NCBI GenBank assembly: GCA_016932615.1
Contig: JAFGCN010000018.1
Location: 3,495-67,494 of the forward strand
From: Candidatus Aenigmatarchaeota archaeon
GTDB lineage: Archaea > Aenigmatarchaeota > Aenigmatarchaeia > QMZS01
Direction: 5' to 3'
DNA: 64,000 nt
This document shows, one piece after another, positions 1-64,000 of this stretch. Under the pieces are notes generated by a model. It had not been told where the DNA came from. It worked only from the letters and a program-made list of their open reading frames with translations, and ran no database searches. The stretch's first letter is position 1; every line of letters starts with the position of its first letter. A program made the translations under genes and the position numbers.

Positions 1-459
1 CCAGGCGCAGGGCTGAACCTTTATCTTGCTTGTCTTGAAGTCGAGCTCCCCGTAATCGTATCTAACTGTGCAGTTACGGCCGACCCCTCTTTCATCGACA
101 CCCTTGCCTACAAGATACCAGTCATCCCCCCTCAAAAACCAAATCTTATTGATGCAAAGGTCATAATCTCCATAAATCCTAAGGCCCTCAGGGTAAACCG
201 GCTCATTAAACGAAAAGACAATTTGCGCAGAAAGGTTCCAGCTTTGCTTCTCCCAGGAAGCGTGGTCTATTGGCGCTGTGCCGCAGTCCAGGTCAGAGTC
301 CGGAGCCCCTATTGCGTATTTTGCCTCATGGCCTAAAAGCTCGCTTGTCGCATCTGCGAAAAGCGCATACTGGCAGGTTTCCCCTGCATTTGCTGGAGAC
401 AGGCAAACCACAAATATTGCCAGAATAAGCAATTCCCGAAATCCTGCCCTTTCTTTCAT
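1..459 (-). CDS. secreted hypothetical protein, truncated by the window edge
   Basis: Own minus-strand translation from ATG at 459: MKERAGFRELLILAIFVVCLSPANAGETCQY..., with a signal-peptide-like N-terminus. The frame stays open to position 1. It is absent from the ORF track because it has no stop in the window. Confidence 0.55.
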   Translation of the reverse strand, partial: MKERAGFRELLILAIFVVCLSPANAGETCQYALFADATSELLGHEAKYAIGAPDSDLDCGTAPIDHASWEKQSWNLSAQIVFSFNEPVYPEGLRIYGDYDLCINKIWFLRGDDWYLVGKGVDERGVGRNCTVRYDYGELDFKTSKIKVQPCAW

Positions 460-489
460 AAGTGAAAATGAAATAAGGTATTAAGCCGC

Positions 490-1206
490 TCAGCCAGGAT
501 ACCTTACCATTATAGTCACATTTCTCATGAGAAATGATTCAGGGCCCTGTTCAACTGAGCTTTGCATCCCCACATAGACATCAATTTTCTTCCCTTTCTC
601 GCCGTGAAAAGTGTCACCAGTATGGAAAACCTTTGACTCCAAAAGCTCATTAACCCACGGCTCGTTATTCGCTGAATCTTTACCGAGGTCCAGAAATATT
701 ATTTCAGTTCCCTTTGGAAGCGGCGGGTTTACTGCAACGCTTGGCTTATCCCCCGTCCAGGGCACAAGCTCATTTTGGTAAGCCCCAATCGAACGTTTTT
801 CCAGATAGTAGGTTTTTCCGTCATCAAGCTGATAATCGTAATGCAGGTATTGCCCGGAGTTATTTATTTCGTCCCCTTTTCCAGAGCCGTCCACCATTGC
901 CTGCTCCAAAAAGTCCTCCCTGTAAAAGCCAAGGGAATTTCCAAACTCGTCAAATACCTCCACCTTCTTCCCACTGTACAGCCGCTCATCCAGGTTTTGG
1001 TAAGAAGTAACTGTCCAGCCACTGGAAACTTCATACCTGCCAGAAACTTCCGGTACCTCCCTTAATACAATAACGGGGCTGCTATCTGCGCCATCTAAAT
1101 CCAATACTGGGGCCGCTACTGACAGAATTATTGCTAAAACAATTGCTGCGCCCAGAACAATAAGCATATTGCCTGATGGCCCAAAATATTTTTTTGACCT
1201 CCCCAT
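490..1206 (-). CDS. membrane-anchored 3D-domain (MltA-like lytic transglycosylase fold) protein
   Basis: N-terminal TM (LIVLGAAIVLAIILSVAAPVL). The C-terminal stretch SVAVNPPLPKGTEIIF...TGDTFHGEKGKKIDVYVG resembles the 3D-domain signature (IAVDP..G..., GD.G..I.G..ID.Y). Confidence 0.5.
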   Translation of the reverse strand: MGRSKKYFGPSGNMLIVLGAAIVLAIILSVAAPVLDLDGADSSPVIVLREVPEVSGRYEVSSGWTVTSYQNLDERLYSGKKVEVFDEFGNSLGFYREDFLEQAMVDGSGKGDEINNSGQYLHYDYQLDDGKTYYLEKRSIGAYQNELVPWTGDKPSVAVNPPLPKGTEIIFLDLGKDSANNEPWVNELLESKVFHTGDTFHGEKGKKIDVYVGMQSSVEQGPESFLMRNVTIMVRYPG

Positions 1207-1236
1207 AATATTTATGTTAACTGTGCAGAAAATGCC

Positions 1237-2298
1237 TTATATTGGCTTACTGAGGAAAGAGCGTGTTGCCCTGAGGGAAGTTTCCACTGCGCTTATTTCT
1301 TCCTCTGACATCGAAGGGTAAATTGGAACCGAGACTGCCCTCCCTTGGGCCTTTTCGGTATTTGGAAAAATCCTGGCATTAAGCCCAAGGTAGCTGTGGA
1401 GAGGCCTGAAAATCGGCCTTGCGCACATCACTCCTCTCCTGCCCATTTCCCCGATGAAATTTTCCGGGTCTTCAACCTCCACAACATACCTGAAGCATAT
1501 GCTCCCTTCAGCCCTTTTTGGCGCCCGCCCAAACTCCTTAATAATCTTGTCATAGCGGGCTGCAATGGCCCTTCTTTTTTTTATAAAAGAGCCAAGCATT
1601 TTTAGCTGGCTTCTTCCCAGGGCCGCCTGAAAGTCAGTCATTGCCATATTGTAAGATACGAGGTAGCTTTCCCTCCCGTCATATTGCGTCATGTCTCTGA
1701 GTTTTTCAAGAATCTCTTTTGAGTGGGTTGTCACCATCCCGCCCTGCCCGGTGGTAAAGACCTTTGTCGCGTAAAATGAAAAAATCGACAGCTTTCCAAA
1801 GCTTCCAATCTTCTTTCCTTTAAACTCTCCCCCTACCGACTGGGCGCAGTCCTCGATTATCGGGACTTTTAGCTTAAGGAATTTATCAATCCTTGCTGGA
1901 GACCCAAACATGTGCGGGACAATTACTGCCTTTGTTTTTGAAGTAATTTTGCTCTCAACCGAGTCGGGGCTGATATTGTATCCTTCCTCCTCAATATCCG
2001 CTAAAACTGGCCTTGCGCCAGCAAGGTTTATTGCACTTAATACTGATGCGCAGACGTAGCTTGGAAGAATAACCTCATCGCCTTTTTTTATGCCAAGGGC
2101 TTTCAGCGAAAGAAAAAGCGCATTTGTGCCGGAGTTTACCGCAACTCCCCCAAGCGACCCGATATATCTGCTAAGCTCTTTTTCAAAAAATCCTGTTTCC
2201 TCCCCTGTCGCGATTTTTCCTCCCCGAAGGTTTGAGGCGGCTTTCTGCACATCATCTTCGCTTATTGTTGGCCTCGAGTGGGGAATTATTCGTTTCAT
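1237..2298 (-). CDS. DegT/DnrJ/EryC1-family PLP-dependent sugar aminotransferase
   Basis: 353 aa. Family-typical segments are NSGTNALFLSLKALGIKKGDEVILPSYV and FSFYATKVFTTGQGGMV (PLP lysine context). Confidence 0.8.
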   Translation of the reverse strand: MKRIIPHSRPTISEDDVQKAASNLRGGKIATGEETGFFEKELSRYIGSLGGVAVNSGTNALFLSLKALGIKKGDEVILPSYVCASVLSAINLAGARPVLADIEEEGYNISPDSVESKITSKTKAVIVPHMFGSPARIDKFLKLKVPIIEDCAQSVGGEFKGKKIGSFGKLSIFSFYATKVFTTGQGGMVTTHSKEILEKLRDMTQYDGRESYLVSYNMAMTDFQAALGRSQLKMLGSFIKKRRAIAARYDKIIKEFGRAPKRAEGSICFRYVVEVEDPENFIGEMGRRGVMCARPIFRPLHSYLGLNARIFPNTEKAQGRAVSVPIYPSMSEEEISAVETSLRATRSFLSKPI

Positions 2299-2300
2299 AA

Positions 2301-3086
2301 TTATCCTTCTATTGCCTTAACAACTTCAGCCATAAATCCCTCATAAATCTCCCTGCCCCTCCTGCTGTCAACGTGAATTTTCCCTTCTGCCAAAAAATCC
2401 AGTATCCGGCTTTCTTTTGCGTACCTTCCAAGCACCCAAAAATCCTTTCCGTACTTTCTCTCGCTATCTTCGAGAAACCAGAAACCCGAAAGGCCTAATA
2501 ACGGAGGCCATCTTCTCAGGGCTTCTTCAGGGCCTTTCTCTTTTGCAAATTTGTGGATTTCCCTCAAGCCCCCCTCTTTGAAGTGCCCAAGGTATTTCAG
2601 CAAAGAATGCTCCTCGTCACCAGCATGCATGCCAAATTCTTCCCCAGGAAAAACGCAGGCAGTTTCTATTCCAATCTTTTTCTGGATAATGCCTCCAAAA
2701 TCGCCAGGGATTCCTCCATGCCCAACCACAATGACTATCCTTAGGCCCTCCCCTCCAAACAGGCTTCCCTTTTGCAGTATTCTTGCATTTTCCTCAACTA
2801 CGGACTTCACAAATTTAAGGGACAGGGCGTAAAACTTTTCGAGTGGAAGGTATGCCGGCGCCCAGGATTTTGCGATATCTCCCACCCCGTCTGTAGTGAA
2901 TGGAATGTGCCCCGCATAAATTGCACCCGTTCTCCTGGCCGCATCAGTTGCAGCAGTCATGGCAAAAAAGGAATCGGTATCATGAAACAGCGCGGGCCCA
3001 TGAGCTTCCCCGCCATTCCCGATGCTAAAGACAAGAACATTTGAGTTCTTCTGCCTTGCCAGCATCTCGCCATACTTGACGCCCAT
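2301..3086 (-). CDS. creatininase-family-like metal amidohydrolase, paralog A
   Basis: GEAHGPALFHDTDS, VGHGGIP and GMHAGDEEHS resemble the creatininase/ArfB motifs E.HG...TD, GHGG and HAGE.ETS. It is clearly paralogous to the next gene. Confidence 0.45.
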   Translation of the reverse strand: MGVKYGEMLARQKNSNVLVFSIGNGGEAHGPALFHDTDSFFAMTAATDAARRTGAIYAGHIPFTTDGVGDIAKSWAPAYLPLEKFYALSLKFVKSVVEENARILQKGSLFGGEGLRIVIVVGHGGIPGDFGGIIQKKIGIETACVFPGEEFGMHAGDEEHSLLKYLGHFKEGGLREIHKFAKEKGPEEALRRWPPLLGLSGFWFLEDSERKYGKDFWVLGRYAKESRILDFLAEGKIHVDSRRGREIYEGFMAEVVKAIEG

Positions 3087-3088
3087 AA

Positions 3089-3886
3089 TTAGCTTTCAAT
3101 TGCCTTAACAACATCACTTACAAAACCTTCGTACGCCTTCTGGCCTTTCTGGGCATCGATGCGCAGGTTTTTGTCCTGTAAAAAAGCCTCGACCCGCTCA
3201 ACCTTCCCCGGCCTCCTGAGCATCTGGAAGTCATCTATATCAAAGCCATCAAGAGCGTAAGGATGCCTTTTCTTGACCTCATCGAAAATTCCTTCATCGT
3301 ACCAATAGCCGGAAAGCCCAAAAAGCTGAGGCCATCTGGCCAGCGCTTCCCTTGGTTCCCTCTGGGCGGTTTCCTGAACCTCGTCCAGGCCCTCCTTGCT
3401 GAAATAGTCCAGGTAAACCATCAGTGAATGCTCTTCGTCGCCCGCGTGCATTCCAAAATCCGCCCCGGGGAAAACGCACTTTGCATCCACCCCAAGCGCT
3501 TCATGTATGACTGTTTCAAGCTCCCTTGGGATGCCGCCATGGCCTGCAACGATAACCACCTCGGGCTTCCTGCCGGAAATTCCCTGATAATATTCCACAA
3601 TCGGCTTAAGGAAGCCCAAAGTGGAGCTGTAGAAGTCCTCAACTGGAAGGTACGCTGGCATCCAGGCCCTGGCAGCTTCGCCGACACGGTCTGTCGTGTA
3701 AGGTATGCGGCCGGCATAACGCGCGCCCGTTTTTTCCGCTGCCTCTATCGCAGCAGAAGTTGCAACATAAGAATCAGTATCCTCATACAATGCGCCGCCA
3801 TGGCATTCGCTTTCGTTTCCCATGCTAAACACCAAAGTCTCGGTATGCCCCAATTCCCTTAACATCTCCCCATAGGCGTCTTTCAT
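3089..3886 (-). CDS. creatininase-family-like metal amidohydrolase, paralog B
   Basis: SECHGGALYEDTDS, AGHGGIP and GMHAGDEEHS. It is collinear with 2301-3086 over its whole length (AYLP.E.FY, CVFPG..FGMHAGDEEHSL, RWP.LFGLSG.W). Confidence 0.45.
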   Translation of the reverse strand: MKDAYGEMLRELGHTETLVFSMGNESECHGGALYEDTDSYVATSAAIEAAEKTGARYAGRIPYTTDRVGEAARAWMPAYLPVEDFYSSTLGFLKPIVEYYQGISGRKPEVVIVAGHGGIPRELETVIHEALGVDAKCVFPGADFGMHAGDEEHSLMVYLDYFSKEGLDEVQETAQREPREALARWPQLFGLSGYWYDEGIFDEVKKRHPYALDGFDIDDFQMLRRPGKVERVEAFLQDKNLRIDAQKGQKAYEGFVSDVVKAIES

Positions 3887-4395
3887 ATTTCTTTATCCCC
3901 CAAATCCAAAAACCTTTCGTAAACCACCCTCATAAGCCCATCGGTTCCCGGGACAGTGCCCATCCTGGTGTAGCCCTGGCCTTCGTAAAGCATATTTGCC
4001 GCATTGTTTCCCGTCAGGGCCTTAAGCTCAAGGCGCCGTATGCCTTCCTTTTTGCATGCTTCGATATATAGCTCAAGCAGCTTTTTTCCAATTCCCGTTC
4101 TGCGTTGCTCTGAGCCCACAACAATCTTGTTAACCCTTGACGTAACCTCGTCAAACCTGGAGCCAATAATATAGCCCACAACACGCCCATCGATTTCAGC
4201 GGCAAAGCTTAGTTTCCACTTAAGGGGAATCTCCATAAGGAAGTTCTCCCTCGTCCAGGGAGTTTCGCCAAGGGCGGTCCAGTTGCACTCAAGCGCGAAA
4301 AAATCCTTCTCGTGCCTGATAAAATACTCTCTTGTAAGCTTCACAAAAGCCACTTTTTCGCTATGATTGGTTCCAGTTTTAATAGTAATCACCAT
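3883..4395 (-). CDS. GNAT-family N-acetyltransferase
   Basis: 170 aa. The acetyl-CoA motif is QRRTGIGKKLLE. Its stop overlaps the downstream start by 4 nt. Confidence 0.75.
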   Translation of the reverse strand: MVITIKTGTNHSEKVAFVKLTREYFIRHEKDFFALECNWTALGETPWTRENFLMEIPLKWKLSFAAEIDGRVVGYIIGSRFDEVTSRVNKIVVGSEQRRTGIGKKLLELYIEACKKEGIRRLELKALTGNNAANMLYEGQGYTRMGTVPGTDGLMRVVYERFLDLGDKEI

Positions 4396-4445
4396 AATAT
4401 AGTTATACCATCATTATATATTTCTATCCATAAATCTACAAGGAG

Positions 4446-5738
4446 TTACCACTTATTTCCCCAGTTTTTGCTCCTTCCCGTAAGAACCTCCAGCAAGACC
4501 CCGGAAAAGGACAGTATCCAAAGGGCGGAACTAAGGAACTTGAAGGCCATTATATGGTGATAATGGCGCGCGGTGTGCAGAAGCTCCCAAGGTATCTTCC
4601 TGGAGTCCCCTGAAAGCGCGGGCCCAAGCACCGGCGCGACGAAGGTAAGTGTAGTATCCCCTATCAGAAAATATGCTGCGTAAAGCGGATAAAAATAAAG
4701 GAGAAACGGAAAAAGCAATACCCCAACAGTATACACCGTAGCTTCTATCAGGCCGGGAAGGACGCTTAGGTATGCCAGCGACTTTGCTTTCGACCTCGGT
4801 CCAAAAATGCCCCTGCGTGTGTATATCACCTGCCAGGTTCCCTTGTACCACCGGTAGCTTTGCCGCAGCTGCCTTTGAAGGGTCGGGACATCCCCCGTGC
4901 TTACTATTGCGTCAGGCGCAAAGCTGATTTTGTATCCTTCTTCCTGCATCTTCCAGGTGTATGCCGTGTCCTCGGTCTGGACGTTCGTGGGTATAGGGAT
5001 TTTCCTTGCAATCTCAGAGCGGACCATAAACGAAGCCCCGCAGACGACGAAAACTCCCCGCCGGTAGCTTTGGGCGCTCTTCCTGAACTTGCTTATCCGG
5101 TTAATCCATTCTTTTCCAAAGTGGAAATATTTTGCGGCCCGGTTTTTGGGAGGTTTTACATATCCAAAAGAGGTTACAGCCGCAGCCCCCTCCAACTCAA
5201 TGCTTTCTACAAGCTTTCGTATAGTCCCGGAATGGAGTTTCAGCCCTGAATCAACAAAATAGACATACTCTCCCAGCTTTACTCCGGGGTCCCTTACAAG
5301 GGCGTTCAGCTTCTCTGATTTTGAGGTTATGCCCTTCCTGGACCAGTAATAGATTGCAGGAAACTCCTTCCTGAATCGGGCCAAGATGTTCTCCAGCTTT
5401 TCAACCTCTTCCCAGGTGTTATCCAGGTTTGAGTCCGAGACATAGATGTTCTTTATCGGGTAGTCCTGGCGAAGAACACTCCTTATCGACTTCTCGATAA
5501 TTCCTGATTCCCTGTGGGCAGAAATTACCACAGTAACTTCTCCCGCCTCACTAATGCTAACCCTGCCTGAAGGCCTCAGCTCTCCTTTCAGGTAGCCAGT
5601 GCCCTTTGGCTTAAGGGAAATTTTTCTGGATTTGACCCGGATATGATGGCAGGCCAAAGTCAAAACATCTATTGTAAGCGTTATAGGAAGCACAGCAAAA
5701 GGGACCGCAAGAAGCGCCAATAGTGCAGATAGGGACAT
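4446..5738 (-). CDS. membrane-embedded family 2 glycosyltransferase (processive type)
   Basis: N- and C-terminal TM helices. The GT-A core starts at VVISAHRESGIIEKSIRSVLRQDYP. LRQSYRWYKG is a Q(R/Q)xRW-like motif typical of processive beta-glycan synthases. Confidence 0.7.
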   Translation of the reverse strand: MSLSALLALLAVPFAVLPITLTIDVLTLACHHIRVKSRKISLKPKGTGYLKGELRPSGRVSISEAGEVTVVISAHRESGIIEKSIRSVLRQDYPIKNIYVSDSNLDNTWEEVEKLENILARFRKEFPAIYYWSRKGITSKSEKLNALVRDPGVKLGEYVYFVDSGLKLHSGTIRKLVESIELEGAAAVTSFGYVKPPKNRAAKYFHFGKEWINRISKFRKSAQSYRRGVFVVCGASFMVRSEIARKIPIPTNVQTEDTAYTWKMQEEGYKISFAPDAIVSTGDVPTLQRQLRQSYRWYKGTWQVIYTRRGIFGPRSKAKSLAYLSVLPGLIEATVYTVGVLLFPFLLYFYPLYAAYFLIGDTTLTFVAPVLGPALSGDSRKIPWELLHTARHYHHIMAFKFLSSALWILSFSGVLLEVLTGRSKNWGNKW

Positions 5739-5749
5739 TATCTGGCCCC

Positions 5750-6469
5750 TTATCCTATAATTTCCCCGGAAGCGGGAAGCCGGCCCAGGTTAAAAAGCGC
5801 GTCGATTGCAGACATGTAGGGCTCAAAACCCGGAAACCTTTGGGGGTATACCGGGTGCTTATAATCCTGAAACCTGACCTCTACATCCTTGAACAAGCCC
5901 AGGTCCATATAACACCTTCCTCCATCGCCGGACAGGTAGATTACCGCTCCGACAGCCCGGGAAATGTCTATCAGTGCCCTGGTTGCGCAAGTCGAGGAAA
6001 TATCCCCTTGAAGTTCTGAGAACAGGATTATCTTTGCTTTTATCCCAAAAGATTCCGCAAGGTACCTTATCAGTCTCAGGTTGAATTCTGCCAGGCTTTC
6101 GCCGGGATTTTCATATATTTCCTTCAGGCCAGGAAAGAATTTTTCAAAGAAAGGCGACTTCTTGTAGTTAGCCTCAATTTGCCTCAGGTGATATTGGTTC
6201 CAAGGGACATTTTTTATCCTTGCGTCCTTTTTTATCCTTATTGCGCTTAGGGGGGCCATCTTTTTCTCAATAGGCACATTAAGCCAAATCCAGCCATCGT
6301 TTATTCTGATTTTGTTCCTGTTATGAAAGTCGGACTCGACATACTGGCAGTCTTCCCTTATTACAAAAACTCCCGGCTCGCTGCCAAGCTCATCGACTGC
6401 CCTGAGCTTATCAAAAAAACCCAGGTATGGGAGAAAATTCGGCTGGTGCGCAGACATAACTTTTGACAT
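5750..6469 (-). CDS. WbqC-like family protein
   Basis: The N-terminus SAHQPNFLPYLGFFDKL matches the WbqC-family signature HQPNYLPWLGYF. Confidence 0.65.
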   Translation of the reverse strand: MSKVMSAHQPNFLPYLGFFDKLRAVDELGSEPGVFVIREDCQYVESDFHNRNKIRINDGWIWLNVPIEKKMAPLSAIRIKKDARIKNVPWNQYHLRQIEANYKKSPFFEKFFPGLKEIYENPGESLAEFNLRLIRYLAESFGIKAKIILFSELQGDISSTCATRALIDISRAVGAVIYLSGDGGRCYMDLGLFKDVEVRFQDYKHPVYPQRFPGFEPYMSAIDALFNLGRLPASGEIIG

Positions 6470-6477
6470 ATTCCACC

Positions 6478-7119
6478 CTAATCAAAATTCAGGATAAAAT
6501 GATTTGCAAAAAACGGCTCTGCATAAAAGTTTTCTCCAAGCTGCAGAGTTGAGGCATAATAGCTTGCGTCAATCTTTATCCTCCTTAAGTCAAGGTTATT
6601 GTATTTGGCAAGCTGGGACTTGAAAAGCTTTATTGTTTCTTCCTTTTTCCTCATATCCTCCTCATTTCCGACATGAAAAAGGTGGGGATGAAACTCAGAA
6701 ACTATTGTCGATGGGGACTTGTAGTTGAGTATTACCGGCACCCTCCTGCAGGCAATCGATGACGCCTTGGAGACCGTCCTATGGTCCTGGTGGGTATCCT
6801 TGCGAAAATGGGTATAAACGACATCGGGCTTTTCCATTTCGATAATTTTCTCAAGCATGTCTTTTACGGCAATGAGGTCTAAAAGATTAGCGTCTGGAAG
6901 GTGGAAGCAGTGCAGTTTTGCCAGCCCTAGCGACTTTGCGGAGCTTTCGGCCTCTTTTAGCCTTATTTGCGGGTCTCCGCCCCTCTCGCCATCAGTGCAG
7001 AGAACCCCCACAACATAATCGCCCTTTCTGATATGGTGTATTATCCTCATTCCTGCCCCTATCTCAAAGTCGTCAGGGTGCGCCCCTATGACCACCACTC
7101 TTGAAACCTTCCCTTCCAT
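6478..7119 (-). CDS. PIG-L/LmbE-family N-acetylglucosaminyl deacetylase
   Basis: VVVIGAHPDDFEIGAG is the PIG-L motif, and there is a downstream HQDH. The track start at 7134 is a TTG. The first ATG, at 7119, is used here. Confidence 0.75.
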   Translation of the reverse strand: MEGKVSRVVVIGAHPDDFEIGAGMRIIHHIRKGDYVVGVLCTDGERGGDPQIRLKEAESSAKSLGLAKLHCFHLPDANLLDLIAVKDMLEKIIEMEKPDVVYTHFRKDTHQDHRTVSKASSIACRRVPVILNYKSPSTIVSEFHPHLFHVGNEEDMRKKEETIKLFKSQLAKYNNLDLRRIKIDASYYASTLQLGENFYAEPFFANHFILNFD

Positions 7120-7238
7120 AGGGGTAATATGCAAGATATATATTTATACACTAGTTTCAAGTAGTAACTTATTGGTAATATCTTTCCTCAAGCGTAAACT
7201 CGCCTCATGGGCTTTTTAAGCCCGCCTGATGGCTGAAA

Positions 7239-9167
7239 CTAAGCCAACCTTTCCTTCAAATGTCTTATCTCGTCCCTAAGCTCTATTGCCTTCTCGAAGT
7301 CAAGCTCTTCTGAGGCCTGCTTCATCTGGCTTTCCAGCTCGACAAGCATGCCTGGAATGTCGGACTTGGGGATGTGCTTTGTGCCTTTCAGCTTTGTCTC
7401 GGCTTTCGGTATGGGCTTTATTATGGTCCTGGGCGTGATATGGTGGCGCTTGTTGTAGGCCATCTGAATTGTCCTCCTCCTTTCCGTCTCCTCTATCGCC
7501 CGCTTCATCGAGTCGGTCATCTTATCGGCGTAAAGGACGACTCTGGCGCTTGCGTTTCTCGAGGCCCTGCCGATAATCTGGATTAAGCTCTTTGTGTCCC
7601 GCAAAAAGCCCTCCTTGTCGGCGTCAAGTATCCCGATAAAGCCGACCTCAGGAATGTCGAGGCCTTCTCTCAGGAGGTTTATTCCGACCAGGACATCGAA
7701 CTCGCCAAGCCGAAGCTGGCGTATTATTTCGGTCCTTTCCAGGGTGTCGATTTCCGAGTGGAGGTACCTTGTCCTGATTTTCTTCGAGGCGAGGAAATCC
7801 GTAAGCTCTTCGGCAAGCTTCTTGGTAAGGGTGGTTAGAAGGACTCTTTCTCCCTTTTTGACTGTCTTTTCGATTTCCCTCATAGCGTCCTCAATCTGGC
7901 CTTCGGTCTTTCTCACTTCCAGTTCGGGGTCAAGAAGGCCGGTCGGGCGGATTATCTGCTCTACAACCTGGCCGGAATGGTTTAGCTCGTACTCAGCCGG
8001 CGTAGCTGAGACGAAAATAACCGACTTCATGAATTTTTCGAACTCGTGGAATTTTAACGGCCTGTTGTCAAAGGCGCTTGGAAGCCGGAAGCCATAGTCG
8101 ATTAATGCCTGCTTGCGTGACCTGTCGCCGTTGTACATCGCGTGAAGCTGGGGGATTGTCTGGTGGCTTTCGTCGATGAAAAGAAGGAAATCCTCAGAGA
8201 AATAGTCCAGAAGGCAGTAAGGCGGCTCGCCTGGCTTTCTGCCGTCGAAGTGGCGGGAGTAGTTTTCAATGCCGTTGCAGTAGCCGGTCTCCTGAATCAT
8301 CTCAAGGTCGTACAGCGTCCTTTGCTTTAGCCGGTGGGCTTCGACAAGGTCAAGCTCCGGCAGTCGAGCCTCAAGCTCCGCTTTTATGGAGTCAACCGCC
8401 CGGCTTATAGTGTCCTGGGGAGTCACAAAATGCCTTGCCGGAAAGACGAAAAAGGAGGGGTAGTCTGTTACCTGAGTTGCCGTGTTCTTGTCGATTTCCC
8501 TGATTCTCTCAATCTCGTCTCCGAACATCTCGATTCTTAGGATGTTCTTGAAGTAGCCCGGGATAAAGTCAACCGTGTCGCCCTTTACCCTGAATCTTCC
8601 GGGCATAAGCTCGACGTCGTTACGCTCGAACTGTATGTCGATTAGTTTCCTTAGAAGCTCGTTTCTCTGTATCTTCTGCCCTACCCGTAAGTCGAACCCC
8701 ATGCCTTCGTAATTTTTCGGGTCTCCAAGGCCGTATATGCAGGATACCGAAGCGATTATTATCGTGTCCCTCCCCGAAAGAAGCGAGGCGGTTGCTGAGA
8801 GGCGCATCTGCTCGATCTTCTGGTTAATCTTTGCGTCCTTTTCGATATACATGTCCTTTTGGGGAATGTAGGACTCCGGCTGGTAATAGTCGTAATACGA
8901 GACGAAATATTCCACCCGGTTGTTTGGGAAAAACTCCCTGAACTCGGTGTAAAGCTGTGAGGCAAGCGTCTTGTTGTGGGCGATTATAAGGGTGGGCCTT
9001 TGCGCCCTGTTGATGATGTTTGCCATCGTGAAGGTCTTGCCGCTCCCCGTAACTCCAAGGAGAGTCTGGCACCTCATCTTATTTTCAAGTCCCCTGACAA
9101 GCCCCTCTATAGCCTGCGGCTGTGAGCCCGCCGGCTTAAAAGAGGCAGATAATCTGAAATTCTCCAT
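7239..9167 (-). CDS. uvrB: excinuclease ABC subunit B
   Basis: 642 aa. Walker A GVTGSGKTFTMA, FVSYYDYYQPESYIP beta-hairpin region, helicase motifs, and a C-terminal UVR-like helix ELDFEKAIELRDEIRHLK. Confidence 0.95.
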   Translation of the reverse strand: MENFRLSASFKPAGSQPQAIEGLVRGLENKMRCQTLLGVTGSGKTFTMANIINRAQRPTLIIAHNKTLASQLYTEFREFFPNNRVEYFVSYYDYYQPESYIPQKDMYIEKDAKINQKIEQMRLSATASLLSGRDTIIIASVSCIYGLGDPKNYEGMGFDLRVGQKIQRNELLRKLIDIQFERNDVELMPGRFRVKGDTVDFIPGYFKNILRIEMFGDEIERIREIDKNTATQVTDYPSFFVFPARHFVTPQDTISRAVDSIKAELEARLPELDLVEAHRLKQRTLYDLEMIQETGYCNGIENYSRHFDGRKPGEPPYCLLDYFSEDFLLFIDESHQTIPQLHAMYNGDRSRKQALIDYGFRLPSAFDNRPLKFHEFEKFMKSVIFVSATPAEYELNHSGQVVEQIIRPTGLLDPELEVRKTEGQIEDAMREIEKTVKKGERVLLTTLTKKLAEELTDFLASKKIRTRYLHSEIDTLERTEIIRQLRLGEFDVLVGINLLREGLDIPEVGFIGILDADKEGFLRDTKSLIQIIGRASRNASARVVLYADKMTDSMKRAIEETERRRTIQMAYNKRHHITPRTIIKPIPKAETKLKGTKHIPKSDIPGMLVELESQMKQASEELDFEKAIELRDEIRHLKERLA

Positions 9168-9218
9168 ACAAATGTTAGAAGGGCTTTAAACTATATATAG
9201 CCCTGCTTTGCTAGCAAA

Positions 9219-10037
9219 CTAGAGATCATCGATAGGGCTTTTTATGCTTTTTATTGATGCCGAACTTACGTGAGTATAGATTTGGGTTGTCGAAATATTC
9301 TCATGGCCAAGAAGCTTTTGTATCAGCCTTATGTCAGTTCCCCCTTCAAGCAAGTGCGTAGCAAAAGAGTGCCTCAGTGTATGGCAAGTTGCCTTCTTCT
9401 TTATTCCGGCTTTCCTCGCGGAGTTCTCAAAGACTTTCTGTATCGTCTTTACCGGATATTTTCCGGACCTTCCCGAAAAAAGATAGGTTTCTGGCTTGTA
9501 GAGGCCAATATAATTAGCCAGGTCTTCCCTGAGAGTTTGGGGGAGCATCACATAGCGGTCTTTATTTCCCTTTGCTGAAACAATCTTAACCATGTCCCTG
9601 TCAAAATCTATGTCAAAAACCTTGAGGTTAGCCGCTTCAGAAACCCTTAAGCCCAGCCCGTAAAGGCACTTTAAAATGAGCTTATGCTTTGCGTTTTCAG
9701 TAGAGCTTATGATCTTTTTAACTTCCTCCTTTGACAAAACTGCTGGGAGGCGCTTCTCCCTTTTTGGCCTTGTTAACCCCAAGCAGGATTTTGTCTTCAG
9801 CACATCTCCAAGCCAGAAATTAAGAGCGCTTATCGCAAGGTTTGCAGTCAGGTTGGTATATTTTCTTTTCTCAATGAGGTAGGCCACATAAGATTTTACG
9901 TCCGCTCCATTAACCCCAGAAATATTTTTCCGTACGTATGCTGCAAAGTCCCTTGCAAAGAACAGGTATGCTTTCTTGGTCTTAGGGCTAAATCCCCTGG
10001 AATCAAGCTCGACAACAAGCCTCTCGAACTCATCCAT
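9219..10037 (-). CDS. tyrosine site-specific recombinase (XerA/XerC-like)
   Basis: 272 aa. Catalytic context is GLRVSE (Arg I), HTLRHSFATHLL (H-x-x-R), LLGHENISTTQIYTH (His/Tyr). There is no extra insertion of the kind found in integron integrases. Confidence 0.85.
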   Translation of the reverse strand: MDEFERLVVELDSRGFSPKTKKAYLFFARDFAAYVRKNISGVNGADVKSYVAYLIEKRKYTNLTANLAISALNFWLGDVLKTKSCLGLTRPKREKRLPAVLSKEEVKKIISSTENAKHKLILKCLYGLGLRVSEAANLKVFDIDFDRDMVKIVSAKGNKDRYVMLPQTLREDLANYIGLYKPETYLFSGRSGKYPVKTIQKVFENSARKAGIKKKATCHTLRHSFATHLLEGGTDIRLIQKLLGHENISTTQIYTHVSSASIKSIKSPIDDL

Positions 10038-10106
10038 AATTACAATGCTATTTCGTTAATACTCATAAAAGTTGAGGCAAAGGAGAATAAAGTTCGTTAA
10101 ACAGTT

Positions 10107-10171
10107 GTTATACGCAATTCGAAAACCCGCTCTTCTACGGAGCAAGCACAACGTAAGGGGGGGCGTTCTCC
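10107..10171. repeat. left arm of the imperfect inverted repeat flanking the R-M cassette
   Basis: The blocks gttatacgc..ttcgaaaacccgct..cggagcaag...gt..gggggggcgttctcc recur as the reverse complement, in the same order, at 12825-12958. Confidence 0.7.
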
Positions 10172-10174
10172 AAA

Positions 10175-11236
10175 CTAACACTTCAGTAGCTTTCTGAAAA
10201 TGTGCTTCAGGAATTCTTCTCTTTGGTCTTCATGCGTCAGAAGGGCAGTGAGGTTGTAAAAGTGTTTTATCGTTTTGTCTTTCTTGACTCTTTCCTCAAC
10301 TTCTGAGGTGATGCAGCTTGCCACAAAGATTGTAACGACTTCCCGATTTTGCCTTATTGCTTCTTCAAATGATTTCTTTGCGGCTCCATATCGTTCCAAA
10401 GCACCCGCAGGATCAGCACCGCCTTTTACCTCAATAACTGCTATAGTGGAACCATCTTTATCTATTATCGAAACATCAGGCTCACTTGAAAATATTACTG
10501 ATCTTTTGTTGCTAAGTGTAAATCCTTTGAACTCTCTAATCCTGTCTAGTTGAGACTTAGCCTTTTTCTTATCGAACTCCTCAATTCCTGAATGATTGTC
10601 CCTTAGCATGAATGCAGTGAGTTTGCATAAATCAATCGCTTCTTTGATTAGCAACTTCTGCACCACTTTTTCAGCTTCATCTCCTATCGCATTTCTCCAT
10701 GAGCCATCTATCTGAGCGCCAGTCGATGCAAACAAAAGACCTTTGATATGCTCAGTGCTAAAGTCTTCAAGGGCACTCTCAATTATCAAAGAGATGTGCT
10801 CATTAAACAGCTTAGATAGTTCCTTTGCCTGCACTTCAGAAAGGTTGTTTTTCTCTCCAAGCTCAAACCTCATTGTGTGAACTCCGCTTAGATAGCTTAC
10901 GGATTTTTGGGAAAGCGCAGCAACATTTCTGTAGTAAGCTATCAGAACGGGATGTTCTCTTAGGATTCTTGGATGAGAGAATACCTGTATCAAACTCAGA
11001 TTCGAATTCTTAATCTGCTCGAATGCTTCTTTTGTTATGCCCCAGGACTTATATTTCGTCCAGTCATAATCTTCAGACAAGGGAATCAGCTTTTGGATCG
11101 TTTCAGGAAACGTATAAGTGTTATACTCATGAAGTTTTCGGTAAAAGAAAGTAGACCTTAAGCGGTAATTGATTCTATGGGCCTCACTTAACAGCGCTTT
11201 TCTTTCTTCAGGGGACATACTCTTTTTCAGTGCCAT
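10175..11236 (-). CDS. type II restriction endonuclease (PD-(D/E)xK)
   Basis: 353 aa. EPDVSIIDKDGSTIAVIEVKGG fits a PD...(D/E)xK nuclease core. It lies 4 nt downstream of the methyltransferase gene. Confidence 0.6.
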   Translation of the reverse strand: MALKKSMSPEERKALLSEAHRINYRLRSTFFYRKLHEYNTYTFPETIQKLIPLSEDYDWTKYKSWGITKEAFEQIKNSNLSLIQVFSHPRILREHPVLIAYYRNVAALSQKSVSYLSGVHTMRFELGEKNNLSEVQAKELSKLFNEHISLIIESALEDFSTEHIKGLLFASTGAQIDGSWRNAIGDEAEKVVQKLLIKEAIDLCKLTAFMLRDNHSGIEEFDKKKAKSQLDRIREFKGFTLSNKRSVIFSSEPDVSIIDKDGSTIAVIEVKGGADPAGALERYGAAKKSFEEAIRQNREVVTIFVASCITSEVEERVKKDKTIKHFYNLTALLTHEDQREEFLKHIFRKLLKC

Positions 11237-11240
11237 AATA

Positions 11241-12782
11241 CTATTTCTCCCAATAATAGACGCATTTTCTCACCTCTTTTCTTCCATGCTTGCCCATCTG
11301 TTGGCTGCTGTTTCCTTTTCCGCTTGGAAGCTTATATATTTTTTTGATCTTTAAGCCAGACTTCGAGGCAAATTCCGACAAAATCAGATCGACAGGTATA
11401 ACTTCTCCGGCATATCTTACATTGTCATTTACATAGTAAATTCTACCTCCTTTTTTAAGAGTCCTTGCGAGTTCCATGATTACGAAGGCGTGTTCGTAGA
11501 AGTAATTTCTGACCATTCGGGATATACCGGGATTGTTCAGTTTCTTTTCAGTCTTGTATTGTTCAAGAATCGTCAAAACTTCTTGTAGTGCCTCATTAGA
11601 TTCAAATATCTTCTCCGCCTTCTTAAAATCCTCTTTTCTGCCCGCTTTCTCATATAGCGATCTTAAGTATTCTACCTTGTCCTTGTTTTCTACGGTTGCG
11701 GATAAGAGGGTCTGTCTTAGATTTCTTATGCCTTCTTCATCAATACCCAAATATGCTAATTCTAAGGCATAAGTTCGGGTATAATCATAGCGGTTACAAT
11801 AAGGGGGCGAAGAGACTACTAAGTCAATGGATTCGCCTTTTATTTTAGGGAGTATCTCTAGGCAAGATCCGGTCTTTAATTCAACTTCTGGACTTTTTCT
11901 ATTCCTTGAATCAAAGAGTTTCATGTTTCTCAAATCCCCAAGGATTTGATTTAACTGAGAAAAAAGCGCCTCTTCAAATCCATAAATCTTCCCCTTGTCA
12001 AAACTGCCCTTTCCTTTTTCTGCTCTGAGATCCCATCTTAGGCATTGGCCATCCTTTCGGGTATGACTTATTCGTTCAAGTATGCTAAAGCACGCGAAGC
12101 TAAAGACGTTCCTTAACTCTGGGTCTTCAGTGGTTGAGAGATAGTTTAGAAAACCATTGAGTTTTCTCTCAGTGATTTTTGGAAATGCCTTTTCAGTAAT
12201 TTTTATATGTTTGAAGGAAGTCTCCATCTTCTCAGGATACGTCTCGAAGTTCACGCTTTTTAGTTCTTTGATTTTTTCTGAGAGGTAATCGGGGTCCATT
12301 TTTTCTAGAGACAGTTTGGCTTTAAGTATGAAGTTGCCAAGGGGCATAAGCTCTATGCCGAGAGACGAAAATCCAACTTCCTTTGCACTCAGCAAAGTGG
12401 TGCATGATCCAGCAAATGGGTCAAAGACCAAGCCTTTTTTGTTCGGATAGTCTTGCATGAACAGCTTAACCATATCTGATGAGAAACCTTCCTTAAAGCT
12501 AAACCAGTTGTATATTGGGATTTTCTTATTTGCTTGGAAACTAACTAACTGACGATTTAGAAGCGAATAGGTTTCAATCAAGCCCTTGTATCTCTCTTCT
12601 AGTTTATCTCTTTCTGAATGTTCCGGCTCTTGAAGTTTAGAGTCGCCCATTGATATATCCTTAGCCATAAGTCCTTCTGTTTTTTGAGACAAAATATTAG
12701 AACTAGTGATCTGTGATTGTGTGCAAAGTTTATGTGCCTTCTCACAAGTAATCATATTTGGTTTAGCAGCAACCCTCACCAT
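11241..12782 (-). CDS. DNA methyltransferase (N4-C/N6-A class, SPPY catalytic motif)
   Basis: VFDPFAGSCTTLLSA is the SAM-binding motif I. About 200 aa downstream, VVSSPPYCNRYDY is catalytic motif IV. An alternative start (MAKDISMG) is at 12668. Confidence 0.8.
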   Translation of the reverse strand: MVRVAAKPNMITCEKAHKLCTQSQITSSNILSQKTEGLMAKDISMGDSKLQEPEHSERDKLEERYKGLIETYSLLNRQLVSFQANKKIPIYNWFSFKEGFSSDMVKLFMQDYPNKKGLVFDPFAGSCTTLLSAKEVGFSSLGIELMPLGNFILKAKLSLEKMDPDYLSEKIKELKSVNFETYPEKMETSFKHIKITEKAFPKITERKLNGFLNYLSTTEDPELRNVFSFACFSILERISHTRKDGQCLRWDLRAEKGKGSFDKGKIYGFEEALFSQLNQILGDLRNMKLFDSRNRKSPEVELKTGSCLEILPKIKGESIDLVVSSPPYCNRYDYTRTYALELAYLGIDEEGIRNLRQTLLSATVENKDKVEYLRSLYEKAGRKEDFKKAEKIFESNEALQEVLTILEQYKTEKKLNNPGISRMVRNYFYEHAFVIMELARTLKKGGRIYYVNDNVRYAGEVIPVDLILSEFASKSGLKIKKIYKLPSGKGNSSQQMGKHGRKEVRKCVYYWEK

Positions 12783-12824
12783 ATACTATCATATCAACTT
12801 ATACTTATATTGCAAAAACTTAAT

Positions 12825-12958
12825 GGAGAACGCCCCCCCACTACGACCATTGCTTCGCAAAGTTACGCCTTCCAGGCAAATATTACACAAGCGGGTTTTC
12901 GAACTTCTCAGCCTGCGGGCTTCGACCCTTCCGGCTAAATTGGCCTGGGGCGTATAAC
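12825..12958. repeat. right arm of the inverted repeat flanking the R-M cassette (expanded copy)
   Basis: ggagaacgccccccc...cgaccattgcttcg...agcgggttttcgaa...gcgtataac is the reverse complement of the blocks at 10107-10171, with two internal insertions of about 32 and 44 nt. Confidence 0.7.
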
Positions 12959-13055
12959 AGGAATTTAGCGGCTCCGCTTCGCTCCGACCCAAATTCCCTT
13001 GTCTAGCTATAACTTTGGTTATCGGTCTGGGAACTTCGCCAAATTCCATCAGGTA
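12904..13055. repeat. direct repeat copy A (downstream of the radical SAM gene)
   Basis: cttctcagcctgcgggcttcgacccttccggctaaat ... ggtctgggaacttcgccaaattccatcaggta. The same two blocks lie at 14003-14079. Copy A has about 80 extra nt between the blocks. Confidence 0.7.
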
Positions 13056-13078
13056 AACTCGATTGCAAATCTACGTAC

Positions 13079-13960
13079 TCAAGTCACTGGGTTGGCTAAA
13101 CGATTATTGCTCTCCAGCTCTGAGAATATTTTCTTGCAGACCGCACAATCTTTTGCTGTAAATAGGCTTTCATATTCACTAATGTCCGTTCCAGTAATTC
13201 GGGCGGCTCCCTTAGGACCTTTGGTGATTAAAGCATTAAGAACAGGATTTTGCCTCGATTTAATTATCAAGTCATCCACGGGATGGTATATCGCCGATCC
13301 TAGAGAAGCAGAGGGTTGTTCAAGCCCACATAAATAAACCTCCCCCCGCGGATTAACATTTATTTTCTCTAGCTTGGTTTGGGGTACTTCGCATCGATTA
13401 TACCCTCTTAGCTCGTGCGGTGGCAGATTTGCTGCTCTGCCCAAAGGGCATGGGTAATAGTTAAATCTATCACCAAAAGTCCACAGAATAGTCTTTCCCC
13501 CATAGATTTGCCCTACTTCTTCTTTCATATCCCTAAGGAATTGCGCAGAGAGAGGCGTAGCTTCCGGAGCATTTTTTCTGGCTGCTCTGACGTGAAACTT
13601 GTCAAAGCTAATCCCAATAACATACACATCATAGTAGTTCAATTTTTCAATCAAGTCATAGGCTCTACTTTCGTCTGTAAGCCAAAGCCCGTTTGTAAAA
13701 ACCCCTATTTCCTCCAGGTTTGGCATCATTTTCCGATTATCTTGGACATACTCTAAGCTACCAAATAATAGCTCTTCTGATTCGAAGGGCTCTCCTCCAG
13801 TCAGGATATATCTTTTCATGTTCTTGGGAAGGTTTGGCATTACTGCCAGAACAGTTTCAAGCTCTGGGACAAATCCGTCAGGAGTGCAACTGTAGACACA
13901 ATGATCACATACGAGACTGCATTTGTCAGTTATCCTGTGAAAGACATTCTCTCCTACCAT
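13079..13960 (-). CDS. radical SAM protein with a Cys-rich (SPASM/twitch-like) C-terminal region
   Basis: CSLVCDHC is CxxxCxxC near the N-terminus. LTGGEPF is the GGE SAM motif, followed by VFTNG. C-terminal cysteines are CPLG..., NRCEV, VNPRGEVYLCG and DCAVC. Confidence 0.75.
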   Translation of the reverse strand: MVGENVFHRITDKCSLVCDHCVYSCTPDGFVPELETVLAVMPNLPKNMKRYILTGGEPFESEELLFGSLEYVQDNRKMMPNLEEIGVFTNGLWLTDESRAYDLIEKLNYYDVYVIGISFDKFHVRAARKNAPEATPLSAQFLRDMKEEVGQIYGGKTILWTFGDRFNYYPCPLGRAANLPPHELRGYNRCEVPQTKLEKINVNPRGEVYLCGLEQPSASLGSAIYHPVDDLIIKSRQNPVLNALITKGPKGAARITGTDISEYESLFTAKDCAVCKKIFSELESNNRLANPVT

Positions 13961-14002
13961 AGAGTAATCACTATTTATTGAGTAAATAGTGTGCCCTCGT
14001 GG

Positions 14003-14079
14003 CTTCTCGGACTTCGTCCTTGACCCTTCCGGCTAAATCCGCTATAGACCCAGAAACTTCGCCATAGTTCCATCAGTTA
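14003..14079. repeat. direct repeat copy B (upstream of the radical SAM gene)
   Basis: cttctcggacttcgtccttgacccttccggctaaat..cgctatagacccagaaacttcgccatagttccatcagtta aligns with the two blocks of copy A. Confidence 0.7.
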
Positions 14080-14090
14080 TCTCTGAAAAA

Positions 14091-15446
14091 CTAGTTCCTC
14101 ATGCTTGTAACGGGTGCAGGAAAGCGCCCGCCCCGCTTCATGAAATCCCTTGCGGAATAGGGGTTTACCTTCATTATGGGCGCCTCGCCCAAAAGCCCAC
14201 CATAATTGACCGACTCGCCCGCTTCCTTTCTGGGAACCGGAATCACCCTCACGGCAGTTGTCTTGTTGTTGATAATCCCGATTGCAAGCTCGTCTGCGAT
14301 TATCGCGTTTATCGTTTCCTCAGGCGTGCTTCCGGGGATTGCAAACATATCAAGCCCCACAGAGCAGACTGCGGTAAGCGACTCAAGCTTGTCGAGCGTA
14401 AGCGCCCCTAGCTTTACCGCCTCTATCATCCCAAGGTCCTCGCTTACAGGTATGAAAGTGCCGCTAAGCCCACCTACATTTCCGCTCGCCATGGCGCCGC
14501 CCTTCTTGACAGCGTCCATCAAAAGCGCAAGTGCAAGAGTCGAGCCGTGAGTTCCTACCCGTTCGATGCCAAAGCGCTCGATTATCCTTGCAACGGAGTC
14601 GCCATTCGAGGTTGTCGAGGCAAGGGAAATGTCCACGACGCCAAAGGAAACCCCAAGGTTTCCTGCAAGCTCCCTCCCGACAAGCTCCCCACAGCGGGTA
14701 ATCTTGAATACTGTCCTCTTTATCACCTCAGAAAGCTGCGTAAGGTCGCACTCCCGGTTTTTTTCCACCACGCTTCTTATTACTCCAGGCCCGCTGATTC
14801 CGACGTTAAGCGCCATGTCCGCTTCGCCCACTCCGTGAAAAGCGCCTGCCATGAAGGGATTGTCTTCGGGGGCATTTACAAACACCACGAATTTTGCGCA
14901 CCCAACTGCGTCCTTGCTCAGCGCAGCGGTTTTCTTCAGCATCCCCCCCAGCAGGTTAACCGCATCCAGGTTCATGCCACTGGTGTTCGTCCCGACATTA
15001 AGAAAAGAGCACACTCTTTCAGTTTTAGAAAGCACATCGGGCAGGGACTCGACAAGCATCCGGTCAGAGGGGGTCATCCCCTTTTGCACCAGGGCGCCAA
15101 AGCCACCAATAAAGTCAATTCCAGCATCTTTTGCCGCCCTGTCCAGGGTTTCTGCCATCTGCAAAAACTTTTCTCTTTCGCAGTGGCCTTCCATTATCAG
15201 GCTGACCGGGGTTACGGAAACCCTCTTGTTTACGATAGGTATCCCATACTTGGACTCCAGTTTCCTTGCCTCCTCAACTAGCTTTTTAGCGTTAGGGCAG
15301 ACCTTGCCATACACTTTTTTCTTAAAATTCGCAAAGTCCGAATCGATGCAGTCCTTGAGATTTATGCCCAGAGTAACCGTGCGAATATCCAGGTTCTGGT
15401 GCAGTATCATGCTGTTAGTTTCATACACCTCCTCGACTGTTATCAT
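14091..15446 (-). CDS. UPF0210/DUF711-family protein
   Basis: 451 aa. The N-terminus is [26 protein letters not shown]. It pairs with an upstream small ACT-domain gene, the conserved UPF0237/UPF0210 arrangement. Confidence 0.7.
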
Positions 15447-15447
15447 A

Positions 15448-15726
15448 TTAAACCCTATGCATCATCTTGAAAATATTTTCATGCTGAAGCTGTACTTTTA
15501 GTCCCATCTGAAGGCCAATAGACTCCAAATCCGCCCGGAGCTTTTCCATGGGAACTTTGCAGTCCTTCACGTCCACAAGCATGGTCATGACAAAGTACCC
15601 CTCTACAACCTTCTGGCTTATGTCTTCGATATTGATGCCCTGCTCATACAGCAGGCCGGAAATCTTTGCGACAATCCCCTTTTTGTCCTCCCCAATTACA
15701 GTAATAAAAGACAACTCCTTGCCCAT
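15448..15726 (-). CDS. ACT-domain protein (UPF0237-like)
   Basis: 92 aa. [32 protein letters not shown] is an ACT fold signature. Its stop abuts the start of 14091-15446. Confidence 0.7.
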
Positions 15727-15757
15727 AATTAAGATAGTATATATACGGAGTCTAGTT

Positions 15758-16066
15758 ATGAAACCATTACTCCTTGCGCTGCTTTTGATGCTGCCTGTAG
15801 TAATCGGGGGCTATATAATTTACAGCGAAACCGCAGAATGCAACCTTATCACCCGAGAAGGATGTGAAAACCTGCCTCCTGCCTGCGACGATGGAGATAT
15901 TTTTTCGGAAAAAGATTGCACCTGTGTTCCCGACCCTTCCGGATGCAGCGGGCTTGATGAAGAATCCTGCGGCAAAAATCCCGACTGTTTCTCGTTTCAG
16001 AGAGGCGGCACATGCGCCTGCCCTTCGTGCGAAATTTACCTGAGTCACCAGTGCCTGCCAAAATAG
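15758..16066 (+). CDS. small Cys-rich secreted protein
   Basis: An internal ATG of track ORF 15548 gives MKPLLLALLLMLPVVIGG (signal/TM). Twelve cysteines follow (CNL..GCENLPPACDDG..CTCVPDPSGCSG..CGKNPDC..CACPSC). Confidence 0.5.
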   Translation: MKPLLLALLLMLPVVIGGYIIYSETAECNLITREGCENLPPACDDGDIFSEKDCTCVPDPSGCSGLDEESCGKNPDCFSFQRGGTCACPSCEIYLSHQCLPK

Positions 16067-16107
16067 CACCCCCCGAGATTGCTTTTGAGTTAACCCCTAA
16101 TATAATT

Positions 16108-16758
16108 ATGGCGCACCTCATCCCCGACAAAGAGCTTGCAAAAGTCCCTTTAAGGGACAATGGCGAAAAAATGGTTTCTGTCAAAGATGCCTGCCCCAAA
16201 ATCGCAATACGGCTTGGTCATTACATCAGAAAGGAAGGCAGGAAATTCTGCGAGGATGCGTGCCTGGTGAGAGAAAGTGTGGCGGAAAAGCTAAACCTTG
16301 CGCAGTCCCTCTTGCCAAACGGCCATCGCCTGCTTCTTCGCTGCGGATACCGTCCGCTTTCCATACAGATAAAAAGGTACAATTGGATGGAAAATAAACT
16401 AAAAAAGAAGCACCCTGACTGGAGCAAGGAAAAGCTAAAAGTGGAAACGGGCAAGTGTGTTGCGCCCCTCGACATAGTTCCTCCGCACTCGACTGGCGGG
16501 GCAGTTGACGTATCCATAATCGGGCCTGACGGGCGCCGGCTTGACATGGGGTCTCAACTGGGAAGGTTTACAGAAAAAACATACACCTGCTCAAAAAAGA
16601 TTTCCACCGAAGGGATAAAAAACCGGAAGATCCTTATAAGGGTAATGAAAAAGGCGGGCTTTGTCAATTACCCTACAGAATACTGGCACTGGTCCTACGG
16701 CGACCAGTACTGGGCAGCCATTCTGAAGAAGAAACACTCCATTTACAAAGGATTATAG
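16108..16758 (+). CDS. VanX/DdpX-like D-Ala-D-Ala dipeptidase (M15 family)
   Basis: CGYRPLSIQ, PPHSTGGAVDVSI and YPTEYWHWSYGD match the VanX-type motifs (Y.S...Q, HSTGGAVD, E.WH). The ATG at 16108 is chosen to avoid overlap with 15758-16066. Confidence 0.65.
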   Translation: MAHLIPDKELAKVPLRDNGEKMVSVKDACPKIAIRLGHYIRKEGRKFCEDACLVRESVAEKLNLAQSLLPNGHRLLLRCGYRPLSIQIKRYNWMENKLKKKHPDWSKEKLKVETGKCVAPLDIVPPHSTGGAVDVSIIGPDGRRLDMGSQLGRFTEKTYTCSKKISTEGIKNRKILIRVMKKAGFVNYPTEYWHWSYGDQYWAAILKKKHSIYKGL

Positions 16759-16780
16759 ATATAGAGACAAATATAGAATT

Positions 16781-18043
16781 ATGAACGAAGTCGAGATATT
16801 CCTGCGGCTCATTCTTGCAATCGGAATCGGCGCCCTGGTGGGAACAGAAAGGGAAAAGTTTGCCAAAAAAAGGGATGAGTATGTCTTTGGGGGGATAAGG
16901 ACATTCATATTAATTTCCCTGCTGGGAGCACTTTCCGGAATTTTCGCGCTTGAAGGAAATTTCGCCGTTTTCGCACTTGCCTTTCTTGCAACTTCTGCCC
17001 TTGTTGCCATAAGCTACCATTATTCAACAAAGCTCAGCGGAGGAAAAAGCATGGGGCTTGCAGGCGAAATTGGCGCTCTTCTTGTCTTCATTCTGGGACA
17101 TTTTGTTTTCACGGACCACCTCATCCTATCAGTAGCGCTATCCATACTGATTGCAACTGTCCTCTACCTTAAGGAAAAGTTGCATAAAACACTGCAGAGT
17201 ATCAGCGAGGAGGAGGTTTACGGAACGCTTGCCTTTGCCATAATCGCCTTTGTGGTTCTTCCATTTCTTCCAAACCAGGCATACGGGCCGCTTGAGGTCC
17301 TAAACCCCTACACAATCTGGCTGATGGTTGTTCTTATCTGCGCAATCGGGTATATCGGCTACCTTCTAACGCGGATTTTCGGCTCAAGAAATGGAATAGG
17401 CCTCACCGGATTTTTGGGTGGGCTTGTCTCAAGCACTGCCGTAACCCTGGCCATGGCTGAAAAGTCAAAGGATGAAAAAAACAAGACGCCGGCAAATATG
17501 CTCGTGCTTGGGGCAGTGGTTGCAAATACGGTTATGTTTATCAGAGTCGCTACCGCGGTGCTAATTGTCAACAGTTCCCTTTTGCCCGCTCTTCTCCCAG
17601 CGCTCCTTGTGATGGGGATTGTTGGCATTATTTTTGCCGGCCTTCTCTGGCAGTCTTCAGGGAAATCCTGCTGCGAAACTGAAGTTGAGCATAAAAGCCC
17701 CTTCCGGCTTGAGCCCGCCCTGACGTTTGGCGCCTTTTTCGCGGTTGTCCTTTTCGGCCTGAAAGCAGCCCAGGTGTATTTTGGAAGCGCAGGGATTTAC
17801 CTTGCAAGCGTCCTTTCGGGTTTCATCGATGTTGATGCAGTCACATTGTCTATGGCGACAATTGCAGGAAATGGCCTCACTGCCGAAATTGCTGCTTCAG
17901 CCATAATCCTTGCTGTAATGAGCAACACGATGATCAAGCTTGGCTACGCCTTTTTCTTTGGCTCAAGGGAATTTTCAAAGAAGCTCGGCCTCATCATGGG
18001 AATCATGATAGCCCTCGGACTTCTGGCGGTTTTCATGCTCTAG
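16781..18043 (+). CDS. MgtC/SapB-like plus DUF4010-type integral membrane protein
   Basis: 420 aa and polytopic. The N-terminus LILAIGIGALVGTEREK is an MgtC-family signature. Confidence 0.6.
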   Translation: MNEVEIFLRLILAIGIGALVGTEREKFAKKRDEYVFGGIRTFILISLLGALSGIFALEGNFAVFALAFLATSALVAISYHYSTKLSGGKSMGLAGEIGALLVFILGHFVFTDHLILSVALSILIATVLYLKEKLHKTLQSISEEEVYGTLAFAIIAFVVLPFLPNQAYGPLEVLNPYTIWLMVVLICAIGYIGYLLTRIFGSRNGIGLTGFLGGLVSSTAVTLAMAEKSKDEKNKTPANMLVLGAVVANTVMFIRVATAVLIVNSSLLPALLPALLVMGIVGIIFAGLLWQSSGKSCCETEVEHKSPFRLEPALTFGAFFAVVLFGLKAAQVYFGSAGIYLASVLSGFIDVDAVTLSMATIAGNGLTAEIAASAIILAVMSNTMIKLGYAFFFGSREFSKKLGLIMGIMIALGLLAVFML

Positions 18044-18080
18044 GCCTTTGTAAGCCCCCCTTTTCAATCATATCCCTGCG

Positions 18081-18947
18081 TCAGATAAAAACCGCCAAGG
18101 CAATGCTTGAAAAAATTGCAAGCGCTGCGCCAAGGTACTGGTGCCCGTTTATTTTTTCCCTATTCAGCCACACTCCCAGAAACAAAGCAACTGCAGGGTA
18201 GCTTTCCGTAATGGCCGTGACAATACCGACGCTTTCACCAAAAACCGCAAAAGAATAAAAAATCCAGGCAGCAGTGTCGATTATGCCCATTCCCAGCAAA
18301 AACCACCTAAACCGGGAGGCGTTCTTAACAAACCGAGGGAACTCTCCCCTCCGGTAAATTAGCGTAAGGCAGAATAGCGTAAGTATCAGCCACGGAGCCC
18401 AGACCGCCATAATAGGGGATATTGCCCGTGAAGTGGCGGAAGTCAGGAAGTTAATAAATCCCATCCCAATTGCGCCAATAACCGCCAAAATCACCCCTTT
18501 TTCCCAGCGGATGGCCCAATGTGAAAAAGACTTAGTCGCTACGAGCAAAATTCCGGCAAATATAAGGCCCACCATGAAAATCTGCATTGGTGCCAATACC
18601 TCATTGAAAAATAGGTACCCAAGCATTATCGTGATGGGAAGCTCAATCTCCATCAAAATGTCTACCGTGGAAAGCTTTGCCACACGTAAAGCTTCACAGT
18701 CAAACATCGCAGCCACAAAGGTCAGGACTCCAAGCACCAAAATTAAAGCAAGGTTAGAGGCAGAAAATATAAGGCCAAAATCCCGGATGACAAGCGGAAA
18801 AAGAGAGACAGTTCCAACGATTCCGATAACTGCAAGGGACTCTAGATTTCCAATTTTTCTTGTTGATTTTTGTACCAGAAAATCGGCAACAGCCCAGCAC
18901 AGCATTGCGGAGAACGCAGCAACCAGCACACCGGTCTCCAGAGCCAT
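18081..18947 (-). CDS. EamA/DMT-superfamily transporter
   Basis: 288 aa with about 10 TM helices in two similar halves, the typical EamA architecture. Confidence 0.6.
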   Translation of the reverse strand: MALETGVLVAAFSAMLCWAVADFLVQKSTRKIGNLESLAVIGIVGTVSLFPLVIRDFGLIFSASNLALILVLGVLTFVAAMFDCEALRVAKLSTVDILMEIELPITIMLGYLFFNEVLAPMQIFMVGLIFAGILLVATKSFSHWAIRWEKGVILAVIGAIGMGFINFLTSATSRAISPIMAVWAPWLILTLFCLTLIYRRGEFPRFVKNASRFRWFLLGMGIIDTAAWIFYSFAVFGESVGIVTAITESYPAVALFLGVWLNREKINGHQYLGAALAIFSSIALAVFI

Positions 18948-19213
18948 ACATAACTATTACAGAGAGATTTAATAAACCTCTGCCCATCTAAACTAAATAT
19001 CTATTTTTTCCGGAGCACAAAAAGAAAATGCCTGCATCGACCCGCACAAAGCGAAGCGAGACATTATTCAAAATAATTGAACATAGAGTCTAAAAAACAA
19101 AAATTATTTGATATTCAAATGAGCATTAGGCAAACCTAAAATATCCGCATGCGTTACGTATTTCATCGGTGATGCAAAGGCGAAACGCTTTTATAATATC
19201 ACCAAGTTTTGTT

Positions 19214-19393
19214 ATGGAAGAAGAAAATAAAAGAATGGATGAGACGTCAGAAACACCTTCAGAAAAAACGGCAGAAGAATCCTCTGAGGGGAATCCTGTA
19301 AGTCAGACAGAAGAGACTTCGGAAACGTCAGAAAGCCAAACGGAAGAGAAAAAAGAGGCTGTCGAAGACAGCCAAGAAACTGCTTCAATTTAA
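19214..19393 (+). CDS. small highly acidic low-complexity protein (hypothetical)
   Basis: MEEENKRMDETSETPSEKTAEESSEG...; E/S/T-rich, so it may not be a real gene. Confidence 0.25.
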   Translation: MEEENKRMDETSETPSEKTAEESSEGNPVSQTEETSETSESQTEEKKEAVEDSQETASI

Positions 19394-19525
19394 GAAAAAC
19401 AATTTCTGAAAATTAACTTTTTTATTTTTTTGTGTTTCATTCCACCCTGTGAAGAAAAACTACACTCTACTAAGAGCCCGGTTTCAGGCAGGAAGTTGAT
19501 TTATAAAATTCCGGAGAATCAATAT

Positions 19526-20443
19526 ATGGAGCAAAAGAGCATTTTGTTCGTCTGCACTGGAAACACTTTCCGAAGCGCGATTGCCGAGCAGTCATTCAGG
19601 AAGTATCTCAACGATAACAACATCCCAGGATGGAAGGTAGGTTCCGCAGGAATAATCGCAAGAAAAGATTCGATGGACCCAAAAACAGTAAGCTCACTTG
19701 AAATGCTTGGCGTCTCCAGCATCAAGCACAGGCAAAAAAAGCTGACCCGGAAGATGCTAAAGCGCCACGACATAATTGTCGCCATGGCTGAAAATCATGC
19801 AGAATTCATAAAGACAAAGCTCGGATTCAGCCGGGTTCTTCTATTTAATGAGCTGGCCACCAACAAAAAGACCTCTGTTCTGGACATTCAGGACGAGGTA
19901 AAGGATTACAGGACAAACCGCAGGGCGGTGGAAAGGAAAATCGAAAAGACGGCCTGCCACATTTTCAGAAACATTCCAAATCTTTTCAAAAACGCCTCCG
20001 AAAGGTACTACCTGTTTTCCGACTTTGTCGATGGGTACAAGACCCACCGAAACGGGTTTCCCTTCATACGACTCCACGAAACAAAAAACACGGTCTCGTT
20101 TATGTCCATAAACATCCCTTCAAAGGAGGACGGGCACATCCTGATTATTCCAAAGAAAAGATACCCCGACCTTTCGGAGATTCCAAAGAACGTCCTAAAT
20201 GAGCTTTCCCTATCAATCCAGCAGATAGGCGCTGCCATAAGCAAAAACCATGGCGGCTACAACCTCCTCCTGAACAATGGCATAGAAGCCGGGCAGTGGA
20301 TATACCACACACACTTCCACATCGTCCCAAGAAAATACAATGATGGGATAAAAATAGAAGTCTGGAAGCACCAGAACATTTCAATTAAAAAATTTATCTA
20401 TTTGAACCGGCGGCTCAGGCGCCAAATTCAGTCTGCCGGATAA
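19526..20443 (+). CDS. fusion protein: low-molecular-weight phosphotyrosine phosphatase/ArsC-like domain plus HIT (histidine triad) domain
   Basis: The internal ATG gives MEQKSILFVCTGNTFRSAIAE (CX5R(S/T) P-loop). The C-terminus has IYHTHFHIVPR (HxHxHxx histidine triad). Confidence 0.75.
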   Translation: MEQKSILFVCTGNTFRSAIAEQSFRKYLNDNNIPGWKVGSAGIIARKDSMDPKTVSSLEMLGVSSIKHRQKKLTRKMLKRHDIIVAMAENHAEFIKTKLGFSRVLLFNELATNKKTSVLDIQDEVKDYRTNRRAVERKIEKTACHIFRNIPNLFKNASERYYLFSDFVDGYKTHRNGFPFIRLHETKNTVSFMSINIPSKEDGHILIIPKKRYPDLSEIPKNVLNELSLSIQQIGAAISKNHGGYNLLLNNGIEAGQWIYHTHFHIVPRKYNDGIKIEVWKHQNISIKKFIYLNRRLRRQIQSAG

Positions 20444-20485
20444 GCCCGGTAAAAACCCTCCTCCCCTATCCTAGCAATACATATT

Positions 20486-21157
20486 ATGCTAAAGGTTATT
20501 GCTTTCGACTGGGATGATGTCATAACGCTTGGCGCCAAGGATGGTTATACCCGGTGCTACCATGAAACCCTGCAGGAACTTGGCGTAATCCTAAAACCCA
20601 AAGAAGAGAAAGCTCGGATTATGGCCAGATGGAGCGAGCCGCACAGGGAAAAATTCGGGAAGCTCCTGAAGGAAAATCCAACCCTACTGGATAAAGCTTG
20701 CAGAATATATGAAGAGAAGCTTCTTGGGGACACTTTTGTCAAAAACCTATCGTTAGTAAGTGGAGTAAACAAACTGCTCGAACGGCTCAGCAAAAAATAC
20801 ATACTTTGTGTTGCTACTGGCCAGCACCCGTACCTGCTGAAAAACAAGGTGATTCCTAAGTTTAGCATCCCAAATGTTTTCAGCCAGATTGTATCTTCCT
20901 ACGAAATCAACGACCCCGACAAGCACAAGCCGCATCCACATATCCTGAACCTGATTATGGAAAAGCAGAAAGTCCTGCCCGAAGAGATGATTTTTGTTGG
21001 GGACGCAAAGGGAGATGTACAGGCCGCCCGTGCAGCCGGCGTCGAGCCAGTTGTCGTCCTGACCGGCCACCTTACAAAAAGCCAGGCAGAAGAGCTTGGC
21101 GTCAGGCATATAATACAAGACGTCACAAAGCTAGAGGCAGTCCTCCCGAAAATCTAA
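20486..21157 (+). CDS. HAD-superfamily hydrolase
   Basis: VIAFDWDDVIT (DxD motif I) and FVGDAKGDVQAARAAG (motif IV). Confidence 0.75.
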   Translation: MLKVIAFDWDDVITLGAKDGYTRCYHETLQELGVILKPKEEKARIMARWSEPHREKFGKLLKENPTLLDKACRIYEEKLLGDTFVKNLSLVSGVNKLLERLSKKYILCVATGQHPYLLKNKVIPKFSIPNVFSQIVSSYEINDPDKHKPHPHILNLIMEKQKVLPEEMIFVGDAKGDVQAARAAGVEPVVVLTGHLTKSQAEELGVRHIIQDVTKLEAVLPKI

Positions 21158-21206
21158 AATGGCCCTTAGTGTATGGCTTTTTCAAGGAATTACCCCCGAC
21201 AGACCT

Positions 21207-22964
21207 CTATGCTGATTTACTCTCAGGCCCAGCCCCATAATATCCCTGCCATAGGCCGCTAAAGAAAGCCGCCGCATTTTCACCCAGAGAAACCGTATTG
21301 TACCCGCCCTCCTGAACAACAAGAGTAGGAATCCGAAGCGAGCCAATCAAAAGCCCAAGCTCCCGGAAATCTTTTGATTCAAACTTCCAGCTTCCGGTAG
21401 GGTCATTTTTCGAAGTGTCAAAACCCAAAGCCACCACCAGATGGTCTGGGGCAAACCGGGAAATCCTCTTCAATGCTTTTTCGAGAAAACCACGGTACTC
21501 TTCAAAAGACAGGTCTTCCTTCAGGGGAAAATTTAAGTTGTGCCCCTTACCCAGCCCTTCCCCTTTTTCCTCTGCAAAACCTGAAAAGTACGGGTAGGCA
21601 AAACTCGGGTGGCCGTGAAGGGAAATTGTCAGGACGTCTTTTCGGCCATAAAATATTACCTGCTGCCCGTTTCCGTGGTGGTAATCTATATCGAGAATTG
21701 CAACCTTTCCCGCCTTGCTAAGGTAATTTGCAGCAATTGCTGCTGAGTTAAGGTAACAAAACCCGCCAAAGGACTTTTTCTCCACATGGTGGCCTGGCGG
21801 CCTTGTCAGGGCATAAGCAAGCCCGCCATTAAGGTTCACCAGCTTCGCTCCAGTAAGGGCAGAATTAACCGCGCTTCTGGCTGCGATAAAAGCGTTGCGG
21901 TTTAGCGGGGTAAAAGTGTCTATGCAGTAATACCCTGCCCTTATGTCCAGGTCCTTTGGCTTTTTCACGCTGTTTCTTATAGGGAAGACATAGGGGTAAA
22001 TTGATTTTTCGGGTGGAGTATCGATGCAAATCTTCTTGAGATACCGGAAGAACTCGGGAGAATGGACTTCGAGAATGTGCCTGTCGGAAAAAACTTCTCT
22101 AGGAAATTTCCTGAAAAGAGGCATCTTTTCAATAGACGCAAGTATGCTCCTAATCCTTACCGGAGACTCGACGTACCCCCTTTCAGGCACGTGATGGAGC
22201 TTATGGTCCTCGTTTACTATCAGGGCAATTTTCTTTCTCTCCGGGACCTGCTGGTGATAGTCCTTGGAAGGCGTGCTGTACTTGTAGCTCCTTAGCCGGA
22301 CTGGATCTTCAGAGAATGAGGAGAGCACCATTTCATTGTACTTCGTGCCGCAGAGGTGCTCGTATTTTCTTTCAAGGATTCCCCTTACAACTTCCCTTGC
22401 GAAGTCCCTTGAAAGAGGCCTTCCGCTGTCCAGGTCATCATATACCAGGTAAGGGGGATTTTCCGGCTTTTTCGGGTTTACTGGAGTCTCATACTTAGTG
22501 CCTGCTATGGGCCTTGCGCCATACCTTTCATAAAACTTCAGGCGGGAAATATTCTGCCTCAGGATTTTAGGGTCAGAGCAAAGCTTAGGGTCATCCGGCA
22601 GGCACTCAAAAAAAAGCCCCTTGCAATTGCGTATTTTCGCCTCTTTTCTTATGACAGAATAAAGCGCGCCGCCGATCCCACGGCCGCCGTACTTCGGGTT
22701 TATTCCCATGAAGTCAAGGTAGCAAAAGCTGATTTTGGGAAAATAGGACAGGATTGCAAAGCCCCGAAGGTTTCCCCTTATTCCCTCCACGACAAAAAGT
22801 ATGGACCTAAAACCGTACTTTTCGGGGTGATTTAGCGCAAGGGCAATCTCTTCGGCCTTCTCCTTCTCCAGAGGGAAAAGGGCAAGCATAAGCGCTCGAA
22901 CATCCCCAATAATTTTCTTGCTCCGTTTTGAAGTGCCGTCATGGATTTTCCTTATCCTTATCAT
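21207..22964 (-). CDS. fusion protein: N-terminal GNAT acetyltransferase plus C-terminal histone-deacetylase-family (HDAC/AcuC/APAH) domain
   Basis: GNAT motif GGRGIGGALYSVIRKEAK. HDAC motifs RPPGHHVEKKSFGGFCYLNSAAIAA, DIDYHHGNGQQ and LVVALGFDT. The start is trimmed to MIRIRK (22964) to remove overlap with 23014-24297. Confidence 0.75.
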   Translation of the reverse strand: MIRIRKIHDGTSKRSKKIIGDVRALMLALFPLEKEKAEEIALALNHPEKYGFRSILFVVEGIRGNLRGFAILSYFPKISFCYLDFMGINPKYGGRGIGGALYSVIRKEAKIRNCKGLFFECLPDDPKLCSDPKILRQNISRLKFYERYGARPIAGTKYETPVNPKKPENPPYLVYDDLDSGRPLSRDFAREVVRGILERKYEHLCGTKYNEMVLSSFSEDPVRLRSYKYSTPSKDYHQQVPERKKIALIVNEDHKLHHVPERGYVESPVRIRSILASIEKMPLFRKFPREVFSDRHILEVHSPEFFRYLKKICIDTPPEKSIYPYVFPIRNSVKKPKDLDIRAGYYCIDTFTPLNRNAFIAARSAVNSALTGAKLVNLNGGLAYALTRPPGHHVEKKSFGGFCYLNSAAIAANYLSKAGKVAILDIDYHHGNGQQVIFYGRKDVLTISLHGHPSFAYPYFSGFAEEKGEGLGKGHNLNFPLKEDLSFEEYRGFLEKALKRISRFAPDHLVVALGFDTSKNDPTGSWKFESKDFRELGLLIGSLRIPTLVVQEGGYNTVSLGENAAAFFSGLWQGYYGAGPESKSA

Positions 22965-23013
22965 AACATAGACTGGAAGAGTTGGATATAATGTTTCGGG
23001 TGTTGCTAAAAAC

Positions 23014-24297
23014 CTAAACAACCTTGACTTTCTCCCCGGCAAGCTCGGACAGGAGGGACTCAAGCTTCATGCGCTCGACAAGATGCTTTCTTGAGGCAAT
23101 TTTTGAAAACTCACGTTTGTCCTCCTCCAAGACGCTCTTTTTCTCCTCCAGGTCTTTTATCTGGGCGTCCAGCCCATCAGTAACGACAGCTTTTCTGAGC
23201 CGCTCAATCTCACCTGAAATCTTCTTCTCGCAGCTTATTGTCTTCTGTAACTCTGCGGCAAGATTCATTACAGATTCGGCAGCCGAGGGCTTAACCTCAG
23301 CGGGCTTTTTCTTTTTCTTCTTTCCTGCGATTGCCTTAGAGGCAGCCGCCCGCTCTGCCTTCTTTAGAATCTGCTCATATGTGGGAAGTTGCGACAGGGA
23401 TTCTCCGGGATTTCTGAAAAACTCATCCAGGGCGGCAAGGTCCGATTTCTTTACGTCCTTATGGCTATGAAGATAAACCCCCACAAGCTTTTCTGTCCCG
23501 GCGACCTGAATATTGAGTTCCTTAAGCTGCGCTTCCTTCTCCCTGGCTATTTCCTCAAGCTCATCCTTGAGCCGCTCGTAATGCATATAATCCTTGGACT
23601 TGTAAACCTTGTCTCTCCGGGAATAGGCCTCATCCAAACTCCCCGAAACCTCATTGAGCGCTGCTTCAACTTTTGAAAGCTTCTTTCTGGCGGTTTCCTC
23701 CTCCTCCCTTGCCGCGATAAGCTCCTTTGCAACGCTTCTTGCCTCCTCAAGCCGGCTTACCCAGGAATAGTCCTTTCGAAGGACCTCCTCATAAAACTTG
23801 ATGTCTGTATAAAGGTCCTTAAGGTCATTCGTGATGTCCCGCATCTCGTCCTTGAAGGTTATGAGGATTATCTGGGCCTGCCTGGAGAAGCTGTTAAGCT
23901 TTTCAAAAGCATGGACAACCATGTCCCGGACTTTCTCCGGGTCATCCTGAACCTTTATATGCACAAGCGTGTCCTCAAGAAGCTTCTTTGAGGAAGTGCA
24001 GTAGTGCGCGCGGCTTGACCTCACTACCTCCGTAATGTCCCGGTTCGTTTCAAGCACAATTTTTTCTACATCTGCATCTTCGAGCTTTCCAAAGTCATCG
24101 ATAAGAAGGTTAAGCCGGTGCGCAAACCTTGACTTGTGGTGGTCAAGCTTGTCCCTAAATCCCGCGATATCGCCTTCGGTTCGCTCAAGTACAAATTTAT
24201 CGACCTCCTCAAGCCGGACCCTGCGCCCGCTGCCTGAGGGAATTGGCGCCTGCTCTTCTGGCTTATTCCTGGAAAAAAGCTTTTTCAGAAAGTCCAT
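23014..24297 (-). CDS. coiled-coil protein of unknown function
   Basis: 427 aa. Long heptad-like E/K/L-rich stretches and a poly-K tract (AGKKKKKKPAEVKP). Confidence 0.5.
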   Translation of the reverse strand: MDFLKKLFSRNKPEEQAPIPSGSGRRVRLEEVDKFVLERTEGDIAGFRDKLDHHKSRFAHRLNLLIDDFGKLEDADVEKIVLETNRDITEVVRSSRAHYCTSSKKLLEDTLVHIKVQDDPEKVRDMVVHAFEKLNSFSRQAQIILITFKDEMRDITNDLKDLYTDIKFYEEVLRKDYSWVSRLEEARSVAKELIAAREEEETARKKLSKVEAALNEVSGSLDEAYSRRDKVYKSKDYMHYERLKDELEEIAREKEAQLKELNIQVAGTEKLVGVYLHSHKDVKKSDLAALDEFFRNPGESLSQLPTYEQILKKAERAAASKAIAGKKKKKKPAEVKPSAAESVMNLAAELQKTISCEKKISGEIERLRKAVVTDGLDAQIKDLEEKKSVLEEDKREFSKIASRKHLVERMKLESLLSELAGEKVKVV

Positions 24298-24420
24298 AAT
24301 TATAGTGCCAGATATGGCTTATATAGTTTGGAAAATCGCTTTTGAAAAAGCCCCTGAAGTGAAAAAATACCGTCAGAAGCAATTATGTGGTCTTTTTAAG
24401 TTATTTTGCAAGAAGGTTTT

Positions 24421-24720
24421 ATGGCACGATTAGGTCACGGCAAGATCAGCAAGGCAAGGAAAAAGCTGATCAGGCCAAAGGAGAAGAAGGGGATAACAAA
24501 ATACCTTAAAGAGCTTGAAGTAGGCCAAAAAGCGGTCGTAAAGCTGGATTCCTCTTCCCAGAATTACCCTCACCCAAGGCACCAGGGGCTTATCGGCGAA
24601 ATAGTCGAAAAAAGGGGAAGGGGCTATGTTTTGAAGGTAAGGGTTGGAAACAGCTACAAGAAGATAATCACCTCCCCCGAGCACTTAAAGGAAATTCAGG
24701 CGCAACAGGCCAAAAAATAG
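24421..24720 (+). CDS. rpl21e: 50S ribosomal protein L21e
   Basis: MARLGHGKISKARKKL... and PHPRHQGLIGEIVEKRGRGYVLKV are typical eL21. It is followed by rpoF and DUF655, as in most archaea. Confidence 0.8.
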   Translation: MARLGHGKISKARKKLIRPKEKKGITKYLKELEVGQKAVVKLDSSSQNYPHPRHQGLIGEIVEKRGRGYVLKVRVGNSYKKIITSPEHLKEIQAQQAKK

Positions 24721-24822
24721 ACGGGACTCTCTAAATCCATTTATAGGCAGACCTTCCTAGAACTGGGCTAAAATCCCACAAACGGCGGTAATTGGTTAAT
24801 TTAAACTTATCTAAGGTAAATT

Positions 24823-25143
24823 ATGATAATAAAGAATAAGGTTCCAATATCCAACGCGGAAGGGCTTAAGATTCTCTCCGACAAGATGAAAAAAAGAGAG
24901 TTGGCCGCCGAGCAGCAGCAGGCATACGATTTCCTCAAAGACACGGTAAAACTAAAGGAAAGCCAGGCAGCTAAGCTCAAGGGAGAATTGGCCGATTTCG
25001 GGCTTGCAGAGGAGGAAGTCCTGAATATCCTAAACATTCTTCCCTCAGACGAGACCCTCCTCAAGCTGATTCTAAAGGAGGAAAAAGACCAGAAAAAGGA
25101 AACCTTAAAGAAGATTTTGGACATTGTATCCAAGTACGCATAA
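24823..25143 (+). CDS. rpoF: DNA-directed RNA polymerase subunit F (Rpo4/Rpb4-like)
   Basis: 106 aa, helical. The call rests on position in the conserved rpl21e-rpoF-DUF655 order and on an Rpb4-like C-terminus (EEEVLNILNILPSDETLLKLIL). Confidence 0.65.
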   Translation: MIIKNKVPISNAEGLKILSDKMKKRELAAEQQQAYDFLKDTVKLKESQAAKLKGELADFGLAEEEVLNILNILPSDETLLKLILKEEKDQKKETLKKILDIVSKYA

Positions 25144-25216
25144 GCACTATGGCAGGATTTTTGGCAGTTTTGTACAGAGTAATTCTGAAATATATACTTA
25201 ATAGCCCGGGTAATAT

Positions 25217-25753
25217 ATGAATATGAGAGAGAGAAAAGTAATTGTTTTGGATTATCTTCCTAATGGATATCCCGGGATGAGAAAGATTGAGCCGATAGTG
25301 CAAAGCATCGGCTTCAGCCATTTTACGCTTCTTGAGCTTAGCACCGGAAATGACATAAAGCCGGGAGACACGCTTTCCCTGGAAGACCCGGAAAAGGTAA
25401 CTGGAATCAGGAGAAAGCTTACTGAAAAAGAGCTTACAAACTATGCAAAGGGGCAGTTGGAAAAGGTAATCGCCGGGATTGTCAAGGAAAGAGAACCCGA
25501 ATTCGTGACATTCTTCAACAAAGCCACTCGCTTATCTATACGGACACACCAGCTTGAGCTTCTTCCGGGCATCGGAAAAAAGCACATTCAGATAATACTT
25601 CGGGAAAGGAAAACCCCATTCAATTCATTTGAAGACATAAAAAAGAGGACCGGGATGACTGTGGAGATTGAAAAGCTAATAGCCAAGAGAATTGCAGATG
25701 AGCTTGCAGGAGACGAAAAAACATTCCTGTTTATACCCAAAAGGATGCCTTAA
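25217..25753 (+). CDS. DUF655-family putative RNA-binding protein
   Basis: VIVLDYLPNGYPG at the N-terminus, a helix-hairpin-helix-like LLPGIGKK, and conserved synteny. Confidence 0.6.
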   Translation: MNMRERKVIVLDYLPNGYPGMRKIEPIVQSIGFSHFTLLELSTGNDIKPGDTLSLEDPEKVTGIRRKLTEKELTNYAKGQLEKVIAGIVKEREPEFVTFFNKATRLSIRTHQLELLPGIGKKHIQIILRERKTPFNSFEDIKKRTGMTVEIEKLIAKRIADELAGDEKTFLFIPKRMP

Positions 25754-25833
25754 GCAAGCGGCTTGAAACTATCCAAAGGCAGGATTTTTAATTTGGCTGA
25801 ACCTTCTGAAAATTAAATCTTATTCTTGCCTGA

Positions 25834-27453
25834 TTATTCCCCGACTCCAGCGTCAGACATGAGCTTCTTTACCAGAACCCCATAAAAATCTGACCCCTCG
25901 GTTGCAAGATATGGGGTTGCGATTCTGTCAGCAAAGTTGTGCTCATAGGGGCCGTGGCGGTACATAACAAACGGAAAGCCAAAAACATCGGAAACCTTTT
26001 TCCAGCCGTTCTTTACGGGCGAAAAGTTAAGATAATTTTTCAGCTTTTCCCTCGCGGCGCTTGCTTTCCCGGCGGCGCCTTCTTTGTTTTCCTGCTCCTT
26101 CCATTTCTTGACTATGGCTTCAAGCTCCTTGTCAGAGGCCTTTCCTTCAGCATTCGAATATCCGATGAGCTGGTCGATATAATCATCAAACTCCTTCTGT
26201 ATTGCCTTGAGCCGTATGAGAAGCACCATGAGCGTGTTCTGGCTGAAAAAATACATTTTCGGCGTAAAGGTGACGTCATCACATTCGCTGCCGTCCGGCA
26301 GCCGTATGATTGTCCTGTTATACTTGAGCCGGAGAAATGCATAGTAGAGGTCTGTCTTCTTGAATGAATCCGACTTCTTTAGCTCTTCTGCAGTTGAATT
26401 TGCCCATTCCTTAGTAATCCAGGGGTGAAGGCCCTTGAGCCCGATTCCATAGGTCTTGCCGCCGATTTTCACCTTTTCGGCAAGTACTATATTGTCTCTT
26501 ACAAAATCGTCAAAGGGGTCTATGCCAAAGCCATCGGACCTCGAAACTTCCATGCTGCCCGTCCTTGCGTACATTCCCATCATCGACTGCCAGCCCCATA
26601 CCTCAAAGTCATTGGAGGATATTGCCTGCGCGGGGGAATTAAATGTCCCAAAGGCCATTCCTAGTGCCCCGCCCCGCTCGCCTATGCTTTCCTTCAGCAT
26701 CTTGTGCCTCGTAACAACAGGCCGGAGCCACTCCCGGTACTCCTTTATTGTCATCTCCCTCGAGTTCTTGAGCGCAAGAATCCTGTGGCAGCGGTTTCTC
26801 ACCTCGCCTCCAAACATCTCCTTCCAGTTCAGGTAGAGCCGCTGCTTTGTCGAAAGTATCACCGCTTCAGCCCTTGAAACCCCAATCTCTTTTGAAATCT
26901 TATCAACATCAACGAGCCCTCTTGTCTCGGGCTTGTCGCCAAGCTTCAGGAAGTCTGAAACCATCGTGGGCCACCGTGCAATCATCGTCTTTATCGCATT
27001 GTTCCCTGTGCTGATGTCCACCTCATCCATGAAAGTTGCCCTGAGAGAGTGCTCGTCTCCTGTCTCAAGCATCTTCAAAAAGCCGGCGTATTTCCGGAAG
27101 TCGTGGGAAACAAGCTCAAAGTCAGCGACCGCCTGGGCAACAGATCCAAGCCCCTGCTTAATTTTTCCCTCCAGGTCCTCTTTCTGGCGGATAGTCAGGT
27201 TGTAATATCCCTGGTCAACCGGCGAAATGTCCAGAGTTTCATCGACCTTAACTTGCTTGTAGCCCTTATTGTCCAGAAAAGACATTAGCCCAATCCAGAT
27301 GCCGCTCCCTTTGCCTTTTGTAAGCGTGAAATTGAAAACCTCATCCTGCCCAAGCGGCGGAACTGCGACAAGCTTTCCTAAAAATGGCTTCTGGTAGGTC
27401 GCCATCTCTGGAAGCATCCTGAATAAGGCATCATTGTCTCCGACGACGCTCAT
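25834..27453 (-). CDS. large hypothetical protein (no recognisable domain)
   Basis: 539-aa uninterrupted ORF with protein-like composition. All overlapping antisense ORFs are short. I found no recognisable motif. Confidence 0.6.
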   Translation of the reverse strand: MSVVGDNDALFRMLPEMATYQKPFLGKLVAVPPLGQDEVFNFTLTKGKGSGIWIGLMSFLDNKGYKQVKVDETLDISPVDQGYYNLTIRQKEDLEGKIKQGLGSVAQAVADFELVSHDFRKYAGFLKMLETGDEHSLRATFMDEVDISTGNNAIKTMIARWPTMVSDFLKLGDKPETRGLVDVDKISKEIGVSRAEAVILSTKQRLYLNWKEMFGGEVRNRCHRILALKNSREMTIKEYREWLRPVVTRHKMLKESIGERGGALGMAFGTFNSPAQAISSNDFEVWGWQSMMGMYARTGSMEVSRSDGFGIDPFDDFVRDNIVLAEKVKIGGKTYGIGLKGLHPWITKEWANSTAEELKKSDSFKKTDLYYAFLRLKYNRTIIRLPDGSECDDVTFTPKMYFFSQNTLMVLLIRLKAIQKEFDDYIDQLIGYSNAEGKASDKELEAIVKKWKEQENKEGAAGKASAAREKLKNYLNFSPVKNGWKKVSDVFGFPFVMYRHGPYEHNFADRIATPYLATEGSDFYGVLVKKLMSDAGVGE

Positions 27454-27529
27454 AAATATACTTGAATTATATCACTAAAAAACTCTATAGGAAAGAATAT
27501 CCTCTCGCTCAGGCATAAATCACCAGTGG

Positions 27530-27892
27530 CTAAAACAAAAGCCAGTAGATCCCAAAAAAGGTAGAGAAAAGCCCCAGGAAGAATCCGAGCCAGAAAAAGC
27601 CCTCCGGCTGCCAGTCAGAGGAGGTCGGAAACTTGGTAAGCATGAAAAAGCCAAAGGCAAACAGGACAAATCCCACGAACTTTTTCAGTATCACCCAGAA
27701 TCCAAAAAAGTGTACCAGTATAAGCGCCGTAAGCGCAATCGCCCCTATCGCAAATATTACCAGCCCCCATGCCTGCTGGTGGCCATGCTTCGGGTGTCCC
27801 TTGTACCCTTCAGAGAAGAAAACCTTGCCAAGGACGTAGAAAGCAAGAGTCAGAAGAAGCGCAACAAGGATGCCTACAAGGTTCTCCCACAT
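27530..27892 (-). CDS. small integral membrane protein
   Basis: 120 aa with about 4 hydrophobic helices. Confidence 0.5.
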   Translation of the reverse strand: MWENLVGILVALLLTLAFYVLGKVFFSEGYKGHPKHGHQQAWGLVIFAIGAIALTALILVHFFGFWVILKKFVGFVLFAFGFFMLTKFPTSSDWQPEGFFWLGFFLGLFSTFFGIYWLLF

Positions 27893-27935
27893 AATTATCT
27901 AAGCTATTATATCCTTGTTTTAATTGAAACCGATT

Positions 27936-29474
27936 TTACTGGCACTCGGAAAGTTCCCTTAGCCGCTCGACAACCTTTTCCCGACCAAGTATCAGGACAA
28001 GGACTCCAAACCGGGGACCCCGGTCCTTGCCTATCAGGGTGCGGTATAGGAAAGTAAACATTTCTTTTGGCTTGAGGCCCGCGGACTTTATCGTCTCGTA
28101 AGTGACGTTCAAAATCTCTTCTTCCCCGTCAAGCCCGATTATGTTTTCGGCGATTTGCTTCAGGAGAAGCTTTTGCGGCTCGTCAAGAGAAACCGGCTCC
28201 TCAATAAGCGAAAGCTGCATGTCTTTAGGCGCGTAGTTTTCAAGCCAGAATCTCGCCTTGTCCATGCGAGAAAGTGCCCTGCCCAGGTCTGAGAAGTCTG
28301 CCTGGCTGTCTTTCTGCTTCAGGAGCGCTTCTGCCTGGTCCTGAAGCTTGTCTGGGGAGACTGTCTGGAGTAAGTTTACCAGCTCAGAAAACGAAATCCG
28401 CACAGGGCAGCGCTCGTAGTTTTCAAGCCGGCTAAGCTCGTACCTCCTCTTGGTTTCGTCTTCTGACTCTGCAAGGCCATAGTGCCCCTTTTCGGCGCAG
28501 TCAAAGGAGTCATAGATTGAATAAATATCCGTGTCAAAAGGCACGAAAACCGCCTTTTTGAGCCGCTGTGTGTACATGAACCGCACAACTTCCGGCTCGT
28601 AAATCTCAAGAAGCGTGGTGAGAGTTGCCACATTTCCCTTGGACTTGCTCATCTTCTCCTCCTGCCCCTTAAGGTAGATAAACTCGTACATTGTGCCGAC
28701 AGGCGGCTCGTAGCCAAAAACTTCCTTCGAGATGAGAGTGCCTGTGTCCCAGGAGCCGCCCGATGCCATGTGGTCTTTCCCTGCGCTCTCGAAATCAACT
28801 CCAAAATAAGCCCACCTAGAAGGCCAGTCCACCCTCCACTTGAGCTTTACAATTCCAACCTTCCTGAAGTCAATCTTGTTTGAAAACCCGCACTCGCAGG
28901 AATATTCTATTTCATATCCTCCGGGGTATTTTACCTTAGTGTTGTCTTTTCCGCACTTTTCGCAGTAAACGGTGACTGGGAGCCATTCAGGCGTCAGGAC
29001 TTCAGCCCTTGCGGCATTAAGAACCTTCTTTATCTCCTCGGTCTTTTCAAGCGCAGTCTTTATGTTCTCGGCAAACTTGCACTTTCCATAAAGCTCCGCT
29101 GCAGAAATAAACTCTGTCTCGACTCCGATTAGTTTTAGCTCCTTTACAAGGCCCTCCTTGTAGTGGTCAGCGTACGTCTTGTGGCAGCCAAAAGGGTCAG
29201 GAACCCTTGAGACAGGAAGGCCCAGATGCGCCCCAAAGCTTTCAGGCACGCCGCTTGGAACCTTTCTAAACCTGTCAAAATCATCCCACACATACTGGAA
29301 AGTGGACTTTCTTCCAAGGTCCAAAAGCGCCCTATGCACAAAATACTGAGTCATTATCTCCCTTGCATTTCCTATGTGAACTATCCCTGAGGGAGTAATC
29401 CCGCTCTCTACGACAAAACGGTCTTTCTGGCGGGTTTCGGTTATTTCCTTTGCAAAACTGTCTGCCCAGTGCAT
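27936..29474 (-). CDS. lysK: lysine--tRNA ligase, class I
   Basis: ITPSGIVHIGNAREI (HIGH-type) and EKMSKSKGN (KMSKS). The architecture is archaeal class I LysRS. The start is trimmed to MHWADSF (29474). Confidence 0.9.
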   Translation of the reverse strand: MHWADSFAKEITETRQKDRFVVESGITPSGIVHIGNAREIMTQYFVHRALLDLGRKSTFQYVWDDFDRFRKVPSGVPESFGAHLGLPVSRVPDPFGCHKTYADHYKEGLVKELKLIGVETEFISAAELYGKCKFAENIKTALEKTEEIKKVLNAARAEVLTPEWLPVTVYCEKCGKDNTKVKYPGGYEIEYSCECGFSNKIDFRKVGIVKLKWRVDWPSRWAYFGVDFESAGKDHMASGGSWDTGTLISKEVFGYEPPVGTMYEFIYLKGQEEKMSKSKGNVATLTTLLEIYEPEVVRFMYTQRLKKAVFVPFDTDIYSIYDSFDCAEKGHYGLAESEDETKRRYELSRLENYERCPVRISFSELVNLLQTVSPDKLQDQAEALLKQKDSQADFSDLGRALSRMDKARFWLENYAPKDMQLSLIEEPVSLDEPQKLLLKQIAENIIGLDGEEEILNVTYETIKSAGLKPKEMFTFLYRTLIGKDRGPRFGVLVLILGREKVVERLRELSECQ

Positions 29475-29553
29475 AATTAAACAGCTTTTGAAAAATAAAG
29501 CCAAGTTGCCTTCACAGCTTAAGTATAAATACTCCTGAAATGTAGTAACTGTT

Positions 29554-29982
29554 ATGGGAAAAAGCAAAGGCAGTTATTGGGTGGAAGTTGGACACCGATT
29601 CGACAGAGAGCCGGAATCTGTCCGCAAAATATCCTCTGCAAAAGGTCCCCTACAACTGAATCTTTATCAGATACCCCCCTCCTTGAAGGAGGCAAACAAA
29701 ATACTCCGGGGGGAAAATGGCAGAGGGGCAGGGACCCATTTGGGGACAAGATACCGAATAGAGTGGACAGGAAATGGTCCCGCGTCTGCTGTGCATGGAT
29801 ATATCCTTGACGGTAGCGGCGAACCTTATCCCGCAATAGAGTTAACTCTCCCAAAAACAACCCTTGGACCCAACAATCTTGCCACCGTCGGGCGGGCGCT
29901 TTTTGATATGGATGGGCGGTTGAGAGACCATATTGAACAGACACAAGTTTACAGAGGAAATAAACTACCCTCTGCCTTTTAA
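29554..29982 (+). CDS. hypothetical protein
   Basis: 142 aa. Its composition is more protein-like than that of the antisense ORF. An A/T-rich box (aagtataaatac) lies about 30 nt upstream. Confidence 0.4.
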   Translation: MGKSKGSYWVEVGHRFDREPESVRKISSAKGPLQLNLYQIPPSLKEANKILRGENGRGAGTHLGTRYRIEWTGNGPASAVHGYILDGSGEPYPAIELTLPKTTLGPNNLATVGRALFDMDGRLRDHIEQTQVYRGNKLPSAF

Positions 29983-30000
29983 GAAATCATCTATTTTTAT

Positions 30001-30374
30001 GGGCCCGTAGCTCAGTCCGTATCCCTTTCTTTCCAAAAGAAAGGTCTAAGGGTCACCCCAAAGAAAGGGTTTCCCTTGGCTAATTTGGTCAGGAGAATAG
30101 GATACGGGAGCAATTTGGATAGAGCGCTTGGCTTCGGTTGAGCCCTTTTCTCGCGAGAAAAGGTTTCAATCCCAAAAGAGGCATATTCCTGCTTCGCAGA
30201 AAGAATGCCTCAGGGGAAGGACTTGTTCAGCCAAAATGCCTGCATTCGTCCAGAAGTATCAGAAGGTACCAGGAGGTCGGGGGTTCAAAGTCAGGCTTTC
30301 TTTCTAAAGAAAGAACGCCCGACACCTCTAAGAAAGAACTCTTCTTGGAGAAGATGAAAATCCTCCCGGGCTCA
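30001..30374 (+). tRNA. tRNA-Arg(TCG) interrupted by three introns
   Basis: Exons are approximately 30001-30016 GGGCCCGTAGCTCAGT, 30115-30137 TTGGATAGAGCGCTTGGCTTCGG, 30268-30289 ACCAGGAGGTCGGGGGTTCAAA and 30361-30374 TCCTCCCGGGCTCA. Joined, they give a 75-77 nt cloverleaf. The acceptor GGGCCCG/CGGGCTC has one G-U, the anticodon stem is CTTGG/CCAGG, the T arm is GGGGG-TTCAAAT-CCTCC, and the anticodon TCG is at 30134-30136. Confidence 0.85.
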
Positions 30375-30381
30375 TTTTTTT
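30375..30381 (+). terminator. oligo-T tract directly after the tRNA-Arg 3' end
   Basis: ttttttt immediately follows the discriminator A. Archaeal RNAP terminates on T-runs. Confidence 0.4.
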
Positions 30382-30435
30382 AAAAAATTTGACATATGCC
30401 AGATTCCTTCAGAACGACAATTTGAGAGTGGGTTT

Positions 30436-30495
30436 TTCTTTGGGGTTGTCAGCCCTTTCTTTTTAGTGAAACTCCCGGAAAAGAAAGGTATGACC
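30436..30495 (-). repeat. solo copy of the tRNA-intron hairpin element (subfamily 1)
   Basis: ttctttggggttgtcagccctttcttt..(loop insertion)..aaagaaaggtatga is the reverse complement of the TCATCC-CTTTCTT-loop-AAGAAAGG-TCTGACAACCCCAAAGAA consensus. No tRNA exons surround it. Confidence 0.7.
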
Positions 30496-30556
30496 CCGGG
30501 CTTATATTTTAAAAACTGCAACCGAGGAAAACACACAAAAATACCCCTTAAGCAGT

Positions 30557-30606
30557 TTTCTTCTGGGGTTGTTAGACCTTTTCTTTTTCTAAAGAAAGGG
30601 GCTGAC
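30557..30606 (-). repeat. second solo copy of the tRNA-intron hairpin element (subfamily 1)
   Basis: ttcttctggggttgttagaccttttctttttctaaagaaaggggctgac has the same block order as the 30436-30495 copy. Confidence 0.65.
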
Positions 30607-30633
30607 TTTTAAGCTTTTAATCCTGAATTATCT

Positions 30634-30927
30634 ATGAAAAAGGAGGCAAAGGACCAATCAACCGAGGAAAAGGTCGCCCAATTGATGAAAAATTATGAAG
30701 CTTATGCTGACGAGGAGGGAATCCGGCTCAACCCAAACAAGGTAATCGTCGAGGCGGTAATCCGGCGGCTCGTCCATAACGAAAATATTTACGGCTGCGC
30801 CTATTGCCCCTGCCGGAAAGTCACCGGAAAAAAGGCGGAAGACAAGAAAATTATCTGCCCCTGCATATTTCACAGGGACGAAATCCGGGAAAAAGGCCAT
30901 TGCCACTGCATGCTGTTTGTAAGGTGA
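30634..30927 (+). CDS. ferredoxin-thioredoxin reductase catalytic-subunit-like protein
   Basis: CAYCPCR...IICPCIFH...GHCHCMLF is the CPC-x-CPC-x-CHC cysteine pattern of FTR catalytic chains. Confidence 0.7.
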   Translation: MKKEAKDQSTEEKVAQLMKNYEAYADEEGIRLNPNKVIVEAVIRRLVHNENIYGCAYCPCRKVTGKKAEDKKIICPCIFHRDEIREKGHCHCMLFVR

Positions 30928-30954
30928 TTTAAAAACATTTTTGCAGATTAAGGT

Positions 30955-32157
30955 ATGGCTTACCAACCGCCCCAAAAAATTCTAGACAAATACGCTGATT
31001 TATTGGTAAATTTTGCGCTGGGTGGAGGAAAAGGTGTAAAGCCGGGGGAAGTAGTATTCCTTCAGGTGCCTGAATGCGCTAAGCCCATGCTTGCCCCACT
31101 TCAGAGGGCGGTCCTCAAGGCAAAAGCGCATGCGATAATCCAGTACCTGCCTGAAGGCATTTCGAGGGATTTTTTTGAGATAGGAAGCGAAAAGCAGTTC
31201 ACATATTTCCCAAAAAAATTTATGAAGTCGCGAGTCGATACAATAGACCACAACATAAGCATTATTTCTGAAACAAATCCGCATGAGCTTGAGGGAATAA
31301 ACCCGAAAAAGATAATGGCCCGGCAGAATGCCTGGAAACCGTACCTGGACTGGATTAACGAAAAGGAAAACAAAAAGAAATTCACCTGGACTCTTGCACT
31401 CTATGGTACAGAAGGCATGGCAAAGGAGGCTAAAATGACCCTTAAGGAGTATTGGGCGGAGATCATAAAAGCATGCTACCTTGACAATCCAAATCCAATA
31501 AAGAAATGGAAGGAAATCTCGGCAGAGGTCAACAGAATAAAAAGCAAGCTGGATAAGCTCAAGATAAAAAAAGTCAGAGTCGAGGCCAGAGGAACAGACC
31601 TGACCATTGGAATCGGAAAAAAGCGCAAGTGGTGTGGCTGCGAAGGAAGAAACATTCCAAGCTTCGAGATCTATACAAGCCCCGACTGCAGAGACATAAA
31701 CGGACACATATCCTTCAATGTTCCGCTTTACAGATTTGGAAATCTCATTAAAGATATCCAGCTCGACATTGAACACGGGAAAATCGTAAGGGCAAAAGCA
31801 AAGCAAGGAGAAAAATTCCTGAAAGAAATGATAAAAACGCCTGGAGGAGACCACATCGGAGAGTTTTCCATGACTGACAAGAGACTTTCAAGAATCACAA
31901 AATATATGGCAACCACCCTATTTGACGAAAATGTTGGAGGAAAATTTGGGAATTCTCACTTAGCTCTTGGAAAATCCCTATGGAACACCTATGACGGCGA
32001 CCTGTCAAAAACCTCTAAAGGTGCGCTAATGAAGCTTGGCTTCAATGATTCCCCAATTCACGTAGACATCTTCAACACAGAAAACAGAAAAGTCACCGCA
32101 ACGCTCGAAGGTGGAAAAGAAGTCGTAATTTACAAAGACGGAAAATTCCAAGTCTGA
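30955..32157 (+). CDS. M29-family (AmpS/PepS-like) aminopeptidase
   Basis: 400 aa. The N-terminus KYADLLVNFALGGGKGVKPGEVVFL and the overall length are typical of M29 aminopeptidases. Confidence 0.6.
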   Translation: MAYQPPQKILDKYADLLVNFALGGGKGVKPGEVVFLQVPECAKPMLAPLQRAVLKAKAHAIIQYLPEGISRDFFEIGSEKQFTYFPKKFMKSRVDTIDHNISIISETNPHELEGINPKKIMARQNAWKPYLDWINEKENKKKFTWTLALYGTEGMAKEAKMTLKEYWAEIIKACYLDNPNPIKKWKEISAEVNRIKSKLDKLKIKKVRVEARGTDLTIGIGKKRKWCGCEGRNIPSFEIYTSPDCRDINGHISFNVPLYRFGNLIKDIQLDIEHGKIVRAKAKQGEKFLKEMIKTPGGDHIGEFSMTDKRLSRITKYMATTLFDENVGGKFGNSHLALGKSLWNTYDGDLSKTSKGALMKLGFNDSPIHVDIFNTENRKVTATLEGGKEVVIYKDGKFQV

Positions 32158-32193
32158 CCCTTGTATAAAACTCGCCGACGAGTTTATTGATTC

Positions 32194-32817
32194 TTATTTG
32201 TATAGGGTTTCTGCCCAGGCCTTCGCAAGCTCTTTACTTCCCATTTGAAAAGGGTAGTTAAGCCCTTCAAGCTCTTTTATCAATGCCTGCATCCCGTGAG
32301 GCCGGACAGGCATCAGCATTGTTTCAAGTTCCTCTGGCTCTTTCATGCGCTTCATCACGAGATAGTGCAGGTAAAATTCTGCAAATTCCTTTTTGGAAAG
32401 GGGCGTTGAGGAGTAAACCTTCGAGGCAATAAGCTCGACAAAAAACTGCTTCATAATCTTGAGGTACCCGTGCTTTGCCGCCCGAAGGTCAGCAAAAAAA
32501 TCCTGAACCTGCGGCACCAGGCGCGGGCAGTCTATCCTTTCCTGGATTTCCTTATTCACGCCTTCCTTTTCGTTCAGCAAAAGAAAGATAAACCGCACAA
32601 AGTAGCCCCGGAAAAGCTGGCGGTTTTTCACCTTTTCGTTTTCTGGGTTTACGAAAATCTCCATGTCCTTTCCGGTGTCTCCTTTCAGGAACTCGACCTT
32701 GCAGCTTTGGGTTATAATTATTCTCTCGAATCTTAGCGGGTAATCTAATTTTGTAATAAGGTCGGCAATCTCTTGCTTAAGAGACTCGTCGTCCATCTCA
32801 AAAACAAGATGGGTCAT
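32194..32817 (-). CDS. hypothetical protein
   Basis: 207-aa ORF with no recognised motif. Confidence 0.45.
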   Translation of the reverse strand: MTHLVFEMDDESLKQEIADLITKLDYPLRFERIIITQSCKVEFLKGDTGKDMEIFVNPENEKVKNRQLFRGYFVRFIFLLLNEKEGVNKEIQERIDCPRLVPQVQDFFADLRAAKHGYLKIMKQFFVELIASKVYSSTPLSKKEFAEFYLHYLVMKRMKEPEELETMLMPVRPHGMQALIKELEGLNYPFQMGSKELAKAWAETLYK

Positions 32818-32862
32818 AATATTCTTCTTCTGGTAATCTTAAGTGTTTAATCGCTCGTGTAG

Positions 32863-33729
32863 CTACTCCCGCCTGCAAAAAATATAGCTTAGGAAAGCAT
32901 ATACCAGCTTTGCTGCCAGGAAATCGGGCGCCTTGTTCTGAGGATTTGGCGAAAGCTCAACAAGGTCAAACCCCACAATTTCTTTTTCCTCGGCGAGCCG
33001 CTTTAAGAACTTAAGAACTTGGTACCACTGGAGCCCGCCCGGCTCGGGAGAGCCCGTCGAAGGCATGATTCCTGTGTCAAAAACGTCCAAATCAATTGTC
33101 ACATAGACCTTCTGCCCTGCGGACCTGACTGCCTCTTCAATCCAGCTCTCAGTATTCCAGAGGTCTTTGGCGTAGAAGATTTTTCCGGTTTCCGTTTTTT
33201 CGAGTTCCGTGTCATCCATGCTCCGGATTCCAACCTGAACAATATCTGCAACTTCCCTTGCCCTTGCCATCACGCTGGCGTGGCTTAAGGGATCTTCATT
33301 GTATTCGTCCCTCAGGTCCGTGTGGGCGTCAAGCTGGACAACCGTCAGGACGCCCTGTTTTGCGTGAGCCCTTATCGCGCCGATGCTCACGGTGTGCTCG
33401 CCTCCAAGAATCACAGTAAACTTGCCCTTTGAAGAAAGCCGCGCCACTTCAGCTTCAACTGTTTCCACAAGCTCTTTTGAACTATCCGCACCAATCGGCT
33501 CGGCTGTATAAATTCCCTTTTCACAAACTGAAAAATCCGTCTCGATGTCGTAAAGCTCCATGTACTGGGAGGCCTTGATTATCGCCTCAGGACCTTTTTC
33601 AGAGCCCTCTGTCCAGCCCCGAAGCCAAAAGCTGGTCTTATCAAACGGAACGGGAAGAATTACAATCTTGGCTTTTTCCAGCTCAGAATATTCTCCGGTA
33701 AGCCCTGCAAAGTTGAGTTTTTCTTCCAT
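32863..33729 (-). CDS. speB: agmatinase (arginase/ureohydrolase family)
   Basis: ILGGEHTVSIGA, QLDAHTDLRDEY and YVTIDLDVFD are the Mn-binding ureohydrolase motifs. Confidence 0.85.
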   Translation of the reverse strand: MEEKLNFAGLTGEYSELEKAKIVILPVPFDKTSFWLRGWTEGSEKGPEAIIKASQYMELYDIETDFSVCEKGIYTAEPIGADSSKELVETVEAEVARLSSKGKFTVILGGEHTVSIGAIRAHAKQGVLTVVQLDAHTDLRDEYNEDPLSHASVMARAREVADIVQVGIRSMDDTELEKTETGKIFYAKDLWNTESWIEEAVRSAGQKVYVTIDLDVFDTGIMPSTGSPEPGGLQWYQVLKFLKRLAEEKEIVGFDLVELSPNPQNKAPDFLAAKLVYAFLSYIFCRRE

Positions 33730-33797
33730 AATAATAGCGCCTAGGAAAGCTCAAAAAAAGAGTAAAACTCAATGAGGATGCAGTAAGCACAGTACTG

Positions 33798-34208
33798 CTA
33801 GAACTGAATTTTTCTGGCAGTACCTAGAACCAAGTCTCTCATTGGACATATCTGACAATCCGAATTTTCAGATAGATACTTTATTTGTTTATCCCTAATC
33901 TCCATAACATCTCCTGTTTCCAAGGGCAAAACTCCCGTGTGTTTTAATTGATTAAACAGATTGTACGTTGCTCCACAGGAATCGCAAATATCCCCCCTCC
34001 ATTTGAGGTAACTAACTTCGGCAATCTCTTTAGCAAAACTTGCGGTATCTAATCCGCCTAATCCTGAAGCATCACACCACCTCTCATAGGTATCACCGGG
34101 AAGTAATTTTAGATTAAGCGCCTGCCGCTCCAGAATTCTTTCTGGGGTCTTCTTGCCCGGCCTTCCGCACATCACAGGTTCGCCATCGCCAGAATATTCA
34201 AAAACCAT
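33798..34208 (-). CDS. hypothetical Cys-containing protein
   Basis: 136 aa. The pairs DICDSCG and DCQICP suggest a Zn site. Family unknown. Confidence 0.4.
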   Translation of the reverse strand: MVFEYSGDGEPVMCGRPGKKTPERILERQALNLKLLPGDTYERWCDASGLGGLDTASFAKEIAEVSYLKWRGDICDSCGATYNLFNQLKHTGVLPLETGDVMEIRDKQIKYLSENSDCQICPMRDLVLGTARKIQF

Positions 34209-34225
34209 AATCGCACCTCAAAAAC

Positions 34226-34492
34226 CTAAATTACGCCAAGCTTAACGGCAATATCTCCTGCAGGGCTTTCTGGCTTCAATTTAACGATTGCCTTCTTGCT
34301 CCCTGTCCGGTCAATAAGCGTGTTAACCTTTTCCACTTTGACCTTGAATTCCTCTTCAAAGGCCTGCTTTACCACCATCCGGGGCGTTTTAAGGACTTTC
34401 AGCTTGAAAATCAGCTTGTTTTCGCTCTCTATGAGCCGAACCGCCTTTTCGCTCGTAACCGGATGCTCCACTAGCTCCCAAAATGATACCAT
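34226..34492 (-). CDS. rpl23: 50S ribosomal protein L23 (uL23)
   Basis: 88 aa. HPVTSEKAVRLIESENKLIFKL...KVEKVNTL...KKAIVKL is a typical uL23. Confidence 0.85.
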   Translation of the reverse strand: MVSFWELVEHPVTSEKAVRLIESENKLIFKLKVLKTPRMVVKQAFEEEFKVKVEKVNTLIDRTGSKKAIVKLKPESPAGDIAVKLGVI

Positions 34493-34570
34493 AAGATAAA
34501 TAGCAAAAGATTAAAAGGGTCTAAAAGGCAAAAAATTCGCCCCTCTTGTATATTATAGCAGATATGTATT

Positions 34571-35344
34571 ATGGCTGATTCCTCAGCAAAAGGAGCATAT
34601 TCTGGATACTCTGAAAATAAAGGTGCGAAGGCACGGTCGGCAGGCAATGTCAATCCCCCCGTTGGCTTTGACCCAAATTACTTCAGGCAGACCTCCAAAG
34701 GAGATGCTAATAACCCGGAGGCAAAAAAAGCCGCCGAGGAATTATACGAGGCGCTTCCCCCAGCAATCCAAAACTATCTTGCCCGGGAGCAGGCGGCAAC
34801 TTCAAGAGCAAACTACGGCCCACCCACAAACCACAAAATCATGTCTGGTGTAGATGCGGCATATATGAAGCAGGGCTCAAAAAGCCCAGTTAACTATGCC
34901 GCCACTCCTGGAAAATCGCCGGGGCAGATGCAGGTCGCGCCAAATTATGATAGCAAAATGGCGCAGCAGCTGGGCCCGGGCAAGGGGCCAAATCCTCAGA
35001 TGCCCGTCCCCCCAAGCCCCGGACGAATGCTGGCTTCCATGTTTATCCCCTTAATCCCCTCAGCACTTGTTTACAAAGCCGGATTCAACATAGCCCAGTC
35101 AGCATTCCCTGGATTGGCATACTCTAGTCTACCCTATATTGGGAGTCTAGGAGGACCCGGAGGACTCGCCCTGGGAATCGGCATGGCCTACGGACTAACC
35201 AAGGTATCTGGAGCAGTTTTCAAGGGCGCAAGCAAAGTCGTCCAGAAAGTGTACCAGAAAAAAGACAAGCTGAATAAGGGCTACGAAGCCCTTCAAAAGC
35301 CAGGCGCCGCGCCGGCAGGCCCGATGCCTGCAAGAGGAATATGA
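34571..35344 (+). CDS. P1: protein with a P/G/A/N-rich disordered N-terminus, two Gly-rich TM helices and a basic C-terminal helix (unknown family)
   Basis: 257 aa. It is paralogous to 36427-37233: YDSKMAQQLGPGKGPNPQMP vs YDSGMASQLKANPQVP, and KVSGAVFKGASKVVQKVYQKK...GYEALQKPGAAP vs RVSGRIFKGVMKYSSGIMKK...GYERLAKAAALP. Confidence 0.6.
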   Translation: MADSSAKGAYSGYSENKGAKARSAGNVNPPVGFDPNYFRQTSKGDANNPEAKKAAEELYEALPPAIQNYLAREQAATSRANYGPPTNHKIMSGVDAAYMKQGSKSPVNYAATPGKSPGQMQVAPNYDSKMAQQLGPGKGPNPQMPVPPSPGRMLASMFIPLIPSALVYKAGFNIAQSAFPGLAYSSLPYIGSLGGPGGLALGIGMAYGLTKVSGAVFKGASKVVQKVYQKKDKLNKGYEALQKPGAAPAGPMPARGI

Positions 35345-35904
35345 CCGAAGGAGAAATCAAGGCAGGAGGAAAAACAATCCTGGAAAATGTGCAGGGTGCG
35401 TACCGACAGGAAAAATCAGCTCCACCTGTAGTGAATCGGGCAGGAATGGCGCAATACAACTCCTCAATTGCTTCGCCCTACCTGGCAAACACAGCCCCAT
35501 ACTCTGCTTTCCCCCCACCAGGCGCAAAGCCCGCCCAGCTATCCAAAAAAGCGCAGCTTGGAGTTTACCTTGCAATCGGAGCGCCAATTACATATTGGAT
35601 TGGCGCAAAAATCGCCCAAAAAAGCGAACCTGTGGCAGAATACCTGCAGGAACATGGAGGTGTTCTTGGAAGGGATTGGATTGGGCTCGAGCCGCTAGCC
35701 ATTGGAATCCCGACAATCCTTGGGCTTTACCTTGCAACAGATAAAATCGTCGAGCGCCTTAGGCCAACTGCAGAAAAAATTGCAAAAGGCCCTGCAAAAA
35801 AGCTTGTAGACGGATACAAAAAGCTGGAAGACCGCGCGGCAGATTCCCTTTTGGCCGCAGATTCCATAGTGCAAAAGGCCAAAAAAGCGCAGGAAAGGAG
35901 ATAA
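35341..35904 (+). CDS. P2: shorter protein with the same architecture (disordered N-terminus, two TM helices, basic helical tail)
   Basis: 187 aa. ATGA start/stop overlap with P1. TM segments are LGVYLAIGAPITYWIGAKIA and LAIGIPTILGLYLA. Confidence 0.55.
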   Translation: MTEGEIKAGGKTILENVQGAYRQEKSAPPVVNRAGMAQYNSSIASPYLANTAPYSAFPPPGAKPAQLSKKAQLGVYLAIGAPITYWIGAKIAQKSEPVAEYLQEHGGVLGRDWIGLEPLAIGIPTILGLYLATDKIVERLRPTAEKIAKGPAKKLVDGYKKLEDRAADSLLAADSIVQKAKKAQERR

Positions 35905-35907
35905 ATA

Positions 35908-36300
35908 CTACTCAAGAATTTTTCTGAGCCGTCCCGCTTTTCCCTCGCTAAGCTTCTTGTCGATCTCACCGGAAAGAATTTCAAAAAATTTCATCTGCCC
36001 ATCTATGAATTCTTCAGCTGCCTTCAACCCTTCCTTATCGTCTTTTGCGCATTTCTTTAGTGCCTTTTTAACCTCAGCAAAATATTCTATCCATGTCTCT
36101 GAAACCCCTTTTGCAACCTTCAGCCGCTCAAGATCTCCCTCTCGCTCTGCCTCGTCAATCGCCCTCAAAAGAACAGTAACCTGCTCGTTATACCTGCCTT
36201 CTGTTTCCTTGAGAAGCTGGTCAAAATCAATCTGAATGGGAGAAAAATCCTCCATTGGGCACGAGGTCTTCCTTGAAGCCCTCTTTTTACAGGCAGCCAT
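35908..36300 (-). CDS. H1: small all-helical protein, paralog of 37262-37654
   Basis: The start is trimmed to MAACKKRASRK (36300), giving 130 aa, the same length as H2. Shared blocks are LLRAIDEAEREGDLERLKVAKGVSETWIEYF and FFEILSGEIDKKL. It is convergent with P2, 3 nt apart. Confidence 0.6.
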   Translation of the reverse strand: MAACKKRASRKTSCPMEDFSPIQIDFDQLLKETEGRYNEQVTVLLRAIDEAEREGDLERLKVAKGVSETWIEYFAEVKKALKKCAKDDKEGLKAAEEFIDGQMKFFEILSGEIDKKLSEGKAGRLRKILE

Positions 36301-36426
36301 AACTTTCCTAAGGAAATATATATTCAAGACAGGTAAAGCTTGTTCGCAGATCCTTGCTTTCCTGCAAACCTCCCCAAACCACTCTGACAAACCAAAACCG
36401 CTTAAGTACTCCCGCCAGCTAATATT

Positions 36427-37233
36427 ATGGAAAGCCCGCCCAAAAAGGGAACTCCTGGCAATATTCAGGATATAACTGGGCCATATATCGCTTCTTTAGC
36501 TTTACCGCAAGGAAAATACACTTCAACTGCAGCCGCTCCGCCCACAGGCGCAAGCTATAATTCTTCCGGGAGCTCCGCAACTTCCGGAAACACAATTGTA
36601 AACAATACCATGGCTCAGTATGAAAACGCCACTGGCAAAACTGCAGTTCCTGTTTCTGCTTCCGGACAGTATAACGGCGCTCATGCTCCAGGAAGCAGGC
36701 AAAGCATAGTTTCAGGCGTTAATGGCACATATTCTTCGGGAGGAATTCAAAGCCCCGTTGCAGGGCGTCCGGGCGCGCCTGCTTACGATAGTGGTATGGC
36801 TTCCCAGTTAAAAGCGAACCCTCAGGTTCCAGGAAGAAGGTCTCCAGCGAGCAGTGGAACCCAAATGGCAGGAACTGCACTAAAAACCTTTCTTCCGGTA
36901 GGGCTTGGGCTAATGGCTTCTTCTGCCTGGTACGGAATTGCAATTAAGGGCTCCTATGCAGCATCCAAGGATGCAGCCACCTCGCCCCAGTTTGCCGAAT
37001 TTATGAGCCAGCACAGCTGGTTTGCCCCTGCACCCCTTATTGCAGGAACCGTAGCGATATACCTTGGCTCAAGGGTTTCAGGCCGGATTTTCAAAGGGGT
37101 CATGAAATATTCCTCAGGCATTATGAAAAAAATAGAAAACAAAAAAGCCGCCAGAGAGCTTGAAGCGGGCTATGAGCGGCTTGCAAAGGCCGCGGCACTT
37201 CCCGTCACTCCAAAAGCAGCCCCAATTTCCTAA
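36427..37233 (+). CDS. P3: paralog of P1
   Basis: 268 aa. S/G/A/P/N-rich N-terminus, TM segments FLPVGLGLMASSAWYGIAI and APAPLIAGTVAIYLG, and a basic tail collinear with P1. Confidence 0.6.
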   Translation: MESPPKKGTPGNIQDITGPYIASLALPQGKYTSTAAAPPTGASYNSSGSSATSGNTIVNNTMAQYENATGKTAVPVSASGQYNGAHAPGSRQSIVSGVNGTYSSGGIQSPVAGRPGAPAYDSGMASQLKANPQVPGRRSPASSGTQMAGTALKTFLPVGLGLMASSAWYGIAIKGSYAASKDAATSPQFAEFMSQHSWFAPAPLIAGTVAIYLGSRVSGRIFKGVMKYSSGIMKKIENKKAARELEAGYERLAKAAALPVTPKAAPIS

Positions 37234-37261
37234 AAATTAAGAGCCCATAAAGCATTACGGC

Positions 37262-37654
37262 TTATTCCAGAACTGCCCTGAATCGTCCTGTACTGAGATC
37301 ATGAAGCTTTTTGTCTATCTCACCTGAAAGTATTCTGAAAAAATGAACCTGCTCGTCAATAAAGCTGTTTACAACACTTATGCCTTCCCTATCTTTTCCC
37401 GCCATATCCTTCGCTCCGCTTTTCAGCGCCTCAAAATATTTTATCCAGGACTCCGCAATCGACTTTGAAATCTGAAGCTTTTCCCTGTTGCCCTCACGTT
37501 CCGCCTCCTCGATGAACCTGAGAAGAATTGTTACCTGCCCGTCATATTTTTCCTGGGCAAGGCGCACAAATTTTTCAGAATCGACCTCGACAAACTTTTC
37601 CGAGTTTTTAGCAGGTTTTTTCCTGCAAGCCGCTCTTTTTACCAAAGCGCCCAT
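37262..37654 (-). CDS. H2: small all-helical protein, paralog of H1
   Basis: 130 aa. LLRFIEEAEREGNREKLQISKSIAESWIKYF and FFRILSGEIDKKL. It is convergent with P3, 28 nt apart. Confidence 0.6.
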   Translation of the reverse strand: MGALVKRAACRKKPAKNSEKFVEVDSEKFVRLAQEKYDGQVTILLRFIEEAEREGNREKLQISKSIAESWIKYFEALKSGAKDMAGKDREGISVVNSFIDEQVHFFRILSGEIDKKLHDLSTGRFRAVLE

Positions 37655-37723
37655 AATATTTGCTAAATCGATATACTTAATAGCCGCCCTGCACAGACTG
37701 CAATCAAAAAAATCCCATTCAAA

Positions 37724-38521
37724 TTACTTCCACTTGCCGACCTGCTCTATTGCGGACTTTGTCCACACGGTCAGCCGGCCCGCATGCGCTCCTGGAGCCA
37801 AAAGCTCGGCGTTAAGCTGGTCAACGGTTGAAATATCAAGCCCCGCAATGTTTCTTGCAGCTTTCTGAAGCTCGCATTTCTTTGAGACAATCACCAAAGG
37901 GCCTTTTTTCTTCTTGTACCGCCTTCCCCTCATTGTTCCGATTCCCTGCCGGACCTTTTTTTCCTTTGACCTCTCAAGCTCCTCAACCAAGCCCAGGGAA
38001 ACCAGAGCGCCATAAGCATCCTTGGTTTTGTCAATCTGCTCAAAATCATCGACAAGCACAAGAGGAATTTCCTTAAGGGCTTCAACCTTGTGGCCCCTTT
38101 TAAGAACAATATCCTTATTGGCGGAAGCTGCAATCGCGGACATGATGGCAAGCTTTTTCTCTTTCTTGTTCAGGTCCTTGCTCCAGTCCTTCTCAGCTAC
38201 AGGCGGGTGGCATTCCCTGCCCTTTACTGCCTGAGGCACAAATCTTGCGACAAACAGGAGCGGGCCTTCGCCGTGGATTCTCGACATTCTTGCCATCTCC
38301 CTTTTCGCCATCTTTGCCCTCCCGTAAACATGGGAAGAGCCGTGGTAGTGGGCAGAAGTCCTCTTTCCTGCCAAAGGGTCAGCTCCATAACGTTTCCTCT
38401 TGTTTGACTGCTGTGAAACTACTACTTTTCTTATAAGGTCTGCCCTAAGAGGAGTTTTGAACACCTCTCCAAGCTTTACTGTCCCTACTTTCTCGCCCTT
38501 TAGCGAATAAACATTAGCCAT
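37724..38521 (-). CDS. rpl4: 50S ribosomal protein L4 (uL4)
   Basis: 265 aa. MANVYSLKGEKVGTVKL..., QSNKRKRYGADPLAGKRTSAHYHGS and GTMRGRRYKKKKGPLIV are typical archaeal uL4. Confidence 0.85.
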   Translation of the reverse strand: MANVYSLKGEKVGTVKLGEVFKTPLRADLIRKVVVSQQSNKRKRYGADPLAGKRTSAHYHGSSHVYGRAKMAKREMARMSRIHGEGPLLFVARFVPQAVKGRECHPPVAEKDWSKDLNKKEKKLAIMSAIAASANKDIVLKRGHKVEALKEIPLVLVDDFEQIDKTKDAYGALVSLGLVEELERSKEKKVRQGIGTMRGRRYKKKKGPLVIVSKKCELQKAARNIAGLDISTVDQLNAELLAPGAHAGRLTVWTKSAIEQVGKWK

Positions 38522-38614
38522 AAACTACCTAGATAAAAATTAAAATAGGTGTATTGTGTTGATGAAAATAGAGAAATAGAGTTATTTTAGTGCCAGCCCA
38601 CATAATCCAAACCT

Positions 38615-39319
38615 CTATATCCTAAAACCTAAAGGTAGTACTCTTTTTGCAGGAGGTGGTCTTATGCCAGTTCTTTCCAGAACAACACTTGCTTTGATGG
38701 GACGACCTATCAGAGAAAGACCTCGCTTCGCCCTCTCTTCCTCTTCCATAGCTCCCGTAAAGACTTCCTGTCCAAACTCTGGCTGCCTTATCTCACCACC
38801 AGAATACCTTAAGTCAAGCTTAAACCTACCCTCAGGGGTCCTGCTTCTTCCAACTACATCAAACCTAAGCAAAACATCGCGGTATTTAAGATATATCTCC
38901 TTTCCCATATCGCCCCGATACAAAAGATTACCTCCACTCAAAAAAGCCCCCTCCAGCTTGCTTGCCGGGTCTGAGCCAAGAATATGCCTCATTGCGGGGT
39001 CATCCCCACGGTAGTCGGACTCACCAAAAGCATAGTAAAAAGCCCTTTCAACCAACCCTGGATTATGCCCCGATTCATTGGAAGGGACAGTAACCTGTAC
39101 TTCATACCGACCCGGGCGATATATCCACCCTTTGCCTTTTAGGTAATCATATTTCCCAGGGGGGCGCCTTTTTTTCAGGGAAGGGGGAGGATCATAACCA
39201 TTATATGTATCAAACGCTTCTGTTGGAGCAGGTATCATCAGCATCCAGCACCGTATCCTGACATAATAAACTACTTGGATAAAAAATAAAATACACAATC
39301 GGGCAGAACCCGGGGGCAT
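38615..39319 (-). CDS. hypothetical protein (start uncertain)
   Basis: The track ORF starts at a GTG (39346). The first ATG is at 39319, with others at 39244 and nearby. N-terminal hydrophobic segment; no recognised motif. It occupies the position where rpl3 would normally precede rpl4. Confidence 0.4.
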   Translation of the reverse strand: MPPGSARLCILFFIQVVYYVRIRCWMLMIPAPTEAFDTYNGYDPPPSLKKRRPPGKYDYLKGKGWIYRPGRYEVQVTVPSNESGHNPGLVERAFYYAFGESDYRGDDPAMRHILGSDPASKLEGAFLSGGNLLYRGDMGKEIYLKYRDVLLRFDVVGRSRTPEGRFKLDLRYSGGEIRQPEFGQEVFTGAMEEEERAKRGLSLIGRPIKASVVLERTGIRPPPAKRVLPLGFRI

Positions 39320-39405
39320 CCCAACTCCAATAACACAAGCAACCACACCAGTTATAACAATTAAAGTGAACCACCCTCATGTCAAGAACACGGAGAGTTC
39401 AAGGA

Positions 39406-39651
39406 TTAGAATAGGCGTCTTCCGAAAAAAGCTACTGACGTCAGTCCATTAAGCCAGTTGGAAGCGCACCTGCACCCTCCAACAGTGGTATCTGTTAGGC
39501 CAAAAAACAGGGGAAAGGCAAAAACCGAAACTCCGGAAAGGGCTAAAATAGTACCCATAGTAATTCTTGTAAGCCCCCTGCCCAATTGATATACCGGGTT
39601 TTTTGGGAGTGGCCTGACAAGCTCAAAAAGCCGCCTTATATGCTCAAACAT
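39406..39651 (-). CDS. small membrane protein (hypothetical)
   Basis: The track start (39660) is a GTG and the first ATG is at 39651. One clear TM (ILALSGVSVFAFPLFFGL). Confidence 0.3.
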   Translation of the reverse strand: MFEHIRRLFELVRPLPKNPVYQLGRGLTRITMGTILALSGVSVFAFPLFFGLTDTTVGGCRCASNWLNGLTSVAFFGRRLF

Positions 39652-39735
39652 AATCTTCACCAGATAATTGGTTTACCATTCAGGGCTTAAATACTTTTCT
39701 TAGAACGGCAATAGTCGATAATCTGGGAATTCTGC

Positions 39736-40085
39736 CTATTTCCAGGTCTTGTCCAGCCCGGTTACGATCCCAAGTGTTGCGGAAATTCCCCCATAAAATC
39801 CGCTGTGCTCGCATCCATAATTGACGATATCCCAAAATGTTGCCGTTTGGTCCATCGCGGCCTCAACAGCGCAGAGGACTCCAAATGATGCAAGCCCTAC
39901 CGGGAGGGCATATCTAGTGAACTTAAGATCCCACTGCTGATCTTCATCCAGGTCATGAAACTTTGGAATTCGGGAGCCAATTTCCCCGGCAGCTCATTTC
40001 TGGGCGTTCCTGCCCCATAGAGAGAGGTACTCCTCCACAAGTCAAGCCCATGTCGCAACTTATCAGTAATGTATGCTTCCCCCAT
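39736..40085 (-). pseudogene. possible frameshifted small gene
   Basis: Frame A runs from ATG 40085 to the stop at 39897 (MGEAYITDKLRHGLDLWRSTSLYGAGTPRNE...). A second frame is open from about 39990 to the stop at 39736 and looks protein-like (..IPKFHDLDEDQQWDLKFTRYALPVGLASFGVLCAVEAAMDQTATFWDIVNYGCEHSGFYGG..) but has no start codon of its own. Confidence 0.25.
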
Positions 40086-40099
40086 AAATAGCAAATGGC

Positions 40100-40110
40100 T
40101 TATTTTTAAA
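40100..40110 (+). promoter_or_regulatory. TATA-box-like element upstream of tRNA-Leu(TAG)
   Basis: ttatttttaaa is centred about 26 nt upstream of the tRNA 5' end. A near-identical box precedes tRNA-Leu(CAA). Confidence 0.45.
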
Positions 40111-40130
40111 CAAAATTGAGCTTAAGTTAT

Positions 40131-40468
40131 GCGGGGGTCGCCAAGTCTGGTCTCATCCCTTTCTTAAAAGAAAGGTCTTACAACCCCAAAGAACGGGATA
40201 CCAGAAAAAGGTGCAAGGCTTAGGTGTCTTACCGGCACCTGCAGGTGCAATGCCCAGGAGCTTGGCTGAGAAACCTTGTGGGTAAATCTTTTTCTTTGGA
40301 AAAGAAAAAGCTTTAATCCAAAAAGAAATAAGATTCCACAATAGTCCCTACGTGAGTTCGAATGAAGCTTTTTCTCGCAAGAAAAAGCTCCAGGACCAAA
40401 AAGAGGCAGTTTCACCGCTTCGCGGATAAAACTTGCCGAATTGGTTTACGAAAGTCTCACCCCCCGCA
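40131..40468 (+). tRNA. tRNA-Leu(TAG) interrupted by three, and apparently four, intervening sequences
   Basis: Exons are approximately 40131-40152 GCGGGGGTCGCCAAGTCTGGTC, 40203-40224 AGAAAAAGGTGCAAGGCTTAGG (anticodon TAG 40221-40223), 40273-~40285 ACCTTGTGGGTAA, ~40336-40362 ..CCACAATAGTCCCTACGTGAGTTCGAA and 40455-40468 TCTCACCCCCCGCA. The acceptor GCGGGGG/CCCCCGC is perfect, the anticodon stem is CAAGG/CCTTG, and the T arm is GTGAG-TTCGAAT-CTCAC. Boundaries of the variable-arm insertion are uncertain. Confidence 0.8.
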
Positions 40469-40498
40469 TTATCTTTTAAGCCCTGCCAAGTACTGTAA

Positions 40499-40891
40499 CT
40501 ATTCAATTGTTTCGTTCGGGCTCGGAACCGCCGGAATCCAGACGCACTTGTTCTGACGGCACTTAATCTCAGTCTCCTTCGGCCCGGTTCCGCACTGATA
40601 GCTGCACTCCGCGCATTCCTCCCGATATTCAAGAACAGACTCTTCCAAGCGGGTAATGTTTGCATCAAGACTAACCAGGGTGTGGCAGCCAAAGGGGCAG
40701 CCAAATGAAGCAACGCTACAGTCAGAATCGCTCTGGCAGTGATTTTCCTCGCCCAGAAGCGCAAATAGATCATCCTGGCGGCCCTGGCAGGCGGTTTGTG
40801 ACACCTGCCCCGCAAAGTGCCCAATCAAGAATATAGCGCCAACCGCCATAAGAAAGACAAAAGAAACCGCAAAAAACACCTTTTTGCCCAT
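40499..40891 (-). CDS. small Cys-rich secreted or membrane-anchored protein
   Basis: The internal ATG (40891) gives MGKKVFFAVSFVFLMAVGAIFLIGHF (signal/TM). A Cys-rich domain follows (CQG..CQSDSDCSVASFGCPFGC..CAECSYQCG..CRQNKC). Confidence 0.5.
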   Translation of the reverse strand: MGKKVFFAVSFVFLMAVGAIFLIGHFAGQVSQTACQGRQDDLFALLGEENHCQSDSDCSVASFGCPFGCHTLVSLDANITRLEESVLEYREECAECSYQCGTGPKETEIKCRQNKCVWIPAVPSPNETIE

Positions 40892-40990
40892 AATTCTCTT
40901 ACCGCAGGATATAATTACCATTCGGTGCCTTATTGCCCCTAATAGATAGGTCAGAAGAAACCTAGCTTTAATATATCTGCAAGGGAAATT

Positions 40991-41515
40991 ATGAGACCTG
41001 AAATCGACTTGATTCCCCTTGATAATGTAGACCAAACGACCGTCGAGGAGCTTAAGCGCTCTCTCAAGGAGAAAGGGTGCATTGTACGGCTTTATGCAAG
41101 GACACACAGCCCTAAAACGGCAGAGAACCTCTACAGAAAGCAGTGCCTTGTAGACGTGATTGTCGACGCCCTGAAGGGGCTTTCAGGAAAGGTCATCGCC
41201 ATAACAGACAAGGACCTATACTCAAACAAGCTTAATTTCGTATTTATGTCGGTCCAGCCAAACGGGCCTGTAGTCCTTTCTACCCATCGGCTAAGGCCGG
41301 AATTTTATCAGGAAAGGCCGAACAATGACCGGACAACAAGCCGTCTCCTGAAAGAAACAATCTACTGCATAGGAAAGATGAATGGGATTGGTGACTGCCC
41401 TAATCCCAGGTGCATAATGCACAAGTCCGCTTCAGCCAGGGACATAGACTTCAAGTCCGAGGAATTCTGCAAGGACTGCAAGATAAACAATATTGTAGAC
41501 AATATGAGATTATGA
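40991..41515 (+). CDS. archaemetzincin (M54)-like protein lacking the HExxH catalytic motif
   Basis: VIAITDKDLYSNKLNFVFMSV...VLSTHRLRPEFY... is collinear with AmzA. The canonical HExxHxxGxxxC-x4-CxM-x16/17-CxxC site reads YCIGKMNGIGDC-PNPR-CIM-...-CKDC. The Cys4 site is kept, but H, E and H are replaced by Y, C and K. Confidence 0.65.
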   Translation: MRPEIDLIPLDNVDQTTVEELKRSLKEKGCIVRLYARTHSPKTAENLYRKQCLVDVIVDALKGLSGKVIAITDKDLYSNKLNFVFMSVQPNGPVVLSTHRLRPEFYQERPNNDRTTSRLLKETIYCIGKMNGIGDCPNPRCIMHKSASARDIDFKSEEFCKDCKINNIVDNMRL

Positions 41516-42372
41516 GCGCAAAAAAACAGTCCGGAACAAAGAAAAGAGCAAAGGCTGTCGACTTTGAGGAAAGTGCAAGTTTTTCCGAAGAGGAAGAAAC
41601 TGCAGAGGTTTTGAAAAGCGCCAAAAAGCCAAAGGGCGTGAGCAAAAAGAAAGAAACCGGGGCAAAGACAAAAAAGGCCAAAGCTCAGGAAGAAGCCACC
41701 ATTGACGAAGAATTTGCTGAAGAACGGGATGATGATTCCGGTGAGGAAGAAACAGACGAAGATTACGGGGAAGGAGATTACGACGAGGCAAAGCCAAAAG
41801 TATTCCAGGAAGAGCCGTTTTCAAAAGCCCCAAAAAAAGTCTATTCCGGAAAATTCTTTGAAAACAAAGTCCACATCTGGGGAAAGCAGGACGCCGAGGA
41901 GATTTATGACCTTGGCTGCTTTGGAAAGGTAGACGAGGAAAAAAATGAGCTTTCCTTTGAGGAAGCCCTTTTGCTGATGAGGCGAAACAAGCTTCGGGTT
42001 TCAAAAGATGGCACGGAGGTAAGCTCTGAAGAATTCTACCAGATTGCCTGCAATGCCGACAAAGAGTTTCCCTGGAAGTTCAAGGTTTACGAGGAGCTTA
42101 GGGGAAGAGGCCTTCTTGTCAGGACTGGCTTCAAGTTCGGCACCCATTTCAGGGTTTACGGCAGGGGAGTCAAGCTGAAGAGAGGGCCAAAGTCAGTAAA
42201 GGAGCACACAAAGTGGATTGTCCATGCAGTCCCCGAGAACTACACCTGCTCATTTCCAGAGCTTTCCAGAGCCGTCCGGCTGGCGCACAACATCCGGGCA
42301 AAGATGCTCTGGGCAGTTGTTGACGAGGAGGGAGATGTGACCTATTACGAGGTTTTAAGGAAGACTCCTTAA
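41512..42372 (+). CDS. endA: tRNA-splicing endonuclease EndA with a roughly 110-aa K/E/D-rich N-terminal extension
   Basis: The C-terminal GLLVRTGFKFGTHFRVYGRG...KEHTKWIVHAVPE...LSRAVRLAHNIRAKMLWAVV carries the EndA catalytic Tyr/His/Lys contexts. The N-terminus is MSAKKQSGTKKRAKAVDFEE...KKKETGAKTKKAKAQEE...DDDSGEEETDEDYGEGDYDE. Its ATG overlaps the upstream stop (ATGA). Confidence 0.85.
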   Translation: MSAKKQSGTKKRAKAVDFEESASFSEEEETAEVLKSAKKPKGVSKKKETGAKTKKAKAQEEATIDEEFAEERDDDSGEEETDEDYGEGDYDEAKPKVFQEEPFSKAPKKVYSGKFFENKVHIWGKQDAEEIYDLGCFGKVDEEKNELSFEEALLLMRRNKLRVSKDGTEVSSEEFYQIACNADKEFPWKFKVYEELRGRGLLVRTGFKFGTHFRVYGRGVKLKRGPKSVKEHTKWIVHAVPENYTCSFPELSRAVRLAHNIRAKMLWAVVDEEGDVTYYEVLRKTP

Positions 42373-42390
42373 ATAGCGGCTAATTAGATT

Positions 42391-42954
42391 ATGGATTTGA
42401 TTGCTTTGCTGCAGAATACGCTCTACTTTTTTGTAGCTTCTGGAATCATAGCTTTGTTGATTAAGTCATTGATTAAATTATACTTGGATAAAGACTTGGA
42501 AGCTTATAAAGAGAAACTGAAGCAAGAAACGATACGGTATTCAAAACTGCACGAAAAGAGAGCAGATGCTATAGAGGAACTATTTGAAAAACTTGTTGAT
42601 TATAAGAATTATGCTGAAGGTGTGAAATGGGCTAAGGAAAGTAATATTTCTGGAAAAGAATTGAAGGAAATCGAAGAAAATTTCAGGATAGCACATAGAA
42701 CATTTTTGGATTGTTTGAATAAAAAAGGCAATCTTTATTTCGGCGGCAAGACTCCAGAGCTTTTGGAAGCACTACACTTTGAAATAATGCGAACCAAAAC
42801 ACACACCGAGGCAAAATGCAAAGATGGAAAGAACATGGACTTTACAAGCTTAAAGAACATTCTCGAGGATATCAAAAACGCAGAAAAGGCAGTAGCAAAC
42901 TCAGAAAAAGAATTAATCAATGAATTTCAAACCATCTTGGGTGTCAAAAACTAA
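42391..42954 (+). CDS. hypothetical protein with an N-terminal TM and a coiled-coil region
   Basis: 187 aa. LYFFVASGIIALLIKSLIKL is a TM. The coding sequence is visibly A/T-rich compared with its neighbours. Confidence 0.45.
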   Translation: MDLIALLQNTLYFFVASGIIALLIKSLIKLYLDKDLEAYKEKLKQETIRYSKLHEKRADAIEELFEKLVDYKNYAEGVKWAKESNISGKELKEIEENFRIAHRTFLDCLNKKGNLYFGGKTPELLEALHFEIMRTKTHTEAKCKDGKNMDFTSLKNILEDIKNAEKAVANSEKELINEFQTILGVKN

Positions 42955-42970
42955 GCCCAAGAATCTTCAG

Positions 42971-43144
42971 CTAGTCGTACTTCACTTTCCAGGCCGAATA
43001 CGCCTTGTCTTTTCTCTCTTTCTCATTCCACCTTGTCAGTTCCATCAGCCGCACCCAATTCCTGCCCACCCTTTCCTCTCCCACCTGCCTGAAATCTCGC
43101 CTACTCGCTAAATCCCTCCCAACATCCACAACCTCAGCGCCCAT
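42971..43144 (-). CDS. unlisted 57-aa ORF (hypothetical, R/E/K/W-rich)
   Basis: Own translation: MGAEVVDVGRDLASRRDFRQVGEERVGRNWVRLMELTRWNEKERKDKAYSAWKVKYD. It falls just under the 60-aa cutoff of the track. A ttaaata box lies about 30 nt upstream, in the divergent promoter region shared with cbf5. Confidence 0.3.
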   Translation of the reverse strand: MGAEVVDVGRDLASRRDFRQVGEERVGRNWVRLMELTRWNEKERKDKAYSAWKVKYD

Positions 43145-43231
43145 ATGCGGCTTTATCTGTCGGGGTATTTAAGCTAAACTCCGGAAGGGAGCAAATGTCG
43201 AAATTTTTGGCTTCTAATTTGAAGATATTTT

Positions 43232-44002
43232 ATGGTATCAGGCCTCATTATTCTCGATAAACCCTCAGGCCCCACAAGCTTTGACTGCGTCGAGAGAGTC
43301 GGGAAAATATTTGGGGAAAAACGGTGCGGCCACACCGGGACACTTGACCCGAAAGTCACTGGGGTCCTGCTGGTCTTGGTTGGCGAGGCAAGAAAGCTCG
43401 TTCCCTTTTTCGAAAAAGCTGACAAGACCTACACAGGCATAATGCATATGCACTCCGAATTTGATACAGATAAACTACACGAGATAATTTACGAGTTTAC
43501 CGGAGACATAACGCAACTTCCGCCCCGGCTTTCAAGAGTAAAAAGAGTTGAGAGGCAAAGGACAATCCACTGCATGAAAATTGACAGAATTGAGGGGCAG
43601 GACGCAACAATAATAATCCACTGCCAGCACGGGACTTACGTCAGGAAGCTCTTCCATGACATGGGCGAAAAGCTTGGGACGGGCGCGCACATGAAATACC
43701 TTCGGAGAATCGCAGCCGGAAAATTCGGGATTGATGAAGCAGTAACTTTCGAGGAACTGGAAAAAGCCCCGGAAAAGCACCTAATACCTATGGAAGAGGT
43801 TATCGAACGGCTTGGAATAAAAAAGCTGGTTTTGCCAAAGGAAATGGAAAAGCAGGTTTCAAATGGTGTTCCGATAGTGCTTGAAACTCCAGAAGACTAC
43901 CCGTCAGAAGAGAAAATTGCAATATTCGTAGAAGAGAATCTAAGGGCACTTGGAAAGGAAAGGGGTAGAAAAGTGGCAATAGAGCGGCTTATTTTAATAT
44001 AA
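43232..44002 (+). CDS. tRNA/rRNA pseudouridine-55 synthase, TruB/Cbf5 family (short form)
   Basis: GLIILDKPSGPTSFDCVERV...CGHTGTLDPKVTGVLLVLVGEARKL (catalytic Asp in TLDP). At 256 aa it is shorter than typical archaeal Cbf5. Confidence 0.8.
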   Translation: MVSGLIILDKPSGPTSFDCVERVGKIFGEKRCGHTGTLDPKVTGVLLVLVGEARKLVPFFEKADKTYTGIMHMHSEFDTDKLHEIIYEFTGDITQLPPRLSRVKRVERQRTIHCMKIDRIEGQDATIIIHCQHGTYVRKLFHDMGEKLGTGAHMKYLRRIAAGKFGIDEAVTFEELEKAPEKHLIPMEEVIERLGIKKLVLPKEMEKQVSNGVPIVLETPEDYPSEEKIAIFVEENLRALGKERGRKVAIERLILI

Positions 44003-44015
44003 ATAGCCAAAAACC

Positions 44016-44171
44016 CTAGAAGATTATCCTCGAAAGAACCAAAATAAGGCAGATTCCAAAACCAAGAGCCAGAACGACTTCCGGCTTCAGGTTAATCCCT
44101 TCTTCAACCTCATCGCTGTAGTTTATAAGCCCTGCCATTGTCTGAGGCATCCTCTTTTTTTCCTGCGCCAT
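44016..44171 (-). CDS. preprotein translocase subunit Sec61beta
   Basis: Own translation (51 aa, not in the track): MAQEKKRMPQTMAGLINYSDEVEEGINLKPEVVLALGFGICLILVLSRIIF. This matches the archaeal Sec61beta pattern: basic N-terminus, AGL..Y.de, then a single C-terminal TM. Confidence 0.6.
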   Translation of the reverse strand: MAQEKKRMPQTMAGLINYSDEVEEGINLKPEVVLALGFGICLILVLSRIIF

Positions 44172-44221
44172 AATAGATAATCTCAGCAATAACTATATAA
44201 AAAAGAGGCAAAAACAAAAAA

Positions 44222-44440
44222 TTACTCCTTGGAAGAAGCAGGCCTGCTTTGGTACGGCTCTGGGTACTTGTTATCTCCTCCAAGGTATGCGCCGACATGC
44301 GCTCCTGCACCCACGCCCAAAGCTGTGTATAGGGCGTCCGAAGCAGTGACACCATCCGAAAGGTACGCCACAACACCGGCACCGACCAAGGCAAGCAAGG
44401 CCGTAGGCAGATAGTTTATGTGGTTAGATATTTTTCCCAT
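44222..44440 (-). CDS. small double glycine-zipper protein, family member 1
   Basis: 72 aa. ALLALVGAGVVAYL and LGVGAGAHVGAYLGG (small-xxx-small repeats). Confidence 0.5.
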   Translation of the reverse strand: MGKISNHINYLPTALLALVGAGVVAYLSDGVTASDALYTALGVGAGAHVGAYLGGDNKYPEPYQSRPASSKE

Positions 44441-44568
44441 ATTCTGCTTTCGATCAATGTATATTTGATATAAATGTAGCCCTCACTACAGAAGTAGTTC
44501 AATTGTAATGGAAGATAGCTCCCGCTGAATGGATGAAATAAGCAAAAATAAAGCAAAAAGAAAAGACC

Positions 44569-44853
44569 TTATGCCTTAGCCGCTGCTGGGTAAGCTGAGT
44601 ATGCCTTTGGACCAGACACGGCGTTCTCCGCGTAGCTTCCGACGGTACCACCGATAAGGGTGGCTGCACCTGCGTACAGGGCGTTCATGAAGCTAAGAGG
44701 GTCGACTGCCTCTGTGGTTGTTGCAGCGGTTGTTGCTCCCTCTGCGACGGTTTTTGCAGCCTCTACTGCGGTTGCAGGGTCAATAAGTGATGCGACTGCG
44801 TAAAGACCTGCCAAAGCACCCAAGGTTGCTCCGATGTATCCTATTTTTGTCAT
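44569..44853 (-). CDS. small double glycine-zipper protein, family member 2
   Basis: ATG at 44853 is preceded by a GGTGA Shine-Dalgarno-like box. (The track start at 44862 is the GTG inside that box.) IGATLGALAGLYAV and AGAATLIGGTVGSYA. Confidence 0.55.
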   Translation of the reverse strand: MTKIGYIGATLGALAGLYAVASLIDPATAVEAAKTVAEGATTAATTTEAVDPLSFMNALYAGAATLIGGTVGSYAENAVSGPKAYSAYPAAAKA

Positions 44854-45062
44854 TTTTGTCACCTAAATTTAATAGTATATTTTAAATAAATAGTTTTCGC
44901 CTGTGGAGTTACACTATAGTGCCTTTGTAGTTCAAAAGCATTACAAAAGTAATGTTTTTTTGGAACATATGCTCCTCTAGCCCACCAAATACCCTTTAAA
45001 GCCAAAAAAGCGCATGGCGCCAAAGACACTAAAAAAACCAAAAACAAGCCAAAATAAAACAA

Positions 45063-45329
45063 TTATGCTGTGGCCTTTGCTGACTCAACGCCGGGGTAAG
45101 CCATCGCGTAAGAAGGAGGGCGACTGTCGCCTCCGGCAACATACTCGCCAACCTTGTAGCCAAGTATGCCTGCAGCAGCGGCCTCCAGGGCCTGCCAGTA
45201 TCCAAGAGGGTCTGCTCCGGCAACGCCATCCACAATCTCTGGCCCTATAAGGTAAGCAGCGCCAAGCGCAGCCAGGCCGCCAACCACAAGCCCTGCAATA
45301 GTAGGACTTCCGCCATTATTTCTTGCCAT
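45063..45329 (-). CDS. small double glycine-zipper protein, family member 3
   Basis: 88 aa. IAGLVVGGLAALGAAYLIG and AAAAGILGYKVGEYVAGG. A GGTGA box lies 5-6 nt upstream of the ATG. Confidence 0.55.
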   Translation of the reverse strand: MARNNGGSPTIAGLVVGGLAALGAAYLIGPEIVDGVAGADPLGYWQALEAAAAGILGYKVGEYVAGGDSRPPSYAMAYPGVESAKATA

Positions 45330-45426
45330 TTTAGTTCACCTTTTTTTATAAGGCAATTCTGGTATTTATTGTTTTATTATTTTATCGTCACAATGCGCAT
45401 AGTAACTGCCAAACCTCAAAAAATGA

Positions 45427-45780
45427 TGCAGGAGGGCGGATTTTCGCCTATCCCTTTCTTTAAAAAGAAAGGTCTGTGGGTCACCCCAAAGAAAAAACTT
45501 TTCGTTCTTCCCAGGTGCCACATTATCCCCGTTCTGGTTAAAGAACGGAGATTACTTCGAACCGCCGAACTTACTAAAAGACTGGATGTCTCAATCGCCA
45601 TCGTTTCTGCGAAGCGAATTTGCTTCTTGGGGTTGTCAGACCTTCTTGCAAGAAGGGATGACCTTGAGTCCAGCGCCTTTTTCTGGTATACTATAACCCA
45701 AATTTTTGTTTCTTTGGGGTTGTCAGACCTTCTTTCTTTTCAAAGAAAGAAGGGATGAGACCAGACTTGGCTACTCCTGC
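45427..45780 (-). tRNA. tRNA-Leu(CAA) interrupted by three introns
   Basis: Minus-strand exons are approximately 45780-45759 GCAGGAGTAGCCAAGTCTGGTC, 45684-45661 AGAAAAAGGCGCTGGACTCAAGGT (anticodon CAA = + strand ttg 45664-45666), 45587-45556 (A)TCCAGTCTTTTAGTAAGTTCGGCGGTTCGAA and 45440-45427 TCCGCCCTCCTGCA. The acceptor GCAGGAG/CTCCTGC is perfect, the anticodon stem is CTGGA/TCCAG, the variable arm is long, and the T arm is GGCGG-TTCGAAT-CCGCC. Confidence 0.85.
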
Positions 45781-45800
45781 ATAAACTTAGTAGTAGATTC

Positions 45801-45810
45801 TTAAAAATAG
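45801..45810 (-). promoter_or_regulatory. TATA-box-like element upstream of tRNA-Leu(CAA)
   Basis: On the minus strand, ctatttttaa is centred about 25 nt upstream of the tRNA 5' end. Confidence 0.45.
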
Positions 45811-45838
45811 CCCTAAAAGATTAAGCAATTCTAAAATA

Positions 45839-46468
45839 ATGATAAAGGCGGTGCTTTTCGACTTTGACCTGACACTTGTCGATTCAGAGCAGGCACTTGA
45901 ATGTGCGCTTCTCGAATTCGAAAAAGCTCACGGACTTTCAGGAAAAAAACTGACAACTGATGAAAAGTGGGGAAATACCCTGAAGGGTTTCCTGACAAGA
46001 TTGGCAGAACTAAATGGAAATCCCATTAGGATTGAAGAACTTGAGAAAAAATGGGAAGCTTGCATAACAAAAACCTACAAGGAATGCGAGATAAGGGAAA
46101 GGGAATATCTAAAGCGCCTTTCAGAAAGAGGGATACTCTTGGGCATAATCTCAGGGTGTGGGGCTAAGCGGATACGCAAAGTTCTGGGCACAGAGAAAAA
46201 CAAAGGGCTGACGTTTGAAATCGTTTTCGGTGGAGAAAAAGGGATAAAAAAGCCGGAACTAATCAGGGAAGCTCTTACGAAACTTGAAGTAAAGCCGGAA
46301 GAAGCAATATATGTTGGAGACCACCCAAAGGACATAGTCGCATCAAAGGAAGCGGGAGTAATTCCTGTTTCGATAACAACGGGCTTTTACAGCAAAAGCC
46401 AGCTTGAAGAATATAAGCCCGCACAAATAATAGATATGCTGGAAGAGCTTGAGCCAATGCTAAAATAA
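45839..46468 (+). CDS. HAD-superfamily hydrolase
   Basis: AVLFDFDLTLVDS (DxD motif I) and YVGDHPKDIVASKEAG (motif IV). Confidence 0.75.
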   Translation: MIKAVLFDFDLTLVDSEQALECALLEFEKAHGLSGKKLTTDEKWGNTLKGFLTRLAELNGNPIRIEELEKKWEACITKTYKECEIREREYLKRLSERGILLGIISGCGAKRIRKVLGTEKNKGLTFEIVFGGEKGIKKPELIREALTKLEVKPEEAIYVGDHPKDIVASKEAGVIPVSITTGFYSKSQLEEYKPAQIIDMLEELEPMLK

Positions 46469-46655
46469 ATATATAAATAATGCTAACAGTTATGAAGCCC
46501 CTTTTGGTGCTCATCGGAGTAATCCTTCTTGTTGCCACAGTAATTGCATAAGGCATCTATCTGCTTTTCAGGCCGTGCATAACTCTGGCAGCATCGGATT
46601 GTAAGAATTTGCAAAGAGCCAGCAGGCAGGAGTATATCTTCCGTACATCTCTATT

Positions 46656-47234
46656 ATGAAAAAACTCATTTTGCTTTTTGGGATATTGCTTATGTTTGGA
46701 GTTTGCTATGCAGTGGAGTGCCCCTTTGGAGAGGTAAACTGCGAAGGAAAGTGTGGAATGTTTGTCGACGAAAACAATAACGGAATATGCGACCTCTCTG
46801 AGAGTCCTGAAGAAGACCTTATCGGAGAGAAGCAGTCTGGCGTAGTTGATACCTTAACAGGTAATGTGTCAGGAAAACAGACCCAAACCCGTACCAGAGG
46901 AACGGAGTATTATCTCATATCCTTGACGCTTATTCTCTGCGCTCTTTATGCCTTGACCTACTTCCTTACTAAAAAAGGCACTCTGGCTATGGTGACCCAC
47001 AGGAAAGTATGGAATATAATTCTTCTTCTAAGCTTTGTTGTTTGCGGCCTCACTGGAATGATAATTGCAATGAACCTCGACCTCGGTCTTGGCATAAGCG
47101 TCCCCTTCAATCTTTCATTCTGGCACTATGAAAGCGGAATCGTCATGACTGTCGTTTCTGTCTTCCACACGCTCTGGCACACCAGCTATTATAAAGCCAT
47201 TTTTACGGGCGGCAAAAAAAGAAAGCAGGACTAG
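46656..47234 (+). CDS. membrane protein with a Cys-rich N-terminal ectodomain
   Basis: Signal peptide MKKLILLFGILLMFGVCYA, then CPFGEVNCEGKCGMFVDENNNGICD, three TM helices, and His residues in the last TM (FHTLWH). Confidence 0.5.
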   Translation: MKKLILLFGILLMFGVCYAVECPFGEVNCEGKCGMFVDENNNGICDLSESPEEDLIGEKQSGVVDTLTGNVSGKQTQTRTRGTEYYLISLTLILCALYALTYFLTKKGTLAMVTHRKVWNIILLLSFVVCGLTGMIIAMNLDLGLGISVPFNLSFWHYESGIVMTVVSVFHTLWHTSYYKAIFTGGKKRKQD

Positions 47235-47236
47235 TT

Positions 47237-47659
47237 ATGAAAACAACCTACAGCGCGGGCGGAATAGTAGTGGGGCCCGGCGAAAAAATACTTGTGGTAA
47301 ACCAAAACGGAAATTCCTGGTCGCTTCCCAAAGGCCACATCGACCCCGGAGAAGATGCGCTCACTGCAGCAAGGCGCGAGATTTACGAGGAGTCTGGAGT
47401 GAGCGAACTTGGGCTTGTAAGTGACCTTGGCTCTTACTCTAGGTTCAAGATTGGAAAAGGCGGCCAGGGTGATGACGAACATGAAACAAAAAACATCCAC
47501 ATGTTTCAGTTCAGGACAAGCCAGGAAACGCTCAAGCCTATTGACCCACTTAATCCTGAGGCAAAGTGGGTTGAAAAGGGAAAGGTTGCGTCCCTTCTGA
47601 CCCACCCAAAAGACAAGCATTTTTTTGAGGGTTGGCTTAAATGCAACACTGAGAAGTGA
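47237..47659 (+). CDS. NUDIX hydrolase
   Basis: GHIDPGEDALTAARREIYEESGV is the Nudix box GX5EX7REUXEEXGU. Confidence 0.85.
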   Translation: MKTTYSAGGIVVGPGEKILVVNQNGNSWSLPKGHIDPGEDALTAARREIYEESGVSELGLVSDLGSYSRFKIGKGGQGDDEHETKNIHMFQFRTSQETLKPIDPLNPEAKWVEKGKVASLLTHPKDKHFFEGWLKCNTEK

Positions 47660-47743
47660 AGTACTCATTATGTCCTGACCAGATTCACGACAGAAATTAA
47701 GTATCTTAAATACCAAAATGCACTAATTAATTCAGGTGAAAGC

Positions 47744-48097
47744 ATGATTGTACGTGAAATAAGGACTTCAGGAACAACGCTTGTCGTATCTGAAGGTAAA
47801 GACAAAAGCGCAACAAAAGAGTACACCTTAGACACCCTTGCAGGCACGCTGAAATCTTATGAAAAGGAGGTAAGAAGCGGAAAGTACGGAGAAGAAACGC
47901 TAAGAAACCTCGCCCAACTTGAGGGCCTGCTTGAACAGGCAAAGCTATACACAAAGGACAAGCACAGCTTGGCTTATTCCCCCGTATCCTCCAGAAAATG
48001 GGGCCTCTTAAAAGACTATGCTGAAGAAATAATCGAATGGGTCGAGCAATCCATCAAGCTGGATTCACTGAGCCGTCAGGCAGATTCAGTTTACTAA
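47744..48097 (+). CDS. hypothetical protein
   Basis: 117-aa ORF, helical composition, no motif. Confidence 0.4.
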   Translation: MIVREIRTSGTTLVVSEGKDKSATKEYTLDTLAGTLKSYEKEVRSGKYGEETLRNLAQLEGLLEQAKLYTKDKHSLAYSPVSSRKWGLLKDYAEEIIEWVEQSIKLDSLSRQADSVY

Positions 48098-48150
48098 CCT
48101 CTTCTAGGTATTGCCTAAATAGTTTTCTCGACAAATAGTCATGACGCAAA

Positions 48151-49395
48151 ATGCAGATAAAATCAATTAAGGCAGATTGGATAGCGGATTCTGAACTGAA
48201 TAAAACTGTGGGCGTATGGATTGAGACGGATGATGGAACATTTTTTGGTTCGGCGCCTCAGGGAACTTCAGACGGAGACTACGAAGCGGTTGCAGCCCCG
48301 GTTGACGAAGCGGTCAAAAACATACGGGAGATTGTGCCAAAGCTGATGCTCTTCGACCCTTCAGACCTGAAAACGCTTGACGAGTACCTTGTGCAGCTTG
48401 GAGGCCACCAGATGCAAAGTTTTGGCGGAAACGCATCGGTCGCGCTGAGCTCTGCCTGGGCAAAAATGGCGGCGCACTCGAAAGGAGTTAGCGTCCCGGA
48501 GTACCTTGCAGAGGAGCTTGGAACAAGAATGAGAATGCCTGTGCCCTGCTTCAACATAATAAACGGCGGGCTTCACGGCGCTCTCGACCCATCGGGAAAG
48601 CCATACAACCCCATACAGGAGTTGATGCTCGTTCCCGCCTCTGCAGAAAGCTTCGAGGAGGGCTACTGCATGGTAATGCAGGTCTTCAAGAACCTGAGAA
48701 ATGCCACGGGAGAAGCACTGGTCGGAAAAGAAGGTGGGTTCTCCCCGGCACAGCACCTGGACTGGTCTATTGGCAAGGTAAAAGAAGCAATAGAAATGTC
48801 GGGCTATGAGACCAAAGATTTCCGGCTGGCTCTTGACTGCGCGGCAAGCGAGTTCTTCAAGGACGGGCTGTACACACCGGTTGCTGGCGACAAGCAAAGA
48901 AACGTTGAGGAAATGGTAGAGTTCTACAAAGGCCTGATTTCAAATTCCCCAATAAAGGTAATGTCCATAGAAGACCCTCTTGACCAGAATGATTTCAGGG
49001 GATTTGCAGAAGTTACAAAGGCCCTTGATGGAATGATGATTGTCGGCGACGACCTGTATGTCACACAGCTTGAGAGAGTAAAAAAAGGAGTCGAGCAGAA
49101 ATCCACCAATGCGGTTCTCGTCAAGATAAACCAGAACGGAACCGTAACTGGAACACTGGACACCATCAGGTTCGGTCTTGAAAACCGGCTCCTCCACATG
49201 ATTTCCCACAGGAGCAAAAGGGCGCCGGGAGATTTCATAGACGCATACCTCTCGGTTGCCGTCGGGCAGTTCATAAAGCACGGCTCAAGCAGGGGCGAAA
49301 GGGTGGAAATCTACAACGAGCTGCTCAGGATAGAAAGAGAGGCAAAAGAGATGAACCGCCCACTTCCTTATGCTGGAAGAAGCCTCGTCAAGTAA
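48151..49395 (+). CDS. eno: enolase (divergent)
   Basis: ALDCAASEF, MSIEDPLDQNDF, IVGDDLYVT, LVKINQNGTVT, SHRS and GERVEIYNELLRIE match the enolase metal and catalytic motifs. PSGASTG and SGETED are divergent (PQGTSDG, SKRAPGD). Confidence 0.8.
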   Translation: MQIKSIKADWIADSELNKTVGVWIETDDGTFFGSAPQGTSDGDYEAVAAPVDEAVKNIREIVPKLMLFDPSDLKTLDEYLVQLGGHQMQSFGGNASVALSSAWAKMAAHSKGVSVPEYLAEELGTRMRMPVPCFNIINGGLHGALDPSGKPYNPIQELMLVPASAESFEEGYCMVMQVFKNLRNATGEALVGKEGGFSPAQHLDWSIGKVKEAIEMSGYETKDFRLALDCAASEFFKDGLYTPVAGDKQRNVEEMVEFYKGLISNSPIKVMSIEDPLDQNDFRGFAEVTKALDGMMIVGDDLYVTQLERVKKGVEQKSTNAVLVKINQNGTVTGTLDTIRFGLENRLLHMISHRSKRAPGDFIDAYLSVAVGQFIKHGSSRGERVEIYNELLRIEREAKEMNRPLPYAGRSLVK

Positions 49396-49494
49396 ATTCA
49401 AATTACAAATTTTATTTTTCATTTCATTATCTCACATGCCTGGACGCTATACCCAATCCTTGCAAAAAGCAATACTATATCAAAAGAGTAGTTT

Positions 49495-49872
49495 ATGGAA
49501 AAAGGATTGGTAATCATTTCGGTCCTCCTGCTTGTCTGCCTTATCGCATTTAGCGGTTGCACTGAAAAGCCCCCGGTAGAAAACCAGACCCAAGGGCCGG
49601 AAAAGACTCCAGAAGAGTTGTACCTTGAAACCCTTGTGGATGCCTGCGTGCAGGAATGCAAAAACGCAAAACTTCTGGATAAGGACCTCTCAAACGGGCC
49701 ATGCCTTCTTGACCCGATGCCGCAAAACAAATCCTGGGTTTGCGATGTAGCTCATGTGCCAAGAATCGCAGCTGACGCAAGGGCTGAAAATCAGTGCCTG
49801 TCTTTCCGGCAGGAACTTGCAACGCACTTCATTGAAGTCGACCCGGAGTGCAATTACCTGAGGAAGTGGTAA
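49495..49872 (+). CDS. putative lipoprotein or secreted Cys-containing protein
   Basis: MEKGLVIISVLLLVCLIAFSGC has a lipobox-like end. Six further cysteines follow. Confidence 0.5.
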   Translation: MEKGLVIISVLLLVCLIAFSGCTEKPPVENQTQGPEKTPEELYLETLVDACVQECKNAKLLDKDLSNGPCLLDPMPQNKSWVCDVAHVPRIAADARAENQCLSFRQELATHFIEVDPECNYLRKW

Positions 49873-49896
49873 AGCATATTTGATAGATGTACCTTT

Positions 49897-50925
49897 ATGG
49901 CAAGAGTGTATTTCAGACCGGTCGATTCCTATGAAAAGACCTGTGAGGTTAGCAAAGCTGCCAGGGGGCTGCTAGAGAGGGTTATTTCAGAAGAAAAAAT
50001 CCCTCTTGAAAAGAGCATTCCTGTGAAAGTCCACTTTGGCGAAAAAGGAAATGTCACCTTCATCGAGCCAAAAAACTTCAAAGGGCTTTTAGATTTCCTG
50101 AAGGAAAAGAAAATAGACTCCTGCTTTATCGAGACAAATGCCTTGTATGTCGGCTCAAGAAACACCAAAGAGAAGCATGTGCAAACCGCTCTGGAACACG
50201 GCTTTACTGCCCTTCCAATTGTTATTGCTGATGGAGAGAATGGCGAGGAAGTTTCTGAAGTAGAGATAAATAAGCGCCGCTTCAAAAAGTGCAAAATCGG
50301 AAAAGCTATTGCTGAAAGCAGGCAGTTAATAGTCCTGTCCCACTTCAAGGGCCATTCCTTTTCAGGTTTTGGCGGAGCCATAAAGCAGCTCGGCATGGGT
50401 TGCAGCGCAAGAAGCGGAAAGCTTGACCAACACGCCAATTCACACCCAACGCTAAATCCCCTCAAATGCAAAAAGTGCGGCCTTTGTGTAAAGAACTGCC
50501 CTGGAGACGCTATTGAGCTGGGGCTTGTTCCCAGGGTAAACACAAAGAAATGCCTTGGATGCGCCCGGTGCATTAGCGTCTGCCCAAATGGCGCAATGGA
50601 TATAAACTGGCTTTCAACCATGCCAAAAACCTTTCATGAAAAGTTGGCGGAGTACGCCTATGCCGCCCATCAGGGAAAGAAAAATATCTATATAAGCTTC
50701 CTCCTGAGAATCGCAAAGGACTGCGACTGCTGGGGGTGCAAGCAGGACATCGTCGCCAAAGATATTGGAGTTTTCGCTTCCACTGACCCGGTTGCCATTG
50801 ACAAGGCGTGCTGGGACCTGCTAAACAAAATGGAAGGCAGAAAGGTCTTTGGCGGGGAGGACATCTTTGAATATGCTGAAAATATTGGCCTAGGTACTTC
50901 CCAGTATGAGTTGATTGAAATATAG
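49897..50925 (+). CDS. DUF362-family protein with an inserted 2x[4Fe-4S] ferredoxin domain
   Basis: CKKCGLCVKNCP and CLGCARCISVCP are CxxCxxCxxxCP motifs. The flanks resemble DUF362. Confidence 0.65.
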   Translation: MARVYFRPVDSYEKTCEVSKAARGLLERVISEEKIPLEKSIPVKVHFGEKGNVTFIEPKNFKGLLDFLKEKKIDSCFIETNALYVGSRNTKEKHVQTALEHGFTALPIVIADGENGEEVSEVEINKRRFKKCKIGKAIAESRQLIVLSHFKGHSFSGFGGAIKQLGMGCSARSGKLDQHANSHPTLNPLKCKKCGLCVKNCPGDAIELGLVPRVNTKKCLGCARCISVCPNGAMDINWLSTMPKTFHEKLAEYAYAAHQGKKNIYISFLLRIAKDCDCWGCKQDIVAKDIGVFASTDPVAIDKACWDLLNKMEGRKVFGGEDIFEYAENIGLGTSQYELIEI

Positions 50926-50932
50926 CCTTACT

Positions 50933-51244
50933 CTATTTCATCGCCCTTTTCGCCAAAACTATTACCGGAATTGCCAAGTAAACCATAACATCCCAAAAGC
51001 TGAATAGGCCCGTGTAAGAGGCAACTGCAAAAACTCCCAAAAGCCAGCCCAGACTATAACTTGTACTCCAGTACTTCATCCCGGCCAGGAGGACAACTAG
51101 ACCAACTATCAAAAGCGCCTTGAAAAGCAAAATATATTCTGCCGGAAGAAAGTATGCCGCTATGCCTTCAATAATAAGCAGAGTAATAACTCCCATCACA
51201 GCTTCACCAACTCCCCTGAAAAGCCCGCCCTTGACCCGGCCCAT
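50933..51244 (-). CDS. small integral membrane protein
   Basis: 103 aa with 3 hydrophobic helices. Confidence 0.45.
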   Translation of the reverse strand: MGRVKGGLFRGVGEAVMGVITLLIIEGIAAYFLPAEYILLFKALLIVGLVVLLAGMKYWSTSYSLGWLLGVFAVASYTGLFSFWDVMVYLAIPVIVLAKRAMK

Positions 51245-51308
51245 AAAATCATGGGCTTCAAAGGCTTATGTTTGGAAAAACTAAGAATATTCAATATTTA
51301 CACTACTT

Positions 51309-51968
51309 ATGGAAAGATACGGGGTAGATCTGATTAATCTTGGCAGAGTTATTGAGGAAACTCTTAGGGGTTATGAGTCTGCATACTTTACACAGAACCT
51401 GAACTTTGGGCAATTATCCGGACCAACCTATGTTGAAGGAAAACCTTACTCATTAAGGGGGGAAGCTTCAGTTTCTTTAGGGGAAACTCCTCTTGGCAAT
51501 ATGACTGTTGTGGGCTTACTCCCTGGCGAAGCAACCGGAAAAGAACCTCGGCCAAAGGAGGATCTTTTTGCTGAAGCATGTTTGCCCCTATTTTCTGTTA
51601 CAGGTGTTGGAAAAATAAATCACAATCTAATTTCCCTGGCGGAAATGGTTCCAAATGATCGCTCTGAAGGAATTCGCAAGGGTTGGGATTTAGGCGTTTA
51701 TCTAGGCCGTTATGGATTAAATCTGACTTTGGGGTTATCAGTAGAACCTCGCATTTACTATACGGTGGGATATGCAAATTGCGGCCAAAGGTTTGGAGAC
51801 TTACACTTCATAAAAAACGAAACCAAAGAATTGCAATTTGCAGGATTTATTCCGATAACAAGGGAAAGCGGTCTGCAGAACAATGCCTCCATTCAGGGTT
51901 GGATGAGGTATTGGGATTTTCCTGAAGGATATAGAACTATCCGGATACCAATTCCGACTAAAGAGTGA
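51309..51968 (+). CDS. hypothetical protein
   Basis: 219-aa ORF, no motif recognised. Confidence 0.4.
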   Translation: MERYGVDLINLGRVIEETLRGYESAYFTQNLNFGQLSGPTYVEGKPYSLRGEASVSLGETPLGNMTVVGLLPGEATGKEPRPKEDLFAEACLPLFSVTGVGKINHNLISLAEMVPNDRSEGIRKGWDLGVYLGRYGLNLTLGLSVEPRIYYTVGYANCGQRFGDLHFIKNETKELQFAGFIPITRESGLQNNASIQGWMRYWDFPEGYRTIRIPIPTKE

Positions 51969-51974
51969 CGTTCC

Positions 51975-53120
51975 CTAAACCCTTACATTCTTGTAAGCAA
52001 CCTTGTCGCCACTTACCTTAAGAATTCCTGCCTGCCCTTCGACGATAGCCCCCGCGTTATAGAACAAGCTGTCTACAAAGGTGTTCTCGGGCACGGGCTT
52101 TTCGTACAGGTCGTTTGCATGCCCTGCACTTTCGTGTATGTGGCCGTTAACCGCTTTTTTTATTCCAAGCTCCTTGTAGATTTTTGCCAGCGCCTCGCTT
52201 CCGACGTTTCCATAATCGATTGACATCGGGGCGCCAAGGGATTTCAGTTCAGCAGCCATTTCTTTCGAACAGACCGACCCCTTTTCTATTGCATACATCG
52301 GCTGAACCGCTTCAGCTCCGGCTTTCTTAAGTTTTTCGGCTGTCTTGCTGGCGCCTTCAGCGGAGTCGATTGCAACATACTCGATGGCCATGTCCTTGTA
52401 CTGCACCGCCCAGACCTCAAAACTTTTTTCGGCCTTTCCGTAAGCGGCATAGTCAACAGAAGTAGAAGCCGTGAATTTTGGAGGTATATGCGACACTACT
52501 ATTGTTTTGCTTGGGTCGGTCACAAGCCGCCTCAAATCATCCATGTTTGATACATGCATAAGGTCAACCATCACAACTTTTTCGGCAGTTTCGCCTTCCC
52601 CCTCCTTCTCACCAGCTTTGCCTTTTTTCTTGGTTTCTTTCTTATTTCCTTCTTCTCGGGGGGACTCTTCATCGCCCGCTTCAGCAAGCTTTGCCATAAT
52701 GGGAACATATCCTGAGCCAGCTCCGGGCCTGTCTACCAGATAATAACCGCTTCCGCTCCCGACATCCGCCCCGGGAAGGAAAACTATCTCGTGGTCTTTT
52801 TCTGTAAGTTTTGGCTCAAGCAAGGCGTCGTGAATGTTCGAGTATTTCTTTAGTGCCTCCTTCATTGCAGAGCCATAAATAACTGTAGTTTCGTGGTTTC
52901 CGGGAAGAACATAGGTTGGGATTTTACTTTTTCCTGCCGCCTCCAGAACCGAAGCAAGGTAGTTCTGGCTCTCCTCAGGTGTCATTCCGCTGTCGCTAAG
53001 GTCACCATTAAGGACTAGGTAGTTGATTCCCTCCTTTTTGAGCATATCTATCGCTTTTGGCACTTTCTCTTCCATAGTGTGCGCATCTGAAATAAACCCG
53101 TATTTTGTTTCGACGGACAT
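51975..53120 (-). CDS. calcineurin-like metallophosphoesterase with an internal K/E-rich insertion
   Basis: FISDAHT, LVLNGDLSD, LPGNHET and NGHIHES are metallophosphoesterase motifs. The insertion is EAGDEESPREEGNKKETKKKGKAGEKEGEGETAEK. Confidence 0.7.
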   Translation of the reverse strand: MSVETKYGFISDAHTMEEKVPKAIDMLKKEGINYLVLNGDLSDSGMTPEESQNYLASVLEAAGKSKIPTYVLPGNHETTVIYGSAMKEALKKYSNIHDALLEPKLTEKDHEIVFLPGADVGSGSGYYLVDRPGAGSGYVPIMAKLAEAGDEESPREEGNKKETKKKGKAGEKEGEGETAEKVVMVDLMHVSNMDDLRRLVTDPSKTIVVSHIPPKFTASTSVDYAAYGKAEKSFEVWAVQYKDMAIEYVAIDSAEGASKTAEKLKKAGAEAVQPMYAIEKGSVCSKEMAAELKSLGAPMSIDYGNVGSEALAKIYKELGIKKAVNGHIHESAGHANDLYEKPVPENTFVDSLFYNAGAIVEGQAGILKVSGDKVAYKNVRV

Positions 53121-53322
53121 AATAATACTCTTACAGGTATAAATACTTTTATTACTACCTTAAAGATACAACTTTACTCTTATTATTCTAGCACACTCCC
53201 TCTACGGCCAGCCAATCCTGCCCTGGCTGCATACTGCTTCTCCAAGGGCCGCTTTTCTAAACAAAAGCCCAAAAAGGCCTATAGCAAATATATACCTTGC
53301 CTTCCTAATTACTATAAAGAAA

Positions 53323-54006
53323 ATGACTATGAAGATAAACTCCCCTCTCCTGATTGCCCTGCTGGTTCTTGCCATGCCCCTGGCCTTATGCCACCAGCCA
53401 AGAATTGTGTTTGATAGGGAGGCCTCTTTTGAAAACCCCGTAATTGTCAGCCAGCCGGAAATATCAAAAGCTTACTACGGGCAGCTTAACGGAAGCCCGG
53501 AGTATTACCGTATATACAGCCCAGTGAGCTTTAAGCTCTATGCAGGGCTTCTTTCCCCCAACATCAGCGGCTCCAGAACAGACTTCATAGCGGAAGTATC
53601 CAATAAAAGCAGGATTATCCTGATTCTAAACGGGCCTGCCCGGAACTGGACACCCTATTACGAGGAATTCGCGGGAGACTACTACCTCAGGGGCCCTGAC
53701 TCAGAGAAGGTGGTTCCTTCGGGGACATATTATATACGCGTTTTCAACAGGGACAACCAGGGAAAATACATTCTGGCCATAGGCAAGGAAGAGTCATTCA
53801 CGCCCGACGAGATGGCAAGGACGGTCTTTACGCTGCCCCGGATAAAACGGGAATTTTTTGGAAAGCCCGGCTACGAGGCATTTTTCAACTTCACGGGCGT
53901 TTTCCTGCTGATTGTCCTGTCAATTATCGCCATAATCTCCTACCTCATCTGCAAAGCCGCCTCGAAGCTCAAAAAAGAGGAAACTTGTGATGGAGAGTTA
54001 TTTTAG
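53323..54006 (+). CDS. secreted protein with a C-terminal TM anchor (hypothetical)
   Basis: Signal peptide MKINSPLLIALLVLAMPLALC. The C-terminal TM is VFLLIVLSIIAIISYLI. Confidence 0.5.
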   Translation: MTMKINSPLLIALLVLAMPLALCHQPRIVFDREASFENPVIVSQPEISKAYYGQLNGSPEYYRIYSPVSFKLYAGLLSPNISGSRTDFIAEVSNKSRIILILNGPARNWTPYYEEFAGDYYLRGPDSEKVVPSGTYYIRVFNRDNQGKYILAIGKEESFTPDEMARTVFTLPRIKREFFGKPGYEAFFNFTGVFLLIVLSIIAIISYLICKAASKLKKEETCDGELF

Positions 54007-54084
54007 GGCTAAAGCCCACTTTTCCAAAATCGCCAAAAATACCAAAATGTATGAATTTCCTACTCTACTAAAGAATCCTTTCGA

Positions 54085-54261
54085 TTAAAATCTCTTCTTT
54101 TTCGCGTAGCACGCTCTGCATAAGACTGGTTTGCCCTCGGTTGGCTTGAAAGGAACTTCGCATTCCTCTCCGCATTCCGTGCAAGTCGCCTTGTGCATTT
54201 CCCTGGGACCGAAACTTTTTCCAGACCCACCCCGGTTGAAACCGGTTCTTCTCTGTTCCAT
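54085..54261 (-). CDS. small RGG plus CxxC...CxxC zinc-ribbon protein
   Basis: ATG at 54261 (the track start is a TTG). MEQRRTGFNRGGSGKSFG...CTECGEECEVPFKPTEGKPVLCRACYAKKKRF. Confidence 0.5.
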   Translation of the reverse strand: MEQRRTGFNRGGSGKSFGPREMHKATCTECGEECEVPFKPTEGKPVLCRACYAKKKRF

Positions 54262-54294
54262 TGAATAATTCAAGATTATGTCTTTAGTATCCCT

Positions 54295-54744
54295 TTAAAA
54301 AGCCCTAAAACGCCTGTATTTACCCATCAGCACTGCCTCTGCAAGCACATGGCCAGACATGGACCTTAAAAGGTCCTGCTTTCTTGCGCCTTCCCTAAGC
54401 CCCACTGCCTTATCCAGGGCATAAAGCCGAAAGAAATACCTGTGTGCGCCCGAAGGCGGGGCGGGCCCTCCATACTCAAGCCGCCCAAAATCATTCATGC
54501 CCAGTACCGCTCCAATCGGAATCTCCCCTTCCTCGATCCTTTTGGTGGCTGGAGAGATATTCCAAACCAGCCAGTGTGTCCAGGAGCCGGAAGGCGCATC
54601 TGGGTCATCCACAATTACAACAAGCGACTCTGCTTTTCCCGGCACTCCCTCTATCTCAAGAGGCGGGCTTACGTCAAGCCCATCGCACGTGTAAATGTCC
54701 GGAATCATGGAATCGTCCTTGAACGCAGGGCTTGTCAGTTTCAT
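54295..54744 (-). CDS. YbhB/YbcL-family PEBP (Raf kinase inhibitor-like) protein
   Basis: VVIVDDPDAPSGSWTHWLVWNI and GPAPPSGAHRYFFRLYAL are PEBP signatures. Confidence 0.8.
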   Translation of the reverse strand: MKLTSPAFKDDSMIPDIYTCDGLDVSPPLEIEGVPGKAESLVVIVDDPDAPSGSWTHWLVWNISPATKRIEEGEIPIGAVLGMNDFGRLEYGGPAPPSGAHRYFFRLYALDKAVGLREGARKQDLLRSMSGHVLAEAVLMGKYRRFRAF

Positions 54745-54863
54745 AATATATTCTTACAGCCAATAGGTATGTGCATTCCAGAGGCAGTCTAGAAAATAGC
54801 ACCCGCATAGCCCCCTTAAGGTTTTCTAAAAGTAAACAAAAAAACAAACTAAAATTCCTGGTA

Positions 54864-55040
54864 TTACAAGTCGTAGCCTCTAAGTGTTTTCCTGCCGTTT
54901 GCCTTTGCCCTGTTGCCTGCTTCCTTGATCATTCCCTCAACTTTCTTTGAAAGCACTTCGGCAAAGTCGCCGGACATGTTGACGTCCATTTTTCTGGCTA
55001 TGTCCTTGATTTTTGATTGTACTACAAGGATTTCTACCAT
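54864..55040 (-). CDS. DUF1931-type histone-fold protein
   Basis: Own translation (58 aa, not in the track): MVEILVVQSKIKDIARKMDVNMSGDFAEVLSKKVEGMIKEAGNRAKANGRKTLRGYDL. The C-terminal RAKANGRKT..DL resembles the histone-fold alpha3 region. Confidence 0.55.
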   Translation of the reverse strand: MVEILVVQSKIKDIARKMDVNMSGDFAEVLSKKVEGMIKEAGNRAKANGRKTLRGYDL

Positions 55041-55288
55041 AAAATAACTCTAAAGGTATATTTAAAGGCATTTAAACAGCGTTTGGGGAATGCTAAAGAA
55101 TATGTCTTTAGTAGGTAAATATTGATGGTACTTTATAATAGTTTATTTTTCGAGAATATCTTTCATGAAGTGCTGGGCACTAAACGCTCAATCATTCTTC
55201 GGACTACAAAGAAGACCTGCCAATATCTCCAGACGAGTGTAGATAATTGACGATAATTTAATAGTATTTACTATCTGAATATTGAATT

Positions 55289-56401
55289 ATGGCGGAAATT
55301 AAAAAATCGCAAGCCGGGAAACCAAAAAAAGAGGACATTATCGGCTTTCTGGAAGAAACAAAGCCGGAAGTCGACAAAACCATAGAGAAGTACCTCCCAA
55401 AAAAAGTGAGCAGGAAATGGCTGGAAATGGTTTTTGGAAAGCCCCGGTACGAGTACAGCATCGAATCTGCACAGAAGTCGCTTTTAGACCCTTTATGGGA
55501 CCTTCTTGAGAGGGGCGGAAAAAGATGGAGGCCTGCGTTATTCCTGCTCGTTGCCGAAGCGGTCGGTGGAGACACAAAACGGCTGAAAGACTTTGCCATA
55601 ATACCGGAGATCGTCCATAATGGAACGCTTATGATTGATGATATCGAGGACATGGGCGAGCTCAGGCGGGGACTTCCATGCACTCACAAAAAATTCGGTG
55701 AAGATATTGCGATAAACGCAGGAAACTTCATGTATTATTTCCCACTTATCGTCCTGATGAGGCGAAAGAGTGAGTTCAAAAAAGACCGGGTGGTCAAAGC
55801 TTACGAGGTTTACGTGCAGGAAATGATTAATATAAGCCTGGGGCAGGGCACTGACATTTATTGGCACAGGGGACAGGCAGAAAGCATAAAGGAAGCCGAA
55901 TACCTCCAGATGTGCGCCTACAAGACCGGGTGCCTGTCAAGAATGTCTGCAAAGCTTGCGGCAGCCCTTTCGGGATGCAACAGCGAAAAGATTGAAAAGC
56001 TAGGCGCATTTGCCGAAGCCATCGGAGTCGCATTCCAGGTTCAGGATGATGTGCTTGACATAGCCCTGGACGAAAAAGAGAGATTGGAGTTTGGAAAGCC
56101 GTTTGGAAACGACATAAAGGAAGGAAAAAGAACGCTGATGGTAATACACGCACTTGAAAAAGCAGACAAAAAAGACAGGGCACGGCTTTTGGAAATATTA
56201 AACAAGCACACCGATGACCTAAAGGAAAGAAAAGAAGCAATAGGCATAATCAAAAAATACGGGGGTCTGGAGCATGCAAAAGGAGTTGCAAAATTAATTG
56301 TAACTAATGCCTGGAAAGATGCAGACAAAATTCTGGAAGAAAGCCCTGCAAAGGAAAAGCTGAGGAGCTTTGCAAATTATTTGATTGAACGAAAAGTTTA
56401 G
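55289..56401 (+). CDS. polyprenyl (geranylgeranyl) diphosphate synthase
   Basis: LMIDDIEDMGELRRG is the first DDxxD motif. FQVQDDVLD is the second DDxxD motif. Confidence 0.85.
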   Translation: MAEIKKSQAGKPKKEDIIGFLEETKPEVDKTIEKYLPKKVSRKWLEMVFGKPRYEYSIESAQKSLLDPLWDLLERGGKRWRPALFLLVAEAVGGDTKRLKDFAIIPEIVHNGTLMIDDIEDMGELRRGLPCTHKKFGEDIAINAGNFMYYFPLIVLMRRKSEFKKDRVVKAYEVYVQEMINISLGQGTDIYWHRGQAESIKEAEYLQMCAYKTGCLSRMSAKLAAALSGCNSEKIEKLGAFAEAIGVAFQVQDDVLDIALDEKERLEFGKPFGNDIKEGKRTLMVIHALEKADKKDRARLLEILNKHTDDLKERKEAIGIIKKYGGLEHAKGVAKLIVTNAWKDADKILEESPAKEKLRSFANYLIERKV

Positions 56402-56458
56402 CGCTAAAGGTGTCCTTAATCCAATACTCTAAAAATATTAATCTAAATTACCACCATT

Positions 56459-57061
56459 ATGTTACAAGAAAATTCAAACCCGGAATCACCCGATAAAGCA
56501 TATATCGCCCTTATCGAAAATGCTCCACTCACCCTGTCTGACAGAATTGATACTTTATTAGTCTACTGCCAGGAAAAGCCAGCGACGGAAGTCATGATTT
56601 ACAAAACAGAAGACTCTAGCCCTATTGGAAAAGCATGCCCCCTGGATGAGGGGCAAATTGAAGAAGTGGCTTCAATACTGGAAAAACTGGGATTATTTTA
56701 CAAAGTGGGAGACATGCGTTCCTGGAAAAGGGGGCAGTACGGGCCTGTTGAATTCGTGGATATCGCCCTGGCCAGGGATGAAAGTACTCTTTCAAGATTC
56801 GCAAAAGCAAAAGAAAATGGCGACGAACGTGAACTTGAGCGGCTTTATGGATTTCCTGAATCCGCAATCAGCGCTTATTTAGGTGAAGTTCCTGCTTGCC
56901 GATATGAAGAAATCCTGGATTATATTGGCCCAAGCCCGCTGGCATTTTTTACAAACTATGTTTTCTCAAGGGAAAAATATGAGGAGGAAATAGAAAACAC
57001 TTCAAAAAGGTGGCATGAAGCAGTTAAAAGATTAAGCCCAAAGCTTTACGAAATGATATAA
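56459..57061 (+). CDS. hypothetical protein
   Basis: 200-aa ORF, no motif recognised. Confidence 0.4.
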   Translation: MLQENSNPESPDKAYIALIENAPLTLSDRIDTLLVYCQEKPATEVMIYKTEDSSPIGKACPLDEGQIEEVASILEKLGLFYKVGDMRSWKRGQYGPVEFVDIALARDESTLSRFAKAKENGDERELERLYGFPESAISAYLGEVPACRYEEILDYIGPSPLAFFTNYVFSREKYEEEIENTSKRWHEAVKRLSPKLYEMI

Positions 57062-57113
57062 TTCCTATCAAGACCGAAAAAATTATCTTTAAGCTATTTT
57101 TCTAAATTTTTAA

Positions 57114-58076
57114 ATGGACCTCCTTCCACTCATTATAACGGTAATTGGTTTGTGTATCTTCGAAACAATCAGCAGCATAGACAATGCGATAATAAATGCA
57201 GATGTGCTTTCGACAATGAAAGCAAAATACCGAAGATGGTTTCTTATATGGGGACTTCTTTTCGCGGTATTCATCATAAGAGGCGTTCTTCCCTGGCTGA
57301 TTGTCTGGGCCACAAACCCCTCACTTGGGCCTGTAGGCGCTTTTATGAGCACGCTTAGCAGCGACCCCAAGGTAATTGAAACAATAGAAAGCACCGCGCC
57401 AATACTTCTCATTGCAGGTGGAACCTTCCTGGTTTTCCTTTTCTTCCACTGGCTTTTTTTGGAGCCAAAGCATTACGGACTCAAGGGCGAAAAGTATATA
57501 GGCGAGCAAGGTGTCTGGTTTTACGCGATAGTTTCACTCCTGCTGCTGGTTCTTGTATGGGAAGCCATACAGATTAACTCCTTAATGGCACTCGGAGCCG
57601 TCGCGGGGTCAACCGCATTTTTCATAACCCACGGCTTCAAGCAAAACGCCGAGGCAAGCGAGAAGAAGCTCATGCACGGCAATGCCTCAGACATAAGCAA
57701 GATACTGTATCTTGAGGTAATAGATGCCACCTTTTCCATAGACGGCGTTATCGGAGCTTTTGCCTTTACTCTCTCGGTTCCTCTAATACTAATCGGAAAC
57801 GGGCTTGGCGCTTTCGTCGTAAGGGAAATGACAATAAAAAACGTAGAAAATATCAAAAAGTTCAAATACCTCAAAAATGGGGCAATGTATTCGATACTCT
57901 GCCTTGGGACAATCATGATTCTCGATAGCTTCGGCTACCACATACCTTACTGGGTTTCTCCAAGCATAACCTTCCTGGTAGTGGGCTATTTCCTGTACAA
58001 GTCCTTTTGTGAGATGAAGCCGGATAGCAAAAAGGAAACCGCAATAAAGAAAAAGAAACGCCAATCTAAAAAATAA
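57114..58076 (+). CDS. TerC/DUF475-like integral membrane protein
   Basis: ISSIDNAIINADVL at the N-terminus, a second FSIDGVIGAFA repeat, and about 8 TM helices. Confidence 0.55.
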   Translation: MDLLPLIITVIGLCIFETISSIDNAIINADVLSTMKAKYRRWFLIWGLLFAVFIIRGVLPWLIVWATNPSLGPVGAFMSTLSSDPKVIETIESTAPILLIAGGTFLVFLFFHWLFLEPKHYGLKGEKYIGEQGVWFYAIVSLLLLVLVWEAIQINSLMALGAVAGSTAFFITHGFKQNAEASEKKLMHGNASDISKILYLEVIDATFSIDGVIGAFAFTLSVPLILIGNGLGAFVVREMTIKNVENIKKFKYLKNGAMYSILCLGTIMILDSFGYHIPYWVSPSITFLVVGYFLYKSFCEMKPDSKKETAIKKKKRQSKK

Positions 58077-58094
58077 GAGATTGAATAAAAATCA

Positions 58095-59339
58095 TTACCG
58101 GGTCCCTCGCCTGCAAACCGGAGGCAATGAAAGCTTATGCAGGTTTGATCTTTTTCGCAGGATTATCGATTCTACCTTTTCTAAGGGTACGGCTGTCAGG
58201 CGGGAAATTTCTTTTGCGCTAAATCCCAGGGAAAGCATCTTAAGGACAGTGTCTATGCCAAAATAGCTTAGCCCTATCTCGCCCTCGTCAGTCTGCCCTT
58301 CCCAAAGCCCTGCAGAAGGAGTGCTCTGGATAATTTCTTCAGGCACGCCAATCTTCCTCGCAAGAGCAAAAAGTTCCGACTTGTAGAGGTCAGCAATCGG
58401 CTCAATGTCGGCCCCGCCGTCGCCATATTTTGTAAAGTATCCCAGCTCCATCTCCGAGCGGTTCGTAGTCCCCATGACCAAAAGCCCTCCCTGGTTTGCA
58501 AAATAATACAGTGCGCACATCCGAAGGCGCGACTGGAGGTTTCCTCTTGAAACGGGATTCCCATTTGGAAGGGCCTTAATGAAAGTTTCATAAACCCCCT
58601 CCAGCGAAAGAGTTTTTATCTCGAGCATTTCCGAAAGAAGCTTTATGCTAGGGCAGGGCTTTTCACCAAAAGGAATATAGACAAAAAAAGCTTTGTCTCC
58701 AAGTGCCTTTTTTGCTAAGAGGGCTGTTACCGCAGAGTCCACTCCGCCACTCACTCCAACAATGCAGCCCTTCGCCCCAGAGTCCGAAACTGCGCCCCGG
58801 ATAAAAGAAACTATCTTTTTTTCGGGAGAGGCAGAAAGATTGCGGATTCTTGAAATTCCGCCGATGCTTTCTACAAATCTTGCAGTGGCTTTCGAGACCA
58901 TATGCTTCCACTTAAGCCCCCTGGCAATTTTTGAGCGCACTTGGGTTGCCGAAAGCCCAAAGTAAAGCGGGTTTTTTATGACCCTTATTCCCGCGCCATC
59001 AAGGCAGCGCTTCGTCCAGCTGTTTCGGGTGTGAACGATAATGTTCCTGGTGCCTGCAAGGGAAATGAGCTTTTCCGACCATTGCGTATCGTCATTATAG
59101 TCGGGAATGCCAAATATGCGGAAGTCTATTATCCCCTGCTCTTCAAGCGCAATTTCAAGCATTTTTTTCCGCTGCCAAAAATCCAGTGGGTTTTCGTAAG
59201 TGCCTGACTCCTGCATTGAGCCAATAGCAATTGCAAACTCTCCGCCCGCGGAAAGCTGCTTTATTACCTCCATATGCCCCAGATGAAGCGGCTGGAACCT
59301 CCCTACAAATACAGGAAGCAGTTCTTTGGTGCGGACCAT
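58095..59339 (-). CDS. fusion protein: archaeal-type NMN/NaMN adenylyltransferase (NadM-like) plus NH3-dependent NAD+ synthetase (NadE)
   Basis: The N-terminal FVGRFQPLHLGH is the nucleotidyltransferase (H/T)xGH motif. The C-terminal half has IVGVSGGVDSAV (PP-loop SGGxDS) and a typical NadE tail. Confidence 0.75.
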   Translation of the reverse strand: MVRTKELLPVFVGRFQPLHLGHMEVIKQLSAGGEFAIAIGSMQESGTYENPLDFWQRKKMLEIALEEQGIIDFRIFGIPDYNDDTQWSEKLISLAGTRNIIVHTRNSWTKRCLDGAGIRVIKNPLYFGLSATQVRSKIARGLKWKHMVSKATARFVESIGGISRIRNLSASPEKKIVSFIRGAVSDSGAKGCIVGVSGGVDSAVTALLAKKALGDKAFFVYIPFGEKPCPSIKLLSEMLEIKTLSLEGVYETFIKALPNGNPVSRGNLQSRLRMCALYYFANQGGLLVMGTTNRSEMELGYFTKYGDGGADIEPIADLYKSELFALARKIGVPEEIIQSTPSAGLWEGQTDEGEIGLSYFGIDTVLKMLSLGFSAKEISRLTAVPLEKVESIILRKRSNLHKLSLPPVCRRGTR

Positions 59340-59410
59340 AAAATAAGAAAAAGCAAGAAAAAGAAGGCCATTCTCCGGAGCCGCTTAAAGAATCTGATCC
59401 ATGCCCCGGA

Positions 59411-59749
59411 CTAGAATTCCGGCGGCTGAATCCACCCCGCAAGAATTAATATGACCACAAGAAGGGTGTAAACCAGGGATATTGCAAGATCTTTTGACAT
59501 TTCCCGCCGGTTTTCTTTTTCTCTCAGTTCTGAAAAGCCCCAGTGCATCAGGACAAAGCCAAGCACATTCGTAAGCCAGTAACCCAGAACCATTGCCGGA
59601 AGAAACAAGTCCCTGGAAAGGAAAGTAAAAGGCATGGCAAAAAGGTAGGCCAGAGGTATGTTTATGAGAAGGTCATTCCACCAGGACAGTGGAGAAAGCA
59701 GATAGCCCGCGCACATCAAAACTCCGCCGCGAATCTTCCTCTGGGACAC
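59411..59749 (-). CDS. small integral membrane protein
   Basis: 112 aa with 3 TM helices. The track start is a GTG. The first ATG is at 59716. Confidence 0.4.
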   Translation of the reverse strand: MSQRKIRGGVLMCAGYLLSPLSWWNDLLINIPLAYLFAMPFTFLSRDLFLPAMVLGYWLTNVLGFVLMHWGFSELREKENRREMSKDLAISLVYTLLVVILILAGWIQPPEF

Positions 59750-59907
59750 AATATTGCTTGCACTTCCATTAAGTACCTCCTGGTGCTTAAAGGCAGATTT
59801 CAGCTTATTGCAAGTGCCCTCTGCCTATTACGAAAAGAGTCTCAAGCGAACACGGGTCTGCTAAGAAATATAGCAATGTGATGCAAATTATATCAAGGTG
59901 AAGCATT

Positions 59908-60378
59908 ATGGTAAAATTCGACCCGGGGTCTCCAAAAACCTATTTTATGAAGACGTTACCCGAGGTTTTAAGTCAAGAAGTGCCAACACCATTCTTAATC
60001 TATGACGTAACTGGTCCAAGCCCGGAGATAACACTCAGCCCAACAATGGTTGCCAAGCATTCAAGCCCCATTGAAAGATTGTCAATGGGCCAAACATACG
60101 CTATTGTAGCCGAGGGAAATGCCAAGAGGGAATACTCCTTTGAATATATTCCAAAAGAGCGCCCAAAAGAGCAGATTTCCATAAGCACCATTATCCCAGG
60201 TCCAGCAGGAGTAACAATAACCGGCATGGCAGTGCCTGTAAAAGGCGGAAAAACAAAACCAGCCCGGCTAGTACTTGCATACGACGAAGCCAATGAACTG
60301 CTTTTTCCCAAGAAAAACTCTATTTGGGACAAACTGGGGGTTGACCACTCCTGTTACAATCTAGATTTTGACCCCTAA
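59908..60378 (+). CDS. hypothetical protein
   Basis: 156-aa ORF, no motif recognised. Confidence 0.4.
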   Translation: MVKFDPGSPKTYFMKTLPEVLSQEVPTPFLIYDVTGPSPEITLSPTMVAKHSSPIERLSMGQTYAIVAEGNAKREYSFEYIPKERPKEQISISTIIPGPAGVTITGMAVPVKGGKTKPARLVLAYDEANELLFPKKNSIWDKLGVDHSCYNLDFDP

Positions 60379-60425
60379 GACTCAATTTTAGGGCCCTTGG
60401 ATTTCGAAGACTAAAGAGTTCAGTT

Positions 60426-61166
60426 TTGCTCTATGTCCTAGACCTAAAGCCACGGTCAGCAGAAGAAACAAAAGCAATTTTGGCTGAATTACTAATGGTG
60501 AAAATATGCGCGACAACGGTGCTGGCCATACTGTGCGTGGCGGCAAGCTTGTATGCCTGGAACTCAGGAGACCCCGACCAGTTTGTCAGGGATTACGGAT
60601 ACTCGACCGTAAATATGCTCTCAGGAAATTTTTACGTGCTTTTGACATCGATATTTCTCCATTCCGATTTCAGCCACCTTATCTCAAACATATTCGTGCT
60701 TACGATATTCGGGCTGACGCTTGAAGGCGAAATCGGGTGCCGGCGGTTTTTGCTCCTGTTCTTCGGGGGGGCTTTTTTCGGCGACCTTCTTTCGTCCCTC
60801 ATATACAACCCGGCAGTCCCGGCAATCGGGGCTTCAGGAGGAGTTTTCGCGATAATTGCGGCAACTATGCTCATAAAGCCAATTCCAACAGACTATTATT
60901 TCCCGATGCCTCTCGGAGTTATAGCCATCGGCTACCTCATTTATGCCCTTGCAGGGCTTATTACAAACTACCCGCCAAACGTCTCCCACATCGCCCACCT
61001 TGGTGGAGCCCTTGTCGGTCTTATCTACGGCTGCCAAAGGCAGGGGCTTAAAAAGACCCTCCAGATTCTGATGGTGGTTACAGTAATCCTTCTGGCAGTG
61101 CCGATAATATGGAATTTCTGGTCCATACTCCTTGGCTTAATCACCGGCTCAATATCTCTTTCCTGA
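60426..61166 (+). CDS. rhomboid-family intramembrane serine protease
   Basis: GASGGVFAI (GxSG catalytic Ser), AHLGGALVG (catalytic His context) and 6 TM helices. The track start is a TTG. The first ATG is at 60495. Confidence 0.8.
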   Translation: MLYVLDLKPRSAEETKAILAELLMVKICATTVLAILCVAASLYAWNSGDPDQFVRDYGYSTVNMLSGNFYVLLTSIFLHSDFSHLISNIFVLTIFGLTLEGEIGCRRFLLLFFGGAFFGDLLSSLIYNPAVPAIGASGGVFAIIAATMLIKPIPTDYYFPMPLGVIAIGYLIYALAGLITNYPPNVSHIAHLGGALVGLIYGCQRQGLKKTLQILMVVTVILLAVPIIWNFWSILLGLITGSISLS

Positions 61167-61255
61167 TGCCCTCCAGCCCATTTAGAAAGTAAAATGCCCT
61201 GTTGGAAGATAAACTATTTATTGGTTAAATACAATATCTATTTGTTGAATTACTT

Positions 61256-63583
61256 ATGGCTGAAGAAGTTAAATTGAAGGTAGGGGAACTAACCAACAGG
61301 GAAGAGTTCGGAAAGGGCATAGCCCGCCTTGGAACAAGTTTCATGCAAAAAATTGGTGTCCGTGAAGGGGGTTACATTCAACTTGAAGGCGCCAAAAAAA
61401 CATACTCTATAGCGGTCAGGTCGTACCCGTCAGACATAGGGCTTGATGTAGTCAGGATTGATGGAATTTCGAGAAAAAACTGCAATACGGGCGTAGGGGA
61501 AACCGTTTCCGTAAAAAAGGCCAGTATCAAGGAAGCCCAAAAGATAACACTTGCGCCCGCTCAGGAAGGGATGATGATTCATGTTGACCCCGATTACATG
61601 AAACAAAACCTTTTTAAAAGGCCATTTGCAAAAGGGGATATCGTGGTGCCTAACCCTGTAAGCAAAAGAAGGCAATCCCAGGAAGACATTTTTGACGAAG
61701 ACCTGCCTGAACTGTTTAAGACCATGCTTGCCCCTTTCGGTGAGATGCGGGAAATACGGCTCGACAATCTCTTCGGGGGAATGAAATTTATTGTTGTGGA
61801 CGTTTCGCCCAAGGAAGGCGGCTACATAGGAGAAACTACAGAACTTGAAGTCCTTTCAAAGGCAGTCGAAATTAAGGAAGAGCAGATTCCGGAAGTTACC
61901 TATGATAATGTGGGGGGGCTTAAAGAAGAGATAAATGCAGTAAGGGAAGTAATCGAGCTTCCTATGCGCCATCCGGAATTGTTCCAGCGGCTTGGAATAA
62001 AGCCGCCCAAGGGTGTGCTTATGCATGGGCCCCCAGGGACTGGAAAGACGCTTCTTGCCAAAGCCCTTGCAAATGAAAGCGGGGCAAATTTCTATTCCAT
62101 TGCAGGCCCTGAGATAATGAGCAAATATTATGGACAGTCGGAAGAAAATCTGAGGAAAAAATTCGACGAGGCGGAGAAAAACGCGCCTTCGATAATATTC
62201 ATAGATGAGATTGACGCAATTGCCCCCAAGAGAGAGGAGGTGACTAACGAAGTCGAAAGGAGAGTTGTTTCGCAGCTCCTAACTATGATGGATGGGCTTA
62301 AAAGCAGGGGACAGGTGATTGTGATTGGCGCGACGAACAGGCCGGATTCGCTTGACCCTGCACTTAGAAGGCCGGGAAGATTCGACCGGGAAATTGTTAT
62401 CGGAGTTCCAAACCAGGAAGGCCGGCTTGAGATTTTGCAGATACACTCCAGAAATATGCCTCTGGCTGAAGATGTAGACCTAAAAAGCATATCAGAAAAA
62501 ACCTATGGCTTCGTTGGAGCTGACCTCGAGGCCCTTTGCAAGGAAGCGGCAATGCATGCCCTTAGAAGAGTCGTGCCCGACCTTTCGATGCTTAAGGGGC
62601 AGGAAACGCTGCCAAAGGAAACAATAGAAAAACTCATGGTTACGCAGAAAGATTTCGAGGATGCTATGAAAAAGGTTGAGCCCTCGGCAATGAGGGAAGT
62701 TCTTGTGGAAGTTCCAAACGTTCACTGGAGCGACATTGGTGGGCTTGAAGGCGTCAAGCAGCAGCTTGTGGAAGTGGTCGAGTGGCCTCTCAAGTACTCA
62801 GAAAAGTTTGGTCAGCTCAATATCAAGCCGCCAAGAGGGGTTCTCCTATATGGCCCTCCGGGAACTGGAAAAACTATGCTTGCAAAAGCCGTTGCAAATG
62901 AAAGCGGGGCAAACTTTATCACCGTAAAAGGACCTGAGCTTCTAAGCAAATGGGTCGGCGAAAGCGAGAAAAAGCTCAGGGAGATATTCAAGAAAGCAAA
63001 GCAGGCAGCACCCTCAGTAATCTTCTTTGATGAAATTGACGCAATGACTAAGACTAGGGGTGGCAGCTCAGCTGGAAGAAGTGACGTTGTCGACAGCATA
63101 GTCTCCCAGCTTCTGACCGAACTTAGCGGAATCGAAGAGCTTAAAGGTGTCGTCGTAATGGCTGCCACAAACAGGCCTGACCTTATAGACTCTTCTCTAA
63201 TGAGGCCTGGAAGGTTTGACCGGCACATACTGGTCCCGAACCCCGACAAGGCCGCCCGGCTTCAGATACTTAAAATCCACTCGAAGGGCGTCCCTCTCGA
63301 CAAGGACGTAAACCTCGAAGACATCGCTGAAAAGGCCAACGGCTACTCAGGTGCGGACTTGGAGGCGCTTGTAAGGGAAGCTGCAATACTGGTTCTTCGT
63401 GACAGCATAAAGGACAACAAAGACGTCAAAAAGGTCAGCAAAAAAGAGTTTGAAAAAGTAATGAAGACAGTCCGGCCATCAGTCCCGGAAAAGCTCAGCA
63501 AGTGGTATGAGGACTTCGAAAAAACCATTAAGACCCCGGACGAGGAAAAAAAGAAAGCTTCAACGCCGGAATATACTAATTAA
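61256..63583 (+). CDS. cdc48: CDC48/VCP-like AAA+ ATPase
   Basis: 775 aa. N-terminal double-psi barrel region and two AAA modules, each with GPPGTGKT and a DEID Walker B ([18 protein letters not shown]). Confidence 0.95.
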
Positions 63584-64000
63584 ATGGGATTACCCAAAGG
63601 TATACTCTTTATAGATATCTCTAGTATGGCCACCAGAAATATTGAGCCAATAAGCTTCATACGCAAAGATTACGGCGACGCAAGTCTCCTGAGAGAACTT
63701 TCCAGCCGATCCAAAACAAGTTCCCCAATGACGGTTTCCGAACTGCAGGAACAACTAAACCCTGGAGTTTTTAATGAAATTTTCGATTTTCCAGGAACTG
63801 TTATCGATGAAACAGAGAAAACAGTATATCTTCCAAGCAGGACCCTTTATGAAAAAATCTGGGATATTCAGGAAAGAGAAGATAGTCTTGGCTCAAAGGG
63901 GCTCATTGAAAAAGCTCTTTTCTATAGATATTCGCCTTTTCGCCCAATCAACTACTTGTCAAGAAAAATAATTGAAAAGGGTGAGAAAAGCATTCCTGTC
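63584..64000 (+). CDS. hypothetical protein, truncated by the window edge
   Basis: Own translation from ATG 63584, which overlaps the cdc48 stop (TAAATG): MGLPKGILFIDISSMATRNIEPISFIRKDYGD... The frame is open to position 64000. Confidence 0.45.
   Translation, partial: MGLPKGILFIDISSMATRNIEPISFIRKDYGDASLLRELSSRSKTSSPMTVSELQEQLNPGVFNEIFDFPGTVIDETEKTVYLPSRTLYEKIWDIQEREDSLGSKGLIEKALFYRYSPFRPINYLSRKIIEKGEKSIPV

Follow-up and report, generated by a model that had tools for sequence, protein, structure and literature searches.

A type II restriction-modification gene pair between inverted repeats that end in Xer-type sites beside an archaeal xerA gene

Restriction-modification (R-M) systems move, and how cassettes without a transposase or integrase do so is largely obscure. 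In the window, by which we mean the whole 64,000-nt stretch of DNA analyzed from a Candidatus Aenigmatarchaeota archaeon (GCA_016932615.1 JAFGCN010000018.1:3495-67494), a type II R-M gene pair lies inside a long imperfect inverted repeat, next to a tyrosine recombinase gene. How did the gene pair come to lie between these two arms? The answer that we tentatively favor is that the cassette is lodged at a XerA recombination site, in a manner resembling a dif module or an IMEX. The features of the locus are listed in Table 1.

Table 1. Features of the R-M locus and its surroundings, in window coordinates.
Feature	Position	Strand	Details
xerA, tyrosine recombinase of archaeal XerA type, 272 aa	9219..10037	-	Pfam Phage_integrase 1.9e-41 + SAM_4
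Double-depth stretch, 37 nt	10074..10110	.	Logan unitig depth 20.3; genome ~8
Site L, putative Xer-type 11-6-11 core	10091..10118	-	ATTGCGTATAA CAACTG TTTAACGAACT, read towards xerA
Left arm of inverted repeat	10095..10172	.	boxes 10095-10101, 10106-10115, 10116-10131, 10157-10172 (G7)
Left arm, diverged middle	10132-10156		between box 10116-10131 and box 10157-10172
Type II restriction endonuclease, XcyI family, 353 aa	10175..11236	-	PF09571 RE_XcyI 6.4e-21; PF09194 BsoBI 2.3e-07
DNA methyltransferase, N6_N4 family, ORF 513 aa	11241..12782	-	PF01555
Upstream region of the cassette, within the arms	12669..12823	-	AT-rich; TATA-like AATATAAGTATAAG near 12800-12813
Right arm of inverted repeat	12824..12970	.	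boxes 12824-12839 (C7), 12890-12905, 12950-12959, 12964-12970
Right arm, unmatched parts			diverged 12840-12862; then 27-nt extra; 43-nt extra after 12890-12905
Site R, second putative Xer-type site, mirror orientation	12947..12974	+	GGGGCGTATAA CAGGAA TTTAGCGGCTC

The imperfect inverted repeat reported in a preliminary description of this DNA is real, as both its alignment score and its duplex energy lay beyond the controls. The formal alignment of the arms, a check named in that description, scored 40, above every control: shuffled sequences reached 14.9±2.5 (maximum 29.5), and pairs drawn from the same window at equal spacing (n=2000) reached 16.1±3.0 (maximum 30). Upon co-folding, the arms gave -113.8 kcal/mol, compared with -64.6±4.8 for shuffles (minimum -80.8). 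All four blocks of the left arm recur reverse-complemented, in the order described, in the right arm, which does contain two internal insertions, extra segments of about 27 and 43 nt. Three of the blocks are perfect, while the third (10132-10156 versus 12840-12862) is about 65–70% complementary. The innermost perfect pair (10157-10172/12824-12839) spans 16 nt and includes the G7/C7 tract; the next (10118-10131/12890-12903) spans 14 nt, or matches at 16/17 when lengthened to AA(G)TTCGAAAACCCGCT; and the outer one (10106-10115/12950-12959) spans 10 nt. The bounds originally drawn, 10107-12958, hold for the core of the repeat, but pairing reaches further outward, to 10095 and 12970 (CGTTAAA/TTTAGCG). 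Within the 64 kb, each 14–16-mer of the repeat is present at the two arms only. Since the mismatches are limited to one 25-nt segment and the perfect boxes are spaced unequally in the two arms, the arms appear to be under constraint and not a decaying duplication. The GC content is 39% in the cassette, 53–55% in the arms, and 46% in the window. No target-site duplication was found at any symmetric boundary of the repeat, and the best direct repeat at the boundaries, the 5-nt AACAG, is asymmetric and within chance expectation. The inner G+C-rich boxes matched nothing else in the sequences searched, and any role assigned to them is a guess.

As described, the repeat encloses a complete type II R-M pair, with both endonuclease and methyltransferase identified by Pfam. 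The endonuclease has 1078 homologues, several carrying the XcyI family name, and the methyltransferase translation includes an AdoMet-binding motif, DPFAGS, and a motif of the (S/D)PP(Y/F) type, SPPY. The stop codon of the endonuclease gene occupies 10175-10177, leaving a gap of 2 nt to the left arm instead of the 3 nt first given. On the other side, an arm lying about 40 nt outside the methyltransferase start agrees with the first ATG (12782), 41 nt away, but translation probably begins at Met39 (12668), some 155 nt inward of the arm, since homologues align only from residue 37 (the L083 homologue, 71% identical, among them). The upstream region within the arms has no homology to related cassettes, BLASTN similarity to the relatives ending at 12561-12614, and we infer that it holds the promoter. 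A controller (C) protein encoded by an 86-aa ORF over the right arm was considered and discarded, since the translation is of low complexity and has no Pfam or NCBIfam match. A sigma-70 promoter and terminator scan was likewise set aside, as its counts were at shuffle level and the organism is archaeal. Avoidance of CCCGGG/CYCGRG gave no clear signal in the window (14 sites observed versus 18.4 expected, with zero in 8558-15851) and was therefore dismissed as a sign of activity.

The tyrosine recombinase gene noticed beside the left arm is real. Its product scored 244.8 bits against NCBIfam NF040815 recomb_XerA_Arch (cut-off 220), while it failed the tyrosine invertase models NF007370 and NF007371 (50.5 and 47.2 bits; cut-offs 221 and 222). 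Scored in this way, it is an archaeal XerA equivalog, not an invertase. Its best PDB match was IntI4 (2a3v, 6.2e-48), alongside XerA (5hxy, 1e-45) and the P. abyssi XerC-like recombinase (4a8e, 2e-44). An integron gene cassette was rejected: the score against integron-integrase TIGR02249 was 235.9, under the 265 cut-off and split over two stretches, and the length of 272 aa is like that of XerA relatives. Nor is there an attC at the cassette end, as the arms and the region after 12958 fold like shuffles (z -0.7 to +0.1), on which ground each arm as a hairpin of its own or an attC-like structure was rejected too, and no GTTATAC-like R' box follows GGAATTT/AAATTCC. The window is, by its sequence, an archaeal chromosome, and carries class I LysRS, EndA and CDC48 genes. 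The flanking genes all share one orientation, and no transposase was seen near the cassette. The closest XerA homologue in databases shares 65–66% identity, and its gene neighborhood is not conserved.

The outer ends of the arms look like binding sites for this neighboring XerA, as suggested by a pattern, GCGTATAA-N6-TTTANCG, which has two occurrences only in the window, 10095-10115(-) and 12950-12970(+), inverted to each other. Site L aligns with a conserved 11-6-11 palindrome located 30–60 nt upstream of xerA in the closest relatives; in L176/L177 the counterpart reads ATTTCGTATAA CAACTT ATATACGAACT. Its arm ATTGCGTATAA matches the XerC-binding arm of Acinetobacter pdif, ATTTCGTATAA, at 10/11 positions; that pdif arm has been used experimentally (PMC13141974 Table 1). 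Except for site R, the window contains no other such site. Site R is 14/15 identical to site L over its inner 8+7 nt and weak at the outer positions. Over the 22 arm positions we counted 8 mismatches by hand, consistent with the absence of site R among matches with at most 7 mismatches. The spacers are CAACTG in site L and CAGGAA (2/6 matching) or TTCCTG (3/6) in site R.

The 400 nt upstream of xerA homologues showed an approximately 4-fold enrichment of palindromic Xer-type sites, with modest statistics. Relative L108 has a pair of inverted Xer-type sites upstream of xerA, separated by 103 nt, and the region holding them folds (z = -3.4); palindromic structure upstream of xerA is also found in L102 and L095. 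The inner boxes of the arms have no counterpart upstream of xerA in the relatives. Cortez et al. (2010, PMC2958812) reported archaeal dif sites with inverted repeats around them. The dif of Thermococcales lies apart from xerA (PMC2958812), and the palindrome upstream of xerA may, instead of being dif, work as an operator or promoter element.

Cassettes of about 70% nucleotide identity (70–82%) occupy unrelated contexts without the arms. In at least five other contexts, the nearest homologous cassettes had neither these arms nor a significant flanking inverted repeat; L093 showed a marginal flanking repeat only. The M-R gene pair is kept together in L083, L085 and L089. The cassette is foreign and horizontally mobile. 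No Xer-type sites were found within 700 nt of the ends of related cassettes in which M lies next to R. In L086, where an extra ORF separates the endonuclease and methyltransferase genes, one Xer-type match lies near the methyltransferase end. A match in L088 sits inside its truncated methyltransferase gene. The search for the arms around other cargo in other genomes found none in IMG/VR, JGI metagenome contigs, or 1.7 Mb of retrieved loci, and as these collections and the window yielded no further copy, the arms are not a dispersed repeat or MITE. A GTDB scan for an empty site by synteny with the DUF711 neighbor returned a best amino acid identity of 81% and no nucleotide-level relatives. Neither an empty site, an excised circle, nor a second context was found, the closest database relative being 65–66% by XerA identity.

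The locus is present in one SRA run only. The contigs of that run, 56% of which were read, contained none of the inverted or excised forms for which the preliminary description had named a check: a Logan contig crosses both arms in the window orientation, and there are no alternative joints among the contigs. In the assembly graph of the run, a branch point occurs at 10110/10111, no more than 3 nt from where the spacer and an arm of site L meet. A second path leaves the double-depth stretch at 10111 (GTTTCAATCGGGAGAAAGGGCTAAA), the diverging unitig has a depth of 8.6, and contig ends fall at 10103 and 10081. The variant unitig carries no arm sequences, the inner boxes included, and is not a simple empty site, as its continuation is absent from the window. 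It resembles the L094 upstream region in a fixed register only, as free local alignment was not significant. A contig break at 8880 results from a uvrB motif common to many organisms and does not reflect a rearrangement.

Under the tentatively favored reading, the R-M pair would be foreign cargo at a XerA recombination-site region adjoining the chromosomal xerA, and the inverted repeat would be the two halves of a dyad-symmetric recombination region, now separated by that cargo. Among the three interpretations first offered, a footprint of insertion at a pre-existing palindromic or structured site comes closest to this, as the outer end of the left arm is a dyad-symmetric XerA-type site that cassette-free relatives conserve upstream of xerA, although the empty site was not found. 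Xer arms are quasi-palindromic, which allows two readings of the junctions. They may be inversely oriented sites bounding a module, like Acinetobacter dif modules, or they may be the attL and attR of a classical integration. In the second case, recombination would have joined the site AGTTCGTTAAA-CAGGAA-TTTAGCGGCTC of the host to the site GGGGCGTATAA-CAGTTG-TTATACGCAAT of the element, with the crossover within the common AACAG; while the element was circular, its inner boxes AAGTTCGAAAACCCGCT and GGGGGGGCGTTCTCCA would have formed one long palindrome around the crossover and possibly held accessory binding sites. Such a decomposition fits by construction. Where Xer modules have been studied best, recombination requires spacers that are identical or 5/6-identical (PMC13141974). 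Since the spacers differ here (CAACTG versus CAGGAA or TTCCTG), the unit is probably fixed today, and present-day inversion is unlikely.

Several lines of evidence argue for capture at a XerA site: the significance of the repeat, with the exact Xer-type pattern only at the two arm ends and inverted; the orthology of site L to the conserved xerA-upstream palindrome and its match to the pdif arm; the Xer-type enrichment upstream of xerA homologues and the paired inverted sites of L108; a XerA equivalog on an archaeal chromosome, with cassette GC lower than that of the window and arms; homologous cassettes in unrelated contexts and a graph branch at site L; and arm constraint, together with the inverted repeats reported around archaeal dif (PMC2958812). 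Against it, site R is convincing at the inner 15 positions only and the spacers are non-identical; homologous R-M cassettes lack flanking Xer-type sites, which makes this a single case; neither an empty site nor a circle nor a second context was found, and the enrichment is statistically modest; the palindrome ahead of xerA may serve as an operator or promoter, with the Thermococcales dif lying apart from xerA; and the AACAG repeat is within chance and the inner boxes are unmatched.

A more specific version, which we consider possible yet doubtful, is a small R-M element using the host XerA, an archaeal counterpart of bacterial IMEX or dif modules. Such an element would have integrated in the dyad-symmetric XerA site directly upstream of xerA. 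Its circular form would carry the attachment palindrome boxC'-boxB'-GCGTATAA-CAGTTG-TTATACGC-boxB-boxC with a central crossover, so that the mirrored arms would be split palindrome halves and the inner boxes would be accessory sites governing directionality.

The most probable of the alternatives, itself unlikely, is that the cassette resembles the transposon-like R-M units that Furuta, Abe and Kobayashi (2010) described: it would be non-autonomous, with the arms as its terminal inverted repeats, and a transposase or recombinase from another locus would mobilize it in trans. The arms would then hold several binding boxes, spaced differently at each end, and the unit would have landed beside the Xer site by chance or by targeting, as IS1202-family elements do. 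Long imperfect repeats do surround the whole R-M pair, R-M systems with 26–65-bp imperfect inverted repeats are documented (PMC2853133), perfect but unequally spaced boxes are like complex transposon ends, and IS elements targeting dif/pdif sites exist (PMC10132070). The arms are also absent upstream of the relatives' xerA and from the variant unitig. However, the symmetric boundaries are without target-site duplication, the 70–82% identical cassettes are not accompanied by arms, no second copy exists in the window, IMG/VR or JGI contigs, no transposase is nearby, and the outermost box overlies a Xer-type arm that is conserved in the host. Thus the initial proposal of terminal repeats of a mobile R-M unit was weakly supported: the repeat encloses the pair, but a target-site duplication is missing and the arms do not surround the homologues.

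Lower still is the probability that a host palindrome, a G+C-rich imperfect hairpin of about 200 nt upstream of xerA, was split at its apex by illegitimate insertion in which Xer was uninvolved. The original hairpin would have been dif-flanking repeats or a structured RNA gene. The arms show a helix-like pattern, with perfect blocks and asymmetric unmatched segments that form small local hairpins; they are G+C-rich within a 46% GC genome, the repeat borders directly on the cassette at its inner ends, and both the palindromic structure upstream of xerA in L108, L102 and L095 and the reported inverted repeats surrounding archaeal dif sites (PMC2958812) are in keeping with it. Yet the inner boxes lack a counterpart upstream of the relatives' xerA or in the variant unitig, and the arms, if joined, would make a perfect palindrome of 32 bp that has no loop, which is unusual for an RNA hairpin. 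Neither half gives an Rfam or tRNA signal: a split structured RNA or tRNA gene was rejected after Rfam at gathering thresholds (window), Rfam at E≤10 (9000-14200), and ARAGORN returned nothing relevant.

We consider it improbable that the arms act as a long-range stem in RNA or single-stranded DNA, pairing in a read-through transcript to insulate, process or stabilize M-R as rRNA processing stems do. The predicted duplex is very stable, the neighboring genes are all on the same strand, and the host encodes the splicing endonuclease EndA; against this, inspection by eye found no bulge-helix-bulge in the predicted duplex, a likely promoter inside the right arm would yield an mRNA without the 5' arm, two wobble-compatible mismatches favor neither strand clearly, and zero metatranscriptome contigs cover the locus. 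Least probable of all is an invertible segment, the on/off switch first proposed, in which XerA or another recombinase flips the 2.7-kb cassette and alters expression or read-through: mirror-image Xer-type sites do adjoin a Xer gene, and experiments in Acinetobacter have demonstrated Xer inversion of modules between pdif sites of inverse orientation (PMC13141974), but the recombinase is a XerA equivalog, the spacers match at 2/6 (or 3/6) where observed pdif inversions needed 6/6 or 5/6, the arms enclose the cassette's own upstream region, the co-oriented flanking genes offer no obvious regulatory logic, and the Logan contig has the window orientation and no joints (contigs only, 56% read).

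If capture at a XerA site is true, hijacking of the chromosome-resolution recombinase extends to Archaea and to defense or addiction genes, and the 28-bp sites become concrete substrates for in vitro XerA assays. Documented Xer-dependent modules are bacterial to date, chiefly those of Acinetobacter plasmids and the IMEX; an R-M element using host XerA, if true, would be the first archaeal counterpart of these IMEX or dif modules. The conserved Xer-type palindrome upstream of xerA in uncultivated archaea bears on dif location or xerA regulation. Should the Xer link be wrong, the locus is one more case of the described R-M units between inverted repeats.

IMEX such as CTXphi and GGI have no recombinase of their own and have directly repeated dif-like sites at the chromosomal dif. 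We know of no archaeal IMEX. Like them, the R-M cassette encodes no recombinase and lies next to a Xer core site, its junctions resemble hybrid sites with a short common AACAG, and its paired inverted dif-like sequences are reminiscent of the folded CTXphi attP. Unlike in IMEX, the arm asymmetry here reads as inverted, with a direct reading possible only through the quasi-palindromic arms, and site L is at most a candidate chromosomal dif.

In Acinetobacter pdif modules, too, a discrete gene module lies between inversely oriented 28-bp Xer sites (11-6-11), and the recombinase comes from the host, not the module (PMC6449649, PMC13141974). Those modules carry accessory or addiction-type genes (PMC6449649, PMC13141974). 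They reside on bacterial plasmids with XerC/XerD, whereas the present locus is on an archaeal chromosome with a single XerA. The inversely oriented 11-6-11 sites of a pdif module are found here, but near-identical spacers and recurrence across replicons are not: the outer positions of site R are weak, the spacers differ, and the same module was not found elsewhere between Xer sites. In addition, the repeat continues 60–110 nt past the core sites, unlike in dif modules. Invertible switches (fim, hin, and type I hsdS shufflons) share the inverted repeats and the adjoining tyrosine recombinase gene, while at the locus described here the recombinase belongs to the XerA family, the enclosed segment is an entire R-M operon together with its upstream region, and one orientation was seen. 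Archaeal dif sites with flanking repeats (PMC2958812) are alike in that an 11-6-11 dyad-symmetric XerA site lies inside further inverted repeats, but the Thermococcales dif is away from xerA, and nothing is inserted between its flanking repeats. Finally, Furuta-type R-M units also consist of a complete type II system inside unique imperfect inverted repeats with no internal transposase. In the clear cases among them, 8-bp target-site duplications are present and empty sites are available for comparison (PMC2853133). Here there is neither, and the repeat ends are Xer-type sites instead; what is new at this locus is the mirror-image Xer-type sequence pattern, GCGTATAA-N6-TTTANCG, that closes each arm.

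The inverted repeat around the type II restriction-modification (R-M) gene pair, noticed in the preliminary description, was confirmed. Three perfect reverse-complement pairs flank the genes, their order being the same to the left and to the right. A fourth block, at 10132-10156, is weaker (~65-70% complementary), the right arm contains two extra segments of ~27 and ~43 nt, and the repeat extends outward to 10095 and 12970 (CGTTAAA/TTTAGCG). The inverted repeat is well above chance: gapped local alignment of one arm against the other scored 40, while shuffled sequences scored 14.9±2.5 (maximum 29.5). For 2000 equally spaced pairs taken from this window, the score was 16.1±3.0 (maximum 30). Co-folded, the arms reach -113.8 kcal/mol, compared with -64.6±4.8 for shuffles. 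No further copies of the repeat boxes were found elsewhere in the 64 kb. All arm mismatches are confined to one 25-nt segment, and the remaining boxes are perfect and unequally spaced; thus the pattern looks like constraint rather than a decaying duplication. The G7 box on the minus strand (12821-12843) is weakly self-complementary (GGGGGG CGTT CTCC) and is followed by AGTTTTT; it may be a terminator for the radical SAM gene upstream, placed immediately ahead of the upstream region of the cassette itself.

Coordinates of the repeat, the Xer-type sites and the compared loci (L-numbers denote fetched contigs carrying homologues of the R-M cassette or of xerA)
Feature	Coordinates	Details
Innermost perfect pair	10157-10172 / 12824-12839	16 nt, holds G7/C7 tract; repeat scan and direct reading
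Middle perfect pair	10118-10131 / 12890-12903	14 nt; extension gives 16/17 nt with one indel
Outer perfect pair	10106-10115 / 12950-12959	10 nt
Site L (left arm end)	10118..10091	ATTGCGTATAA-CAACTG-TTTAACGAACT, read towards xerA; 11-6-11 layout
Site R (right arm end)	12947-12974	GGGGCGTATAA-CAGGAA-TTTAGCGGCTC; mirror-image copy
xerA-upstream palindrome	window 10038-10120; L176:4943-4970; L177:2631-2658; L174:~4930-4975; L094:~3940-3980; L175:1-30	
Genes in and around the cassette	5750-15446	In order: UvrB, 272-aa tyrosine recombinase, XcyI-family endonuclease, N6_N4 methyltransferase, radical SAM protein, DUF711
L083 cassette	3569-6044	Closest long-context homologue; reverse orientation within Mbh/Nuo-like membrane hydrogenase or complex I operon
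L085 cassette		On ParA-bearing contig
L088-L093		Further homologous cassettes on other contigs

Every gene between 5750 and 15446 lies on the minus strand. The methyltransferase has DPFAGS and SPPY motifs. Its annotated ORF encodes 513 aa, while homologues have 462-476 aa and align only from residue 37, so the true start is probably Met39 at 12668; the first 38 codons (12668-12782) have no counterpart in the homologues. With this start, ~155 nt of AT-rich upstream DNA would sit inside the right arm. An 86-aa ORF across the right arm was rejected as a controller protein. The window is archaeal chromosome, with class I LysRS, tRNA splicing endonuclease and CDC48 encoded in it, and the nearest relatives of its proteins come from DPANN-type and Methanofastidiosia MAGs.

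The recombinase scored 244.8 against the archaeal XerA equivalog model, passing the curated cut-off of 220, and fell below the cut-offs of the integron-integrase and invertase models. It also matched XerA structures. Many DPANN-type archaea have homologues of equal length (~272 aa), with identities of up to 65-66%. The recombinase is therefore the lineage's housekeeping Xer enzyme, and neither a dedicated invertase nor an element integrase. The interpretations in the preliminary description were partly upheld: the link to the neighboring recombinase is real, but it is of another kind than proposed.

The arm ends themselves appear to be Xer-type sites, which is new here. The exact pattern GCGTATAA-N6-TTTANCG occurs in the window only at sites L and R, in inverted orientation. 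Several lines of evidence speak for site L as a genuine Xer-type site. In the closest relatives having upstream sequence, a conserved element 30-60 nt ahead of xerA aligns with it; the counterpart is clearest in the Diapherotrites contigs L176 and L177 (ATTTCGTATAA-CAACTT-ATATACGAACT, 9/11 dyad symmetry). ATTTCGTATAA is identical to the arm that XerC binds in Acinetobacter pdif sites (PMC13141974 Table 1), and the site L arm departs from it at one position. In a group of DPANN-type and Methanofastidiosia relatives, a conserved 11-6-11 Xer-type palindrome is found at 30-60 nt from xerA on its upstream side, directly preceding a TTTATATA box. Given this palindrome, dif, or a XerA operator, may adjoin xerA in these relatives, unlike in Thermococcales.

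More distant xerA genes also have similar sites upstream (L100, L106, L108, L114 and L118). Xer-type sites are genuinely, if modestly, enriched upstream of xerA: 3-5-fold relative to a composition-matched null, and ~4-fold when the first 400 nt upstream are compared with other positions. Inverted repeats have been reported to flank archaeal dif sites (Cortez et al., PMC2958812). In L108, two inverted Xer-type sites (48-75 and 175-202), 103 nt apart, lie upstream of a xerA homologue of 40% identity, and the region around them has a folding z of -3.4. This layout resembles a miniature, cargo-less form of the window's, except that it is the opposite arms that point inwards. Two further sites, ATTCCGCATAA/ATTACGTATAA-AATGGC-TTATCCAAACT, at L166:60-87 and 3850-3877 (also in L173, minus-strand offset 835), are strongly dif-like. 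They lie in inverted orientation with an identical spacer, enclose ~3.8 kb that includes a Xer-like gene, and may delimit an invertible or dif-module-like unit carrying its own recombinase.

There are more than 1000 endonuclease homologues, and the cassettes fetched from other contigs have 73-82% REase amino acid identity and, where compared, ~70% nucleotide identity. Their nucleotide homology to the window covers the coding region only (10177-12561/12614). No fetched homologous cassette has a flanking inverted repeat that stands out clearly from shuffled sequence, that of L093 being marginal (29.5 vs 21±3 for shuffles). No Xer-type sites were found at the cassette ends in fetched cassettes with M next to R; L086 and L087 have one such site near the MTase end and an extra ORF between the REase and MTase genes. 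In these two loci (L086:3360-7060), which have a ParB/DUF2779 context, the extra ORF, of 420 aa, parts the REase homologue from an oppositely oriented methyltransferase, and the dif-like sequence GAAGTATATAA-ACTTAG-TTATGTTAGAG stands ~220 nt past the latter. The L083 cassette looks like a clean insertion without a flanking inverted repeat. The arm sequences had no match in IMG/VR, JGI metagenome contigs or any fetched locus, and no target-site duplication was found. GC content is 39% in the cassette, 53-55% in the arms and 46% in the window. The R-M cargo is therefore mobile, with arms that belong to this locus alone. The proposal of a mobile R-M unit with terminal repeats, as described by Furuta et al. 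2010 (PMC2853133), is not well supported, as homologous cassettes lack the arms and no target-site duplication exists.

On the sequence of a single metagenomic contig, the best-supported reading places the cassette within a XerA recombination-site region. Under this reading, the arms of the inverted repeat would be one dyad-symmetric site region in two halves, with the cargo between them. Two forms of this reading both fit, neither being proven. In the first, as in dif modules, the cassette would form a module with an Xer site at either end, the two in inverse orientation. In the second, classical integration, a host site AGTTCGTTAAA-CAGGAA-TTTAGCGGCTC would have recombined with an element site GGGGCGTATAA-CAGTTG-TTATACGCAAT by a crossover within the shared AACAG. 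As both partners are palindromic, the junctions mirror each other, and in the circular form the inner boxes would become one long palindrome around the crossover point. The predicted excision scar is AGTTCGTTAAACAGGAATTTAGCGGCTC and the predicted circle junction is GGGGCGTATAACAGTTGTTATACGCAAT. The AACAG direct repeat is within chance expectation, and the decomposition into host and element sites is consistent by construction. Acinetobacter modules invert or are deleted only when the spacers are identical or match at 5/6 positions (PMC13141974). Since the spacers of sites L and R share only 2-3/6 positions, the unit is probably fixed now.

The locus is present in only one public run (SRR13394437, sediment metagenome), which was read as Logan contigs. 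One contig covers 8880-10103, and a 38-kb contig that begins at 10081 runs through the cassette and its two arms, oriented as in the window. The 37-nt node 10074-10110 has a depth of 20.3, about double, the genome depth being ~8. From this node a 55-nt unitig (depth 8.6) leaves at 10111, where GTTTCAATCGGGAGAAAGGGCTAAA, following ...GTTGTTA, replaces the arm. The two paths part 3 nt inside the distal arm of site L. Allowing for the ambiguity of the spacer boundary, this is where tyrosine recombinases cut. Read towards xerA, the variant path is ATTGAAACTAA-CAACTG-TTTAACGAACT, with the spacer and proximal arm of site L and a different distal arm. GTTTCAATCGGGAGAAAGGGCTAAA is not in the window, and the protein collection holds no XerA closer than 66% identity. 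The variant path may stem from another organism or mark a second site within this genome. The 56% of Logan contigs read contained no joint, inverted form or deletion form. The Logan assembly break at 8880, which could be mistaken for a structural boundary, arises because the uvrB motif is common to many organisms; k-mer depth in segment 8851-8931 reaches ~1700 in the source run.

Four alternatives to a XerA recombination-site region still stand: a non-autonomous transposon whose ends are complex and which may have been targeted to dif; a plain insertion into a host palindrome; an inversion switch; and a long-range stem of RNA or single-stranded DNA. Of these, the on/off inversion switch of the cassette, also raised in the preliminary description, is unlikely, given that the recombinase is no invertase, that the cassette keeps an upstream region of its own and that one orientation was observed (Logan contigs of one run). 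An integron was rejected, failing on both integrase and attC. In conclusion, the locus is akin to two known kinds of system, R-M units flanked by inverted repeats and modules bounded by Xer sites.

Follow-up and report, generated by a model that had tools for sequence, protein, structure and literature searches.

Ten introns in three tRNA genes of an Aenigmarchaeota-like archaeon, nine of which appear to belong to one modular hairpin family

Within the window, the whole 64-kb stretch of DNA analysed here, three tRNA genes with three or four introns each carry ten bulge-helix-bulge (BHB) introns in total, nine of which consist of the conserved hairpin modules of a single family. Our preferred reading, to which we assign a probability of roughly 0.7, is that these are ten protein-spliced introns of three functional tRNA genes and that nine of them form one homologous modular family with turnover at the DNA level. 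The original prediction had placed a hairpin family in the introns of three tRNA genes of a DPANN-like genome; the genome proved Aenigmarchaeota-like, and every copy then listed was recovered no more than a few bases from the position given for it. The accompanying inventory of introns required correction: tRNA-Leu(TAG) has four introns, and the Arg T-loop intron represents a third subfamily. The genes, their predicted introns and the splicing endonuclease are as follows.

30001..30374, + strand: tRNA-Arg(TCG), three introns; called tRNA-Arg(tcg) by ARAGORN once the three BHB introns are removed
30016..30113, + strand: Arg intron 1, D-loop position 15/16, 98 nt; BHB
30138..30267, + strand: Arg intron 2, canonical 37/38, 130 nt; hBHBh'
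30290..30360, + strand: Arg intron 3, T-loop 59/60, 71 nt; BHB of T-stem (5 bp) and central helix TTCA/TGAA
40131..40468, + strand: tRNA-Leu(TAG), four introns; called tRNA-Leu(tag) by ARAGORN once the four BHB introns are removed
40153..40206, + strand: Leu(TAG) intron 1, D-loop (about 20/21; register +/-1-2 nt); BHB
40225..40272, + strand: Leu(TAG) intron 2, canonical 37/38, 48 nt; BHB CTTA/TGAG, 7-bp outer helix
40284..40341, + strand: Leu(TAG) intron 3, variable-arm loop, 58 nt; BHB GTGG/CCAC, 6-bp inner helix
40363..40454, + strand: Leu(TAG) intron 4, T-loop 59/60, 92 nt; BHB of T-stem and TTCG/CGAA
41512..42372, + strand: tRNA-splicing endonuclease (EndA) gene; Pfam PF02778 and PF01974
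45427..45780, - strand: tRNA-Leu(CAA), three introns; called tRNA-Leu(caa) by ARAGORN once the three introns are removed
45681..45758, - strand: Leu(CAA) intron 1, D-loop (register +/-1-2 nt); junctions as in the Leu(TAG) D-loop intron
45588..45662, - strand: Leu(CAA) intron 2, canonical 37/38, 75 nt; BHB CTCA/TGAG, 6-bp outer helix
45441..45555, - strand: Leu(CAA) intron 3, T-loop 59/60, 115 nt; BHB of T-stem and TTCG/CGAA

ARAGORN and Rfam reported no tRNA on the raw window, and this blank from standard tRNA finders favours regarding the loci as decayed pseudogenes or assembly artefacts whose inserts are never removed. We consider that reading extremely improbable: the exons are conserved and cloverleaf-competent whereas the intron interiors diverge, the same gene structures recur in independent assemblies, and these are the window's sole Arg(TCG), Leu(TAG) and Leu(CAA) genes. 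Moreover, the changes in the tRNA-Arg anticodon stem between the window and its L111 orthologue are compensatory, which argues that the gene is functional. tRNA-Arg(TCG) lies beside lysRS in synteny with L024, L004 and L111; the exons of tRNA-Leu(CAA) differ from those of the L083 orthologue by 1 nt; and the four-intron layout of tRNA-Leu(TAG) (D-loop, 37/38, variable loop, T-loop) is common to the orthologues L076 and L003.

A BHB scan found 3-nt bulges with a 4-bp helix between them at all ten junction pairs, most of which were also recovered in unconstrained MFE folds. The splice sites remain predicted positions, and for the two Leu D-loop introns the register could shift by 1-2 nt; in Leu(TAG) intron 1, a 6-bp helix TCTGGT/ACCAGA allows three 4-bp central helices (inner helix ATCCC/GGGAT). 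The D-loop introns lie at about 20/21 in the Leu tRNAs and at 15/16 in tRNA-Arg, where the junction is a relaxed BHB with no outer helix, formed by central helix GCTC/GAGC, bulges AG|T and AA|T and an 8-bp inner helix CCGTATCC/GGATACGG. The 37/38 and T-loop introns of Leu(CAA) likewise form relaxed BHBs with weak inner helices, and in Arg intron 2 the anticodon stem (5 bp) serves as outer helix around central helix CTTC/GAAG. Because several junctions are relaxed, a broad-specificity EndA is predicted to be required, and the EndA encoded in the window is the enzyme expected to excise all ten introns. Among solved structures it comes closest to M. jannaschii 1a79 and N. equitans alpha 3iey_A. 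With N. equitans it shares a basic insertion of six residues ahead of the catalytic His, and its N-terminus is extended by about 110 aa rich in Lys, Glu and Asp. The pre-tRNA would fold into a BHB or relaxed BHB at each junction, EndA (41512-42372) would cut both bulges and a ligase would then join the exons; we infer this splicing from the observed folds, the in-silico spliced products and the presence of EndA.

The module has a regular order of leader, polypyrimidine/polypurine hairpin, C-rich tail and AAAGAA. Leaders of 5-8 nt (TCATCC, TCAGCC, GTATCC, TGAAGC or TCAGGC) form the inner BHB helix with the 3' end of the intron, and the two ends co-vary (TCATC with GATGA, CAGCC with GGCU, CCGTATCC with GGATACGG). 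The hairpin CUUUCUU-loop-AAGAAAG follows directly, with some loops reading as GNRA-type (e.g. GCAA, GAAA); three stem positions change from U-A to C-G on both sides, which indicates that the hairpin is under selection. The tail pairs with a downstream GGGUUG in about half of the copies, and a short CUUCG-loop hairpin often follows. In 28 of 31 intronic sense cases the module starts one base past the 5' splice site, a placement that is constant across D-, anticodon- and T-loop introns, and the module is therefore better described as the end of the intron than as an inserted passenger. Only the last ~6 nt of each intron are site-specific; they complement four exon bases located 2 nt upstream of the cut.

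A covariance scan had been suggested as a check on the family. Model R2, trained solely on copies from other genomes and run over the whole 64-kb window with filters off, recovered every one of the seven subfamily-1 copies, with E between 3e-15 and 3e-10, and also picked up subfamilies 2 and 3; beyond the listed family copies, no match at E<0.5 was obtained over the 64 kb. The core CCCTTTCTT-N(2-8)-AAGAAAGG occurs three times in the window against none expected from 100 shuffles. All 11 copies in the 64 kb lie inside a tRNA gene or <=240 nt from one, and the other ~60 intergenic spacers contain zero copies.

In tRNA-Arg, intron 1 contains a sense subfamily-1 variant (GGGTCACCCC) at 30019-30066 (R2 E 1.9e-11) and shares 94/98 identity with the D-loop intron of tRNA-Lys(TTT) in L094. 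In intron 2 a subfamily-2 module (30139-30180; E 3.3e-07) precedes a CTGCTTCGCAG hairpin, and the intron aligns with the Leu(TAG) T-loop intron at z=12.7 over shuffles. Intron 3 holds the subfamily-3 module at 30291-30336 (E 2.9e-04), with 49/49 nt identity to the L111 orthologue; subfamily 3 recurs nearly unchanged in a different tRNA and position, the tRNA-Ser(CGA) anticodon intron of L068 (z=21.9). In tRNA-Leu(TAG), intron 1 corresponds to approximately an entire subfamily-1 module (40153-40194; E 1.2e-13), whereas intron 2 is the sole module-free intron of the ten, its 3' 27 nt being the same in L076 and L003. Intron 3 has a subfamily-2-like module at 40284-40327 (E 0.013; z=6.3-8.3 against shuffles when compared with other subfamily-2 introns), and intron 4 comprises a subfamily-2 module and a CCGCTTCGCGG hairpin, R2 matching the hairpin alone (40368-40387, E about 1). 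In tRNA-Leu(CAA), subfamily-1 modules occupy 45709-45758(-) of intron 1 (E 2.7e-15) and 45622-45661(-) of intron 2 (E 6e-11), the latter with a CGCTTCGCAG hairpin; the 5' ~51 nt of intron 2 (module and start of the CGCTTCG hairpin) are the same in the L083 orthologue. Intron 3 contains a subfamily-1 variant antisense to the tRNA at 45448-45494, 8 nt from the 3' splice site, and this layout, with GGCGAAAA|T, is found again in L110, in a different tRNA's T-loop intron. R2 finds this antisense copy at E 5.1e-11 on the + strand. The proposed occurrence of the family at non-homologous tRNA positions and in both orientations is borne out.

The original list missed two subfamily-1 copies, which lie outside tRNA genes; they are given here with a short repeat next to the first.

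30435..30493, - strand: stand-alone subfamily-1 copy 3' of tRNA-Arg and antisense to it, hairpin loop enlarged; R2 E 1.9e-11
30558..30605, - strand: second stand-alone subfamily-1 copy, leader TCAGCC; R2 E 2.9e-10
30495..30503, + strand: CCCGGGCTT, a short stretch repeating the tRNA-Arg 3' end (30365-30373) and bordering the first stand-alone copy

The first has a counterpart at the same place in L109/L111 and is missing from the 43-nt spacer of L024; the spacer 3' of tRNA-Arg in the window, which contains both copies, is ~215 nt longer than in L024. The 30558-30605 copy lies just upstream of the promoter region of a ferredoxin-thioredoxin-reductase beta ORF (30634-30927).

The modules may be functional, sequence-specific signals and not just intron sequence passed on by descent, a tentative view that overlaps with our preferred reading and under which similarity between sites would reflect purifying selection on a portable cassette: either a cis-acting handle beside the 5' splice site, by which this lineage's EndA or a cofactor would be recruited to, or positioned at, relaxed or non-canonical sites, or stable excised or circular intron RNAs with a function of their own. 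Module conservation well above neutral expectation, the fixed place relative to the 5' splice site, the compensated stem changes and GNRA-type loops, the high-scoring stand-alone copies kept at a syntenic spot and the long, partly basic N-terminal extension of EndA are all consistent with it. However, three subfamilies with different leaders and tails do not resemble a single protein-binding consensus, the Leu(TAG) 37/38 intron dispenses with the module and antisense copies give a different RNA. The box C/D guide in the archaeal tRNA-Trp intron is a functional RNA carried in a tRNA intron and, like it, the family places a conserved structured RNA within a BHB intron; unlike it, the family has no Rfam match, C/D or H/ACA boxes or identified target complementarity.

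Turnover is apparent from related genomes, of which only a few kb each were compared. The family was found in two related Aenigmarchaeota MAGs and 19 metagenome contigs, with ~39 non-redundant subfamily-1 copies spread over some six types of tRNA site: Leu D-loop (6), Arg/Lys D-loop 15/16 (3), 37/38 (8), T-loop 59/60 (12), T-arm 53/54 (2) and directly after tRNA-Cys (3), in addition to stand-alone copies (5). Copies are not confined to homologous positions of paralogous tRNAs. Modules are about 95-100% identical between genomes whose lysRS DNA is only 66-72% identical, and the subfamily-1 variant shows 1-2 differences in about 50 nt; vertical descent with occasional recombination is insufficient alone for this high module identity and for the copies outside tRNAs. 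Orthologous sites also differ. The Arg D-loop intron of the window is missing in the orthologous tRNA-Arg of L024, and the Leu(CAA) D-loop intron is missing in the L083 orthologue, where the D-loop is intact. Different subfamilies occupy the T-loop site of Leu(TAG) orthologues (subfamily 1 in L076, subfamily 2 in the window), and L111 carries the interior of the Arg D-loop intron in the opposite orientation to the window (reverse complement scores 43, forward 12.5, shuffles -9 +/- 4). Presence/absence, module swaps and interior inversion together support family turnover at the DNA level.

We read the family as old and inherited vertically for the most part, with whole introns gained or lost at the DNA level and modules passed from one intron to another, gene conversion or recombination among tRNA genes with shared exon or module sequence being the probable route. 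Several D-loop copies share homologous sites of paralogous Leu tRNAs, so part of the spread is probably due to gene conversion. Inversion of an intron interior between terminal inverted repeats would yield the 'antisense' copies. No recombination or insertion intermediates were seen.

The original prediction of a mobile, intron-forming or MITE-like element thus stands with respect to DNA-level change, but not to its MITE-like form. A classical element inserting in either orientation and tolerated where spliceable would, like MITEs, be short, non-coding and hairpin-centred, with inverted-repeat ends and numerous copies in both orientations; five stand-alone copies, presence/absence among orthologues (including the longer tRNA-Arg spacer) and a variable base N in the subfamily-1 tail GGTCTNACAACCCC, which is A throughout one MAG (7/7 copies) and G throughout one metagenome (4/4 contigs) and so hints at within-genome homogenisation, also speak for it. 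We nevertheless judge it unlikely. Gained introns lack target-site duplications, and the 3' end of each intron, fitted to its own site, is an inverted rather than direct copy of 4-6 exon bases, consistent with the BHB requirement. The family boundaries are the splice sites, at which 28 of 31 intronic sense copies begin exactly, and the distribution is not dispersed, the remaining window spacers being empty. No transposase was identified nearby among the ORFs tested, and the viral contigs searched held no true family copy. Opposite orientation is better explained by in-situ inversion than by either-way insertion.

The closest precedent, as had been suggested, is the intron 'transposition' of Thermoproteales, to which the case is homologous in kind; the family is a new, unusually clear example of known 'spreading' archaeal tRNA introns. 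Families of transposed BHB tRNA introns were reported there (Sugahara et al. 2008; Fujishima et al. 2010) and, as PMC4090602 summarises them, likewise involve several introns per gene and post-speciation gain inferred at the DNA level. Set against that summary, the host here is DPANN/Aenigmarchaeota rather than Crenarchaeota, and its EndA, with an N. equitans-like insertion, is one alpha-type unit rather than (alpha-beta)2 with a Crenarchaea-specific loop; a leader-hairpin-tail architecture kept across genomes 66-72% identical in coding DNA, an intron interior inverted between orthologues and stand-alone copies are further differences. DPANN and Asgard archaea with intron-rich tRNA sets (Kaneta et al. 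2018, PMC5829648; Valentin-Alvarado et al. 2024, PMC11291895) similarly have many non-canonical and multiple introns and a tRNA complement incompletely predicted by standard tools, DPANN intron load being associated with EndA insertions. In the portions available, these reports give counts and positions without a shared sequence family, orientation changes or stand-alone copies, and Aenigmarchaeota fall outside their analyses. The four-intron tRNA compares with 'up to three' introns in PMC8450103. Split and permuted tRNA genes of Nanoarchaeum, Caldivirga and Thermofilum (PMC3218864) share BHB processing by a broad-specificity EndA and disruption at many positions, whereas the pieces here are contiguous and the introns act in cis.

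The stand-alone copies bear on a further explanation, in which the 3' part of a tRNA gene undergoes site-specific integration or segmental replacement that brings in or replaces introns together with their 3' exons, much as integrative elements carry a tRNA 3'-end copy, and leaves the displaced old intron end and 3' exon downstream. In L015, L090 and, weakly, the window, an antisense family member lies 130-150 nt 3' of the tRNA and is followed by another copy of that tRNA's own 3' end, beginning at about position 60. In L015 the 16 nt ATCCCCTCGGGCCCGC occur identically at 9674 and 9807 behind a tRNA-Lys that lacks introns, and in L090 the repeated 3' end is exact over 9 nt and about 11/13 overall. 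This origin nonetheless appears improbable: the 'insert' measures only 100-260 nt and lacks an integrase, L111 has the syntenic stand-alone copy without the repeat, and D-loop, anticodon and variable-loop introns are left unexplained. In the window the repeat spans just 8-9 nt and is only suggestive, because its 8-mer CCCGGGCT occurs five times there, on both strands. Separately, the metagenome contig L085 carries a tRNA 5' fragment together with a module, the rest of the tRNA being missing.

The window is archaeal, encoding a class I lysyl-tRNA synthetase (LysRS), CDC48, enolase, a DUF711 protein and others, with the LysRS closest to those of Aenigmarchaeota/Aenigmatarchaeota metagenome-assembled genomes (MAGs; 65–72% protein identity). 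ARAGORN and Rfam found no tRNA in the raw window, Rfam remaining negative even at E≤0.5, so the tRNAs were rebuilt by hand with a purpose-written scanner for the bulge-helix-bulge (BHB) splice motif, which requires a 4-bp central helix and places the cut 2 nt after the helix on each strand. Hand reading of three loci revealed tRNA exons broken up by long inserts. Each of the ten inserts has a consistent splice-site pair, and BHB folding of the junctions, a check proposed with the original prediction, gave the 4-bp central helix at 10/10 junction pairs, some in relaxed form, such as the Arg D-loop junction without an outer helix. Unconstrained minimum-free-energy folds of the exon–intron segments reproduced the BHB or a relaxed form in most cases. 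The in-silico spliced sequences were called by ARAGORN as Arg(tcg), Leu(tag) and Leu(caa).

tRNA genes of the window, as called by ARAGORN after intron removal, and their predicted intron sites
30001–30374 (+), tRNA-Arg(TCG), three introns
40131–40468 (+), tRNA-Leu(TAG), four introns
45780–45427 (−), tRNA-Leu(CAA), three introns
D-loop 15/16: Arg
D-loop ~20/21: both Leu tRNAs, register uncertain by 1–2 nt because the 6-bp helix TCTGGT/ACCAGA allows three central helices
37/38 (canonical): all three tRNAs
Variable-arm loop: Leu(TAG)
T-loop 59/60: all three tRNAs

Exons are nearly invariant across genomes and intron interiors have diverged; in the Arg anticodon stem, the differences between the window and its orthologue at L111 (L-numbers denote loci of related genomes or metagenomes) are compensatory. 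Because of these patterns the three genes look functional, with splicing predicted.

The proposal that a hairpin family occupies the introns of these three genes was borne out by a covariance model of subfamily 1 trained on copies of other genomes only (R2). It recovered 7/7 subfamily-1 copies in the window (E 2.7e-15 to 2.9e-10), located in D-, anticodon- and T-loop introns and in a spacer. The intronic copies lie at non-homologous tRNA positions, as originally claimed, and include the one antisense to its host tRNA (45448–45494, E 5.1e-11). Two further copies, 30435–30493 (−) and 30558–30605 (−), had previously gone unnoticed. The core pattern occurs three times in the window against zero expected, and pairwise alignments exceed shuffles with z = 12.7, 6.3, 8.3 and 21.9. 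R2 also responds to other subfamilies, namely the subfamily-2 module of the Arg 37/38 intron (E 3.3e-07) and the Arg T-loop module, a third subfamily (E 2.9e-04), and it matches the variable-arm intron weakly (E 0.013); its detection of subfamilies 2 and 3 implies that the subfamilies are related. The rest of the 64-kb window gave no further R2 match at E<0.5. A family member is present in nine of the ten introns, the exception being the Leu(TAG) 37/38 intron. Subfamily 3 lies both in the Arg T-loop and in a Ser(CGA) anticodon loop (z = 21.9), and highly similar introns are found at different positions of non-orthologous tRNAs, one criterion by which transposed introns are recognized.

In every sense copy the module begins one base past the predicted 5' splice site, e.g. 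...GGTC|TCATCCC and ...TTCGAA|G TCATCCC. Its leader of 5–8 nt pairs with the intron 3' end to form the inner BHB helix and covaries with it (TCATC/GATGA, CAGCC/GGCU, CCGTATCC/GGATACGG). A polypyrimidine/polypurine hairpin follows directly, with a compensated stem in which three positions change from U-A to C-G on both sides and with some loops that read as GNRA-type (e.g. GCAA, GAAA). The hairpin leads into a conserved tail, which in subfamily 1 reads GGTCTNACAACCCC-AAAGAA. A downstream GGGTT/GGGGT partner for this C-rich tail is present in 14 of 28 copies versus 20% of control windows, so the pairing with downstream GGGUUG is real, if not universal. Many introns then carry a short NNGCUUCGCNN hairpin. 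Only the last ~6 nt are site-specific, being complementary to the four exon bases lying 2 nt upstream of the cut: for T-loops CGAA or CGAG, for anticodon loops GAAG or TGAG, and for Leu D-loops CCAG. Given the splice-site-fixed start, the leader pairing and the site-specific 3' end, the 'element' is integral to a structured intron, as its conserved 5' part, and no passenger within it.

Subfamily 1 also has a long-hairpin version, ~95 nt with a conserved internal ...CTTCATCAGCGAGAAGCAACGCGCG...GCAAATGATGGAG, which is present in three genomes, each with its own combination of tRNA and position: the Leu(TAG) D-loop of L076 (320–420), the Ser(CGA) T-loop of L068 (5121–5214, −) and the Leu(CAA) T-loop of L083 (2640–2740). 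Rfam gave no match over the window at gathering score or at E≤0.5, and a lax local scan returned noise far below gathering scores. Readings as box C/D, H/ACA, K-turn or hammerhead RNA were rejected: the module lacks a RUGAUGA box, its hairpin is without an internal pocket and the 'CUGA' coincides with the variable base N of GGTCTNACAACCCC.

Relatives were sought with exact-pattern scans of genomes and metagenomes, and only matches with the hairpin were accepted. True copies came from two related MAGs (JBNGEE01, CAZJKT01) and 19 metagenome contigs; bacterial and other matches lacked the polypyrimidine/polypurine hairpin and were dismissed as chance.

Census of ~39 subfamily-1 copies, duplicates collapsed
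Leu D-loops: 6 copies
Arg/Lys D-loop 15/16: 3 copies
37/38 (Leu, Ser, Gly): 8 copies
T-loop 59/60: 12 copies
T-arm 53/54: 2 copies
Directly after the discriminator base of tRNA-Cys: 3 copies
Stand-alone (outside any tRNA gene): 5 copies

Across window and relatives, 3 of 31 intronic copies are antisense to their host tRNA, which agrees with the claim of both orientations. The module family is old, since D- and T-loop introns of more distant Aenigmarchaeota (L001 and L004; LysRS 53–55% identical) are built in the same way. The T-arm copies separate T-stem position 53 from T54, once in a tRNA-Ser(GCT) and once in another tRNA (L094 7492–7537, −; L090 2449–2493, −).

tRNA-Arg(TCG) shares its lysRS neighbourhood in four genomes, with extra genes between the two in L111, and its intron sites can be compared directly.

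Introns of orthologous tRNA-Arg(TCG) genes
Window: D-loop, subfamily-1 variant, sense; 37/38, subfamily 2; T-loop, subfamily 3
L111: D-loop, same intron with its interior inverted; 37/38, subfamily 2; T-loop, subfamily 3 and, at the 3' end, an antisense family member
L024: D-loop, none; 37/38, subfamily 2; T-loop, TCAGCC-type subfamily-1 module
L004: D-loop, unrelated intron; 37/38, none; T-loop, subfamily-2-like module

The window Arg D-loop intron aligns with the reverse complement of the L111 intron at a score of 43 (80 identities), versus 12.5 for the forward alignment of the same introns and −9 ± 4 for shuffles. The inversion break-points fall at the 8-bp inverted repeat from which the inner BHB helix is made, so the BHB survives the flip. 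In the L083 orthologue of tRNA-Leu(CAA), the D-loop is intact and without an intron, the 37/38 intron is almost identical to that of the window, and the T-loop intron carries the long-hairpin sense module where the window has the antisense variant. The four-intron structure of tRNA-Leu(TAG) is common to the window, L076 and L003, with the T-loop site holding subfamily 2 in the window and subfamily 1 in L076. Similarity also crosses tRNA identities: the window Arg D-loop intron matches the D-loop intron of tRNA-Lys(TTT) in L094, which has the same 5' exon, at 94 of 98 positions, and L110 has, in another tRNA, the unit of antisense variant and GGCGAAAA|T found in the T-loop intron of the window tRNA-Leu(CAA). 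Orthologous tRNA genes thus show presence/absence and replacement of introns, a further criterion for transposed introns, and, judged from the alignments, these differences show DNA-level intron turnover.

The agent of this mobility had originally been sought in a MITE-like mobile element, a reading that did not hold: a classical MITE or DNA transposon derivative fails its defining tests. Filled and empty sites (Arg D-loop, window/L024; Leu(CAA) D-loop, window/L083) show no direct repeat, hence no target-site duplication. Copies are not dispersed, as 11/11 in the 64 kb lie inside a tRNA gene or ≤240 nt from one and, of the five stand-alone copies in the whole census, four sit <1 kb from a tRNA gene. 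Element boundaries coincide with splice sites, and intron 3' ends are tailored to each site, being the reverse complement of 4–6 exon bases. Other features are as compatible with the terminal inverted repeats of a transposon as with a BHB: the intron ends are inverted repeats of 5–8 bp, which form the inner BHB helix, and a few introns, such as that of the L111 Arg T-loop, have family members at both ends in inverted orientation. No transposase, integrase or reverse transcriptase was found among the 20 window ORFs screened. A viral or plasmid vector was also considered and rejected; scans of IMG/VR gave a conserved phage-gene stretch with fixed pattern bases and without the hairpin, and otherwise scattered chance matches only.

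The best-supported reading is a lineage-wide family of modular BHB introns, vertically inherited with DNA-level turnover. Modular introns would be inherited vertically across the lineage and be gained and lost at the DNA level; modules would be exchanged, probably by gene conversion between genes sharing exon or module sequence; and the intron interior would invert between terminal inverted repeats.

For T-loop introns only, the copies outside introns suggest a route of integration or replacement. The spacer from tRNA-Arg to a ferredoxin-thioredoxin-reductase ORF is 259 nt in the window versus 43 nt in L024, and holds the two minus-strand copies outside any tRNA (30435–30493 and 30558–30605); the corresponding place has one copy in L109/L111 and none in L024. 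At three loci, a tRNA is followed by an antisense family member 130–150 nt downstream and then by its own 3' end again, from about position 60. The repeated 3' end is an exact 16 nt in L015 (9674–9689 and 9807–9822) and 9 nt exact, ~11/13 overall, in L090 (2262–2270 and 2412–2420). In these two loci it looks like a displaced old 3' exon, and the arrangement would be consistent with a T-loop-interrupted gene having had its 3' part replaced. In the window, the first stand-alone copy abuts a weak 9-nt repeat of the tRNA-Arg 3' end (30495–30503, +), too short to carry weight by itself. Because ...CCCGGGG|TCATCCC marks a T-arm 53/54 intron in L094, a minus-strand tRNA starting from GCCCGGGG|TCATACC (30501 downward) was also considered, and was rejected when no downstream exons were found.

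Modules are far better conserved than coding DNA, which in relatives is 64–72% identical to the window. Window and L111 agree at 49 of 49 nt of subfamily 3. The subfamily-1 variant shows one substitution and one indel in ~52 nt, and the subfamily-1 leader and tail are nearly invariant in all genomes. Such conservation implies purifying selection, continual homogenization or recent exchange between genomes. At base N of GGTCTNACAACCCC, all copies of the JBNGEE MAG (7/7) have A and all contigs of one metagenome (4/4) have G, a uniformity that hints at homogenization. A functional module, acting as a splicing handle or as a functional intron RNA, would explain the strong conservation, and we regard it as a possible, if on the whole unlikely, explanation. 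We are more doubtful still of a broader scheme in which the modules would be portable, sequence-conserved, two-fold-symmetric and invertible 'splice-site cassettes', combining the inner BHB helix with a handle for the tRNA-splicing endonuclease (EndA) or a mobility factor, able to make nearly any tRNA position a site of a spliceable intron or to act alone as a processing or regulatory signal, and kept across Aenigmarchaeota by selection, not descent alone.

An EndA gene lies 1 kb from tRNA-Leu(TAG), among other window genes:
41512–42372 (+), tRNA-splicing endonuclease, Pfam PF02778 and PF01974
43232–44002 (+), Cbf5/TruB-type pseudouridine synthase, ~0.9 kb past the EndA gene
25834–27453 (−), 38615–39346 (−), 40499–41107 (−), 42391–42954 (+) and 46656–47234 (+), sizeable ORFs near the tRNA genes without a Pfam match
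61997–62126 and 62822–62951, 130-nt direct repeat in the CDC48 gene, 73% identity; this is the gene's two AAA domains, an ordinary internal duplication

The EndA is a single alpha-type unit, with the M. jannaschii enzyme (1a79) and the N. equitans alpha subunit (3iey_A) as closest solved structures. It has a Lys/Glu/Asp-rich N-terminal extension of ~110 residues and, just before the catalytic His, a basic six-residue insertion that is present in N. equitans and absent in M. jannaschii. Kaneta et al. (PMC5829648) link a loop of the Nanoarchaea/ARMAN-2 type, present in alpha-type enzymes of DPANN, with more tRNA gene disruption, and we infer that the six-residue insertion is this loop. The abundance of interrupted genes here matches the richness of disrupted tRNA genes reported for DPANN and Asgard archaea in PMC5829648 and PMC11291895; with its four introns, tRNA-Leu(TAG) goes beyond the 'up to three' of PMC8450103. 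Intron transposition in Thermoproteales, originally offered as precedent, proved apt, since the phenomenon matches the inferred 'transposition' of tRNA introns summarized in PMC4090602.

The clade offers a second, independent system of intron 'transposition', with a cleaner anatomy than that of Thermoproteales: a short recognizable module exactly at the 5' splice site, ten introns in three genes, a four-intron tRNA in three genomes, filled and empty sites, same-site module swaps and an inverted interior. To our knowledge, such 'transposition' is well described only in Thermoproteales, and we know of no settled account of how archaeal tRNA genes gain introns at arbitrary positions. This anatomy, together with the orthologue differences, makes the mechanism testable as gene conversion, inversion at inverted repeats or integration. 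Our literature search found no such intron family, nor tRNA introns, described for Aenigmarchaeota, which does not prove their absence. The introns explain the tRNA blanks left by standard tools in such genomes and hence why DPANN tRNA sets look incomplete; the module covariance model offers a practical handle for finding these hidden tRNAs. The very strong module conservation also raises the possibility that the tRNA introns here have a function.

Several tRNA loci of relatives depart from the usual arrangement. In three or four genomes, a sense subfamily-1 module (L078 984–1028, −; L093 1225–1267, −; L107 4157–4208, +) stands immediately behind tRNA-Cys(GCA), separated from discriminator U73 by a single G; it has the usual downstream hairpins and no visible 3' exon, and the tRNA itself has an odd T-loop, TGCGACT. 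L085 (−, ~260–330 as shown) carries the first 20 nt of tRNA-Leu(CAA) and then a subfamily-1 module, beyond which >400 nt of AT-rich DNA contain no remainder of the tRNA; the fragment may represent a split gene or a pseudogene, or reflect a break in the assembly. Finally, in L071 of the JBNGEE MAG (~545–575), the anticodon loop of a tRNA-Leu appears to be CTAAGGA, giving anticodon AAG, whose A34 would be unusual in an archaeon.

Follow-up and report, generated by a model that had tools for sequence, protein, structure and literature searches.

We conclude with high confidence that positions 30001-30374 on the plus strand of the window (the whole 64-kb stretch of DNA that was analysed) represent a single functional tRNA-Arg(UCG) gene, a 374-nt unit of four collinear exons whose three introns would be spliced out by the endonuclease EndA. 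The decisive support for this putative gene is comparative.

Gene structure and the predicted spliced tRNA

All four exons lie on the plus strand. Exon 1 (30001-30015) contains the 5' strand of the acceptor stem, U8 and A9, the 5' strand of the D-stem, and A14 and G15. Exon 2 (30114-30137) continues with the remainder of the D-loop (TTTGGATA), the 3' strand of the D-stem, the 5' strand of the anticodon stem and the loop bases CT-TCG-G. Exon 3 (30268-30289) supplies A38, the 3' strand of the anticodon stem, the variable loop AGGTC, the 5' strand of the T-stem and TTCAAA, and exon 4 (30361-30374) supplies U60, the 3' strands of the T-stem and the acceptor stem, and the discriminator A73. The four joined pieces were folded by ARAGORN into a canonical 75-nt tRNA-Arg(tcg) cloverleaf, with an acceptor stem of 7 bp (one of them a G-U pair), a D-stem of 4 bp (GCTC/GAGC), an anticodon stem of 5 bp (CTTGG/CCAGG), a T-stem of 5 bp (GGGGG/CCTCC) and the T-loop TTCAAAT. 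G18, G19, U8 and A73 are all present, there are zero stem-breaking changes in the exons, and the 3' CCA is not encoded. The first-pass annotation had read the locus as a tRNA-Arg(TCG) split into four exons, and the gene, the anticodon, the number of introns and the three sites all proved correct when judged by the cloverleaf and by related genomes. Its estimate that about 80 percent of the gene is intron agrees with the count (299 of 374 nt, 80%).

The gene starts with GGGCCCGTAGCTCAG and ends with TCCTCCCGGGCTCA. A run of seven T directly 3' of A73 (30375-30381, plus strand) reads as a probable archaeal-type terminator, and an A/T-rich box (TTTTAAGAAA) at 29977-29986 (-24 to -15, plus strand) may be an archaeal TATA/BRE element. 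A/T-rich boxes were found upstream of the orthologues at similar distances, and T-runs follow most of them.

In its unspliced form, the gene is invisible to standard tRNA finders, because both ARAGORN and Rfam are silent on it: neither ARAGORN nor Rfam at the gathering threshold found a tRNA in the whole 64-kb window, and Rfam gave no tRNA match in 29950-30420 at E<=10, where it returned weak unrelated matches only. Several other kinds of element were considered for the same region. A split or permuted tRNA gene is ruled out by four collinear exons on one strand within 374 nt. For group I or group II self-splicing introns, no Rfam family reached threshold in the window and nothing relevant appeared at E<=10 in 29950-30420, and the introns measure 71-130 nt, whereas such ribozymes run to hundreds of nucleotides. 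C/D-box guide RNAs inside the introns were rejected, with a single Rfam match at E=9. With introns at 15/16, 37/38 and 59/60, two of them non-canonical sites, in one collinear gene, the locus falls among the multiple-intron tRNA genes.

Exon-intron junctions were placed by the BHB rule, which calls for two 3-nt bulges with a 4-bp helix between them and a cut after the second base of each bulge; this cut is consistent with the anticodon-intron pair of canonical introns. All three introns show the archaeal 3-4-3 arrangement. Intron 1 (30016-30113, 98 nt) interrupts the D-loop at 15/16 and has the central helix GCTC:GAGC, the bulges AGT and AAT, an inner helix of 8 bp (CCGTATCC:GGATACGG) and an outer helix of 1 bp. 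Intron 2 (30138-30267, 130 nt) lies at the canonical site 37/38, with CTTC:GAAG, the bulges GGT and GTA, an inner helix of 3 bp and the anticodon stem as its outer helix of 5 bp. Intron 3 (30290-30360, 71 nt) lies in the T-loop at 59/60, with TTCA:TGAA, the bulges AAG and AAT, an inner helix of 2 bp and the T-stem as its outer helix of 5 bp. By the strict hBHBh' definition, in which both flanking helices have at least 2 bp, introns 2 and 3 are strict, and intron 1 is relaxed owing to its outer helix of 1 bp. Intron 1 had earlier been placed at 30017-30114, one base downstream of the BHB cut; the site and the product stand, and the exact base does not. A T stands at both 30016 and 30114, so the choice of boundary does not alter the mature RNA, and AGTTTGGATA results in both cases.

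The junctions can all be folded into BHB-like structures, as the first-pass reading presupposed. Without constraints, the minimum-energy fold of the precursor forms the acceptor stem and, in full, the BHB of intron 1, including the 8-bp helix (CCGTATCC/GGATACGG) that had been said to close this intron; it contains no BHB for introns 2 or 3. A minimum-energy fold in which only the acceptor, anticodon and T stems are fixed contains all three of the 4-bp central helices, and the three 3' bulges are unpaired.

The route that we propose from gene to tRNA is as follows. Transcription would yield a precursor of ~374 nt, in which introns 1 and 3 have their 5' ends after the exon strands GCUC (D-stem) and UUCA (T-loop), and the 3' end of every intron would act as a decoy for an exon strand: GAGC for the D-stem, UGAA (TGAA in the DNA) for the T-loop and, in intron 2, GAAG pairing with anticodon-loop bases 32-35. 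Each junction would thereby adopt the 3-4-3 fold of bulge (3 nt), helix (4 bp) and bulge (3 nt), a homo-oligomeric alpha-type EndA would cut after the second base of each bulge, the ligase RtcB would join the four exons, and CCA would be added afterwards. No RNA sequencing run was found to include this locus, and two metatranscriptome runs of the same study gave zero contigs over it, which speaks neither for nor against expression.

The three introns resemble one another in their inner organisation. Each has a hairpin with a pyrimidine arm and a purine arm 7-9 nt after the 5' splice site, followed by a mirrored purine tract 10-15 nt beyond the hairpin, and this arrangement appears in 1-5% of shuffles per intron. 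Among contigs from the source study's DNA that match this stretch, most are paralogous copies of the module.

Orthologues in related genomes and the history of intron 1

A SPLITS-like pipeline, which lists BHB candidates, chains up to three of them, splices the sequence and runs ARAGORN, was applied to 1000 dinucleotide shuffles of 29950-30420; it found a three-intron tRNA in 3 of them and a two-intron tRNA in another 3 (p ~0.006, moderate significance for the pipeline alone). On the real genome, the pipeline gave obvious false matches too. Because shuffled sequence can also yield multi-intron tRNAs, the case for the gene rests on comparison with relatives.

The host belongs to the Aenigmarchaeota (DPANN), since the best matches of its class I LysRS are in MAGs named Candidatus Aenigmarchaeota or Aenigmatarchaeota. 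Its lysS gene served as a synteny probe. The M29 peptidase gene was tried in the same role and was useless for orthology, as it returned mostly distant taxa (Woesearchaeota, Saccharibacteria, Fibrobacteres). Two congeners, G001 and G002, have retained the order lysS – tRNA – FeThRed_B (ferredoxin-thioredoxin-reductase beta) – M29 peptidase, and six named Aenigmarchaeota MAGs have retained the linkage of lysS with the tRNA gene; a wider search for lysS-linked Arg(UCG) found none in other DPANN phyla. In total, 14 related Aenigmarchaeota genomes carry tRNA-Arg(UCG) orthologues with differing subsets of introns. The 15-mer of exon 1 occurs in these genomes with 0-2 mismatches, and exon 4 is conserved among the orthologues.

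The distribution of introns differs from clade to clade. G001 and G002 have introns at 37/38 and 59/60 and an uninterrupted D-loop (AGCTTGGATA), and introns at the same two sites are found in G004 and G007. In genus g2, the 59/60 intron is always present, a D-loop intron is present in some species, and 37/38 is never occupied, so that the anticodon loop is uninterrupted (CTTCGGATCCAG). G024 has a single intron of 20 nt at 37/38, and its T-loop is uninterrupted, reading GGGGGTTCAAATCCCTCC, TTCAAATCC. All orthologues examined from family f1 have the 59/60 intron. Because there are relatives that lack a given intron, every exon join is seen uninterrupted somewhere. Furthermore, when the g2 genes with a D-loop intron are spliced by the BHB rule, the product is the exact sequence of intron-less sister species, which validates the rule in this lineage.

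Exons and introns have diverged to different degrees. The exons align with those of the congeners without gaps at 85-87% identity, while introns 2 and 3 align at 50-57% identity with indels, similar to the flanks (for intron 2 against the same-site introns of G001 and G002, 50-53% identity, with indels). Changes across the introns are compensatory: C-G to U-A at 27:43, G·U to C-G at 51:63 and C-G to U-A at 6:67. These patterns suggest that selection has acted on the exons and not on the introns.

The same comparison decides against two further readings of the four-piece cloverleaf, one in which it arose by chance and one in which the repeated intron module led to a chimeric assembly. The chance version draws on the free choice of junctions, which gives a multi-intron 'tRNA' in ~0.6% of shuffled 471-nt regions, and on the spurious matches in the genome; the chimera version draws on the first 50 nt of intron 1, which recur at six other places in the genome with 80-91% identity. 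Against both stand the syntenic orthologues, conserved exons, covarying stems and variable introns in the 14 genomes. Additionally, one sequencing run, possibly the assembly's own source, contains all 79 of the 31-mers sampled from 29900-30700, and at the junction of intron 1 and exon 2 the sequence common to the Lys and Arg genes is too short to cause a switch. For practical purposes, we regard chance and chimera as refuted, with a probability close to nil.

Intron 1 has a history of its own. The positional orthologues in G001 and G002 lack it, and its entire length can be aligned with the D-loop intron of the G001 tRNA-Lys(CUU), in blocks of 34/35, 26/28 and 31/37 matches with one 50-nt indel (~90% identity in the aligned blocks). 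Both of its ends also align with the shorter (41-nt) tRNA-Lys(CUU) intron of G002, and exon 1 is identical in tRNA-Lys(CUU) and tRNA-Arg(UCG). Among the further copies of its 5' 50 nt are one in the anticodon intron of tRNA-Cys(GCA) and others elsewhere. Sequence like intron 1 is thus found in tRNA genes of different identity and at different positions, as is characteristic of transposed or paralogous introns. No tRNA-Lys(CUU), the presumed donor, was recovered from the host assembly when it was searched, at up to 2 mismatches, with the anticodon arm or the 3' end of the congeners' gene.

Two histories can account for this pattern. The one that we favour, and hold to be fairly probable, is that intron 1 was recently copied from the D-loop intron of tRNA-Lys(CUU) into tRNA-Arg(UCG): over the same split, introns 2 and 3 have fallen to 50-57% identity, whereas intron 1 retains ~90% identity with the Lys(CUU) intron along its full length. 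The other is that intron 1 was ancestral in the genus's tRNA-Arg(UCG) and was lost in the lineage of G001 and G002; it concerns the history only, and we consider it rather unlikely. In its favour, some g2 species have a D-loop intron at the same site of tRNA-Arg(UCG), and the module inside the intron is conserved wherever it is found, so high similarity need not mean recent transfer. However, the g2 D-loop introns are 21-36 nt long, have a stem of the AAAACTGC/GCAGTTTT type (GAAACTGT/ACAGTTTT in L038) and are unrelated to intron 1 in sequence. Even for a copy from tRNA-Lys(CUU), the conservation of the inner module may cause similarity to overstate how recent the event was.

The genomic tRNA set, the probable need for splicing and the splicing enzymes

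The genome is a metagenome assembly of 1.26 Mb in 29 contigs with 96.9% completeness. Plain ARAGORN finds two uninterrupted tRNA candidates in all of it, neither of them Arg(TCG). With canonical introns allowed, ARAGORN finds eight genes, none with the anticodon TCG, and the Rfam tRNA model at threshold matches six places, none of which is at 30001-30374. The BHB census, in which up to three introns are chained, recovered ~30 genes genome-wide. A strict census, with an outer helix of at least 2 bp, missed tRNA-Arg(UCG), since intron 1 has just 1 bp there; a relaxed census recovered the gene along with spurious matches. The commonest intron site in the census is 59/60, which is occupied in Arg GCG, Gly CCC, Asn, Gln, Met, three Val genes, Asp, Ile and His. 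The window itself contains two more genes with three introns (D-loop, anticodon loop and 59/60), namely tRNA-Leu(TAG) at 40131-40468 on the plus strand and tRNA-Leu(CAA) at 45780-45427 on the minus strand. In both, the T-loop intron comes directly after TTCGAA, so the common T-loop site that the first-pass annotation had noticed in the three genes of the window is real. At least one further three-intron tRNA gene lies on contig C19.

An intron-free copy of tRNA-Arg(TCG) elsewhere would relieve the gene of the need to be spliced. Neither such a copy nor a second interrupted gene was found in the ~97%-complete genome, whether by ARAGORN, by the census, which contains one tcg gene, or by a search with exon 2, which has no other match in the genome when up to 3 mismatches are allowed. 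Archaea read CGA with the anticodon UCG, and this codon is used here at 2.4 per 1000 codons. As this is the sole Arg(UCG) gene found and its codon is in use, removal of all three introns is very probably essential, although a second copy could lie in an assembly gap.

The only splicing endonuclease gene found in the genome lies in the window as well (EndA, 41512-42372, plus strand). The protein is of the alpha type, with one N domain and one catalytic domain; PF01974 and PF02778 each match the genome once, both at 41512-42372. No second endonuclease subunit, including beta, was detected by a six-frame search of the ~97%-complete genome with the Pfam domains at E<=1 and with the EndA protein at E<=10. 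Among proteins of known structure, the EndA sequence is closest to the alpha4 enzyme of M. jannaschii and the N. equitans alpha subunit. An RtcB ligase with a PF01139 match is encoded at C10:3857-5161.

EndA carries a basic insertion, KLKRGPKSVK, before the catalytic His and between the catalytic Tyr and His, which lengthens the Tyr–His spacing by 6 residues relative to M. jannaschii (1a79) and by 8 relative to the M. kandleri alpha unit (5x89). The same insertion is present in the ARMAN-2 enzyme and in the alpha subunit of N. equitans: GVIPKKGKRSEREH of NEQ205 is the counterpart of GVKLKRGPKSVKEH here, and 4fz2 has a similar stretch. The protein also has a K/E-rich N-terminal extension of ~110 aa, which is found only in genus g1 and part of g2. 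From the wording of Kaneta et al. 2018, we infer that the insertion probably corresponds to their L3. In that paper (PMC5829648), L3 occurs in the alpha4-type EndAs of several DPANN lineages and is associated with greater disruption of tRNA genes and with tRNA predictions that are incomplete. Classical alpha4 enzymes are reported to require the strict motif (PMC3239211, PMC5829648). Our literature search found no enzyme assay of an L3-bearing alpha4 EndA. It had been stated earlier that multi-intron tRNAs need an endonuclease of relaxed specificity; this holds for intron 1, whose outer helix is 1 bp, but not for introns 2 and 3, which have strict 3-4-3 motifs and outer helices of 5 bp.

The properties of intron 1 allow one further reading of the locus, in which it is a young pseudogene: introns 2 and 3 would be spliced, the recently arrived intron 1 could not be removed by an alpha4-type enzyme, and an unassembled copy would read CGA. 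Such a reading would fit the absence of intron 1 from both congeneric orthologues, its outer helix of 1 bp, the single alpha-type EndA and an incomplete assembly that is also without a recognisable tRNA-Lys(CUU). Against it, intron 1 is faultless in its 8-bp inner helix, its 4-bp central helix and its two 3-nt bulges, and several g2 species with an otherwise intact gene have a D-loop intron at this site whose outer helix is only 2 bp long. The two Leu tRNA genes of the window have D-loop introns too, no exon of the Arg gene has a stem-breaking change, and EndA has the L3-like insertion. We therefore judge a pseudogene to be improbable, and a functional gene with all three introns spliced remains the preferred reading.

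Relation to known systems and meaning

The tRNA-Arg(UCG) locus is a case of a known gene structure, of which hardly any descriptions exist for this lineage. Published tRNA genes have at most three introns (PMC3239211, PMC4033280), and our literature search found no paper describing multi-intron tRNA genes in Aenigmarchaeota. A close parallel in gene structure is provided by the multiple-intron tRNA genes of Thermoproteales (Sugahara et al.), which likewise have three BHB introns in one collinear gene, one at 37/38 and two at non-canonical sites, are missed by standard finders, and occur in genomes with a very high fraction of interrupted tRNA genes. Those hosts are crenarchaeal and have an (alpha-beta)2 EndA with a Crenarchaea-specific loop, whereas the present host is a DPANN archaeon with a single alpha-type EndA; furthermore, the introns here are long (71-130 nt) and carry a conserved structured module.

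Within DPANN, the 59/60 introns of ARMAN-2 pre-tRNA-Cys(GCA) and pre-tRNA-Pro(GGG) were cleaved in vitro by an epsilon2 endonuclease (Fujishima et al. 2011, PMC3239211). The 59/60 site, the DPANN host and an insertion at the same place of the endonuclease catalytic unit are common to both systems. The ARMAN-2 Cys intron is 13 nt long and has a relaxed hBH motif, while the 59/60 intron here is 71 nt long and strict, and the ARMAN-2 enzyme is a three-unit epsilon2 protein, while the EndA here is of the one-unit alpha type. Shared with the L3-loop alpha4 EndA of DPANN lineages in Kaneta et al. 2018 (PMC5829648) are a single gene of the alpha type, the C-terminal-region insertion known also from Nanoarchaeum and ARMAN-2, and a tRNA set that standard tools cannot predict. 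The part of the paper seen maps an association and presents neither genes nor an assay of an L3-bearing alpha4 enzyme, whereas the locus here is a concrete set of substrates; the K/E-rich N-terminal extension is likewise a departure from its description.

The movement of intron 1 can be compared with the transposition pattern of Fujishima et al. 2010, in which, as summarised in PMC4090602 and PMC4033280, similar introns occur in different tRNA genes. Here, a near-identical intron occurs in Arg(UCG) of the host and in Lys(CUU) of its congeners, and related modules occur at different positions. Unlike the pattern in those summaries, intron-less orthologues of the recipient gene are available in the same genus, so the event would be datable within the genus; the host's donor copy is not in the assembly. 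In intron crowding, the genome resembles those of the Asgard archaea Atabeyarchaeia and Freyarchaeia, where 92-95% of tRNA genes have at least one intron and over half have several (Valentin-Alvarado et al. 2024, PMC11291895); only two ARAGORN candidates here are uninterrupted, and the superphylum differs (Asgard against DPANN). Introns across the same three arms are also known from a eukaryotic nuclear tRNA gene, where splicing is performed by a heteromeric Sen complex, and no relationship is implied.

Because standard finders return almost nothing from this ~97%-complete genome, annotation pipelines would report a crippled translation system, when the tRNA set is present but hidden. The locus also provides a clean test substrate for the question, raised by Kaneta et al. 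2018, of whether an alpha4 EndA with the DPANN L3 insertion is able to cut non-canonical and relaxed BHB introns, as one transcript combines three sites: a canonical one and one in the T-loop, both strict, and a relaxed one in the D-loop. The congeners without intron 1, together with the look-alike in their tRNA-Lys(CUU), make a datable example of intron gain. Taken jointly, and as a tentative proposal to which we give slightly less than even weight, intron 1 would have been caught just after a within-genus move from tRNA-Lys(CUU), in a genome that has a one-subunit L3-like EndA though nearly every tRNA gene is interrupted, and the introns would be vehicles of a module made of a pyrimidine/purine hairpin and a mirrored purine tract. 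If this is true, the spread of introns in such a lineage would be licensed by a loop insertion in the endonuclease and not by its subunit architecture.

Interrupted tRNA genes elsewhere in the genome

In the host genome (G000, 96.9% complete), only two uninterrupted tRNA candidates were detected by ARAGORN, and the census of tRNA genes with bulge-helix-bulge (BHB) splice motifs recovered about 30 plausible tRNA genes, nearly all of which are interrupted, most commonly at the T-loop site 59/60. No recognisable tRNA-Lys(CUU) was found in a search of this genome. Two further genes in the window, tRNA-Leu(TAG) (40131-40468, forward strand) and tRNA-Leu(CAA) (45780-45427, reverse strand), apparently have three introns each and were not recovered by the census pipeline, probably because of their relaxed motifs and long variable arm. 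In both tRNA-Leu genes, the apparent introns follow GTCTGG in the D-loop and TTCGAA in the T-loop, and a third lies within the anticodon loop.

Outside the window, a three-insertion gene whose anticodon loop reads CTTATAA (anticodon TAT) lies on the reverse strand of another contig (C19:6236-6027); its introns are in the D-loop, anticodon loop and T-arm. On a further contig (C27:22312-22433), the 5'-terminal 13 nt of tRNA-Val(CAC) (GGGCTCGTAGTCC) occur as an orphan copy followed by an intron-type module, and a complete tRNA-Val(CAC) gene is located about 120 nt downstream of the orphan copy. The segment has the appearance of a duplication comprising a 5' exon and an intron.

Hairpin modules in the introns and downstream spacer

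All three introns of tRNA-Arg(UCG) carry a hairpin with a pyrimidine arm and a purine arm, 7-9 nt past the 5' splice site, and a purine tract mirroring the purine arm 10-15 nt beyond the hairpin (30025-30066, 30145-30179 and 30298-30336, one per intron). This arrangement occurred in 1-5% of shuffles per intron and, as sequence, would be compatible with purine-motif triplex geometry.

Two intron-type hairpin modules are also present in the spacer between tRNA-Arg(UCG) and the ferredoxin-thioredoxin-reductase gene (30400-30633). Both copies are in the opposite orientation (GGGGTTGTCAG..CTTTCTTT..AAAGAAAGG..ATGAC). Because a related strain (sequencing run X2) lacks 30386-30627, with 45 different nucleotides in its place, and because the ORF in two congeners (G001 and G002) starts about 50 nt past the tRNA, 240 nt of this spacer are, judged by sequence comparison, a recent insertion.

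Splicing endonuclease

The splicing endonuclease (EndA) encoded in the window has a K/E-rich N-terminal extension of about 110 aa (41512-41840), which is probably disordered. The extension is restricted to genus g1, to which the host belongs, and part of the related genus g2; endonucleases of other class members begin at about residue 100-115 of the G000 protein. Three genomes of the same class (G020, G023 and G029) have two endonuclease homologues each. In G020 and G029 the two are neighbours on a single contig, and in G023 they are on different contigs; one of the two copies in G020 contains an internal stop. Every searched genome of family f1 has one homologue or none, whereas these three have two; therefore, the subunit architecture of the endonuclease varies within the class.
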